Positions 1 through 64,000 of a stretch of DNA of 64,000 bases are shown here, in pieces; position 1 is the first letter of the stretch, and the number at the start of each line of letters is the position of its first letter. Origin of the DNA: Trichoplax adhaerens (Eukaryota; Animalia; Placozoa); assembly GCF_000150275.1 (NCBI RefSeq), contig NW_002060947.1, positions 2,841,740 to 2,905,739 on the forward strand. The letters are read 5' to 3'. The position numbers and the translations under genes are program-made. Below the pieces are notes generated by a model. It saw nothing but the letters and a program-made list of their open reading frames with translations. It made no database searches and was not told where the DNA came from.

Positions 1-227
1 AGTAGTTACCAGTAGAAATAACATCGAGATATTCTGGTATAGATACGATAGCAATATTACTGAGGCTTATATATGCATAATAAACAGTAATACGGTATAG
101 CTTATTTGATGAATTCTTACTTATTATAATTATAGTATTGTAGAATAATCCGTGTGGGCGATATACTACCTCGGTACTATTGCATTTTTAGCAACTAATT
201 TACGAAACAAATTAATGATTGTATTAG

Positions 228-2783
228 ATCGATGACGACTTCATCGCTGCTTATCAGTACCATTATGGAACGAATACGAATCAACAGGAACCTACTACAG
301 GAGTCATTACAGCTGCAAATATGGCTCCTCCTACCGCTGAAGCTGCTAAGGTAATATAGCAACCTTTCACATTCCAGCTTCAGCCAGGGACTACTAAAAG
401 AAAGAGATGGGACAGGCAGGAAACGGTTGTTCGCTATACTAATAATATGAAGGCTGATTATTTTACTGGTCATTTCAACTGTGTCGTATGTCTGTAAACG
501 GTACACTGTACTGTCTGCGATTGACGTCCAAATTAGCTGCTATTAGCCTACTAAGTTGGTTTTGTGCATTATGTTATACGGGTTTCATCGGTAGCATATA
601 GTAGAATGATCGAAAAAATGATAAGCCTTCACATTATTTTTACAGTGTGATCGTTTCCTTTCCCATCTCTTTCTTTTTAGTAGTCCCTGCTTGTACATAT
701 TGTAAGCTGAACAAAATTCATTTTGTGTTAAAATCTTGTTAGCCTATCGTAAATGCTTCAAATGCGATTCCCAAGCAAAAGCAGAAAGGGGAAGAATCAA
801 AAGATAGAAAATCTCAACCTGAAGGTGATATCATGCAATAAAGCTTAATCAGTCACAACTAGCTAAGTCCTTACCTACAGTTATAACATGGAATAGAATA
901 GTACAATTTAATGTTTACTATCAACCTATATTTCTTCGTGCTAAGAAGTCGCGAAATCATATGCATATTGATTGACTTAAGAATGGTAATCTTTCAATTA
1001 TAGGCTGGTTTGATGTCGATGAAACTAAAAATACGAACGTTTATGTCTCAGGTTCTATATTGATATACGAGATCATAAATTATTAAATAGCTTTTAAAGA
1101 ATAAGATTAAATTAATAGCATCTTAGGGTATTATGGAGAAAAGCCAGTTTTGGTATCACCAGTCTAAGCGTGTAGTTATAGTAAGAAAATTTTCGCCTTG
1201 TAATTAATTTGATGTTAGGCTTACCTATGGACACTACAGAAGAAGAATTCGTAGAATTAATGAGTAAATGTGGTATAATTATGCAGGACGATGACACTAG
1301 TATGTAAATATATATTCGTAAAGAAAAGTTATTATCATCTATAATGAAAGTGTTAGATTGACGGTGGATGTCGGTTTATCGTTATTCATAATAAAAATAG
1401 AAGAATTCAAGGTGAAACTTTATAGGGATACAGATGGGCAATTGAAGGGTGACGGACGATGCTGCTACTTGAAGGTATACTCGATAACGAACATTGAATT
1501 GCTGATTTACGCTTACTGTAGTTAAAAACTATTCTAAAAATCCGTTCGTGTCATGGTAATTTGCGCAAACAGCTCCTAATCAGTCGTTCGAATAACATTT
1601 GCTCAAGCAGCGATTCCTATTTCGATCCTAGGTCGAGTCAGTAGACCTCGCTTTACAAATTCTTGATGGTTCCTTATTTAAAGACAGCACAATTAATGTT
1701 GAGAGGGTAAAGTACCTACTAATGCATGTCAGAATGTGAAGATATATAGCTAAATAGACGTTAGAGACCTCCATTTGGGAGATGCAACCAATTCGAATTA
1801 AAGTATTTAATTTCTCCTGTTGTCTATCAAAAGTTAAACGTGATATTGAATCTTTTAGGCGATGTTTACGTTAAAAGGACGGTATGACCCATCGCTGCGA
1901 AAAAAGAAGAAAAACACGAAAAAGAGAAAGAGAAAAACACAGGAAAAGTAATTCACTGCCATACATATTAGAGTATACCATTTGAAAAAGTTTCATAATA
2001 TGTTACCTATTATCTTTATCAAGGTTACTTTCATGGAATGAAAGTAAATCAGAAAAGCGTTCCAAACTTGATAAGGTTTTGATTGTTAAAAATATTTTTC
2101 ATCCGGATGAATTTGAGGTAAATTTGCTAGCTTTCTTGCAGTCTATGATCGTTTATGGGTTGTAGTTTATAAGATAGTGGTATTAATCTTCAGCACCACC
2201 ATCTGCGAATGTTTTTAATAGAAGGATCCTACATATATAACAGAATTAAAAAGCTCTGTAAAGGAAGAGTGTGAAGCCAAGTTTGGACCTATCAAGAAGA
2301 TAATAATATTTGATGTAAGCTGTAAAATGCGTGCTATGATATCGTGCGATACAGCACTGTAAGATTTTACAAATATTGTATGCACTTGTTTGTATGTCAA
2401 TATACTTTCTGGATTATAATGCTGCATTGGATATTGTTTTTATAGAGACATCCAGAGGGAGTAATTTCGATAACTTTTGCAAATCCAGAAGATCGTGATA
2501 AGTGTCTCGAGGTTATCATTGTTTGTTATATTTGGTATTTTTAGTTAACGGAGATCTGTTGTATCATTATGCTATATCGGTTTTTTGCTCGCCGTAATTA
2601 TTGCACAAGTATGATATTGAACTTATTTGGTCCCAGGTAATGCATGGGCGATACTTTGCGAAGAGGAAACTGCATGCTGAAAAGTGGGATGGCTTTACTA
2701 ATTATCAAATTGAAGAGACGGACATGGAAAGGGAAGAACGTATAAAGAAGTGGGAGGCGTACATCGAGGAAGATAACGCTTAA
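228..2783 (+). CDS. HTATSF1: HIV Tat-specific factor 1 (Tat-SF1/Cus2) U2 snRNP factor, RRM + UHM; 5' exons lie upstream of the window
   Basis: GT-AG exons in consistent phase: 228-350, 743-824, 1004-1051, 1219-1299, 1401-1474, 1632-1706, 1859-1947, 2024-2117, 2222-2314, 2446-2511, 2637-2783 (TAA). Translation gives IDDDFIAAYQYHYG, GWFDVDETKNTNVYVSGLP, KCGIIM, VKLYRDTDGQLKGDGRCCYLK, VESVDLALQILDG, RHPEGV, GRYFAKRKLHAEKWDG and ERIKKWEAY, all characteristic Tat-SF1 motifs. Confidence 0.95.
385..689. mobile_element. MITE with long terminal inverted repeats (family A, copy 1) in an HTATSF1 intron
   Basis: Left end CAGGGACTACTAAAAGAAAGAGATGGGA matches the reverse complement of the right end except for a 1-nt indel. 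Imperfect inverted similarity continues for about 90 bp. No coding capacity. 7-bp flanks CTTCAGC/CTTGTAC match only partly. Confidence 0.85.
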
Positions 2784-5700
2784 ATATATTTAGTGAAGGT
2801 ACTTTTTTAATCTTCTATATTAAGTCATGGAATAATTGTTATCCTCAATAATAATTTAAACGCATGTTCTGCTGCTTGTACTATTAATTTTCGATCGCGT
2901 AAGACACGAACAATCGTCTAACGATTATATTAGTAAATTCATGCCAGTCTGTCTTCATGAAATCGATTTCAACCTTAAGCCATACATAGCAGATGGGTTA
3001 ATTAGGGATTTTTGGACTATTACTCTAATATCAATATTGAGATATATATTTTTACGGATTAAATCCCCTATTTGAATGCTTATAGAAATTTAGTTAACTG
3101 TAAGCTGTATTAATATAAGCTATTTGTATTACTGCCGTCAATTCTAGGTATGAATCGGATGTGCGAATACGTTGGTTGGTACATGCTGTGAAAATGGGAT
3201 TGCCACTTGATAGTATCGATTTTTCAATTTTATAATTTAATTTGTAGTGCAAATTTACTGTGTGATGTGATAACATCAACACGTAGGTTGTACATTCAAT
3301 ACCAAGGATGCGAAACGATTTGTTCTTATCGATTGTAATAGCAAGGTCTGTTGGTATTTTATGAGACGCTTGCAAAGAGCTTGCATGTTCTATCAAATGA
3401 AGTTATAAGCCTCTATTATGCAATAAAAATTCATACACCTCCGGTATAAGTTTTCATTGCGTGTACACAATCTATTTCTGTAGTTTGTCTTATACGAATT
3501 TCAGTAATTATTACTGACTGTATGATAATTATATTAATTATAATTATTGAATAAAATTTACTATGATCTTATTAAAATAATTTTTAAGTAAGGCTGATCA
3601 AAACGCCGTATCGATATTCGTTTACTGGTTCATATTTACTCTTTACTAAGTAAAAAATGAGAATACGAGTTATTTGTCCAACAGAAAGCTTTTAAATTTA
3701 ATGTACACAACATTTTCCCAATTTATGGTATCAAATATAAATTCAGATGTTACACTGAAATTTATTTTTCTCAGGTTTTAATGCAAATTAACTCCGTTAT
3801 TTATGTTATAATGATCCAGTAGATATCGAAATTTTAGTTCGGTGCTTATATATTCTATAATTTGCTGATGAGTTATGTCCTTATGAATTACTCTTGGTTT
3901 TATAATGTCTGATTTTATCAAATTTATGATACTAGTCTCACTTAGATGGGTTGCAACTAAAGCATCATCGCAGGATTACTTACGCCATATCATGTAACAC
4001 ATGTATGCGTATACAAATACTTAAGATAGAGAAGACCTTAAAGATATTTGTTTTATGGATACTTTTTTTATGTTCATTATCTAAAATCTGAAATATTAAA
4101 CGATCACCTCAAATCCCTAATGAAATTAGGCCGTACAGAATTAGCTATTAATGATCTAATATATACAATTTTTTCAAGGTATCATGTTTGACAATATACT
4201 CATAATACTCGTATTAGTTGACAAATCAGTTATAATTATTAGTATGTGTAGTGATACTCTTCAATTTAGAATCTATGCTTAGAAATGTTTTTTATTCAGT
4301 TTTCTTCCGTACACATGTTTTTGCCTCTTATAGGAAATTTATCGTTTATCAAAGCCCATTCATTTAAAAGTAACTTCTCCGAGTTTTTGCAAACATCATA
4401 CTATTCAAATGCTGATATCACTATCTGGATAAAATTTAATAGAATTAAAAGTTTTAACATAATCAAAAAGATTTTTAAAGTTGGTGCACAATTTAATTAA
4501 CAATATTCTAGTAACCTATCATAACATGTAGCTATTTTCTTACTGATGTTTTAAAAAATATTATAGCAGCACTATCCTAGATTTCACTCGAATACAAAAA
4601 GCATGGAAATAGATTTACTGGTATTAAAAAACATCTAAAAAGGGGGTAAAGTATCTAACGTCATATCAATATATTCTGAATCTACCTATTGTATATTGCA
4701 TAGGTATCCAGCATGCCACGATTTGCTAGTATACAATATATTGCATTATATTACGAAAAGGACGCAGTAGGGATAGGCTACTGACTAATAAATAGAGGTA
4801 CAAGATACTAAAAAGCTTTAATGCATTTCTCTATATATATAATCCAGATTTTGGATGCTAAATATCTCATCGAAAGTATAACAGTTGGCATTATTACCTA
4901 CGATAACATATTAGAGGCTAAAAGAAAACATCAGCTTCGTATTAAATTTTTAAGTAGCCAGTGTATGTACGTGATCGATTGTGCCTGAACTGCATCATAG
5001 ATATTACAAATCCGCTACAATCTATTTAATGTACCAACTTATAGACTCAAAAATACGGATATTTGTATCTCAGCTATGATTAAATTAAATTTAAGCATTG
5101 TTTGTAAAATAGATGAATAATGGCATATTAGTAATTTTAATGGTTACTGATAAAAGGTGAAAATATTAGAGTTTTTACGTCCTTGAAACAGAAGATCTCG
5201 TAGGACTAAAACCGAATATATTGATACAAGCTAATTGTATAAATAACTTTGATAAAATCAGAATTTGCAGTAATGCTGCAATAGCTATTATGAATCATTT
5301 AAGATACTTTATATTAGATGTTAAGGTAGCATGGTAAGAAGTACATTTCCAGATAGAGTAGCAGTAAAAAAAATCTAAATTTCAATTGAAGCTGTTATTA
5401 GCCAACTATAAATCTTGATATGGTACAAAATTCTGATAGTAAAGGCTTTCAAGGGCTTAGAGATATAAATAAGTTTTACTTACATATAAGTAATGTTAAT
5501 ATGAATTTCACTTCATACTGTAATTGGTCTCTAATAAACTTTTTGTAAATCTGAAATTTTTAAAGATATTATAAATCGCCGCTTCTAAGCTTTATTGTCG
5601 GATTCTTTAAATACGAATAAAAGTCCTCATAAACTACATCTGATAATAGCTAGAGAGAAAAATGGTTTCGCTACGAAATATTGGAAATATTTTAAAATTG

Positions 5701-5926
5701 TATAAATAAATGGTATAAAACGTAAAAAATATAGCAGATAATTTTGTTGATGCGCCGTACAAAGTAACCGTTATAAGTTTACATTTCCATATATGATTTT
5801 GAAACCTCAGTTTATGGACCTATTTATGAATGTATACTTTTTATAACAGTGTATGAGGTATCATGTTTATAATCCTGACTATCGCAGATAATTTTTGTTT
5901 CTGAGGTATTATTGCTATAGTACGTG

Positions 5927-6207
5927 CAGGGATTACTCGAAAGAAGAGAAAGGGACGGGACACAGCCGAAAGCTGCAAGAATAAGTTGGCTGATCATTTC
6001 AAAATACGTTACGGTTGTAACCGTACACCGTACTGTGCAAAACCAACCTGGCATCTAATTTGAAGCACGATTGTGTACAGTATAGGGTACGATTACCGAT
6101 GGTCAATGCAGTTGCAATGACCAGCAGAAAAGTCGGCCAACTCATCGCTAGTACAGTATAGTCAACGATCGTGTCCTGTCCCTTTCTTTTATTTCGAGTA
6201 GTCCCGG
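5927..6207. mobile_element. MITE (family A-related, copy 2)
   Basis: 37-bp TIRs match 32/37 (CAGGGATTACTCGAAAGAAGAGAAAGGGACGGGACAC). Flanks GTACGTG/GTATGTG match 6/7, suggesting a 7-bp TSD. Internal segments resemble copy 1. Confidence 0.8.
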
Positions 6208-7875
6208 GTATGTGATGTTTACCTAATTGATACTTAATATCTTATATTTAAAGATATTCAGAGTTAATGAGTAACAGCATGACGGAATTAAAGAAGTTTC
6301 ATAGTCTTGTAATAAAGTCGACGACCTATATTAGTGTATTTGAACATTGAAGGAATTAATGATGCGTTACCATACCCTACTACTTGAACAGGTATAACTT
6401 TCCCATCTATCTATCACTTATCATGATACTATATATAATATGCTAGGACTATGCCTTAATATCAAAATTAATGATAATAAGAAAAATTTGAGCTAGTATC
6501 CAATCGCTATCAATTTTGAGATAATAACCAGCTCAACCGATTTATTCTATTCTCTAGAAGTTATCATATTTTAACTATACTTTTGGTGATTGTTAGTCAA
6601 GATAATACACTTATAATTTATGTATATGTCGAATTATGCCTACAGTATTTGCCAGCCTATGAAGAGGCGATCTAGGTATAAAATAGAACCTATTTTGTAA
6701 GATGATAACAATCATCTGATTTAAGTTCTCTTTATGATAAATTGGTCAGAGAATTAGATAAAATAGAAAGCTAAATGTGCAGGCAAACTGAACGATTCTA
6801 TTAGTTAGATGAAGCGCCATATATATGTTAGTTAATTCATTCTGGAGATAACAATCCTTGGTATTCAGTTTTCGTATTATACTGTAGTTTAATACTGTAT
6901 TATTGCTATCATTTGCTGCATCGCGCATGGTTGTATGGTAGTGTTACTGAAAGGACATCGTAGTTACGATTCTTGGTAAATTCTGTAAACTTTCTTGATT
7001 TGCTTGCGAGTAAATCAACGGATCATTTATTTTGATACGGATATAACTATTATTTATTTTCGTGCATGTTTATCGATTATAATTATCATTATTTTTATAT
7101 AAGATTTCTTAGTGTTAGAATTCTTTGCGTGAAGAAGTTTGAATTTTTGCTGCGCAATTTTACAGTGTTTCCATGACATTTGTAATCACATGACAAATCG
7201 GCCGTTTCTATTGGCTATTCATTTCATATGCCTTGTTGGTCATTGTGAATGATTATTATTGAACAATATTCAAATTAAATCGTGCTTCCTTTTATTGGTA
7301 AAAGCATTGCAGCGCTACGTAAGAAACCATTATGCGGATATCCTATCAAATCAGTTGACTCCAATTTAATCTACGCAATAGACACTCACAGCTACACAAC
7401 TAAATATCTTCATACGAATAATCATACATACAGTATATAAAAATAGATACCAGCAACAATATAAATATCCAGAATATTTTCATTAGCGTTAATATTGTGT
7501 AAGCATCAGAGACATCACCATCGCTGGGTGCACCATTTCGGTTTCGTTGTTGATGTCCCAGTAAATTTGAAATACGTTTAGCTATCCAAAAGTAAGTCTA
7601 TGATAACATGTTGAGAATACATGATATCTAATTAATTATATATATAACTGAATAATTTTCCAACATGCATGTCTACATATTAAAATGTTGATTAATACGT
7701 ACTGGAAATTTGGATATTTTATGAATTAACTATGTGTGAGGTTACACTTTACTTTACCATTGCCGAGATAGGTTTACTGGCTGTACCGTAATAATAATAT
7801 GATTTAACAGCAGTGAAATATGTTATTACTTAATTACAGTAATGCCTTAATCGGAAATCGCTAGCCCAGGAAGTC

Positions 7876-8412
7876 GTACAGTAGTTACAGTATTATTCGA
7901 ATATTTTACGAATAATTTACATACAGTACAGTACTGTAGATGTTTCATTACTATACTGTACTGTACAGTACAGTACAGTACTTTTACAGTTACTAACTGA
8001 ATACTGAACAGTACTGCACGCTGTACAGTACATACCAGTCTCCTGCATTTGACTAAGATATTTTACCCATTTAAAATTTCTACCAAACTTTTACACTCTA
8101 CAGTACTGTACTCTGTACAGTATCTACGAATTTAGAAACTCAGTAATACAGTACAGTACTGTACAGTACTGGGCACTGAGTGTACAGTACAGTACAGTAC
8201 AGTACTGTACAGCACCGTAAAGAGAAATCGAAAGTCAATAGTTAGACGTAGCAACTAGTACAGTACAGTACTGTACTGCAGTATTATATTAGTATACTGT
8301 AGCACATGTTCAATCGGTCTTCCAGTGATTTGATTGTATCACATTTTCGTAAATAAAGGAAATAAATTGATAGTAAATAATGATTGCACATATGTAACTA
8401 CTGTATACAGTA
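7876..8412. repeat. (GTAC[A/T])n palindromic pentamer array in the 5' region of the AHR gene
   Basis: Dense runs such as TGTACAGTACAGTACAGTACAGTACTGTACAG (about 8181-8212) and TACTGTACTGTACAGTACAGTACAGTAC. Confidence 0.85.
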
Positions 8413-10000
8413 CGTCTATGCGACTATAAAATCATGCTGGTGTTCTGATCTAGTGGTAAATAGTGCCTAATACCAATATTATAATCATAACGAACAGTTT
8501 TAAAACACCAAAATTTATATTAATTATTAAAGCTCCGGAAATAGATAGCGAAAATTGTTTTCCAGTACACAGTTCAATACTACATTTTGCTGTGTCGGTG
8601 CAATAAAATTGATTGATCTTGATCTTAAAATAACTGTCGTAAATCAAGGAAACGAGCGCAATCGTTTTCATCTTATCTCAAGAAGTCATTTGATTTAATG
8701 ATTAATTTAGGTGATTCCTGAAGTATTCGAATTTAAAATTGGATTTGTTTGTGGCAGCTTTAAATTGAGTTAACGTTCTAAAATTTCCTCTTCCTACCGA
8801 AAATAGAATAGTGGTTAGTTATAAAAGTATATAGCTTGACATTGTGAAGATAGCACGGTACTATCATACGACAAATACGTAAAATACCCTACATACTAAC
8901 AGGCATAGCGTAATAGTTTGAATCAGCGACAAAATTCAAGGATAGAGATACTAAAGAACAATGTTCTAGGTGCTAATTACTACCTTCATTCTTAATTTTA
9001 AGTCATTTTTAGCAGGTATAAGCCGCGTTATCTCCGAATAAACAAATGCAGTTCAACAGTTTCAGGTTCTACTTTAAATGCTTTATTCAGTTGTACTCGT
9101 ATTTTCGATTAGGAATTCATAGGTGATTTTCAGATAACATTTTCATCTAATTAATAAGCGTATTAAAGGTACGATACTAAGGTGAATCAACGAACAGGAT
9201 TCTCTGCAGATAAATTTTACGCACAAAATCAGGGTTACGATTACTTTACCGTATCTTAAACGTGCAAGTATTAGCTTACGTAAATAATTTTTGAGGATTG
9301 AGCGCATCAACTGAGAAGCTACTAAACGCTAATACGTAGTACATTACGAATCGCAATCTAAACAATTCGGCTGACGTTCAGTATTGGGATCTAGAATTTG
9401 CGCTCATATGTGAGACAAAACCTGGACAAAATTCTTAAGCTCGTCAGGTATTGGCACGAAGTTGACTTAATATTAGAGGCAAGTAAATAAGAAAGTATTA
9501 CTAGCTATTATTTTCAAATATAGTAAATAGTAATAATATGATTGCACTATCTAGCAAGTAACAAAGTTATTGTTTGGGTAGTTAATATTGTATGTTATAT
9601 TTTCTATTATAAAGTGTAGTATACACTGTTAAATCTTTAATCAATATAATGACGCAACCTAACATATAGATCCCTGTAAAGAAGATATACCTTTTTATTT
9701 TATGAGCTCGACCTTATACTGTATACCAGCTCACTGACTGTTCGTACCGTACAGTTAGTAACACATAATACCAGATATTTACGCTTATCTACTCGCGCGG
9801 TACTGTACCACATCACCTGGTAACTCTACTGTACTGTACTATAGTGCAATGAATATTTCATCCGCTACACGTAGCATGCATACACTGATTAAATAATTAT
9901 AATTGATCAATTTTATATCAAACTACATATGAATAATGAATATTTTGTTTTTATTAACTTAATATTAAATTATAGAATCATTACTCTTCATGTATCTGCA

Positions 10001-13000
10001 ATGTTTGGCCGTCGAAAGCGAAGACACGTAAAACATAGGTGGGTGATAAGATAGCTAGCTCAAATGCGTAATTTTTACAAATCAATGTAGTGCCGTACTC
10101 TATAGCACTAGTATGAACTACAGTATACATATAATTTGCAGTCCATGACAGTAGATTGTTCTAGATTAGAAAATAACTATTGGTCCATTGCTGTTAATTT
10201 CTTCAATTACTTCCTTAAGTATTTGTCTAGGGTTATTATATTGGTTATGACCTTTGAAGTACAGTAAATGCTATCACAATAGGTCGTAGTAGATATGCAA
10301 CGACAAATGTTGCAACATTACCAAATACAGTATCTTTACGTAACGTTACCATTGCTAATCTATATGATCGGAGTTGCCTTAAATAAATTATTTTTATCAA
10401 TATGTAGCATATTAGCTTCAACAAATCCGTCAAAACGCCATCGGGATAAACTTAACTGCGAATTAGATAATCTAACCAAGTTATTACCTTGTAATAATGG
10501 CAAAATTGCAAAACTGGACAAATTGTCAATTCTTCGGCTATCAGTTAGTTATCTCAGAGCGAAGACTTTGCTAAAACGTAAGTCATAAAAAGTAACAGAT
10601 GAATACATTATTTATGTGCACTGTTAAGATATAAATTTTGATACCATATTGTGCAACCTCATAATATTATACGATACCAATTATGAAATTACTATTCCTT
10701 TAATAAGAATTCTTATCGTGATGCTTTGTTGACGCAAATTTTAAATATTTAACCTTAGTATTTTCGCTTAAGCTTGCATTTTTAGATTTTACAATTATGC
10801 ATATTCATATTTTAGTGTGCTAAATCGTTTTAGCACGATAGTACATATACGAGCATAGCACTACAAGATGCATATAATTTCATATAATAAAAAAATTCTC
10901 GTACGTATTTCAGTATGTAGCTCATATTCAACAAATGCACTATACCATATCTATAGTAGTCAATATATGAAATGCGACACAGTTAATAAATAAAAAATAC
11001 ATTAGTACTTATGCTGACGGTAAATACAAATAATCATTTTCAAATAGTTAAAATCAAAAATTTTGTAATGCTTCCGAATAAAACCATACTGTGTTTAATT
11101 ACTGTTGTTATCATAAGATGATCGAGTTTCTCCAGCTAAGAGCCCAAAAATTAGTTGTTGTCCTAGACTGTAAACGCTGGCAGCTCATAAACGCTACTAT
11201 GTAGATCGAATTCCATTAAATTAAAATAAAAACAAATACTGACACTCAAGGGTGTACCGTAAGTTTAAAAGCGTACTTAATATATATCTACGTAATTGCT
11301 GTATATTCCTGATTTCACCGGACATAGCGATCGCAGTTTCTTGAAAAATTTTAAAAGTATATAAATATATGGGTATATACCTTATATAAAATAGCTTTAT
11401 AATTTATGGAATGTTCGTAATATTTCATAAAGGATTTAGACTGTATGCAAAGTTTTAAATCCAAATATTAATTACTTACAAGGTGTGAATCAAATTGCAG
11501 ATATTAGCGCGGATTCAGGAGGTGAAGGCAGTACGAGCAGTAGTTCAGAAAGTAGCTCATGCAGCTCATATCAAAATAGTACGAATAGCTCGAGTAAATC
11601 CTCTAGTGGTTTACCGGAAGGAGAATTATTGATGGAGGTTATAAATTTTAATATGCTTATTATAAAATAAAAGCCAGTATGACGTGATCAGTTTCGTGTT
11701 TTAATTAACTTTGATAAAGACATATAATAATTTTATATACTATATATATGAGCTATCGAATATTGTTACGGTCAACAATATATTGTGTAGTACACGCAGA
11801 ATAGCTTGCTACTCGTTATAATATATGATTTGCTAAATAACACTAATTTCAGATCTTAATTAATCTTATTAGGCACTCAACGGGTTTATAATTCTAGTAA
11901 CAGTAGACGGTGAAATATTTTTTGTTTCATCATCTGTTTCAAAATTTTTAGGTTTAAATCAGGCAAGTATAAATATTTAAATTATTGTATGATTAAATTT
12001 GCTGTTTGTAAGCGCTTTTAAACTTATCGTAAGTAATCAGGATTTGCTTTTACTTAACATTTAAAATCTAAGGTTGATATTATGCATCACAGTATCTATG
12101 ACTATTTGCACCATAAAGACAGTCCAATGTTTCAAAATCAACTTTTAGCAGCATGTCAACATGCTCAAATTCACCATAATAATCATCGCGTAAGTTAGCA
12201 GTTGAAATTACAACATGTAGCAACTGAGGTGTATGATTAATTGCCCTCGATTAATTTTATATTTATTTGTTACGGATTGGAATTTCATTTATTAGACAAA
12301 TCGAATTACGAACTCACGCAATTTATCGAGGCGCATACTCATTTACAGTACGTTCGGCATTAATATCTAGTGATCCTATAATGTATAGCAATTACAACAG
12401 TAAAAATTATGTCATTAATTGAACTATGTGTCATAATCAATCTAGGAAATACTACCATATTTTCTTGCGTTTGTCAAATGAAATGTGTCTTACCTTCACG
12501 AAATGATTATAAGGTGTATCTGCGTTACAGAATCTCATAATTTGTATCTGGTAGTACTTACTTCGCTATTTCTTGGTAATTATTGGAATAAATTGAGTTT
12601 GCATTTTATGTTTTTAGGCAATTCATATTCATGGAAAAATAAAAAAGCTATATACCGAAAATAAATGGACGCTATTTGCTACATGCACTGCCATAATGCC
12701 TGATTCCTTATCGATTGGGCTTTATCCGAAAAACGTTATCTTTCAATCCAAACATACAATTGACTTTACTTTTCTTGAAGTAGATGATATGTAAGTGACA
12801 TAATTTAAATATGTAATTAATATTATAGTTTGTTTTAAAATTTTTACATTAATTTCGTCCGTATGCAATCATTAACTGTGAGATTTAGTGTACTCATGTG
12901 CTTCTCTACGAAGGTTAATGAAAGTCTTAGGATTCACTAGAAAGGAGCTGATAGGCACTTCTGCCTATAAATTGATTCATCAAGGAGATGTCAATTACAT

Positions 13001-13945
13001 TGCTCAGAAACACGTTAATGGTGAGTTTCTTTTTAATTTTCTCTTTTACATTGATGTCTTGCGTACTTAATTTTGGACAGATTTGTTCAAATTAAATAAT
13101 ATTTGATCTTGGATCACAATCCAAGAATTATACTCACAATTTCCGCAGTCTTTAAAAAATCATTAGGTGAAGCTCGAAGTGGTACATTTCGCTTGTTAAC
13201 AAAATCACAACATTGGATATGGGTCCATGGTACTGCAAGATGTGTATTCAAGAAATCAACTTTAGATAGTTTGATGGTGACATATCGTGTTGTCAGGTTC
13301 GATACAAAATAATATTACAGATTATTATAGTAATTACTTAAAATAACAACACGACTCAAACAAATGGAATTAATTTTATGAAGATATCATTTTTCTATTA
13401 GCACCTTTGATTTTATCTTGATTAAATAGTAATTTAAAGTTTAAAACGTGCTTACTTCGTCAAAATCATAGCCAATGTTGTGATAATTGATTAAACTTAC
13501 ATAAACTATTTTCTTATTATATCTCAGTGATCTAGAGGGGGAAGAGAGCCTGAAAAAAAGACCTGAATCGTCAGAATATCAAATAAATGGTTGTGCAATG
13601 CTTTGTTGTGAAAAGAGCATGAGTAATAATTCAAGACAGTATGAAAACGGACGTTCAAATATTCTTTCAGGAATAAGAAATTTCGATAATTCAGATTTAA
13701 CGCAACATATTAGCAACATTGTAGCGAACACATTAATCGACAATCAGAACTGCGATAATACAATATTATTCGAACAACAATATTTCCTTGATGATTGTAA
13801 TAATGATGTTTTCATGGGTTCGTCTTCCTTCCTTGCAGGCAATTTGTTGAATAAACGTTACAGTATTCCTAGCCGACAATCATCTAGCAATCGCCTAGCG
13901 GGAGAGCATGACGGATCTCAACAAGCGAATATCAAGTTTAGCTAG
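10001..13945 (+). CDS. AHR: Aryl hydrocarbon receptor-family bHLH-PAS transcription factor
   Basis: Exons 10001-10038, (10290-10339 uncertain), 10416-10577, 11483-11637, 11873-11962 (GC donor), 12073-12189, 12296-12347, 12446-12513, 12618-12790, 12914-13020, 13149-13296, 13528-13945. AHR-diagnostic motifs: [86 protein letters not shown]. Confidence 0.9.
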
Positions 13946-15521
13946 TCATCATCGATCAGGATCAACTCAAGCCATGAAGATAAGCCCGTAACTTACAGGG
14001 TAAAGAGTATTTACTCCGAAAGTCATACCATATGGATGATAATATTTCAACAAGATAAGGCAAACGAAAGCAAGCTACGTAAAGAATGGAGTATTTTATT
14101 ACAATAACTGTCGTAATTTTACTAAATATCAGATATTACTATATAACTTGTAATGGAGTTATACTCCATCTTGTATACGAGAACTTATTTAGAATATTTG
14201 TAAACTACTATAAGTTGTGGATAACATAGGTTACTACAGGTTGAAACAGTATATTAATTATGAGATATGCTGATAACATTGTTTCCTTTCTATACTATGT
14301 TCTGTTGTAGTCCCTGATTTCATTTGTGTAGCTGCATAATGTAGTAGAATTGTAATTGAACATAGTAAAAAATAGAGAATTAGTATTGGATTGCGGTATA
14401 AGTGTAACTTAAATCAATTATTACTTTACATTGTATAGTATACATACACACATATACATATACAGTATACTGTAGTAATATTACCTATAAAAATAGTGAA
14501 CATGGATGGTAATTTTCAATTCGTTACAGTACAATTGACGCTAACATTCTACAATTTTATAACGTATCGTATTGTGCGTTTTTATTGAGGTTTAGATGAT
14601 GGCACACGTTTTTGTAAATATAAAATAAAGGACTGATGCTCCGAGGGGGGAAGAGATTAGATAACGTGTGTTAATTCATTTGCTATTAGCGTCGGTGTCG
14701 CTCTTCTAAATAATATAATTAGTCCATGAATGGCCCATGGCCAGCTGAACTTTTTCTGAAAGTTTTTCGATCATTGCTGCAACAAAGCCTCGCATGTTTA
14801 CAAGTGCGATTTACCTTTAGACTATAATTATTTAACATTTATTATTAAATACTGGTTATTAATTATGACCTACTGTGGGTTAGGATAATTTACGTTTGGA
14901 GTATATGGTATGTCGTAAACTGTAGTTATGATGATATTCCGTTTGTTGCACACTAAATTGCTAGTGTTTGTGTAATAAAATGAAATGATTACTTTTAGAT
15001 TAGGACATAGAGGATAAGAGCTTCTATTGATGCGCTAGATAAGGTAGTGGTAGTGTATACTATACACGCATATCTTGAATACGGAAATTAATAACTAGAC
15101 AAAAGGAAGCGGAGAAATTAGAATAAAGGTAAGACTATCTAGTGGAGACCAAATGTCTTGAGTTCTATATGTCGTAATCAGTGACCAGAACATTATTGTC
15201 TCTACAGTGTGTTAAATGTATAATTACACTGACTGTACTGTACAGCAGCCACATTCCTAAGTTCTGTATTGATGGAATGTTACCACATATTGATCAATAC
15301 TCTTAGCAAGACCGTACAATAGCAATACAGTACTTATATACATCATATATCCAGCTTATGATGAGGAATAGAAGAGTCCAGAGTATGGCTATTTCGAGGG
15401 GGCTAAATCCGAATTTATCGCCAGAACTGGCTATATTCGAACGTTTTTTCGGGAATGTATAAATAAAATAAATTTTCTTGAAGATAAATCAAATTTTTAT
15501 CGACAATAGAGTTTGTATGAT

Positions 15522-15912
15522 AGTACAGCAGTCCTCCTTTACACAGTACTGTACTCAGCTGCCTTTTACCATTCTCAACAACGATGTTTCGTTAATTACA
15601 CAGTGTACTGTACAGTACTGTACTGGAAGTACAGTATGTACTGTAGGGGTGACTTTGTAAAGGTTATACAGTACTGTACTGTCAGGGAATTCTAAGACTA
15701 ATACTAAGGTAAGTGTTAGAAGTCTCTGGTACTGTACTGTACTGTACAGTGTACAGTACTGTACTGTAATCTACGGTACAATGTCATCATGCATCATAAC
15801 TACTGTACCGTACTGTCCGTACTGTACACTGTACACTGTACAGGACAGCACTTGGACTGAAACGTACAGTACAGTACAATACAAATACGACTACTGTACA
15901 GTACTGTACACT
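15522..15912. repeat. (GTAC[A/T])n array immediately upstream of the CEP43 start codon
   Basis: For example GTACTGTACTGTACTGTACAGTGTACAGTACTGTACTG at 15729-15766. The array ends about 70 bp before the ATG at 15979. Confidence 0.85.
15683..15728. mobile_element. 46-bp micro-MITE with a 7-bp target-site duplication
   Basis: CAGGGAATTCTAAGACT...AGTGTTAGAAGTCTCTG (17-bp TIR, 14/17). GTACTGT flanks both sides (15676-15682 and 15729-15735). Confidence 0.65.
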
Positions 15913-15978
15913 CAGTGTAATGAATACAACATTTTTAAAAGTTCGTTAGTGAGCTGAACTGGGAGAACGCATCTTATT

Positions 15979-18900
15979 ATGGCGAACGACGAAGATACAG
16001 AGTTGCGCGACTTGGTCGCACAAATTTTAGAACGAAAAGGAGTCCTAGGGAAAATAAGGGTAAACTTGAACAATTTAAGGTTATGGAGATATACTTTAAG
16101 GATTAATACTAAGAATTCGTGCGTACTCGTATACATTGTATCTGTTATTATAGGCGCAAATGAGAGCAAATGTATTTCTAGCATTGGAGGAACATGACAG
16201 CAAGGAAGTCAGTCAAATAAATATTACCGGTTTACAATAATTTAAGGCCTCTACATTGCGATAAAATATTTATTTCAAGAAGGGAATTTTTCCCTCTCTG
16301 TTAAATCAAAGACAATGTCTACTGTATTTTGATTGTATGATAGTATAACTGTACGTGCTTCCAAGGGTCGTACGAGTACATGCTACCATACAGTATTATA
16401 CTGTACGTATATTGTGTTTTAAAGATTAGAACTAAATGTAAACTTCGTATATCGTATAATTTACAGTACATGGTATTTAACCAAGTAACGCTTTATTCAT
16501 CTAGAATCAGTCTCGAAGTGTTAACCCCAAATTGCGAAGTTTTCTATCAACAGCTGATGGTGTGTAAAATTATAGGCTACAAAGTCACTGCATACTAATT
16601 TAATTTAATTTATTTACTAAATCCGACACTATTACTGCTGTATTCATTCTACACTTTTCATACTACTGCACACCTAAATTTTTGAGTCCAGTGTGAGTTC
16701 AACCGCTTTTAATCGACTTTATAATGTTCTCATTTCATACCTTATCCAGTCGCTATACTAAGTCACACTAAAATCATTTCATCTCTTATAGGTAGACTTA
16801 CCTTCCAATTAGTTCGTGAATTATTCGATTTTTTTGAATTGGAGTATACTCAGATAGTTTTGCAACCGGAAGCCAATTTAGTAAGTCACAGCATATCAAT
16901 AAATTTTCAACAGCATAGGATTTTAAGCTGAATGGGAATCGATTTATTTTTTCTTTCAATCTGCATTGAAATTAGACCGAACAACACTTTAGTAGCCGAG
17001 AGATGATCGCTCGAGAATTAAATATTATTGACAGTGAGCCTTCCTCTGAGCCCTTGATAACGAAGGTCATCAGACGAATACCTGAATCACCTATTTCACC
17101 TAAACGAACCAGTTCTATTACTGACGTATGTATGATTATATATTAGAAGACTTCATGATTTATATCCGAATGTAGATATATGGGTGTTATTGTAACAATA
17201 TAATTGATGTGCTGATTGCAGGGTTTTACAAACAGTAAAACAATATTATACAGTAATGCACATCCAGTTAGAATTAGACACGGTAATATTAAGGCTATAG
17301 CTATAACCTTATCTGTTTAGGATCTTTCAATGGATCAAATTGCAGATGCTAGGAGAAGATTCGAACACTACGATAAGGCAATAAAAGAATTAATATTTTA
17401 TGTGTATGATTTTACCATAATTTAAATTATTTATAAATGTCGTATACTTACGCCAGAGAGGCTGCGCCCCAATTGTAGATATGATTTCGTTACATTTATA
17501 TTATAGATGTGTGATATCATCACGTACTATCAAGAAGCTGTTTGCTCTTTTTCAATACATAATAAAATACTTAGCATTTATTATCTGTTACGCTAACGAT
17601 AAAGTAATTTTCCAATGATGACAGGACGGAAGTGGATCAATTGATAAAAACGAATTGCGTTCACTATTTGTAGACCTCTTTCCTCATTTTAACAGGTTAG
17701 CAGAAAATATTAATTTGTATATTTCATGATTACCCTGCATAATCTACTTCATTTAACTTTTAAAATGTTTTTCATTACAAAATGAATTTCAGTCACATGT
17801 TGGAGAGATATGTTTCTGACGAATTCACGGCAACCGATAACGATTTTAGTAGCTGTATGTTGCTTTAAATGTATTATTGCATGCAGCTGTAGTTGGTTAA
17901 TAATATAATTATAATCTTAATACTAACCATAAAGTAATTTGGACATATTTCTCTTTCTTGAACTTTTCTTGTTGGATTAAAATTTATCCGTTTTTCTGAC
18001 TTGAATATTTACAGCTATAGAATTTAACGAATTTTTAAGTATGTACAAAAGGCTGTTTATACTATGCAAAGCTAAGGTTGGTTATATGGACTTTGACTTT
18101 GCTTTATGATTCATCTGACCCAATTCTTCATAATATTTGAAAGATATCGCAAGACGTTGCAGATATAGTTGGGCCATTATCACCAAACAAGGGTCGCTTT
18201 GGGATGTTAGAAATGGGCGTAGAGGTAGGTTTTACTGCAAGTGCTGCGTAATATCTTTACGAATGTTAAGTCATTAGAAGTGAAGCAGCTAAATATGATG
18301 TAAATTTTTTTAATGGATATCCAATCTTGCAATAAATTACTTATAAATCAAGAAACAGAAATCCCTTGATAACGCTAAAATGCCTAATGAAACGAGTCGT
18401 ATGCATGATGAAGTAGTTGCACCTGGGATTAGTAACAAAGGAGAAGCTGAATTTATTTCCAAAGATCCCCCAAGTTCAAGGTAATTCGATTTTGCATGAT
18501 ATTGGCATTGCAAATATACATGATTGATATGAGGTCATTGTAATTAAATTTACACTTTGATTTTTCATACACAGCGAAGAATCTGGCACTAAGAGAAGTA
18601 AAGTTTAAGCATATCCAATTGATCCTTCGTAATATGTTCATACGTAATGTGTTCAATACGATGATATTAAAGGTGATACCCATGAATATGAAGAGCCCGC
18701 TATTGATGGTAAGAGCAGAAATGCTGGCTCTGCGTTTACGCTGCCTGCGCTACCTACGAAAAATAATCAAGTTGGAGGTTTGTATATCTACTAGTTGTAT
18801 TAGTGTAGTAGCAATTCTTCGGAGATATATCATTAAATCCGTGATTATATGTACCTATATTCACATATCTATGTAACAGAGGTAAATGCTGATTGGTCTG

Positions 18901-19512
18901 ACTTATCTGATATAGACAGAAAAATCAACCAACTCGGATTTGGTAGGTGACGATTTATATTTATTACTTAGTTTCGAAAACTACCTTCAAGTTAATCTGA
19001 TTTCATATCCATGTAGATGTCCCGAATGACGGAGATGATTATGAAGATGATTTCGTTCCTTCCAGGTACTGAATTGTGTAGTTATAGTATCGATTGATGC
19101 TGACACGCATGTATCGACGGTATTAAAAGGTATCTTCATATTTTAGTTCGAATACAAGTAAGTCCCTTGAAGATAATAGTATCGCTGAAGAAATTGAAGA
19201 AGATATCACGGAAGGCAGTCAAGACAGTAAAGTTAGTGGTGATTGTAATCAACCTGATGTACAGATTACTGCATTGTTCGTTATTTTGATTATATATATG
19301 CGATGTCAAATTTGTCATAGCATGCCAACGATAGTGAATACCTCACAGCACATGATGCTTCGTTTGCTAGAAAGTTGAAGTAGATTAACGATGGGATGAC
19401 GTTGTAATCAATTTGACTCTTTACTTTGTAGAATATTTCAACTACGGATCAAACAGTTACTCCTACACCAGATGACCTAGATTATATGGAGAGCGCCATT
19501 TTATCTAATTAG
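15979..19512 (+). CDS. CEP43: Centrosomal protein CEP43/FGFR1OP (FOP/TON1 family, LisH) with an internal EF-hand pair
   Basis: Exons 15979-16059, 16154-16207, 16505-16559, 16792-16880, 16976-17125, 17321-17377 (GC donor), 17625-17695, 17793-17854, 18015-18076, 18144-18224, 18353-18480, 18575-18597, 18673-18777, 18880-18942, 19017-19065, 19147-19231, 19432-19512. FOP motifs: EDTELRDLVAQILERKGVLGKIRAQMRANVFLALEE, LisH LVRELFDFFELEYT, YEDDF, SIAEEIEED and C-terminal DYME. Central exons are less certain. Confidence 0.88.
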
Positions 19513-21548
19513 AAAGCATTTGAATCAGTTGTGTCTGTTATCAACTGAACTGTAAACTAGTACGAGACGTTATACATATAGCCCAAATGGTTTCGGAATT
19601 ACATCGTTTTTTGTAAATTTTGGTGTAAACTTATTGTAATAAATTTCGAGTTCACTTGAGAAGCAGTTCTTGTTATTATAATTATTGTTGAACTGCTAAG
19701 ATTATCCTTAATTTTATATGATTTATAGAATCATATTTATCAAGTAGTTTATATCCTTCGAATTGTCTGCATGGATTATTATTTTCATTTTTTAATAGAA
19801 ATTGTTTTCAATAGATAAACTGTAATACTGTAATAGAATTGTTTATCTCATTACCTCAGCTGTTAGGTTATTTTTCGATTTTCATCTGATGGACAACATT
19901 CTAATTTGTCGATAGCAGTTTTCTCTGATTGTTATTAGGTGCACATGCAAATACTCTTATACTAGTAGTTCGCCTTCTTTGGGTGATATTTATTATTCAT
20001 ACCTAACAAACCGTGTATCAGAAATGCATTTTTTGATGAACAAATATGGTATCCATCATATAAGTTCTTGGGTATATTGAAAACAATTAGCGACTGTTCG
20101 GCATTACTAATACCTAATGTTGAAGCTGGAAATTAGTGATTGAGGAAACCATACGTATAATTATTGTAAATGTTTGTATTTGTTATCGATAATAAAGCAT
20201 TTGCTAGTAGAATCAACAGTTTCTAGAAATAAAGCTTTTACACATTTATGGACCTAACTACCGAAACCCGGCTTCTGATACGTACTTTAAATGATTAGAA
20301 ACAATTAGTTTTACCAGTTCTACGGGTATTAAGGACTACTTTATTTTAGATTTTAGGTTGTGTAGTCTCTGATAGAGTGTTCAAATCATGGAGTATAATT
20401 TCTTTCCATAATTATAATGGCACACGTTAGATTGTACGTTTTATTTCATGCATAAGTAACGAAAAATAGTTACCCCATATCCGGATTTTAATATAATACT
20501 AGCATGAATCTGCTACAATGACGAAGATATTACACACCGTTGATGGCATTGTATAATACTAGTTGATAGAACACAGTATACGCATTCTCTGGCTATTGGG
20601 GTCAATAATAAGGAAGAAATTATAGATAGATTCTTGCTTAAAGATCATAATTACCTGATTCTTTCAACCGAGTTTAGAATGAAAGGCATCAATTTCTATC
20701 CTCAATTTAGTTATTTTTTCATAAGCAAAAAACATTCAGTACTACATGCTATCTTGTGACCGAGAATTGGTTGCATTTTAATAGTGAAATCTGCAATAGA
20801 GTTATAATACTGTATACCATTACGAAATGGATTTTATGACCATATTATAACAATCGTACTTCAATAACGTCACTTAATAGTTTATATCGTATCGGCAGCA
20901 ATATTACTGTAGTAAAACTAATTAGGGTTTTAATTATTGTAATAATAACACCTTAATAGTTGAAGTAATAATAAAATTAATAATAATACATCATGATAAC
21001 TGTAAGACAGAAAATGAAATATCGGTGATAATATTACCCTAATGCATATTGAATATAACATTGCAAACATGTGTTAACTTTATTCTTAAAGGTCAAAAAT
21101 ACTCCAACATACGAGTAAGTAGACGTCAACAGAAGCAACAGTGCAAAAAAAATTGCGCTCAATCTGACATCATATCTATTAGATTAAACTATTTTAGTAA
21201 TAGATAATACAAGCCCTCTCTGATTTCATGCGCGTCGGTTTGTACTGTATAAATATTTAATAATATTAAATTATCATGAAATATAGAAATCAAATACGTA
21301 AACGAGAATAAGAATAGTGATAGTTAAAGGAGCATCATGAAAATCTCATAACTAACAGGTTATAGGCTAAACGCTGGTATTACCCTGATGAATTGCATGT
21401 GGCTGATGTTAGAGTAATACCAGATGACGTAAACCATACCCGAAGTGAATTTTATTGTGAAAAATTTTCAAAAGGTATGTGAATAAAACTGAATTAAGGG
21501 TATCGTACCTATCGATAATTTAGCACTTTCAAAAGTGATTCAAGTGAA

Positions 21549-23195
21549 TTAGTTGCTATCAGAATTAGCAATGCCGTTACTAGCTTCTTGATTTGGTTTG
21601 GGATCTTTGCGATGTTGTGGCGGAATCATATGTATTGGCAGTTTATCGGGTAAATCATGCCCATCTAATTTTACTTGTATTAAATGCATGACTAACGTGA
21701 ATTCGTCAACATCAAGTTGATCATCACGATCGATATCCGCCAAGGCCCAGATACGGCCTAACACATTGTTAGGCAATTTAGATTTCAACATTTCACCCTT
21801 AGCAGCCACAGAACTGATTTGACCGTTAACAGGCTGCAGTGATTCAAATATTGGTTCGTACTTAAGTTTATCATGTATTAAAGACCAACGTGCTGAGCGA
21901 TCTTGGTTACCACCTGCCAATGAAGATCTAAAGGGACCGTATGCTAAGCCAGAGAAAGCACCACCGCGCACAGTTCTTTCAAATTCGGGTGCTTCATCGC
22001 CTGGCATAATTTCCATTAATTTAGGTATTTCATTCCGTAGCATATTGTTAATGTTTTCGATAGCTTTAACCTTCATAGCTGGTATTTTAGACCAATCAAA
22101 AACTCGTAATTTTTCCTTATACTCGTTAATATCAGGAAAATCACCTGGCGGAATATTATACTCCTGTTGAACAATTTTATAGACTTCAGGCAACATATTT
22201 AATAAGGCTTCTTTCTTAAGGTGGCGGCCAAAAACTGTAGGTATCTTTTTTTTTAACTCGCATAAAATGAAAGCATGTATCTTCGCCAGTCGGGCCCGTT
22301 TAATCAAGTCATTTAGCTTGCGTAAAGCAGTATTACGCGGTAGGCTTTGAATGTCCTCAAATAGATCTAATTGTTCAGCTTCGAACAATTTGCGATTAGC
22401 TTCATGTTGTAGTGGTTGATCCCAAAAGCTGCCGATATAGACTCGTGCTACTTCAGGTGTATTAATGACTTTACCTAGAGACCACATTAGAGCGCCATAA
22501 ACTCGCATTAGTTGCTGATAATCGACCATATCGGATTTATTTAACACGATACGGATTTTGTGATCGTTTTTACCCAGCGCTTTAATACAACGATGAAATT
22601 CGTCTGAAATATCTAGTTTGTGAGCATCGAAAAGCAAGATAATGCGATCTACACGTTCAGCAAACCAACCAAGAACTGCAGCAAAATCATAGCCACGAGC
22701 ATTGCGTTGCTTTTCACCAGATAATATACCAGGTGTATCGATAATACTTAGGCTGGAGATAACTGGATTATCCATTTCAGCACTGACAAATCGGCTGAGA
22801 AATGATGTTCCGTAGCGACCTAATCCACGAAATTGTTTGCGTGGATCAGCCACTAAAGCGTTACCAGGCACAATACGATCACCATCACCACTCATGACAG
22901 CAACAAAACTATCAGTAGTAGGTTCCGGCCCAATTCTCATTCCTGGATAGTCTCTTTCAAGTAAATATCTGATGAAGGTAGTTTTACCAGTTGAGTATTG
23001 TCCGACTAATAATACCATTGGTTTAGCTTCAAAATCGCACGGATCAATTGGAGGTGAAAAGAACTCAGAATAGAAGTAGTAATCTTCAAGCGGGCGTATA
23101 TTTTCTTTATATAACCCTTGTAGCCCTTCGACAACGCTGTTATATTTCTTTCCGACGTCTTTACGCCTTGATGAGCTATTGATGAAACTGAACAT
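21549..23195 (-). CDS. EHD1: EH domain-containing dynamin-like ATPase (EHD1/RME-1 family), canonical paralogue
   Basis: Uninterrupted 548-aa ORF with P-loop GQYSTGKT, GPEPTTD, DTPG, NKSD, GPF linker and EH domain LGRIWALADIDRDDQLD. Probable 5'UTR intron at 23218-23437. The symbol denotes the family, not strict orthology. Confidence 0.96.
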   Translation of the reverse strand: MFSFINSSSRRKDVGKKYNSVVEGLQGLYKENIRPLEDYYFYSEFFSPPIDPCDFEAKPMVLLVGQYSTGKTTFIRYLLERDYPGMRIGPEPTTDSFVAVMSGDGDRIVPGNALVADPRKQFRGLGRYGTSFLSRFVSAEMDNPVISSLSIIDTPGILSGEKQRNARGYDFAAVLGWFAERVDRIILLFDAHKLDISDEFHRCIKALGKNDHKIRIVLNKSDMVDYQQLMRVYGALMWSLGKVINTPEVARVYIGSFWDQPLQHEANRKLFEAEQLDLFEDIQSLPRNTALRKLNDLIKRARLAKIHAFILCELKKKIPTVFGRHLKKEALLNMLPEVYKIVQQEYNIPPGDFPDINEYKEKLRVFDWSKIPAMKVKAIENINNMLRNEIPKLMEIMPGDEAPEFERTVRGGAFSGLAYGPFRSSLAGGNQDRSARWSLIHDKLKYEPIFESLQPVNGQISSVAAKGEMLKSKLPNNVLGRIWALADIDRDDQLDVDEFTLVMHLIQVKLDGHDLPDKLPIHMIPPQHRKDPKPNQEASNGIANSDSN

Positions 23196-26100
23196 GCTGT
23201 TTTTTTTTAATAGTAACCTACATTGTAGACAAGTATCGAGAAACAGAAAAGAAGGATATAATAATTCACTTAACTAAATCGTTAAATAAAATAAGTGAAA
23301 TCATTTATGGTTATTGATCATTAATGATTTAAGGATTGATTGAAATACTTTTCATCTTATTATGGAATTAAACACTAAGTTGGATTTATTTACTGTAACA
23401 TTTTCGAATAGATAAAATTGAAACGTTAAATTCTTACCTGTTATCGTCTAAAGCTTTTCGCTCCCGTTTCGTTGACTTATAATCCTCGCCTTAGGATGAC
23501 GCGTAAAGTGTAAAGTATGACTCTCCACGTCTTAGCATATGGTAGGTAACATGAACATGATCATCGTTTTGTAATTGGATATTATATTTTGAAGCATATT
23601 GACCATTAAATAAAACCATCCAATGTTACGCCTCTAAATAGCGTGCTATTTTAATTGTAGTATTATTTAACCATACGCTTAAAATCATTTCAATAGGATT
23701 ACTTAGAAATTTTCCTTTCATTCCAAACCGATTAGCAACTATATAAGGAATATGGAAATATTTATAGGCTACTTACTACCTGTAAGCATATTAAATCGCA
23801 GGTTTGGGATCTATCTATGCATGTAATCGTACATATACGTAAATGCAAGATACACCTTTGACCGGTCCACACAGATGTACACTTTGATAGCATGATTCTC
23901 AATACATGACCGCAGACTTTATTTATAGGCCATAGATTTATTTATTTTGATGGATGCTGTCATAAAGATTGGGCGTTTTAGCGTAATACCAACATTGCTT
24001 TCACTATAAAAGCATGGCAAGACTTTTTTACGCTTTCAGTCATACATTCTGTGTCTTTAGCTGAGTCATACTCTATAAATTATAGGCCTACCAAAGAATT
24101 TATTTAGCGTTTCATAAAGTACCGACGGTTTCCATAATTTTATTATGCTAATTTTGTATAATTGGGTTTTCATGTACGTGAATTGTGGTATGAACTTAAT
24201 TTAATGTAATCTTATAGGTTAAATCGTTTTTGCTCGGAAGATTAGCCATTAGCTACTGACGGTTGTTATAACAAAACAGAAGAAGTACCGTTTATTCGAT
24301 TAAATTGTAATATTATTATTGAAAAAAGCTTATCTAATGTTAGCTATATTTATTGATAAAATTTCAATCCTAGAATTAATCAAATCATGTCTCGTTAATT
24401 ACGGTTAACAAGTACGGTTTTCTGAAATTCTTTCATCCATTTAATGCATTACATTTTAAGATTCTTACTGAAGCGATAGCTACCAAAATGATTAAGTTTG
24501 CTAATATAAAAAATGTTAATTATTTTATATGAAACTGTTCTTGGTATACGATATCAAAAAAATTGAGGTAACTATAGCAAATGTTACGTTGTGGTGATTT
24601 AATAAAGAGTTGACAATTACCATAGTAATATAATGTAGTGTATTTGGATTGTACTGTAACTGTAATCTACTCTTAAACATAGACATTTTGTATTGCGATT
24701 AAATACAGACACATTTACAGTCTGTTCACTCTACATTCAAATATGGCTTACTACATTTAGTTGTTACAGTCTTCGCTATTTTCTACAATCATCTACTATT
24801 CTATAACCTGTTATGGTATATGTTGCATCTAATCTTACAATCATGTTCTCTGCATGTGTTCTAATGCTATAGCTATAAATACCGCCGTTTTCTACCTTAG
24901 ATTTCTTAAGTTGCATTATTAGTCACAGTTAGTATTCACACTTTACTCACGTTAGCTACCACACTGATCTACCGTAATTATCACGTTGTACCTAACTACT
25001 ATCTATAATAAAGTATCCTCTTTTCTTAAGCTCCTTGTGCAATTCTCTGCATGGCAACTAAAACCACATTATCATACTCTTCGAACCTCCATCACATATA
25101 ACAACCGTTATAGTTATACTTTCTGTACTAAATCGGTAAGAAATACGTAACTGTCAAAGTTATATTATACCATATTGAACATGAGCTGCCTTTATACGTA
25201 TTCTCAGATCTTTAAAGTCTAAAGCTTTAGATTTAGGTGTAACAGGAATAGTTTTACACAACTTCAAGAAGAATCGAAGATAGACTTAGTAATTTCATAG
25301 AAACTCTCGACGGGAATACTGTAATGTTGTTATCGGGTTAGGAATTCCTCCAATACATTTCAAGGCTTACAAGTACCGGTGCTATTGAAATCTCTGTGTA
25401 AATATCGGTGAAATTGCCGTCGTTACATGTAATTAATGTGGTTTGTCATCATCTTAAGAAAATTTTGAAATCTTAATTGTATGACAATACATCGCTACTC
25501 ATTCTCACATGTATTGTATATCCACAGTAAAGCGAATACTTTGAAATATAAGCGTCATGGCAATCCGACACTTTTTATTTAAAAAAGTCTATTGCTATTA
25601 AAGTTACGTATCGGTATTGCATTCGAACATTAAAAACGGTACTGCTATCTTTCACTTTGTTGCCGAATTACAAAATTTTCTGAATTAAATATTTTGAATT
25701 CAAAAATAGCGTAAGGATAGGTTTCAGTTTGCGCTTATTTAAGCAAAGATATTTCAAATTTATCAACTTGTGGGAGATTTAGGATTATTACCATATGTAC
25801 ACATGCTGTATTCTAAAAGATATAATTGTTAAATAAGTCTGCGACTAGTGGAAATAATCAAAGCATTGCTAATAATTTACTAAAGACTTCATTTTTAGAG
25901 ATTAGGATGATAGTTTTATCGCATGTATTTATCTAATTTAAGAATAGGAAAGCAATCTTATACATATTGGGTTATCCTACGTGTTGCAACATCCATAGCT
26001 CGTTGTTTTAGCAGCTCATCTTACAGGAAGGGTAAGAATGGACCTTGATTAACACAATTCAAACATTTTATAATAATTGACCAAAAATTCTGCTAGATAT

Positions 26101-27620
26101 TTGCTATACTACGAACATACGGCAATGAGTAGTATGGTGGCATACAAACTTTTCATAGCTAAAACTCTCTGCCCGTTGCATAAGAGTTCGTTCATCGATT
26201 ACCATTTACTTGCTACATTTACGTAATCGTTTATGATTGCGATGGTGCAACGAAGCAATGCGGTATATCGTTGGAATGCGTTATCACAGTACATAAGTCA
26301 GCGGGCAATGTCTAAGAAATTAACTATAAGTATACAGTATTACGTTAAGCAAACACTTATAAAATGATAATTAATGATAATAATCACTCTCGAAGGGAAA
26401 TGATTAGATAAATAGTATTAAATTTATTAAGAATAGAGGAAAGTATTTCACCAAAATAACACGAGCGTCTGTTGCTCTATGTGTAATATTACGAATCCGA
26501 TTTATTTTTGACATTAGCTGCGCTAACATTAGTTGATAATTGAGTTTTTGTCATATAACATATAGTAAAGACATTAAATGAAGTTACAATAACAGTAGTG
26601 CAATCTGAAGGAAACCCCCTAAAAGACTCTAAAAAGTGAAGGCTTAAGTTTGTATTGTAACAAAGGCATTAAATCAATATATAGCAGTTTGAATACACCG
26701 TTAATACTGGCAATGCTGAAAAATGAAAATTTAAATTAAAAGCTAATAGCTATTAATAGAATTTAATTATCGTCGCTTCTAATCATAATTATGGTGTTCT
26801 GTTTCAATCTAACAGCACAAAATAAAGGAGAAATCATAGCCTGAAAGCTTATGATGAAGTTAAATAACGCTTGTTTATAATGATTTTTATCAAATAGACT
26901 ATTCTACTAGGTTTATATAATTTCTTGATTTGGAATGTAACTATGAGATGATGCAAAGAAAGCGAAGATGAAATACTTTGGATAGATTTTTTAATAATCA
27001 CCTCTAAAGTCTAGTACCACCGAATAGTGATTAGGCCATGATACGATACCTAAGTTAAAAATCAGTTGAGATATAATAATCATGTCCTTCTGTTATGTAA
27101 TATATATTCATCATTAGTTTCCGTGGAATGTAACAGTATAATATACATGTTGATACAACGGTATTACTATATGATGGCAATATCAATATTTATAACCGTA
27201 TTATAACAAAATCAATAAATCTACTCAAGATTAGCTTTTACTTATGTCATAATAAAATACTTGGTACTTGAAGTACATCGGACTGAATAAAAAGTTAAGA
27301 TAGTAATCTTACTAATTTATCTGCAGTGTATACAGAATAGCGACAATTGAAATTGAATAAAAAAGCACACAAGTACATGTTGAAATAGAGCTATTAGTAG
27401 TATATAGTACAATTAGCAGATTGAAGAAAAAGCTATAACATTGTTGCGTCTACAATAAAAGGTCGATTAAACCAATTTGCCATGCAAACTGGATAGGATT
27501 TATAGCAGAAACAGTTTCAGGATAAATCCTCTATGTAATCTTAATGGGATGATTAATCTTGGTATCGGACTTAAAGGACTGTGCGCCTGATGCTGCTTAT
27601 TGCTGATAATAAGGATGATT

Positions 27621-29228
27621 TTATTCAAATAGATCTTTAAAAGCACTCCTTTGACTAGGCGGTATTAATTCGTAGGGCAAAGTTTCCGGTAAATCTTTGC
27701 CTTCTAGCTTAATTCTAATTAAGTACATACACAAAGCAAATTCTTCTATGTCTAACTGGCCGTCCTTGTCAACGTCAGCCAACAAAAATATGCGGCCTAG
27801 CAGATTATTAGATAATCTTGATTTAATCATTTCTTCGCGTGCTACATCACCATGAACTTTACCGTTTATAGGATCTAACGTCTCAAATACCTGATCGTAC
27901 TCTTTCTTGTATCGTACGACTGGCCATCGGGTTAACCGAATTTTACGTGTACCTTCTAAAGCCTCTATCAACGCAGTCTTATGGAATGGCCCTACATTAC
28001 CATCGAATGCACCGCCACTTACAGTCTCACTGGCTTTGGGAACCTGACTTATAATATCAGGTAAATCCAGAAAAAGAAACTCGTCTAAGCGATGCATTAA
28101 TTTTGATCGAAAAGGGGGTATACGGTTTACATCAATGTTAGATAGTTTAGCTTGCATCTCTTCAATTGGTGGAAAATCGCCATCAGGTAAATTGAATACC
28201 TCTTGTACTCTTTTATAGATATGTGCCATATTTTGTAGCAATTCATTCTTTCTTTTGGCTCGATTTGCTAAGCGTGACGGTAAATGTTTATGAATATAAG
28301 CAAGAACGTAAGTATGAACTTTAAGAAGCCTTGTGCGTTCGATGACATCATTTATAGTTCGTAAGATAACATAACGAGGTAGAGAGCGTATGTCTTCTAA
28401 TAAATCAAGCTTTTCAGCTTCAAAATAATCCCTTTTTTCATTTTTCTTCAATGGTTCTTCCCAAAATGAGCCGACGAATACGCGTGGTACTTCGGATGCC
28501 TTAATAATTTTAGTTAAATACCACATTAGAGCACCATGCGCACGAATTAAATCTTGCTCTTGTACTGAATCAGCTTTATTCATGACAATGCGCAGTTTTT
28601 TAATGTGTCTGCCAAGTGATCGTGCAACATTAACGAATTCATCACCAAAATCAAATTTGTGTGTATCAAAAAAGAAGACAATCCGATCAGCTCTAATAGC
28701 AAACCATTTAATAACTTTTTCCATCTCGTATCCACGTCCGTGCATATAGTCTTCAACATTAACAATACCTGGGGTATCTATAATCGTTAAATTCTCGAGT
28801 ACTTTTGAATTACATTTCGAGCAAACGAAATTTCTTAAGAAAGCATTACCAAACTCAGCTAAGCCACCATAGCGTTCTTTTTTATCGACCACGAGTGTAC
28901 TACCTGGCAGCAGCTGGTCTTCGTCGCCTTTCGTGATTAGAGTGAAATTATCGGTAGTGGGTTCTGGGCCAATTCTTTCTCCAGGATAGCTACGGCCCAA
29001 TAAATAGTTAATAAATGTCGTCTTTCCTGTTGAATATTGACCCGTCACCATAATTAATGGCGTAGTCGCAAAATCTGCACTAGTAAGCTGTCTGGCATGA
29101 AGTTCATTGAATTTAGTATATAACTCTAGTGGCAATACTTTATTAGTGTACGCTTCCCTTAAGTTTTCTAAAGCGGCTTCTGGCGATGGTTCAGGCAAAT
29201 TCTCCCATGTATTATTACTGTCTGTCAT
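27621..29228 (-). CDS. EHD-family ATPase, divergent tandem paralogue
   Basis: Uninterrupted 535-aa ORF with GQYSTGKT, GPEPTTD, DTPG, NKAD, GPF and a C-terminal EH domain. Probable 5'UTR intron at about 29239-29415. Confidence 0.94.
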   Translation of the reverse strand: MTDSNNTWENLPEPSPEAALENLREAYTNKVLPLELYTKFNELHARQLTSADFATTPLIMVTGQYSTGKTTFINYLLGRSYPGERIGPEPTTDNFTLITKGDEDQLLPGSTLVVDKKERYGGLAEFGNAFLRNFVCSKCNSKVLENLTIIDTPGIVNVEDYMHGRGYEMEKVIKWFAIRADRIVFFFDTHKFDFGDEFVNVARSLGRHIKKLRIVMNKADSVQEQDLIRAHGALMWYLTKIIKASEVPRVFVGSFWEEPLKKNEKRDYFEAEKLDLLEDIRSLPRYVILRTINDVIERTRLLKVHTYVLAYIHKHLPSRLANRAKRKNELLQNMAHIYKRVQEVFNLPDGDFPPIEEMQAKLSNIDVNRIPPFRSKLMHRLDEFLFLDLPDIISQVPKASETVSGGAFDGNVGPFHKTALIEALEGTRKIRLTRWPVVRYKKEYDQVFETLDPINGKVHGDVAREEMIKSRLSNNLLGRIFLLADVDKDGQLDIEEFALCMYLIRIKLEGKDLPETLPYELIPPSQRSAFKDLFE

Positions 29229-30188
29229 CTTAGCGTTACTATTTAATTAATTCAGTTAGTAAAAATTGAAATGTTTAATCCAATCGATCGATCAGCAATA
29301 TACAATATACACGTATAACTTCAATTCTTGAACTAAAAAATTACAGATAACAATCAACTGTAACTTGGCAAGTCATGAAGATTTGTAAGCCTGTATAACG
29401 GTTCATCAGACTTACCGACGCTGAATAATGGCTCTCGAAAACCTGCTTAGTAAAATATAGGTACTTATATACTGTACATCTTACTGCATATTGGATTTGC
29501 TTTAAAACCCGTCATAGTTACGGTTAGACGTACGCGTACTGCTATGCCATATGGCTGGCTTTCCGTTGATGTGACGTAAGCAAGGCGACTACTATCCTTT
29601 AGTATAGAATTACAGATGGACTAGCAAGAGTGATACACTTTCGCAGACAACATGTATCCCACTATGATTTTTAAGAATCTGCGGTATCCAGTTTAATAAA
29701 TTGGCGTTGTCTGCTGATAATATAATTATTTTTGATTTCGCTCCGGACAATATTTATATCTACCACTCAGTAAAAGATCTTATGAATTTTGTATTTACTA
29801 ATTTGTATTTGAATTCAATTCATTTTCATAAAGTTAAAATTGAAATAAGCTGCATAACTTATAAATTCATTATCTTTGCTGAAGGGCATACTATTAAAGC
29901 AGTCAGCAATAGAGCTGAGTTAGCTTGATGCTATAATCATATCCGAATTAAAAACTTTTCAACAGTTCGCTTACAAGGGTAACGTAAATAATATCATTAA
30001 TGAATTCAGTGTCACAATTAAAAATAGCAAAACCTGCAAATCAAACTAAATTGTATCGCTAGTAATACAGTCACTGGAGGTAAAAACTACGCTTTCTTTA
30101 TTATATATTAAATTATACCAAGCGGATAAGATTCAAATATATTTATAATCATAGAAAAATGATAGCATTTTCTAATTTACTATAGTGG

Positions 30189-33100
30189 TTACATAAATGT
30201 ACTTTTTGATTTATTATAAGCGAACGGTTCACATCCTTTGACTTCACTTTCATCGCCAACATACACGTCGTTATAAAGATCTTCTAAGGGTAACTCTTTA
30301 CCGTTTTGGGCCTTCTTTAATTCACCACTGACGTAATTTTTAATTTCGTTATCGATACCCTTTCAAGCAGGACACGTAAATTATCATTTTGTGAAAAAGT
30401 AGTGAAGCCAAATAGAAGACCATATATTAGACTGAGCTCATCTATTACATTAACAAGCTCAAAATATAGCACTGTAGTGAATTTAAATTAGAATATCTGT
30501 GCTATCCTAAGTACCATCATTTCAGGACTAGAGCAATCGAGGTTATCGGTTTTGTAAATAAGATACCTTAATTTCATCTTCAGTAGCAAGGCTACTATCT
30601 AATAGCTTCTTCTTTAGCATCGCAATTGGATCACTCGTTTTACGAACATGATCAATTTCATCTCTCGTGCGGTAACTATTTAAAATTATTTAAAAATGTT
30701 AAATATAATACAATGTCTTTTGTGGGTTTATAAATCTTATGCTACTATGCAACGAAAAGTTTTTGATATAGGAGTTGCTACGTTATTACCTAATACCAGG
30801 ATCGCTAACACTGTGACCTTTATATCTGTAAGTTTCTAATTCTATAATAATCGGTCCCTAATACAATACCCAAAAAACATGAATAGACTGAAAAATATTA
30901 TCGTACATTTTGTCACAGTTATAACTATTCACATACCTTTCCATTACGACACCAATCAGCCGCAAATTTTGTCACTTCTCTAACAGTAATCACATCATGT
31001 CCATTTGCCTTATTAATAGAAAAGTATGTGGTCAAAACCATAACATAAACTTATTCACAGTATCATTTGTAGGCCATATATCGTGTATCGGTCTCACCCT
31101 AATTCCGGGTATATAATCTCCTCTTGTATAGTATTCGGTGGAAGCAGATGCACGTTCTACTGATGTTCCCATTCCATATTTATTATTTTCGCATACAAAA
31201 ATGCATGGGAGACTCCATAACTTGGCCATATTGAAAGTCTCAAATACCTATTTTAACGAAGAATGCAAATAAAATTTTGTAGACAAATTTCTACGTATAG
31301 CAATCAACACCAAGAAAATATGCTTTGTAGGAAGAATACATTGAGTGAACATAGCGAAACCACAGCTTACCTGGCCTTGATTAGCTGCTCCATCCCCATA
31401 CAAGGTAATACAGACCTTATTGTCTTTGTTGTACTTATGAGCAAATGCAATACCAGCTCCTAGGGGAACCTGTACGCAGATAGTTTCAAAATATTTCTAA
31501 TTTGCAAGTACTCTTAAATAATTATAATGTATCAAACTGACTATGATCGCTTCCAACAAGTACCTGAGCTCCAACAATACCATTACCGCCATAGAAATTT
31601 TTTCCATACATGTGCATAGATCCACCTTTTCCTCGAGCACATCCATTTTCATGACCTAAAATAAATACATATACGTGTATGTCGTTACATAGTGTTTATA
31701 CGGAGAAAAGAGCATTCAGTAATACGCTGTACTCAAGACAATCTAGTTTCAAGAGTAAGATTTATCTTCGGCTGAATATTTATACGTATCTCAATCCATA
31801 CCAATTAATTCCGCCAAGACCCCTTCCACACTTACTCCACGCAGATAAGTCCAACCATGCGCTCTATAAGCAGTAATAATGCTATCTTCTGGTGTTATTG
31901 CGGCTTCGATTCCAACAGCACAAGCTTCCTGAATATTATAGAGGCATGAAAATGTATATAACCTTAATACCGGCATAACTTAGCATCAGGAAGTAAATTA
32001 AATTTCTTTTTATATATAAACATGAGATGTTAAATATAAATATAAAGGTACTATTATTTAGGAGATATCGAAGTATCATGCTCTTTATATTAGATACCAG
32101 AACATACGTTGCGCTCCATTTTACATTATAAACCTTGATAGATATATCACATACCTGGCCATTATACAGATGACAAAATCCGCGAATCTGTTTTGATTTA
32201 TATAGGTTATCAGCTGTCACTTCCAGCCGCCGAATTGTTTGCATCTGCTTGTAATATTGGAGTGCCTCACTGCGTGTTATAGTTGCTGCTGTTGGTAATT
32301 CATTTTCTAAAGCGTGGACCTGGTATGGCTATGCGAAAGTATGATGATTACTAACGTTTATGTATGAATCGTGGTACCATATGACAGGCGAGTGTTTTCG
32401 ATACCGAAATTAATTTGAGATGATTATGTCACGTTATTACTACAAATTAAGAGCTGACTTATAGATAATTTTAATTAATAACCCACTGTTTTTACCAGAG
32501 CTATTACTGGATAAAATCGTCATGTAAAAGTGATAATATCATGTGCAAAGCTACGTACAATTGAAAGCAATAGAGATAACATCTTCCAGTAAAATCGAAT
32601 GACAGTATGCTAGACAAACGCTGCATTGACTTTCCTATATTGAATTCGAGACTGTTTATTCAATTTGATATCACTGAAAAATATGCATGCAATTGCAGAT
32701 GGTGTTGTAAATTTACTAAGTTCAACTATTTTTAGTTACATTGGTGTCATAGTAAAGTGAGTAATCGAAATACAGTAGAAAGTTTATATATAATTTACTA
32801 TAACTGTTCATATGTTTGCAAGGGAATGAATTGTTATTACCAATAACTGAAATTCAGCTTGGCCTTCAGTAGCTGTTGACGAGAATTTGTTGCCATAACC
32901 AACCTGCAGTGAAAATAGGATTAGTTAAAGCAGTAGTATTGTTAATGGAGGTCACAAAAAGTAATATTACGCGACTATAGTCGATAAACTTGCATTGACA
33001 ACTGTTATGCCTGTTGGTTTAATTGAAGCTCAAGACATTTATGGTCTTCTTAGATAGAACAGCCTCATAGCGTCGATGTTTTTTACAAGCAGTAAATATT

Positions 33101-33391
33101 GGTTACAATGCTAACTCTGATCATTTGAAACAGATAATTTAAAATGATTTTCAAAGCGTAGCTGCTTTCGTTAACGTAAACTGTAAACGATAAATTAATA
33201 ATTATATATACATATACTGTACATATATTTTATTCACAGTATGGGTTATACACTAAGGCGTACATTATTCTGTACAGTACAACATGATGTAAGCATTAAC
33301 GACAGCTTTTCGAGAAAGAATGAAACTTTACCAGTTGACGGATTCCAGTGAATCTAGCAAATCTGTGAAGGCTGCTGCACCTCTGGAGCAT
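30189..33391 (-). CDS. PDHA1: Pyruvate dehydrogenase E1 alpha subunit, mitochondrial
   Basis: Exons 33391-33332, 32903-32841, 32328-32155, 31928-31802, 31655-31564, 31469-31371, 31247-31098, 31008-30937, 30857-30790, 30675-30567, 30359-30189. Motifs [35 protein letters not shown] and [16 protein letters not shown], plus a basic N-terminal presequence. Confidence 0.97.
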
Positions 33392-33592
33392 GTCGTATCG
33401 GATTGCTTAGTTAGTTTTTCCCTCAACAATTGCAATTAATTAATACTCTGCTATATTGGAGATTAATGATGCTAGTGCGGCAAGTCTGTAGATTAGAGCA
33501 TTCATCTAACTTGCTCCATTCCACTGAGCGAATCGGTTTTTAAGCGTGGAGGAAAAATCATCTGCTACAGTCAGTTTCCAGTTTCCAGTTTC

Positions 33593-33750
33593 CAGTACTG
33601 TACACTGTACATTACAGTACTGTACACTGTACATTACAGTACTGTACACTGTACGGTACAGTAGCTACAGTACTGTACTGTACTGTATACAGTACTGTAG
33701 GCACGTGTACCGTACTCGTACAGTACAGTATATTGTACTGTACAATTGTA
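33593..33750. repeat. GTAC-based array upstream of PDHA1, including a 22-bp tandem repeat x3
   Basis: CAGTACTGTACACTGTACATTA occurs three times at 33593-33658 (third copy imperfect), followed by GTAC[A/T] runs. Confidence 0.85.
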
Positions 33751-33779
33751 AAGCACTCGAACGTCTCAAATGATACTAT

Positions 33780-33943
33780 AGTGTACAGACACGCGATACA
33801 GCTGAAATGACCGATAAAATAATCAGCTTCTAACTTCATTAGTATAGCGAAACAACCGTTTCTTGTCGTCCCGTCTCCGTCGAGGTGAGAAAAAACTTGT
33901 TTTTCTTACCTCTACGCCCGTCTCTTTCTTTTACTAGTCCCTG
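33780..33943 (-). mobile_element. Single arm of a family A MITE (copy 3)
   Basis: After removing a nested 39-bp insertion, the reverse complement aligns to copy 1 at 385 to about 500. The first 29 nt match 27/29, and shared blocks include GAAACGGTTG, TTCGCTATACTAAT, GCTGATTATTTTA and GGTCATTTCA. No partner TIR found. Confidence 0.85.
33878..33916. mobile_element. 39-bp hairpin insertion with a perfect 8-bp target duplication
   Basis: CGTCGAGGTGAGAAAAA-ACTTG-TTTTTCTTACCTCTACG (arms 15/17) is flanked by CCCGTCTC at 33870-33877 and 33917-33924. It is absent from the homologous position of MITE copy 1. Confidence 0.75.
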
Positions 33944-33950
33944 GTACTGT

Positions 33951-34540
33951 CATAGACTGCAGTACTAGAAGAAGACCTGGACTGATCACCCCCTCAGACA
34001 GACGGACTTTTCTTAGCAAATGAGGCTGTCAATATCAAAAAATGACTACTTAGGTAATATTGCATAGAATTCTATGATCTGTTACATTGATAATCATCGA
34101 CTCTAATATACTGTATATTAAAAAAAATTTTGTATCGCGTGCGCAACCATTATCCCAACCAACCAAATCCTCTCTACTGTAAATTGTATAAAGTTGATAG
34201 GACGGACGGATACTTGGATTACTACAGATATTTTCGCCAGCAAAGTCAGCGGGTCTAAACTCGCACAGTACAGTAGTTATACAGTATATACAGTACTGTA
34301 TAAGATCATAAACGCTATTTACTGTACTGTAAATTAGTACCAGTGATTTAGAAAACAGATACGGAAGATCCATATTAATTAAGAAAACATCGGCCAATTC
34401 AAAATCGGCCGCCGACTGCATACTAAAGTAGTGCCATAACGAAGTGTTTGGCATAATATTTTGACGAGATGAGGCCTGAAATGTCCGCCCGTCCAAGAGT
34501 GATCAGTTTAGGTCTTCTATGGTACTAAAGGTAGTCTATG
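33951..34540. mobile_element. 590-bp non-autonomous TIR element (family B)
   Basis: Left end CATAGACTGC...AGAAGACCTGGACTGATCAC...GACAGACGGAC matches the reverse complement of the right end CATAGACTAC...AGAAGACCTAAACTGATCAC...GACGGGCGGAC over about 60 bp. No clear TSD. Confidence 0.7.
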
Positions 34541-37500
34541 CAGTGACGCCGGTGATACTGTCCGACATACAGTACTGTACATTAGCGCTAGTAGAGCCTT
34601 ATGGAGACGTACACGGATTACAGTTAATAACATTTTTTAAACATACTGTATACAGTACTAGGAAACGGTGCAAAAACGCAGAATACTGCTGTATAAGCAA
34701 CCAACAACTAAGATTTCACTAACAGTACTGTCCTACAGTACAGCGGAGTAACGTGTTAAGGAAGTTATCGACAAATATTATTATTATAGGCACTACTGTA
34801 CAATATTAGTTTTGCATTGGTAATATAATAAACAGGATTAAATTGTCTTATCAGTGCAGTGCAAAGCCTTTTTTTACTTTACTTTACACCGCAACATGCA
34901 CTTGAATAAGTAATTATGTAAGTTATAAATTACGTCATGGACTACAAGATATATCGGTACATCTAGCAGTCCTTACTTACGTTAATGCAACTCTGAATGT
35001 AGGGAATTAGCCCAGTAATAGCCATGCTGTAACATAGAGGGTATCTTAAATTAGAATAAATAGAGCCCTGAATTTTTTATTTGGTACTTCTATAGTAATA
35101 CTGAACAATGATTAATTATTTAAAGAATATAAAAGCTGCAGTGTGGAATTAATATTGATAGTTAATATAAACAAGCTTGCTTTAATTTTCTTATTTCCTA
35201 TAACAAATATTATTTACTACATGGGTCACGACATTTTGTATCCGTTGAATCGTAAAACAATAGCAAGCAATAATAGCCGCCCGGTTCATTGAAAAATGAT
35301 ATTTATTCGTTTACATGGCCTAATTATCAGTTCAATCTTCGTGGAGTACCGTACAATCTGGCTATAATTCTACGGGTATAATAAATTTTAATTCGATTGA
35401 ATAACAGTGGTGATGTCATCACATTGATTATTTTGTCTTTACAGATTCATTTTCTACATAAATTAGACTGGGGTAAATAACTACCGCGGCATAAATTGAT
35501 CTAATAGCCACATTACACTCGAATAAAGTGCAAGAAAATGTTATAATTTATTTGAGAGTTACCGCTTCTAGACGAGGGGTTCACAATTACTATCTTGAAA
35601 ACAGACATTGGCTTTTACTTTCTGTGTGAAAGTGCGATTATATTGATGTTGTAGTGATAACTACCAGCGTTACACGATCCATTTCTAAATTGCTGACGAT
35701 AGGAGTATACTGTAGTATGTGATACATCACTTTTAAACGGATGGCATGTCACCTTGCGAATTATTCGAGATGGCAAAATCTCAACACGAATACAAGTACT
35801 CTTATTACTTGTATATGCATATTGATACTGACTTAATTTGTGATAAAAATAAAATATTAATGAATAAAATAATAAACAAAGACGCTAATCTGAATGTAGT
35901 AAAAAGGTTGCTTTGTTTGTAGGCTTGCATTGATAATGCTTATTTAATACTCTAGGATCCTTCCTGTTGAATGACGTTGCTATCATCAAACTAAATGTTT
36001 TTTTATGTTTTTCCGGCTAATGAAATTGATAGTAAATCATCAAAGGATAGAAGATTTACTGAGATTCCCTTTGGTAAATATGTAAACAAGATGCAATTAT
36101 GGTACTCGTAACGGAAAATTTATAAATATTTTAAGGCAGTTTTTAGCAATAATTAAACGATGCTAAATTTAATATGTGGAGCAATAACGTAACTTTGGGC
36201 AAGGAAAGTGTGTTGGGTAGTAGAGCTTAGTTGGATAGCTAAATAAACTACGGTAAAATAAAATATTCGTCTTTTTTGGTATAACACTACTACCTTAACC
36301 TACTCTGAAATACCGCTAGTTATACTTGTGTTTGTAACGATTGATTCCTTTTCTTCTTGCACTATGCATCGATTGTTGTTGTTGTTTTCATATTCGTCAT
36401 TATATTTACGATATTTTATTACCGTTATTACTAATAATATCGTCAACAGGATATGCAATACGAATAATATGACCAATTTGCTAATAAAATTAAAAGAACC
36501 ATGCCTACAGCATTACATAAACTGGCATAAATGTATCATGATTTAAATCGGAGGACATAAAACAAGCGGCAAATGTATATCAAAGGATTAGAGCTATAAT
36601 TTTCCTATATGCTATAAATTGCAGTAGTTATTAGGGACTGCATAGGTCGGCATTTTAACCTAATCGGTTATTGAGTTGACAAACTTAACTAACAGATGGT
36701 AGATTAATTTACTTCAAGAAATAAATTATTTGGGAAACACATAAATGCAGTACCCAAAATTCTTTGATATCTTTACTGTAATAAGAGATTACCCAAGTTT
36801 ACGTTGTAAAGCTACAAAATCGTTTCGTTGTTTTTAATACAGTCGTACTTATTGTATTGGAGCATACAGGAAGTGCTAAAGTTGTAAAATATTATTAGTG
36901 CTAGTTAGAGTATATGAGAGTCTTTGCGCATAACGTCATGTTATTGGTTACTCGAAGAATTCTAACGGATATCGAGATGTGACGGAAGTTCATTATTGTC
37001 ATTTAGTTGTTATTGCGATTAAATTTTCAATAAAAAGCCAGCATTGTCTACTTTTGTTGCTATAATGCAGATGCAATAGATGACCTTGTTCTTTTGCACA
37101 TAAGAAGATTACGATAAAAATATTTCTTAATGTAAAGGATACAAAATAGAATGTTTGGCTTTGTTTTGTTTTCTAAATTAGAAATTAAAACGATAATCTA
37201 TACGTTCTGTCATTTTCTATTGGCAATAATTACGTTTACATGTATTAATTCTAAGCCCAAAACGCTATTTTTAGTTACTACTCTGACGCAATGTACGGCA
37301 CTCTGATCACTAGCAGATTATGTTTTCAACTTAGGTTATTATTAATCTTTTTACGATCAATTGTTATCATTGTCTATGGGAAATTTTAAAATTTTAAAAA
37401 TCAGCAATGGTAGGAATAATAAATCAATACATATATAATCCATAGTTTCTCAACAGAAAATTGCTATTCTATACCCTTAAAAATTTATTGCCTGCAAGAT

Positions 37501-40500
37501 TAATTTTTTTGAATCTAGACGATTAGTTGATAATAAATTGTCAAATACGCTTTCTGAATTAATTCTGATAATAATTGACACTCTTGCAGATGTTCTAGCT
37601 AATTTTATATGTTAGACATATATGATTAAAAATTCTTTATTTATTCTAACAAATTAGGTTACCGACTTCTTAAATTACTGGAAGAGTTGTTGTTTGTAGT
37701 TCTGATTCATATAGTAATTTCGACCAATACAGATCAAAGTCAATTATAAATAGTCTTGGGTATTATGTAATACGTAGATGATAGTGTAATATAATGTATG
37801 AAAAACTTTACATTATGCTTGTGATATTTAATTTCAGGATTAACGTAAAGGTAACAGTTTCGGCTCGACTCAGGCTACTATTTAATAACATTGATTGTTA
37901 CCGTATATAATGAAGTAGAAATATAAAATCCATTTTAGTATTTATTCATCAAAGCGATTTAACAGTTAATCGTAATCAAGCATTCCTATATATCTTACAA
38001 AATGATATTCGATACACATAAAATTGTAACGTAAAAGTACCGAATTAAGATAACCAAATGAAGACATGGATCAAATTTCAATCGTTGACATTAAAATAGT
38101 GCGTAATATTATGATAAACATATAATGTATAGCAATTAATTGCATTTATAATTGAGCGATGAAAAATATTAACAACTATATAATAATCAAACGAAGACGA
38201 AAAAGATTTGGAATTCGCAAAGAGTTATAAACACAAATTCTATCCTAGAATTAAGTAAATATATTAACTTGAAGTCTTAAAGATTGTTATCAAATGTTAT
38301 ATTGAAATATTCTGTAGGTACAGATAGCATCATTATGTTCGAGTATGTTGAATTCTTTAATCAATTTATAGGTGCAAAAAGTGCTAGATTGAGATTTTAA
38401 AATATTTTACTAGGAGATCATTGTATTTATTATAACCAAGGTCACTATTTATGATCTAATCAAGATTCTAAAAGTGATATATTATTAGTAATGCTTAGAG
38501 TGTTACTGGCTAGCGAAGTTATTACTAGTAATAGCATCGATTGCTTAAATACGAATACTTAAATAATTTAGTACTAAACTATCGCAAGAAAATTAATTAA
38601 TCTGTGAAAATAACTGTAATCTAACTCAATAGTGTACAGTATTTGCAACTTGCCTCAGCAAAGTAAAGTATCATTAATGCATTTCTGCTAAAATAAATAC
38701 CTTTAAAGCAATCTAACCGAAATCATATGGAAGACAATTTGTTACTAAAATTGTTAGTAAAACTGTTACTAAAAAGCCGTAATCATCAATCAGGATATCT
38801 TGTAGTGATGCAATTTTTTACTTTGATAGCGACGGCAATGAAGACGTTCTGGACTCTATTATGTTTATCATTCTTGCTTAGTAATATGTTTTTAAGCTAT
38901 CTAAAGAATTTGATTTTGTTATTTTAGGTTATAGGATGCCACAGAATTTCAAAATGAAATTGAGATTACTGTAGCAAAAGCTATTTGAGGGTCTATTTGT
39001 ATCGAAATAGTCGCAAGACTATTCTTGTGTATAAAAAATAGGCAGAAATATCTTATAATGCTTACCGCAGTGTTTACTAGAAAGAAGATTTTTGAATACA
39101 TTTTATGTACTGAACAAAATTTGCTATTCCTTAAACAAATAGCGGAAGTTATAAATTATTAGCTTTGGGTATGACAGTGATGTGATAAATTCTAATATGT
39201 TAATAAAATAATAATGAATAACATTATCGGAAAAGGTTACGGTTGATGCAAACAGTACGCTTCTTGGGTCACAAGGTTATGTTCGTATGATTGTAGTGTC
39301 GTGCTGCTCATAAATGCATCGCAACTTATTGACACTTTTTGACTGTTGCTGTGTTGAAGATGTGTGCTAAAAGTGAATTAATGGTAATAATTAAAGTCCA
39401 ATGTTATTATATTGCGCTAAAATTACAGTAAATTAAGGTGGCTATGTGACAAGTGCAGACATAATTGTACCAAACGTGGATTTAGGGGGCCATTAAGGAG
39501 TAAGAATTTAAATTTTTATTTATTGGCGCAATACTTTATGATATATCAGGGATTAATAATTTGATCAAGATGAGATAGATGGGTTTATCTGGCTGCGAAA
39601 ATCATATTAATCTCGCCTTGCAAGATATTTAGGTGGCGTTTGTTAAACGACTATCATTGCAAATTGTGTATACTAATAATCTCTGTCATTACTGAAATCG
39701 TACAAAAATAATCATAAATGCGCTTTAAGGATTTGGAAAACATTTTGTTATATTAGAATTTAAGCCTAACTGTTAAATCCTGGGTCTTATTTAAACATAT
39801 CTACCTATATACCCATAACCAGACCGATTTCCAGAATTCTTTTAAAGTTCAGTGCCATTGACTTGAGTATGGCAACATTTTACCAGAAAGTATAGGCAAT
39901 TCAGTTATTCTATTATCTTTTTATTTGCTATATCCATAATATGCTTACACTTATACTACAATCATAACTTACAATAATTACTAACGCGGTAACAACTATT
40001 TCAGTATCATGTTTTTTTGTATTAATCTAATATTTTAGTTGTATGTTCTATCACTTAAGGTAAATAAAACTAGGGCATATTTCATTTATTGTTTGTTAGC
40101 TGTTGTCCTTTTCTGTATTTTCACTTATTTAGAAATGATGAAATTCTTTTATAAACCATATATGGTTATGCGATGTGGGTATTTATAGTCAGTCAATAAT
40201 AACGTTTTGTTGGTATTGATGTCATATTACAAGAAATAAAACGACGTATTTTTGTTACTAATTGTCAAGATTTCATAATTCCGCTTTCTAGTTGCTTTCT
40301 TATTCTTATTATTTGATTTAATAATAATAGACACTAGCCTGGAATAATAGGAATGATTAAAAATGATCTTGAAGCTGGATTGATCGATCCTTCTTATTTC
40401 TTGCACGACTTGTTTATCTTACCCATAAGGCCTATCAGGTCAAATAAACGATCAATTTTACCTTTGTGCCTACTGGTGTGTTAGTATTCATGTTGCAGAG

Positions 40501-43500
40501 ATAAAAAAAGACTAAAAAAATTATTATTAACCATGTTAAACACGATATAGTACCTACGTGAAGGTTAGCCAGAATTAATTCTTACACCAATTTACCTAAA
40601 ATGGCTAAAATTTACTCTAACCTTGTGAGACCTAAATTTTACAAAAGTATTTGGCATTAATAACAGAAATGATAATAATAAAAATCACAATAGATATTTA
40701 GAAGAGGAATAAGCTATTATCGTGCCTTGAATAGATCACATCGTAGGAGTTTATTATTACTGGAAATTTACAGTCGAACGCTAAATTGATGTAGTAATTA
40801 TGTAGTAATACACAGCCTTAACATGATCTTGGTGTTGTTGTCAGTAAAGTGATAAAAATTTATATGAAAATCGTAGCTACTATTACCGATAAAGTAGATT
40901 GATTAAGATTAATGGATAGCAGATAGATTAATTGTAATTTTTGTGTATTAGTGTAATGTGCTGTGTTTAAAAATTGAAATAAGGTAGTTTAAAGGATGAT
41001 ATTAGATCAAGAACTTAGGATAGTATGATAAAATAACTAAAAAACATTTTAGATATTAAATCATCGAGTTACTAAGAGTGATTTATAGATATGCAATTGT
41101 AGTACAGTTTTCTTAGAGACACAGTAACTTGATGATTTTATACGTATTATTTATATCGGTTACGAATAATCTAGTAAATATTCTACATTTTGAAATGTCA
41201 TTTTTGTTTGCCATGACTATCATCATAATCATCGTCTACATTATCGTATAGTCAAAACATAATTTTGATATCGATAGGACTCTTCGTGAATAAAGAGTAA
41301 AAAGAGAGATTAAATGGGTAATATTTTTGTTATTATTGTTCTTGCTGTTGTTATTATTATTTCTAATATTGATGGAGGGTTAGCTGCATGAGGTGTCGCA
41401 TAGAAGAAGAAGATACGAAAATATTCTTGCTGTGCTTGATCTGAAATGAGGTTGAACTATGACAAGATCGGCCCTATTTTGCATTAATAAGGATATTTGT
41501 TTAGCTATGAATTTAATATACATTCAGTAGATGCACTAATGTTATATGAATGACAATTTTTAGTTTTACATTGATTCATTTCTTAAAAGGAAAATCCGCC
41601 TCCGCAATCACTTGAATATATTGTCTACTTCGACACCTGCTTGAATAGCACTAGTGTCTTGTATGAAATCAATTCAATTGTAGTTATAACAGACATCTTG
41701 AATAGGATGATCACCAGTATTAGACAGATATTGTTCCAGTAAATAGACAATATTCCAATATACAAGAGCATGAGTGAATAAATACGTTATACCCTGTACA
41801 ACGCTGGTATGCAAATGTATATATGTACGTATATGATAAATACTGTATATGCATGGTAGATATAAATCAATATTGCTAGAGAATGGTAAATAATTGTAAA
41901 CCAATCCAATATTTTTCCATTGTGATATTTAGTTAACAATTGTATTTACTTACTCTACTTAGCCTTTTTAGAAATCTGCTTCTCATTCTCGTACTTTTAT
42001 TTATGATAGTAAAAATAAGTTGTTAAGGCCTCTTTAACCCATAGCTCCCAGTTATCGATACTATTATCTTCTGTTTTGCTGGTTACATCGGCTAATAAAA
42101 TAAAAGACTTTCGAGATCGAAGGGGGAGAAGAGATGATAAAGGAACGAGTTTCATTCTTGGTTCCTAGTAATATGCTGAATATTCTTATAAATTGATGTC
42201 ATTTTCTCCTCGCCATTCAAGAGTTGAAAACTGTACAATGTACATACTATGCTGTACTACAGATGTCAACAGCAATGGGGCCGAACCACTTTCGATAATT
42301 TAAGTGTACGTTCTTATATGTTTATACAGTACTCATAGTAAAGTCCAATATGTCAATGATGACGATGATAATATCATCGATCATCATCTTATTTTTATTG
42401 TATTATTGCCTTTCCCCTAAATCCTATTACCTTCCTTCGTCATGACACCCAACAACACATTGAAATGAATAAAACATGATTATTTGATTGATTTTCACTG
42501 CATTGATTCTGACTACTCAACTCTTCCCTCTTGTCTTTGATCAATTTACTTATTGACGTCAGAGTTAGTTATTTTAATTGTTCTACACGTAGACAATTAA
42601 ATCAAGATTTTTTATTAGCAAAACAAAGTCAATAGGGATAATGATCATTTATCATCGAACATTGAATACAATGAAAGAAAAGCAGTAGTTGAGGGAATTT
42701 AAGGGTGATGAAAAGGATAGGGAGACAAGGGGGAAAAAATTTATATTACTCTTTTCAAATTAAATCAAATCAAAATAAAAAATGAGAAGAATAGCTAAAA
42801 ATTGATTATTTCCTCTCTATTTTGTCTATGACAATACTTGGCTATTGATGAGACTAGATTATAATAAAGCGATAGAGAGCCTATCTACCCGTAACTTCAT
42901 ATATAAGCCTTAAGTTAACTTGGCCAATGTCATTATAATTAGTACAGTTGAAAGCCGAATCTACGTTAGTCTTGAGTCCTGTTACACCAACCAATGAATA
43001 AAAGTGACAATTTCAATCTAGAGATAGACGTGTTCATTCCAATAACAATTCAACAATTTTTTTAATCACACCAAGTCAATACAAGATCACGAATTCTTTT
43101 TTACTTTAGATTGCGAATTCAATCGTACAATTTAGAAATATATGCATACACATACCAGTGTGGTATTTTCCTTTCATAATTTTTAAGCATTTTCTTATGC
43201 AAAGAGGCAAGACTTCAACGTTGCAAGTTAAATTAATAAGTTAAGAGGGAGTGGTATTCTATCAAGAATTTAAATCGATAACGAAACACAGTCATACGAG
43301 CATAACGACATTGAGGTGGTTTGCAGCCGCTGATGTATTAAGTTGGTAGGTATATTATATACTAGGATAATTTTTTAACTTCTTTTCCGCCTGTATGTAA
43401 AATAAAGTGACAGAAAACATGGATTTCATATTAACAAGACTAGATATCAATGATGCAAGTGTTGTATATAATAATCTATGATCGGATACGTTTGTAATAA

Positions 43501-44628
43501 TATCGATACTCAAATTTTAAATCAATTTCTGTCTTCCATCAAGTATCTTTCCATTCTGTCAATTTTGTTCAAGAATAGAGTATAGAGTATGTTCCAACAG
43601 CTTTATTTTATAGTTAAGTATTACTTTACTGGCTAATAGATCAAATTAAAATAGAAAAGTGAAAGTAGGATCAAATAATATTATTGGACTCAGATTTTCA
43701 GAAGGCAGAGTAAGTTCTTTGGCTATCTAAAATGAAAGTTCAATTTAATTCTACTATATTTATAAGCGCGCAGCTAATCACACTTTAATATATAGAAAGG
43801 TATAATACTGATTTCATCGTTTTCTATTTTACAACCAATTTTTGGATTCGATTGTGTAATCACTTATAGAACAACAAATTTAATTCTGCTACTACTATAG
43901 CGTAGAAGAACATTGCTATGTGAATCTCTTCATCATTATCATTCTATGGTTTAAATGAAAAGATATATAATCACATTTAAAATACCATGGTAGTACAATT
44001 TTCTTCTTTATATTATGTATGGATAAAAAATCTATCCTGACACGATTACCTTGCTATCCTATGCTAAGAGGATATCAATTCTATCGTAACATAAAATAAT
44101 CCCATGATAGTTTACTACTTTTTAAAATTTTGATTCTTTGATGACTCCAGCCGGTAATTATATAATTATCTCGGTATTGATAAATTCCCCATATATAATA
44201 TATATGTTTAATAGATAGATATGAAGACTGCACATTGTAAGACAGAAGAGGAATTAAAATTTGCCTATTTCATTAGCAATCTGATCTTTTCCTTATGGCT
44301 GACGTAACATTTAATTGGAATTATCGTCGATTTTAATATTATCTTTTTACTTCTATGATAGCTTTTAGCAGCTGAAGATTGGATTAATTGAGTGAGTCAG
44401 TCTACCGTTGCTTATTCATTCCTACGTTTCTTAAAATTTGACAATTCACGAACTAGAAAAGCTAAGGTATCATCCTATGTTATTGTTGGTCATTGCCTGG
44501 TCGACTTCAGCTGTCATCGTTCAACTTTGAATATAAGAGTTACCGATAAACTCTTGAGAATTTTCTTCAATCCTTGTGAATGCTGTAAAATCTCGAATTA
44601 TCACCATCTAACTAGTCCAATTCATAAA

Positions 44629-47600
44629 ATGACTACGATAGCCACTATGACAAAATTGAATCTCCACCAATTGAACAATGAAGAAAGGAATAAAATTCTT
44701 AATGTCTTGGAACGTTATTATACAACACAAGAAGCAAAACGTGATCGAATAAGGTGAGCTTGAGCGTTTAACTTTATTAATGTAATGGTAGTCCTGGTAG
44801 ATTTCTTCAAATGGTTGTATAAAAGCTTGCATATTGATAAATGGCGGCCATAGTAATTGAAAAAGTCGTTCTTATAAGTAGCTCGTTTAAAAACTGTTTT
44901 ATCTTGATTGATATTTGACCAGATAGAAACATTTAATTAATGTTGAAGGTACTGCAGCATATTTATTTGTCTATAGCTATCATTCTGCTAACATGATTTA
45001 AAATGGACGAAAGCTAAATCCATAACAGCTTCAATCATACATTTACGTTTTATTTTTTTCACGAGAGGCCAATTCGAGAGGCCTATTCAAGGATAGTCAT
45101 AGGAGATTATATATGGCCATTGTGCACCTGACATTAGAAATGAATAGAGAGAATTTACGGAGGCGTCAAGCTTAGACTAATTGCTGTAGATTGATTTAAA
45201 ATACAGAATAAAAAGACATTTTAAGAGCTGCGCCAACACTATCATATTATATTCCATCACTTTAACTCACTGTAAGATTTTCTAATTATTTCAATAACTT
45301 CTACTATCATCCCTTCCTTGACAATCATAACCTTTCAAACTTTTTTCTCGTGTACAGCAATTTTATCTGGGTATTTGTCATATCAATTCGCTCCTTAAGA
45401 GCCTATTTCATTTTATGCAAACAACTTCTATGTCGCACTACAAGGAATACTAATAAATTCATTGTAATGGCAGACTATTTCGAGCGTCTATTAAAAATCT
45501 AATCGTTACAATATAGTCTTCGTCTATTTACTTACTGTACAACACCTACAGTGGTTTAAAATGCTAACGCAATTTAGTTTGCTACATTTCGTGTCATCCT
45601 ACGTTTTGATTTAAATTTTACCTAGATATCTGATAAACTTTGCAAAGATTTTCTCATTTTCTTGCATTACTATTAATTTATACACATGAATTCCGCTACT
45701 AGATTATGCAACATTTTAGATATCTTCAATTAAAGTTTTTCCTGCCTTCTTGGCAATTGTCCAAAGATAGTAAAATTTATTAGGTTAAGTACCTTTTCAT
45801 ACATATAACTATCATTCTTTTCTATGATTTGAGTCCAGAACACATTTATATAGAAGATAATTCTTTGCACTAGTTTATTTTATAACATTCTGTTTGCGTT
45901 AGTTAATGCGCTGCGATAGCTATACAGCATTATATTTTCTGTCCACTTCGCCTAATATTATAATAATTATATGCTACCTTAGCATTATATCGTATGAAAC
46001 ATATTCCCTTGCTATCTACTTTATCTTGCTAAGTAAACCAAAAAATTTTGAAGGCTGCTGGAGTAAATTAACTATTTAATTAAACACGTATTATGCTGAC
46101 ATTTTACTCTCTTCAGTCTGAAATTTTAACGCATATTGTTGGCCGAACAAGAGTGATGATTTTACCATTAATTGTAGTTGCCCGATGTGGTGTCCTCATG
46201 AATGACATTAGACAAAAATCTGTCGGATGCCTTCAAATTAAGATCTTAAGAATAAAATGATATTTTTTCAATATAATAAGTCACGTTTCATAATTTATTA
46301 AGCCTTCAGAATAATTAAGTTCACCAATCGGTCTATTATTATATGTGAATTTGATATTGCACATTCGTGAATGTCGTCATCCATATCGATTTACTGATCC
46401 AATTAAATTCATCTAGAAAACGCCTTCTTAAATCAAATTAGCCCAACATACTCACCTATGGGATCTCTTGAGCTGTGAGAATAAATTATATTAAGGCTAT
46501 AGGAATCCAAAATAAAATTTTACGATACCCTGACCAAATGAAACAATTCAAAGTTTAAAATCAGAATTTATTTGTGTAACACTTGCATAAGTTCAAGTAC
46601 ATCTCATTAATCGTGAAAAAGGCTATTTCTATTGCTATGAATCGAAAAGGAATAATTATCTAGATAACCATATTAAAATAGATATTGACTACTATACAAG
46701 TAGATTAAATATCAAATTGAATTTCTATTCTTCGCTATGCTTAAAATAGTCTATGGGTACTAATTTGTCTAAACATTGAGTTGCAGTAAAATTAGAATGT
46801 TTATTTCAGGGGGTCCCGTAAAAGAATCGAATTTTAGAAATTTTAAATTTTGACCGTAAAAGAATTTATATTTGCACAACTTTATTTTATTAAACTCTAT
46901 TCTTTGTAGCAATTTAAAATATTCTACTATAGCCGTCGTACAATTCAGCATTGAATGATTCAAAGAACGCTAGTTCTATGTCTGCATTATTACATAATCG
47001 CCACTGTCGTATTGTAACATCAATCTTTCCTCCATACCTTCAAAGGTAGTGTACTAATATTTTCTGCCTTGATATAACACATGTAATTTCATACTAATTC
47101 TTTGTAGTGCAATTCTTAAATTAATCCAGATCCAGATATGTGATGAATTTTTTCGTTTTTGAAGTACAGTTGATAATACGGAATGGCAAAGCCTATTCCT
47201 TCTCCTTCAGTTTTAGCCAAATAACGACTTTAATAAGGATATTTCAGCTCTGCTTTAGAACTTAATCTTATGAGAGAAACTAGCCTTATTCTGTGCAAAG
47301 CTAATTTGTTTGTCCTTAGATTGTATCTCAGGGACTGATTTTAGAACAAGAGATTTATATTCACTTTTAATATCGTCATCCTTCTATTATGTGTGATTGA
47401 ATTCCATATTTCAGACTTCGTAGATATTGAAGTTCTTCTCCTTCTAATAGGAAGATTTTACTAACGAGAAATATTTTCTGTTTTTGTTTTGTGTTATCTT
47501 TGTCTCGGGCATTGATACCATGGTAGGCAATTACGTGAACGATTAAAGATATTAAAGGATAAAGGTGTTATTCGTTCCCATGAAAAACCAGGAATACGTG

Positions 47601-50600
47601 TTTGCAGCCGTTGTAGAGGAAAATTAGGCATGTTTTTTAATACTGGTGCTATATGTAACCGCTGCGAACGTCGAGTTTGCCAATCTTGTTGCCAAGAACC
47701 AAGATCTGATGGTGGTGCTCGCTATATTATTTGCAATGTTTGCAGTATTGAACGGTAAGATTATCACCCCCTATTCTTAATTTTTCATTATAATACCTCA
47801 TTTACAGAATGTTCAAGTTAGTTTGAGTCTATATCTTATCTTAAGATTAGCAGTTACTGTACCGTTTAGTAAGTTAATGTTTAACCCAATCACATATTAC
47901 TTTCAAATTTTTGAGGGTTACTCAATGGTACTATTGTCTTGATTTAAAATTTTTTATTAAGATGGAGGGCAGGGAATTGTGATAAATATTAGAAAAAATC
48001 AAGAGCTATCAAGCCGCATGATTAATTTCTAAAGGCATTTTTTGATCACTAATTTTAATTTCTTCTCGTAAATTGCGCATACTACGTGAAACATAGCAGA
48101 GAAAAATTAAAATAATAGCTTAAATGTAGTTGTAACACGACACCGGTATAGAAGTAATATGAAACAGATATAATAAGGAAAGAAAGAGAATAAAAGAAAG
48201 ACTTTTCTGAGGGTAAATTAATTTAATGCATATCATGATTTATTTAGATCAAGTATCATATGACGCTTTAAAAGTTTGAAAGATTACATAAAAGTTTTTA
48301 AAATATAGAGATAAAACGAGTAAAATATTCAGAGAAAATAGTAGATACACCATATAATTTTATAAAGTTCAGGTTTCCTTCTCTTTCAAGAATGATATTG
48401 ATTAGAATCATTCTTTTATTAATAGCAGCAATCAATATCACTATTAAAGTAAAGTATCGACTCGCTAGAATCATTTGAAAGGCTAAAAATTATACCTTTA
48501 AAGATATAGCTAATGTAGTCATAGATGTAATCTTGCATAATAGCCAAATATAATTGATTTGATATTTTTCCTTTGTCCTTACTGCTGTGTCTGTTATTGA
48601 TCTCGACATAATTATCCTTTTTTCTCATTCTGTTAATGAATACCATGAAGATGATACAAATAATTAATTTACAAAATTATGAAGGTAGTGAGACGAATGA
48701 CCACCATTTTCATACAATATATGTATAACTAAATCTAAATTTACATTATCGAAATGACGTTATCTCCATCTATTTTCTCGTTTTAACGCCGGAAAGAAAT
48801 CAAATTTAGTTATTCATTTTATGCAGATGGCGAGTAAGCATGGAAATAAGTGTATAACATGAGTCGTAGGGAATTTATTATAATTTAACTATATTATGAT
48901 ATAAATAATTAATAAACCAGTCCGCATCCATTTATAGTAACAACAATATTGTCCACATATCAGAATATGACTCTTACATAAAACTAATGTTTCAAGCTTT
49001 TTCTAATTCTACAACACTAACGGGAGGGAAAACTAAAGTTGAGCTCGTATTTTCACAATGTGCAATAAATGAAATCTAACAGTTTAATAGCAAAGGTAAT
49101 TGTAATTTCTTTTTCGCAAAGTTAGCTAACTTTGAGCTTTTTCAATATAACTATGACGTTTATTCGCTATTGTATCGATTCAGTTGTAGCAAGTTACATA
49201 GTAGAGAAATTATCTTCCTTAAAATTTGATTTGAAAATTTAATTATTTTAAAAGGTTATCTGTAGATTATCTTGAATTTTTCAATTATTTTCTGTTTCCA
49301 TAAAATAAATAGCTAAGAAAAAGGAGATACTTGCTCTAAATATGAGAAAGTAACATTTTCACCTTTCATATCAATACGGCTTCTTCATTACAGCAGATTT
49401 AACTGGAACTTGTAGAGAGATTACTACAAACGAAATTCAAATTTCAATACTCTTATATTAATACTAGCATACCCATTTTTACCAGAACATTACAAATTGA
49501 ATACGATAAAATAGAAAATATCGGACTAGTATAATGCTGAAATTCTTGCTACATGATCTTTTTAACACTATTGCTGTTCCTGTAATCTGTTTGGTTACAT
49601 TTAATTAAAATATCTATGATTTGGTAAGGACTGATCTACATAAATAGAGCATATAATGACTACTTATAGTGTTAGCTTATTAATTGGGTAATCATTGCTA
49701 CCAATAATGATAGAGATAGTTCGCAAGTTTCCGTGAGTTATAATATCGAACGAGAGACTTCACAACCATCGCTGATACAGAGCCAAAACTCTTATAGCCT
49801 ATTGAACTTCTTTTTAATTACTGTTGCGCTAATGTTAAACTTTAAAGAAACAAATGACTTGCTAGGTCTATTATTTGTTTAAGAGGGTGAAAATCGAAGC
49901 TGTTTGGTAAGAATATAACAAAATAGTGCAATAACTATTAATGCTGAAATTGTACACAAATATTAAAATAATAATTTCGAAGGTGGACTTAGTTTGATTA
50001 AGGGAGGTAGTAACTTAATTTAGTACAGTATAACGATAAAATACTTTACTATCCTATTAGCTATCTTATACTTAAAGAAGGCTCTCTGTAAAATTATTTA
50101 TGATTAGTAAATAATTGATTATCATATTTCTATCAATACTACGAGTTAAATGTATTCAATATACAACAATGAAAATAAATGTAGATAATAATGTAATTCG
50201 ATAAACTCTTTACCTATGATACTATTAGCACTGAGTAACTTGCGTATTGTTGCATACATACCTTATTATATCCTGCGTTGAGTTGGATAAAATCTCATCA
50301 GAAATTAGAATTATATTAAGATTCAAGATACCGTTAAAAAAACAATCCTTTTGTTTGTGACTAAAAACAACAGCTACGGTCGATCTGTGATACAGTTGAT
50401 AAGAATTTCTCTTAGTTCTAGATAGAACTTCATTTTTCTTAGGTAAATATAAGTTAAAGTTCAATACAAGGCACGAAGGCAATATTTAGTTAATGATAAG
50501 TATAATACCGTAGATGGCTATTTTACATCGCTCTGTAAAAATCTTATTAATCTTTAGACTTTGATTACGTTTATTTAATAGAGATGACAAGGTTAAGATC

Positions 50601-53600
50601 TGCTAGTCATAGTTTGTTGTCGATAAATTTCATCGTTAAGATACTTATTTCCTAAACACTCTCTTCCCTTTTGCTATTGCTATGGACTATAAATAGCTTC
50701 ATTCTTAGTCTAAACTGTAATATTAATAAAAGTAGGCTAACTGAATGCATATATCATAAATCTGTTAGCTTTCGGACTAAACATTCAGGATATCTATATC
50801 AATTAAATCTAGGCAATCAACAGAAAATGAGAGTAATTTACTACTTTTATCAAAGTTAATGACAGATTTGATTTAATTAATATTTCCTTGTTGTAAAACA
50901 CTTTCTATTTAATACTATAGAATACAAATAGGGTACATTGTTATAAATGTTTTAAAAGGATAACTTAACATCAACTACATCATATTACTGGCGCCAGCTA
51001 TTTTAAATAGATTGGCTTTAATTCTTTCAGTTGCTACGATTAATGCTTAAGTGTTTATGAAATAGGTAGGCATATAACAGTAACTGTATAATTTCCACAA
51101 ATGTAGTATTTTTTAATTTAGTATCTACGCAGTAAATTTATAACTTTTCAAATTTTCTCGGGGCAATAGCTTTACTGCAGCTTTTTATTAACCATAGTGC
51201 TACGGAATCTATATAATTAGCTTCATTTAGAATACATACTGTACAGCAACAAAGTTTTATTTTTCTGTTGAAAAAATCTGCTTAGTATTGCATATTAAAA
51301 GTACCGGTTACAGCTAATGATAGGTTGTTAGCAGTTTGTACGTCTTCCTCATTATCGTATCATTTCAGTATTTGGGAGAAATTCTACAGGCTGAAATAAT
51401 TGTAGCTCAAAATCATCATATCTTGATGCAGATTTGTTGTATATGGTATGTTTAATTATCAATATTTACTTATTGTACAGAAGTTAATATTGTCATTGTG
51501 AATAATAAATGAAGGAAATTACTGTAAATTGTCAAATTGTACCAGAAATTATTTACTTATTCTATATATTTAACTTTCGTTACCGTTGTTTTCTCCACAA
51601 CGACATTAATTAGCTATTCTGCTTAATTGTTTAACAATAGCACATTGCACAATAGCTTGACAAGATATTATTAATCATGAAAAATAATTTTAGTTATCTT
51701 AATAATTCCACATCGGCAGCTGTAAACTAAATTGAAAAGGTTGTAATCTTTAATGTAATAACCTAACAACGCCGTAAATATTATCGTTTTGAGAAAATAA
51801 GGAAATGAAAGTATCAGATTGAATCAGTTCACTTCATGATTGGATCCTTTATACGGGCTATCTGCAAATTATTTGTTATGATTGAAATACATGGTCATAA
51901 AGCATAATTAAAAACATTATCCTGAAGTTTGTACCCTAATCTGGTATATTTATGATCTATTTTAACTCGATAAATTTTATTATGTAAATTCTTAAATAAT
52001 GAGTCTCTAATGGTTTTGCTAATGTATAGAGCAATGAATTCAGATGATGGGATCAAGGTTTAGACTTCTTCAATTAATTCTCTAATTAAGCACTAAAATT
52101 TTCTATATGCACCGGTAATGTTTGGTAATATCGCTATCATACGCCAGTAGAAATTGAAGGGCTTGTAATTCTGTAGTTATCTAGTTAATTGTAAGCCTTG
52201 TCAAAGCTGATAACTATTCGATATGATAATTGCATCAAGCTTAACGTTTTAGATGAAAACTAACAATTTATAAGTGTAATAGAAGATCTACTGATGTAGA
52301 TTTGCTCAACTTTATTGTATAACATATATGCGAGAATATTACTGAAATATAACAAGAAACTCTTAAGTTCATTATTTTAAAGTTACTTTTACGGGATTCT
52401 TTTACTTAAACTGGGTCGCTATTACGGAAATGAAATTTGAAAATTTATTACACTATATTATATAAAGCTTTTAATGTGAAGAGTAAAATTTACTTTTTAA
52501 TTCGAGTATTTACAAGCTGGCTGTTAGTACCACATGTGACGCTTAAAATATTTATGAGTTAAATAGAATTCATCAATAGGACTTGGTAATATTTGGACAT
52601 TTATTGATTATTACTGTACCAGCTTTAATACAACGAGATAGAGATTTCTTTGCTAAAGCGATATTTTTTATACCTCAATTGAAATTAAAATATTAATTGC
52701 GGCTTTTACTAAACCGCATTGATCTGAGAAGTTGATTAATTCGTATTTAGGAACAAAATATGCAGTTAACTTCCTTTAATTTTCATAATTTAATAAAAAT
52801 TATAGACAATTAGCGATTGAATCTGGTAGTTGGACTCGTCGTGGTAGTGTAGATCGAGAAACTGATCCAGATTCTACAGTTAAAATGCTATCTAAGTTTC
52901 TGAAAAGGATTGATAGTTATGCTGAAGATAAAGACGAAATTCAGGATGAAGGTCTGTAACTTTCTCTTATATGTTGTTTAAATAATAATGTATGTATCTT
53001 ATTTTTTCCAGCATAGATATTATTTTTTACTCTTCTATGGCAACTAGATAAGTCGCATCTTAGCATTGTTATTATTTTGTATTATTAACATTGCATTAAT
53101 TCACGATTATTGCATTGCTAATTTTCTATACTAAATCTATGAAGTAAATTCTAGTTACTATAGTCTATCCTTTGTATTTAAATCACGTAATACCCGATTT
53201 ATAATAATTGGATGCAAAGGAAAAGTTCTTACGAAAGCACTTTCTTATTATACTTTACACGAGATTGCGGCCTATAAAATAATCACACTAACACGATCAT
53301 AAAGATAGTTTTAGTTATGCATAAATAAAAACCAAGAAAGTCGTTGATGAATATTTTCGCTTTAACTTAAATAGTAGCACCAATTAATACTCTTCCGCAA
53401 CAACAATTTTAGTGTATATGACTGTGCTACTGATATTAATTTCTACTTAAGAATATTCTTGTCATACTCCCGTAGTTAAAGACGACAAAGGTAATCGGAA
53501 GTAATACCAGCGTCAAAGATTGATGTAACGGTTTTGACTTCTGCAGACATGAATATTCAACTTTTACAGCGCTATAGATAGTTTAAGTTAATATTATTAT

Positions 53601-56600
53601 ATCTTGTAGTATTAACAGTGTTACAGTGTGTTTTAAGAAATGATAATGAATGTTTCACTTATTTACACTCTTTCAAAACTGGAATATTCTATATCAGGAG
53701 TCAGATATCTGAGAAAAATAATGAAGGATACAATAATTGTTAAAAAATACCGTTTAATAATGCTTATAATAACCAAATACATGCCTTAATAGGTATTTGC
53801 CTTGTGCGGTACTATAATATCAGACAATCATTTAAAATTAAAAAATTATTCAACGTATCTAATTAATGTTGTAATATAAGTAATAATCTACCTGCAGAGG
53901 GAACAGATCTTAGTGGATCTAATTTGTATAAGTTCTAAAATCTTCTCACTAACTTTGGCCTTATCAATAGGGAAAATAGAGGATATGAATGAATCAGAGG
54001 AAGTAAACGGTATTATGTACAATGGCGAAGATGAAAATGATAACGAAAGCAATAATGAAATTAACAATGATAGTAGAACCTGGCAGAAACAAGATGGAAA
54101 CTTAGACGATTTGATTACAAGAAGTACTAGCTTTTCGCATAACAAGAATGATTACATACGCGATAGTTTCCGCGAAAAATCAAAACCCCTTACATCTGCT
54201 CGAAGTCGTCGCGGACAAATGATGTCAAAACAACGTGTTTCATCAACAAACGATAGTGTCTTCTCTGATTCGTTCGCATCAATGGATTCTAATTGTAGTA
54301 CAAGATTTTGTCGAGACGAAAGTAGTGAAGGATTTTATTCTTCCATTGATCACGACGGAAAATGTGATTCACCTCATAGCCATGCCCTTCCTAGTAATGG
54401 CGGAGCTATTAAAAGAATTGCATCTGCTGGTGAAAGATCTGACCTATCATCTTTTAAAGCTAACCGGCATTCATTTGCAGCCAGTAGTTTGAAAAATCGA
54501 ACAGGTTATTTTCTTGCCATTGTAATGGTAGCATTTACTACTATAAAACAAATACATTTATATACATCGCATATTTTAAATAGAATTTCGATCAAAAACG
54601 TAAATTTTTCTTCTTATATTGCTATAAGATTTACTTAAGCCTTCAATATAATAAATATGTAACTGTTATATTACGAACAGATTTAAGAAGAAAAGCGTTA
54701 TTAAGAGAGCGTTATCATGAAGGTAATTTCAGTTGCGATGATACAGAATCGCCAATGGGCTCTTTTGATAGCGATTATGCTGTAGAATCGCGCGATGAAG
54801 ATGCAACTACAACACAGAATGTTTTACTACGCAATAAAAATGTAGTTGTTTCTCAAATGTTAGAAGATGCTACAGGTAATAACTCTTAGTGATTATTTTT
54901 ATTATAGCTAACTAAACTTAATAATCTCTTTCCTTCTATATTTAGGCGTTTTTCAAAAAGTTTCAATTCGAAGGAATGAGAGATTAGAGGTAAGCGATAA
55001 GATAAAGATTTTTATAAACTCTTAAAAATTTTTTCAATTTATCTCAAATATTACAGAAAAGTGTGTAAACTAATTTAACACTTTCTAAATAAATTAGAAT
55101 ATAAAAGAACCAGAATTTCGTAAAAGTACCGAAAAATCTGATGAAGAGGATATCGAGACATACTTTCAAAAATATGCGACTCCACAACAACGGCGCCATT
55201 TGCAATTGGTGAGCAGTTTTTTGCCATATATTTGCATTTAGTACACAATATAATTTAAATGATGTTGATGGCAAAACTACAGTAGCTATTGCATAGATGA
55301 TTTAGTGTAAAAATATACTAGAGTCTAGTTGGACATACGTGTAGGCAGATATTTCATGCTTTGAAATAGTCTTAATTATTAAGATATAATCTACGCTACG
55401 AACTATTTTTAATAGCATTATAAGTACGGTAAGTTACTTTATCGGTACCGTTGGTAAATGTGGTCATTCATTGAGTACATTTATCGCATACCAAAAGCAG
55501 CAATTTAAGCAGTATCTTATGTAAGATGATAGTCATATTTCTACTTCAATTATATCTAACAACGGGTGTAAACATAATTTATCTTTACTTCTTAAATTAT
55601 ATTTAGACGAGGCAAAATAGTTTTGATAGTGATAATGGTTGTGGTATCGAGTCTGAAGAGGTTGAAATTAAAGGCGAAATCCTCTTTGGTCTTCGATACA
55701 ATAGAAAGAACAGCACATTAGAGATTGATGTTGATCGAGCTCGTGATTTGCCCGTTATATCAAAAAAGCACAAATGCAATGCGTAAGTTCCTTTACTATA
55801 TCAAAATTCTGGAAAATATGTGCAATACTAAGAAAAGCTATTATTAGCATTAGCCAAATATAACATAAAACTATCGACCTTCAAAGGTGCATAAATAGTG
55901 AAAAGATAATTAGGAATTAATTATGTAAAAATAATGTTTATCTCTAAAAGGCAGGCTTAATTTTAGGCAGTTAATAGCCTTCTTATGTTTATGTATTATT
56001 TAATCATGAAGGTCATTAATTGCAACTTTTCAATAGCTTAAATTGTTTCTTAAGAGTTTTAATCATTGTGATCCCATTCCATTCGACTATCTAGTTATAT
56101 CAAAACTTATTTCGTACCTGAAACGGGCAAAAATTCTAAAAGAAGAACCACGGTAAAAAAAGGAACTACAAATCCGCAGTATAATGAGACTTTAAAGGTA
56201 AATATTAACTTTAATGAGTGCAGAAAAGAAGACTTTAAATAAGCATGTAAATTTGTGTGATAATATTAAAATAGCTGGGTATTGAATGCATACTGTTATG
56301 ATATTCCTTAACTTTCAACCCTTGATTCTTTTGAAATATAGCTGTCAGGTTTATTCTTAAATTCTTCGTATCTTCTTACTAGTATAAAATATCTAGTGAC
56401 GACGAGATATCGAAGAAAATACTTGTTATCAGTATATGGCATCAAGATAAATACGTTCCCAAAAAACAATTTCTTGGCGAGGTTAGAGTCCCTATGTCTA
56501 GTCTACCACTTCTTGATCAGCAGCTTCCGAGATGGCATAAACTAAAGGTAGGATTTAGTTATCATGAATATTTAAAGTATCCGCCAAGGCTAAGTAAAAA

Positions 56601-56735
56601 AATCGGCCAAATCGATCATTTCTGTGTTTTTTTTATGTTTGTAGCAAAGTTTAATATTATTTTAAGGAAAATTCTCGAATATTTATTGTATATTTTTATT
56701 TTTTTGACGGTTTATATTAACAGAATCGAGAGTAA
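44629..56735 (+). CDS. Synaptotagmin-like (Slp/SYTL) Rab effector: Rab-binding domain with FYVE-type Zn finger and one C2 domain
   Basis: Exons 44629-44753, 47527-47754, 52806-52951, 53971-54504, 54681-54875, 54946-54989, 55098-55208, 55607-55782, 56095-56197, 56383-56547, 56724-56735. SHD1 LNLHQLNNEERNKILNVLER, Zn finger CSRC..CNRC..CQSC..CNVC, SGSW, and C2 KGEILFGLRY..YIKTY..NPQYNETLKY..FLGEVRVP..WHKL. The last exon is tentative. Confidence 0.85.
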
Positions 56736-58426
56736 CAAACTTGGATTGAATTCATCACATTTTACAACACATTACAGAAAACGTACCTTCTTAAAGAATT
56801 AAACCGGAACTATTTATTGAACTCGTTTACGTACTTCAAAATCAACTAATAATTTCATGCTTTTAACAACCTTCTTATATAGTATTATTACAGTAATTCA
56901 GCAAATCATATTCTTACTGAACAATATTCTGGAATGGGACGAAATTTCAGTCCGCAATTAATTGCTTATGGCTGTTTTTAATTATAAATAATTGCAATTT
57001 GTTTTTATGTTACAGCAATTTTTAAAAAATCTCTGCGATAGGTCATATCGTCTTTAGTATTTTTAACGTACTTTATTACGTAGTCATAAGTGCATTTGAG
57101 ATTCTTTTACGTTTTACTGCCTTTTCTACAACTAATTTAAAATGCATCCGATTACTGCGAAAAGTAGTTTTATGAGTAGAACACAGTAGAGTATTTAGAT
57201 AGAGGCTAAATAAATTATGATACGTAATATAAGATAACAGAAATTTGATATAGTGTTAAGTTGAGTTAGGTCATATTAGTAAGGACCTAAGATTATTCGA
57301 GCTGGAAATAACAGGTAAATCGAAAGGATTTGTTTTCTTAGTAATAAAGAGCACTAATAATGGTAATTGTATTATGACGACGCACTTGTTCTTTGGTAGA
57401 ATTCAATAGCTTTCAGTCAAAAGCATCGAGGTCAAGAGAAACTTCTCTTAGCTCTAAGAGCAAAACTTTATCTTAAGATTGCCTTGTATGCATACAGATC
57501 AGATATGATGTTGTTGCATTCGATTTTGCATTAAAAGTAAACAATTACAGTGATTATACTCATGAGCTACCAAATAAATTTCATGATCTGAATCATCTAA
57601 GAAATTAGAGAAGCGCAGTGAACTTTATGTTTCCTTACTGATCTATCCCTACCCACCTTGTTTAAATGGCACATAACTTCTTTATATATTTAGACATTTA
57701 CAATAACTAAGAAAGCACTTCTTCAAATACAAATCGTGATGCTCGATCGAAGCATTATTTGCTGTTTTTTAATTAATGCCTTGGATATCATAGACCTACG
57801 AGTTTATACCTTAGGAACGATGCTCTAAGTACCCCCAATATAATCGATGTTCCATTGGTATTTGTTCAATATATTACAAATGTACATACCAAACACCAAT
57901 GACGTATGATAATTGGTTGGACGTTAAAGGTTACCCTGATCGATTTTATGTGCAAAATCTAATACGAGAACACGATTAGGAGTTAATTTAAATTGACTAA
58001 ACCAGTTTCGAATGCATTTTGTGATGAAGTGTATTCTCAAAAATGAAGCAAAAAATTATAGTTTCTTATAAACTTCGCTTCATTACATGAGTCGGTTACG
58101 TCTAGCAACTGCCAAGGACTATCTCTCGAGTCCTAGACAATCCCTGAGGTATCTAAATCATTGATGCAAAATTTATGATTTATATATACAACTAGTTAAA
58201 GAATGATTTTCTTTCATTATAATCATTATCTTGCCAATTAAGTCACAAGATCAGATCTAAATCTACTATCGCGCTATATATTCTGTGCAAAATTCGCGCT
58301 TATAATATAGTCAAAGGGTGGCAACTCAATTGCAAAATTACGTAGAAGGCACTTGGACAATGGACATGAAACTCTATTCGGACGGTCGGACATACGCGCA
58401 ACTAATCAGTATCTCGGTATCTTAAC

Positions 58427-58588
58427 TGTACCGTACAGTACTGTACAGTACCCAGTACAGTACGGTAGAGAAGTTGAATACTGTACTGCACAGTGTACAG
58501 TGTAAGTATTCTAACCACTACGCAATCGCACATTTCCGAATATACTGTACAATACTGTACTGTAGTACAAATGTACCATACTGTACTG
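58427..58588. repeat. (GTAC[A/T])n array immediately upstream of YRDC
   Basis: CTGTACCGTACAGTACTGTACAGTACCCAGTACAGTACGG and similar runs, ending about 50 bp before the ATG at 58641. Confidence 0.8.
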
Positions 58589-58640
58589 AAATGAAAGTAG
58601 GATCAGTTGAATCAGCGCCGTGATTTGTCTGCCAACCTGC

Positions 58641-60377
58641 ATGCCCCGAATTCTACCATCTCAGTTTGCCACTGCAACTAAGCAAATTTTAGCCAAAAGA
58701 ACTATTATGAGAAAAATTATAAACCTAAAGGACTCTAAGGTAACTGATCTAACTCTAGTTTGTGGTATTAATGTACTCGTATGTATCGTACTCCTTGCTC
58801 AAACTGAAAGAGAAATACGATAACGAACCCTCGCTCTGTCCGTTACGCTACAGGGAGATACGTTGCATTTAAATCAATCAGTAAGAATAATTTTGCTTCG
58901 TTCGTGGTATGCCATAGGCGCAGTAGAGAGGTTGCACATCTATCGGCTGTTGCAATTATTGATTTTCTCTTTATTAATTTGATTATTTTACTTTGGAGTG
59001 AAGTATCATACATTAGAATCGTAGAAATTATTCTGCTACTGGTTTTACTAATGTACGCGTACTATACTTGAGTGTGCACTACGTATTTGTGGTGAGACCT
59101 TTCTGACTACATTGGCGAAGCTGACGGGTGTTTTCCATCTATCGACTGCACGAGAATTTATCGTTTTGCTAACGTGATATATATATATACGTTTAAAGAT
59201 TAGCTAGTTATGAATTTGACAAATACTTAACGTATAGTACCATCTTACATGGTGATCGGTACTTTAGATTCCAGCTAATAGCCAGAAAAAGTTTTAACTT
59301 TCGTTCCAAACAAAGCTGTTGATCTCGAATAGACATTGTACAATGTACAATATACGTGTATGGTACCGCCAATCTATATAAATTGAATGTAATTTATATA
59401 GAGAGCAATAAAGTATAGGAGAATATTGAATGGAATCTTATTTGCTGTTAGTCAGTACACGATCAAGTTACTCAGACAGCGGTTAGCGCAGCCAAGGAAA
59501 GTTTGCAAGCTGGCAACATTATTGCTTTACCTACTGATACTATCTATGGTATTGCTGCTTTAGCCCAGCTCCCTAATGCTGTCGATAAATTATACAATAC
59601 TAAAGGTCGTAGGAGAGATAATCCAATTTCTATCTGCGTAGGCGATGTTGCTGATTTAAAAAGGCAAGTACATTTACGTCCGTTTACTACTTATGATAAC
59701 CGAATTGATGATTAGAAATTGATTCTTTATTCATATATATTCGATGTATGTAATATAATTAATTGCTTTCTGCATAGATGGTGTTCGGTATGTGTTTGTG
59801 ATGCTCTTCTATACGATCTCCTACCTGGCCCGGTAACTTTGGTATTCCAACGCCATCCAGTTTTAAATCCTAAACTTAATCCTAATACAAATTTAGTTGG
59901 TATTCGTATTCCTGACTTTCCATTCATTCGAGAGGTCGCTAGAGCATGTGATCAACCATTAGCATTAACTAGTGCCAATAAAAGTCTTGCGCTTAGCAGC
60001 TTAGCCATTGATGAGTTTCAATCCCTTTGGGATCAGTTAGACGTTATCTTTGATGGTGGAAGAATTTCACAGAGTGGAGATGACCAGTCATCTCGTTTAG
60101 GATCAACTGTTATTAACTTGTCAGTGGAAGGATATTTTAAGATTATAAGGAAGGGAAGGTAGGGCTGTATAAAATATTATTTTTAAGAAATACAAAACTC
60201 GATTTCATTATTACTTATTGTGCTATAGTAACTAAGTTAGGCAATTATTATTAGATATACTAGTCAGCTTACGCATTAATCTATTCATGTGCAAATTATA
60301 GTGCCTTTGAAAATACGGTAAAGCTACTGGTAAATAAATACGGCTTAATAGAATTGATCGATAGCAAAGACAACTGA
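58641..60377 (+). CDS. YRDC: Threonylcarbamoyl-AMP synthase (YrdC/Sua5, t6A tRNA modification)
   Basis: Exons 58641-58739, 59452-59663 (GC donor), 59778-60158, 60302-60377. Motifs ALPTDTIYG, KGRRRDNP, LLPGPVTL, VGIRIPD, PLALTSAN and GSTVINLS. Confidence 0.93.
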
Positions 60378-62457
60378 GCTGATGCAAGACCTCAATGGTG
60401 AAGTGTAACATATGCAAAACCTTATTTAACACTAAGTTATATATCTTCCTTAATCGAATTGCCAAAATCTAAATAAAATCTTTTGGATTTGATATATTGT
60501 GTCGCATTTGGTTGGTATTGCACTATATTTTCTTGCTTGGTCGTGCCCATACAGTACAGCTGGTGTACTCTGTTTATTATCGGTTTCTGCGTAACAACGA
60601 ACTTATGGAAGTATCTATTGTATATACGTTGCACACAAGATCTAATATCAGCAGTAAAATAGATTTAATTGATACACGATTAATGAAGACAATCGTATAT
60701 CAAATTAGCTTGTACCTCGTCAAGAAAAACCTACTGCCTGTCAAGTTAAAGACTTCTAAATAATTAACAGTCATAACGTTACTATAATTGAATACTAATT
60801 CTATAGAAACTTTAACTGTTAGATTCGTTCGATCTTTGCAGTACTAAAATTAATCTTTGTTTCATAATTACCGTACTGCTGATTGTCTGAAAACCTAGCA
60901 TTTGCTCCTTAACACTTATGTCACAAAACAACTTTCGTGAACGTACCTAAACTAGTCTATCTACTCTTAAGGTTCCCCAACTAACTCCGGAGATCCTCAG
61001 TAAAGGAAAACTAACTTATTCCTATACCATAGACAACGAGTCCAACGATAGGTTTAGGTTATTAAATATTTTATTACCAGCTATTGCAACTTAGTACCAG
61101 TGTACTCTAGCGTAGCCTTCGTGGAACTCAGATTAAAAAGTAATGATCAAGCTTATATACAGTTTCATATATCACACAAATAAGATCGGTACTAATCTTT
61201 CACATTAAATTATAGAATGTGCAATACAGATCCATACAGGCTTACTATAGATTCGACTAGCTCGAGTGTTACTTATCACTTGTCACAAATTAATATTATT
61301 AATTGGCACCTTATTAACTAACATAATAATCTTTACAGCTTGACATCTTCGTTGCTAACACCATATCCACGCTGTATATTACTAGGATAATTAATAACAA
61401 AACTCAATTAACAACTAGGTTGTTGCCGAGATCGGCAACCTCCATAATAATATTGTTACACATTTTAGATCAAAATATTATTCATTTCGGAGCGAGCTCC
61501 GTCACAACTTATTTCGTGTGTTTGGTGGAATATTTTTGGGTAGAAATTTTGAGGATTGCGTTATGTGATAAGAATACATCCATACCTATTTCTTTTTTAT
61601 TATTTATATTTAAGAGCACATTTATTGAATTGGAAGGAGAAGATGTTTTTAAGATACAGTATATCAGTAAATTTTAGCTTAAATACATGATAAATAAAAA
61701 TCTAGCAATATTGTAACTGTGCTGTATCACACAGATTAGGAATTGATATTTGGATAGAATGTCCTCTTTTGTAAAAATTAAAATAAGTGACATACATGAA
61801 ATTTAAGATATAAATACTTTAAATCATAACTAAAAAGTATTATTTCCTGATATAATAAAGTATTACAGGATTTTAATTTGTATTCTTAGGCATACTTTGC
61901 TGATAATGGCATAGACGAGATTTAGCAAATTTTCACTTAGTGTTTATAATTCAAATTAATTCCTCAGATACGATAAACTGAATTAATTATAGACAGTTAG
62001 ACTCGGAATTATCCAACGTAGCACAATACCAAAATTGCTTTGCGATTGATATCATAATATGATTTTGAGAGCGTGAAATGTATTTTTACGTAAAATGTAA
62101 TGTATACAGCTGTTACATATTCTTTAGTTCGAAATTTTACTATCTCTCAAATTTATTATTGATAGTATGTTCCTGAAGATGAATTCTTAAAGGTTTGTAA
62201 TTATTGCAATTATCACTTTTTGCTTTCTCTAGTTAAATACATACATGTCTATTATTATATTTTGGAACTCTTCCGATCGTATTATTAGTTTATGTCTTAG
62301 CTATATTCATTAAATCAATTAAATTCATGCTAAGTTATATAGTATGCTGTACATATGAAATTCTTAACATTTGCAAGCTTGCTATAGCTTGTAAAGTGCA
62401 CTATTATTTAATTAATCATATTTTGCCCTTATTTTGTTAACCATTACATACGTACAA

Positions 62458-63926
62458 CTATGAACTAGTAGGATGATGAGTATCTTTCTTTGACGGGCGT
62501 TTGTGGCGATTTATGATACCTTTCTTATTCGGTTCAATTTTGCTGCTGGGAAGACTCTCATCACTAGCTTTCATTTTGTTATCGCTGTGTGTCTGAATTA
62601 ACTTTTTGGAAGATGCTATATGAAACTCTGATAGATCATTTGTTATACTTCTGTAGAGTTTCGTATGATATCGCTGAATTTTTGCTAGAGTAAGCTTAAA
62701 AGTAGCAGAAGCATAGCTCGGAATCTTTAATTTGATAGCTCTTGTTATACTTTCTTGACTTAAACCAAGCTTTTTGTGCATGGCTCTGATTATTTGTTTC
62801 TCAATATCTTTGGGAAGTGTAACTGAATCGTTAAGCATGTCCAGATGTTGCAGATTATTATTGCAGGAATTGCTTAGCCACTTATGTTTCCTAGCATTTG
62901 AAAGTGAAATTCTTTCTCTTGGGTCCACACTTAGAAATTTGAACATTAAATCGATCGCATCTGCCAAAAATAATGATAACTCGAAATAAAATTCTTGTCT
63001 GTCAAATTCTATTTTTATGCCTGTTTGATTTCAGTACCGTGTATTTAGCTTTTAAGTACTAATACTACTTGACAAACTAAGTGTAAAAAAATTTAAACAT
63101 AATTGTCAAGTTCATTATTATTATGATCATCTATGTATTGGATAAAAGATTTTGAGTAAGTGTAATTAGGTTTAATCATAGATTGTTATGCCTGACTTTT
63201 AGAAATTAAAAAATTTGAAGTAGCTAAATTCATTCAATCTATTCCTTAGAAGTGATTTATCTTCTCAAATTATATGTCAGGTTCTTTACTCTTAAAATAT
63301 ATAGTGCCTTATTCTTGGCGTAACAGACGCTAATAAATAAATCGAGTACCTTCAGAGAGACTGTCTGGAACGGGGTTGATTTGAAAACTCATGATCTTTT
63401 GATGAAGTTCTTTAATATCGGCTGATTGAGTAGTAAATGGCAGCGATGCTGTAAGCATAGCAAACATATCGACACCTCTGAAGAAAAATTGGCGATTATT
63501 TATAAAGGAGAAATTCAATTCCAAAATTGCGTTAAAACTGTTGAATTATGAGACTTCAAATAACTGTAATGCTAGAGATTACGCTCATGGTACGGTATGT
63601 AACAATAAAGCATGAATGGGCTAATTAAACTTAAATAAAATATTACTTACATACTCCATATGTCCGCTTTAGGACCATACTCATCAATTGCTAATAACTC
63701 TGGAGCTGTATAGGCTGGCGAACCGCATTGAGACTGACACAGTTTACGAATAAAGAATACATTGGCTTTTTCACGCCGAGTTTTCGTAAAAGTGCTAAGT
63801 CCAAAATCTGCAGTACCAAGATTAGTCAAGGATCTAAGGTTTGTAGTATGGATACTAATTCATATCTTACCAATAATTTTAATGCTATCATCTTCATCAA
63901 CTAGTATATTTTCAAGCTTTAAATCT
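62458..63926 (-). CDS. HUNK: HUNK-like (AMPK-related/CAMK) Ser/Thr kinase, 3' portion; 5' exons lie beyond the window
   Basis: Exons 63926-63871, 63807-63651, 63477-63350, 62960-62458 give RDLKLENIL, DFG, SQCGSPAYTAPELL, YGPKADIWSIGVDMFAMLTASLPFT and LHQKIM..INPVP, matching the HUNK pattern, followed by a UBA-like segment. The true 3' end is uncertain. Confidence 0.82.
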
Positions 63927-64000
63927 CTAGCACACGTATATCAAGATACAAATTATACCAAAAAGTTATCAAAAATCATTACAGGTCATAATTTGAAATA

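Follow-up and report, generated by a model that had tools for sequence, protein, structure and literature searches.

A MITE Family with 7-bp TSDs and a Galileo-Like Target near Promoter Pentamer Arrays of Trichoplax adhaerens

Introduction

In a stretch of 64,000 nucleotides of Trichoplax adhaerens DNA (assembly GCF_000150275.1, contig NW_002060947.1, positions 2,841,740 to 2,905,739; termed the window below and numbered from its first letter), pentamer arrays of the form (GTAC[A/T])n lie 5' of several genes, and MITEs with similar ends lie beside or within some of these arrays. The question raised by this locus is whether the arrays attract the transposon family or were seeded by it, both of which had been proposed in a preliminary description of the window. 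The family, its target and its enrichment near arrays were borne out by the present analysis, and the seeding was not. The explanation favoured here, with a probability of roughly 0.7, is that older promoter arrays acted as dense targets for a decayed, Galileo-like family with 7-bp TSDs.

Arrays and Neighbouring Genes

Genes were identified exon by exon with Pfam and from the gene calls of the Trichoplax sp. H2 record. Four (GTAC[A/T])n clusters, the runs of which have a period of 5 in TRF, were located 5' of CEP43, PDHA1, YRDC and a bHLH-PAS (AHR-like) gene. The arrays and the genes concerned are as follows:

7926-8277: (GTACW)n cluster 1, 5' of the bHLH-PAS (AHR-like) gene, with about 2 kb between it and the bHLH exon
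15546-15910: (GTACW)n cluster 2, separated by 70 bp from the downstream ATG of CEP43/FOP
33595-33744: (GTACW)n cluster 3, 200-350 bp 5' of the PDH E1-alpha CDS start
34566-34585: short remnant of an array, beyond the elements E1 and E2 as seen from cluster 3
58428-58586: (GTACW)n cluster 4, upstream of YrdC
10283-10585, plus strand: bHLH exon of the bHLH-PAS (AHR-like) gene (Pfam; Trichoplax sp. H2 gene calls)
15981, plus strand: ATG of CEP43/FOP (Pfam; Trichoplax sp. H2 gene calls)
about 33392, minus strand: CDS start of PDH E1 alpha, PDHA1 (Pfam; Trichoplax sp. H2 gene calls)
from 59452, plus strand: exons of YrdC (Pfam)

The reported presence of arrays 5' of these four genes, and their absence before the two single-exon EHD genes (minus strand) and the FYVE_2/C2 Slp-like gene, were confirmed by the listing of runs; runs of at least two GTAC[A/T] units were absent from 15910-33272 and from 34581-58433. 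The reported distance of less than 450 bp upstream holds for CEP43 (70 bp) and PDHA1 (200-350 bp). For YRDC, the distance from cluster 4 to the first Pfam-supported exon is about 870 bp.

Genome-wide, 15,107 exact matches to (GTACW)3 were counted, versus 5 for the control. The choice of A or T is random between neighbouring units (same W in 131 adjacent pairs, different W in 125), and the second commonest spacing in the arrays belongs to a specific 7-bp variant unit. The window arrays are the same as the (ACAGT)n repeats described at Trichoplax promoters in 2010 (PMC2871265): (GTACW)n is (ACAGT)n/(ACTGT)n in another frame, and tandem tracts of the pentamer ACAGT/ACTGT were found here likewise upstream of genes and associated with housekeeping genes. 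Wang et al. (2010, PMC2871265) placed 54% of the (ACAGT)n repeats at most 1 kb upstream of genes and related them to housekeeping genes; the repeats were tied to promoter hubs in 2025. The window arrays differ from a pure microsatellite in their random W and in the 7-bp variant unit. Written as TA+CWG, with TA+CAGTG/CACTG as the 7-bp variant, the unit with its random W resembles the excision footprints of Tc1/Sleeping Beauty (TA-CWG-TA), a likeness that amounts to consistency and bears on the origin of the arrays rather than on the 7-bp-TSD family, the target there being TA and the superfamily another one.

Elements in the Window

The following elements and the spacer between two of them were delimited:

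385-689: 305-bp MITE, ends CAGGGACT...AGTCCCTG, inverted arms of about 80 bp
5927-6207: 281-bp MITE of the same superfamily, 35-nt arms, 89% complementary
15683-15728: 46-bp micro-element inside array cluster 2, consisting of two termini alone (15/20 complementary)
33772-33943, minus strand: E1, truncated copy of the 305-bp family, homologous to family positions 1-124
33878-33916: unrelated 39-bp hairpin element nested in E1, read directly
33944-33950: lone GTACTGT heptamer that separates E1 (ending at 33943) from E2 (starting at 33951)
33951-34540: E2, 590-bp element, ends CATAGACT...AGTCTATG, arms of about 62 bp at 73%

The termini described as common to the window elements were found as claimed (CAGGGACT, CAGGGATT, CAGGGAAT/CAGAGACT and CATAGACT). 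Of the GTAC- or GTA-containing 7-bp flanks that had been reported, those of the element at 5927 (GTACGTG at 5920-5926, GTATGTG at 6208-6214) and of the element at 15683 (perfect TSD GTACTGT at 15676-15682 and 15729-15735) stood, as did the GTACTGT spacer. No intact TSD could be upheld at 385 or for E2: the flanks of 385-689 (CTTCAGC and CTTGTAC) match at 4/7 positions, the TSD being decayed and not clean, and the right flank of E2 is CAGTGAC, so that E2 has no TSD. An intact TSD is absent from two of the five window elements. The hairpin in E1 is bounded by an 8-bp TSD, CCCGTCTC, at 33870-33877 and 33917-33924.

When the element at 15683-15728 was removed in silico together with one GTACTGT, GTAC spacings of 5,5,5,5,7,5,5 were obtained and the in-phase array was restored; this element entered a pre-existing array. 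The single heptamer at 33944-33950 is abutted by both E1 and E2, and the pair lies within array-like DNA, with the remnant at 34566-34585 beyond it. No family terminus was found inside cluster 1 or cluster 4. Internal GTAC seeds, which had been described for the larger MITEs, are not a feature of the family: the family consensus at that place is GGTACACTATACTGT, and GTAC occurs in positions 15-70 of 21% of elements versus 19% of background, that is, without enrichment.

Family Size, TSD and Target

The elements belong to one large, old MITE superfamily with CA[G/T]GGACT termini. Exact family termini numbered at least 895 (control 31) in one count and at least about 1,300 (roughly 1,350) in all, to which hundreds of micro-derivatives are added; matches to a 14-nt terminus numbered 585 (control 31), and micro-elements 161 (control 3). 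The ends vary as CAGGG, CATGG, CATAG, CAGAG and CAAGG.

The length of the TSD was determined from 17 elements, in which flank matches were obtained at k=7 alone (four perfect, nine with at most one mismatch) and none at k=4-6 or 8-10, as for a single transposon family with a true 7-bp TSD. The proposed TSD logo was built from the flanks of 66 non-redundant termini, and 84 further distinct flanks were tallied by hand. The logo is palindromic and carries information at positions -7 to -1 only, with none at -8; the target is a weak palindrome, RYANTRY, the best form of which is GTANTAC. The heptamer was repeated in the hand tally (-7 R 67%, -6 Y 80%, -2 R 86%, -1 Y 73%).

The reading of the micro-elements as P-type excision footprints of 17+17 nt is not supported: the listed sizes climb steadily, without a maximum at 34 bp, up to 46 bp, the limit of the search; the fitting cases are one 34-bp element (L039) and one 22-bp, one-ended element (L056).

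Superfamily Assignment

Judged by the length of its TSD, the consensus of its target and its CANRG-type termini, the family appears to resemble P-superfamily transposons of the Galileo/1360 branch most closely. The termini of P elements follow the rule CANRG, to which all five end variants conform, and the 7-bp TSD falls within the 7-8 bp of that superfamily. For Galileo, a 7-bp TSD with the consensus GTANTAC has been described (PMC4168063), and the palindromic target found here agrees with it, the preference being weak. The likeness extends to ends that start with CA, to many deleted derivatives that consist of two TIRs only and to elements placed at the ends of other elements. The Trichoplax family differs from Galileo/1360 of Drosophila in its placozoan host, in its arms (about 15-80 bp versus 0.6-1.2 kb), in its weaker target preference (GTA or TAC half-sites in 7-15% of flanks) and in having no detectable THAP-RNase H transposase. 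No genome candidates were obtained for the P-type domains PF21787, PF12017 and PF21789 in a search that was run without a positive control, only three short THAP-like frames were returned by a THAP search of the genome, and no long element was found within 20 loci of 8 kb. Since no P-type transposase was found, the superfamily call is a structural one; of the proposed P/Galileo reading, the TSD, the CANRG-type ends and the GTANTAC-best palindrome stand, and no P/THAP9-type transposase was detected.

Membership in another superfamily (Mutator, as in the EDTA label, hAT or an undescribed one), with a convergent likeness to Galileo, is accordingly a possibility that we take seriously while thinking it the less probable one. 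It would fit the missing P transposase, the four MULE-domain fragments in the genome, the arms of about 80 bp, which are reminiscent of long-TIR families, and the CAGGG ends, which are also compatible with the hAT rule YARNG. Against it stand the target consensus, which is that of Galileo, and the TSD of 7 bp, versus 8 bp for hAT and 9-10 bp (8-11) for Mutator: no matching flanks of 8, 9 or 10 bp were found, and position -8 is uninformative. The four MULE matches (PF10551) lie on small contigs and at loci with neither a family terminus nor an array.

As far as the 2010 survey and the literature searched show, this family would be the first of P-like type to be described from Placozoa; no P superfamily element was listed for Trichoplax in the 2010 tblastx screen against Repbase, and MITEs were called rare in the genome (PMC2871265).

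Insertion near Arrays

GTACWGTAC was found at most 50 bp outside the terminus in 10.6% of cases (7/66, at seven independent loci), versus 1.2% of random positions, an 8.7-fold enrichment (P = 1.7e-5). Expectations were derived from a uniform model (1.2%) and from a 7-mer PWM of non-array sites (2.7-3.0%). The heptamer preference accounts for about one quarter to one third of the 8.7-fold excess, and the 7/66 termini exceed the PWM expectation with P = 0.004, which drops to about P = 0.08 when intergenic confinement is added as an estimate that roughly doubles the expectation. About 89% of termini lie more than 50 bp, and about 80% more than 300 bp, from any array. In the scan of distances between GTACW units and termini, no one phase stood out sharply, and a hand tally showed gaps of 1 and of 2 to be equally common.

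It is conceivable, at rather long odds, that no sequence targeting is involved and that arrays and elements co-occur through shared survival near promoters, in the accessible non-coding DNA of a compact genome. The PWM covers about 2.3-fold of the 8.7-fold excess, and the remainder is non-significant by the intergenic estimate; the heptamer preference is nevertheless strong and was replicated in two samples, and insertions into arrays use fitting heptamers such as GTACTGT, GTACAAT and ACTGTAT.

Because the element at 15683 entered an existing array and arrays far outnumber elements, the attraction proposed earlier is supported, and seeding is not. The tracts are full of the preferred palindrome of the family and therefore look like its landing sites, not its products. 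According to the favoured explanation, the (GTAC[A/T])n tracts, which are the pentamer arrays already known from the vicinity of placozoan promoters and are conserved at the orthologous promoters of further placozoans, would predate the insertions, and the elements (about 20 to 600 bp) would be decayed, non-autonomous members of one cut-and-paste superfamily. The family transposase, undetectable in this assembly, would have made 7-bp staggered cuts at RYANTRY, at best GTANTAC. Every GTACTGT or ACAGTAC fits this heptamer, so the arrays would be dense clusters of good sites; in addition, the promoter chromatin around them is probably open, and they would hence receive more than their fair share of insertions.

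Relation to Published Promoter Motifs

A TIR motif at placozoan promoter loop anchors, mentioned in the preliminary description, is in print: in Kim et al. (2025, PMC12221973), a motif of loop anchors and housekeeping (GP1) promoters is located in the TIR of an EDTA-annotated, placozoan-wide 'Mutator', and both domestication and targeted integration are stated as hypotheses for the link between transposon and promoter. That an element broke an existing array favours targeted integration over a motif brought in by the transposon.

That 'Mutator' and the present family may be the same; both are transposon families common to placozoans and enriched at housekeeping promoters (GP1 in PMC12221973). 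In that paper, the label comes from EDTA, a structure-based caller; the family described here differs from the label in its 7-bp TSD, its Galileo-like target and the lack of a link to a MULE transposase. If the two are identical, the label should be revised, together with the arguments that depend on it. The idea that EDTA calls palindromic arrays Mutator was tried as well, and strict rules gave one TIR+TSD-like pair in four arrays; it is not the main explanation.

Co-option of the family, by which its terminal or subterminal sequence (e.g., GACGGGAC or an ACGG-rich motif) would be the loop-anchor/insulation motif of 2025 and elements and arrays together would form a working promoter architecture, is compatible with the favoured explanation and not exclusive of it, and is regarded as doubtful. 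The location of the published motif in a 'Mutator' TIR is in its favour, as is a 2025 preprint in which a 'repeating ACGG' motif is assigned to a transposable element and set apart from ACAGT. ACGG was found in positions 15-70 of 39% of elements versus 8% of background, and is repeated within the window in E1 and E2 only. The correspondence with the published motif is, however, presumed rather than taken from its letters, and most housekeeping arrays here have no element.

The link of arrays to promoters (2010, PMC2871265) and that of a transposon to promoters (2025, PMC12221973) had thus been published, and novelty is modest, as the 2025 paper already reports a promoter transposon. Added here are a definition of the array-adjacent family by its 7-bp TSD, its Galileo-like target and a count of at least about 1,300 exact termini, and direct evidence on direction from the element that breaks an existing array.

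Origin of the Arrays

A self-reinforcing loop, in which the arrays would be landing pads made of excision scars, a domesticated, transposase-derived DNA-binding protein (THAP- or Tc1-like) would recognise either the GTAC arrays or the TIR motif and act as the architectural factor of placozoan promoter hubs, and the 2025 'Mutator' would be P/Galileo-like, is considered very improbable. Seeding of the arrays by the MITE family, through expansion of internal GTAC seeds or through excision scars, is largely refuted and has only a slight chance of being correct: a two-unit GTACA expansion at the internal GTAC motif of one copy (L030) and the loss of E1 homology near an internal GGTACAC motif, about 30 bp short of cluster 3, are outweighed by the excess of (GTACW)3 matches over exact termini, the two of four window arrays that have no terminus, the lack of both GTAC enrichment and an array in the family interior, the array interrupted at 15683, and the 7-bp spacers, in which TGT/ACA is predicted by GTACTGT scars and is outnumbered 45 to 1 by ACT/AGT.

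Other Placozoan Sequences and Reads

All window insertions, including the element at 15683, were present in Trichoplax sp. H2 at 99% identity and are therefore not polymorphic; within the array region, the two sequences are set apart by indels of 1, 2, 4, 5, 5, 7 and 20 bp. When a diverged orthologue of the CEP43 locus was sought a second time with EHD, only Trichoplax sp. H2 was returned. In public reads, the arrays recruited contigs genome-wide (depth about 500-fold higher), for which reason read joints there are meaningless for empty sites; the left junction at 15683 was covered by 14 nt. A metagenome scan for the TIR gave one GC-rich chance match. On a placozoan scaffold of about 20% divergence, an array was found 5' of PDHA1, and about 35 bp from it lies a one-ended remnant of 22 bp that retains an exact CAGGGACTACT end and has a perfect TSD of 7 bp.

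Gene map and GTACW arrays

The window (G+C content 31.8%) lies on contig C1410 of the 105.6-Mb Trichoplax adhaerens assembly (1,414 contigs) that was used for the genome-wide counts, and is collinear with the Trichoplax sp. H2 record NOWV01000154.1 at 99% identity. Genes were mapped exon by exon, as unspliced models, from Pfam matches on single exons and the gene calls of the H2 record.

Genes of the window (window positions; Pfam matches and H2 gene calls)
10283-10585 (+), bHLH exon of a bHLH-PAS gene, AHR-like
15981 (+), ATG of CEP43/FOP
21552-23273 and 27624-29246 (-), two single-exon EHD genes
near 33392 (-), start of the coding sequence of PDH E1 alpha (PDHA1)
47516 and 56383 (+), FYVE_2 and C2 exons of a Slp-like gene
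from 59452 (+), exons of YrdC

The tetramer GTAC occurs 331 times in the window, 85 of these in seven tight clusters. Runs of two or more GTAC[A/T] (GTACW) units, with a period of 5 according to TRF, were located as follows, together with a few short outliers.

Runs of GTACW units (window positions)
7926-8277
15546-15910
33595-33744
58428-58586

Arrays are situated 5' of the bHLH-PAS gene, CEP43 (70 bp to the ATG), PDHA1 (200-350 bp) and YrdC; as claimed in the preliminary description, the run scan of the window gave none upstream of the two EHD genes or of the Slp-like gene. The intronless EHD paralogues form a tandem (-)-strand pair without a promoter array, beside array-bearing housekeeping genes. 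Genome-wide, the forward strand has 15,107 matches to the triple unit versus 5 to the reversed control; with the window's average of roughly five matches in each cluster, this corresponds to an estimated 3,000 or so array clusters. The arrays are an already published promoter feature (Wang et al. 2010, PMC2871265): ACAGT, the same sequence read in another frame, is the dominant Trichoplax microsatellite; 54% of its copies lie ≤1 kb upstream of a gene, and it is enriched at translation genes. A motif of housekeeping promoters (GP1, n = 2,978) is tied to chromatin-loop hubs that are conserved across placozoans (Kim et al. 2025, PMC12221973).

The arrays differ from a plain microsatellite. In the arrays of the window and of the genome loci L002-L054, A or T in adjacent units was random (131 same, 125 different); the commonest GTAC spacing was 5 (307), followed by 7 (60), and the filler of the 7-bp spacing was ACT/AGT in 45 cases and TGT/ACA in 1. 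This pattern fits either scars left by a Tc1-like element or a constrained spacing of GTAC; as a consistency check, the randomly varying W and the ACT/AGT filler agree with TA+CWG and TA+CAGTG scars. Simple slippage does not fit the pattern. Between the window and H2, the CEP43 array stretch (15550-15990) differs by seven indels (1, 2, 4, 5, 5, 7 and 20 bp) and a few substitutions; six of the indels fall inside the array or at its edge, and the remaining one (2 bp) is within the micro-element at 15683. Judged from this alignment, arrays appear to turn over fast, by gain and loss of units. Contigs under a third organism label were similar to the window at the arrays only.

The CAKGGACT element family

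The elements considered here carry CA[G/T]GGACT (CAKGGACT) termini.

Elements and associated features (window positions)
385-689, 305-bp element
15683-15728, 46-bp micro-element
33772-33943 (-), E1, truncated copy of the 305-bp family
33944-33950, heptamer GTACTGT between E1 and E2
33951-34540, E2, 590-bp element
34566-34585, short array remnant

A target-site duplication (TSD) of 7 bp, as originally proposed, was borne out among 17 two-ended elements, with 4 perfect cases and 9 with ≤1 mismatch; at lengths 4-6 and 8-10 the same elements had no matching flanks. In the flanks of 66 non-redundant termini, only positions -7 to -1 carry information, and their pattern is palindromic (R, Y, A-rich, N, T-rich, R, Y); another 84 distinct flanks, tallied by hand, agree with it (-7 R 67%, -6 Y 80%, -2 R 86%, -1 Y 73%). 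Flanks started with GTA or ended with TAC in 7-15% of cases versus a background of about 2%. The best-fitting target heptamer, GTANTAC, equals the consensus of the 7-bp TSD of Galileo (PMC4168063).

For the 305-bp element, BLAST scored at least 40 copies (72-86% identity). Genome-wide, its 14-nt terminus (≤1 mismatch) was found 585 times versus 31 for the control, and the 11-nt form CA[G/T]GGACTACT, with the base at -8 also constrained, was found 895 times versus 31, from which about 1,350 exact termini follow. Since differing interiors lie behind the one shared terminus, the elements constitute a superfamily of MITEs. Micro-elements (two ends only, 18-46 bp), among them the element at 15683 and a further example at L039:960-993 (L039, a fetched locus), number 295 genome-wide versus 21 for the control, or 161 versus 3 with strict ends. 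They are palindromic, have no sequence besides the two family termini and in part group into small sequence families; they may be products of deletion, remnants of excision or mobile units in their own right. The 2010 survey, in which perfect TIRs and TSDs were required, listed one MITE family of about 20 copies (PMC2871265), and an old CAKGGACT family would be missed because of this filter.

Two elements abut across exactly one heptamer in three cases among about 70 termini (window 33943/33951, and the loci L038 and L039). The left partner at L039 is a 34-bp micro-element, the other flank of which repeats the shared heptamer at 6/7 positions. Such pairs fit the outcome expected if a TSD is re-used as a new target. 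Family termini with identical flanks are also repeated at regular intervals of about 197, 395, 93 and 220 bp (C1381:56301-57305, C1012:1439-3048, C848:248-1111, C905:1325-1785); these are MITE copies amplified into tandem satellites. The terminal repeat of E1 contains a nested hairpin element of 39 bp (33878-33916; ends CGT[C/A]GAGGT) with an 8-bp TSD, CCCGTCTC (33870-33924); this element was assigned to a different family because the TSD lengths differ.

Arrays as probable insertion targets

The association of elements with arrays is real and non-random. GTACWGTAC was present ≤50 bp outside 7 of the 66 termini (10.6%, separate loci) versus 1.2% of random positions (P = 1.7e-5), and within 300 bp the array motif was found near 19.7% of termini versus 5.1%; the random background comprised about 154 kb, with an array density of 149 per Mb versus 143 per Mb in the genome. 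A position weight matrix of the heptamer, built from non-array sites only, predicted 2.7-3.0% near arrays, so that the target sequence alone accounts for about 2.3-fold of the excess (remainder, P = 0.004). With insertions limited to intergenic DNA, the expectation is estimated to double approximately and the remainder to lose significance (about P = 0.08). An additional pull of promoters on insertions is therefore graded only as likely. A single sharp phase in the distances from GTACW units to termini was not seen in a hand tally.

In silico removal of 15683-15728 and one GTACTGT gave an unbroken array with GTAC spacings of 5,5,5,5,7,5,5, whereas in the filled site the array halves are 53 bp apart and out of phase; the array at CEP43 is thus older than the insertion. 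E1 and E2 sit between the main PDHA1 array and the short array remnant. The preliminary description had linked arrays and elements by either attraction or seeding; the 15683 insertion and the enrichment argue for attraction, with arrays as the targets. Seeding by the family is rejected: besides the older array at 15683, arrays outnumber elements by an order of magnitude, two of the four window arrays are without any element, the family consensus has no array in its interior, and the TGT/ACA spacers expected from TSD scars of the preferred heptamer are nearly absent from arrays. The internal GTAC "seed" noted earlier differs, in the copy of the window, from the family consensus GGTACACTATACTGT by a single substitution, and GTAC is not enriched inside elements.

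Superfamily assignment

Termini of the P superfamily follow the rule CANRG. The elements resemble the Galileo/1360 branch of this superfamily in TSD length, target consensus and CA-N-R-G ends, and their membership of the P superfamily is given a probability of roughly 0.55-0.6. Searches for a P transposase with three Pfam models, run without a positive control, returned 0 candidates in the genome, and no long element was found among 20 loci of 8 kb. TSDs measure 8 bp in hAT and 9-10 bp in Mutator elements, and both superfamilies are ruled out on this defining feature by the 7-bp TSD; the family terminus is also absent at the four MULE-domain fragments of the genome. Only three THAP-like frames were detected genome-wide (C1400:1043997-1044194, C1385:75166-75333 and C1410:1579873-1579980; 88, 69 and 43 aa, one with a stop), and these may be relics of a transposase or, alternatively, host THAP factors.

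The TIR caller of EDTA assigns TSDs of 7-10 bp to "Mutator" and is not known to have a P class. This caller is structure-based (PMC6913007), and repeats in Kim et al. 2025 were annotated with EDTA (PMC12221973). Two Trichoplax motifs are given in a 2025 preprint, ACAGT and a "repeating ACGG" that belongs to the transposable element of PMC12221973. ACGG was present in the subterminal part of 39% of elements versus 8% of the background; a subterminal motif of the family is GACGGGAC. Within the window, repeated ACGG is confined to E1 and E2, and it is rare in arrays, in which GTAC is followed by A or T in 84 of 91 units. From this we infer that the 2025 "Mutator" is probably the CAKGGACT-ended family.

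The arrays, and in outline the transposon link to these promoters, were known. New are the family's definition by a 7-bp TSD, a Galileo-like target and a very large number of micro-derivatives, the evidence for arrays as targets rather than products, and the probable correction of the superfamily label, which are of moderate interest to specialists in transposons and placozoan genomes and fall short of a new kind of system.

Occurrence in other placozoans

E1, E2 and the 15683 micro-element are present in H2 at 99% identity; the insertions therefore predate the split of T. adhaerens and H2. A metagenome scaffold of 9,744 bp (scaffold_303, ENA ERZ23499115) includes the EHD-PDHA1 locus of a placozoan, at about 20% divergence from T. 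adhaerens, with an array 5' of the PDHA1 exons and intervening DNA that is not alignable. About 35 bp from this array, a one-ended remnant of 22 bp retains the exact CAGGGACTACT end and is flanked by a perfect 7-bp TSD, which makes the family common to placozoans and places it again beside a PDHA1 array. The scaffold also provides a handle on a second placozoan lineage.
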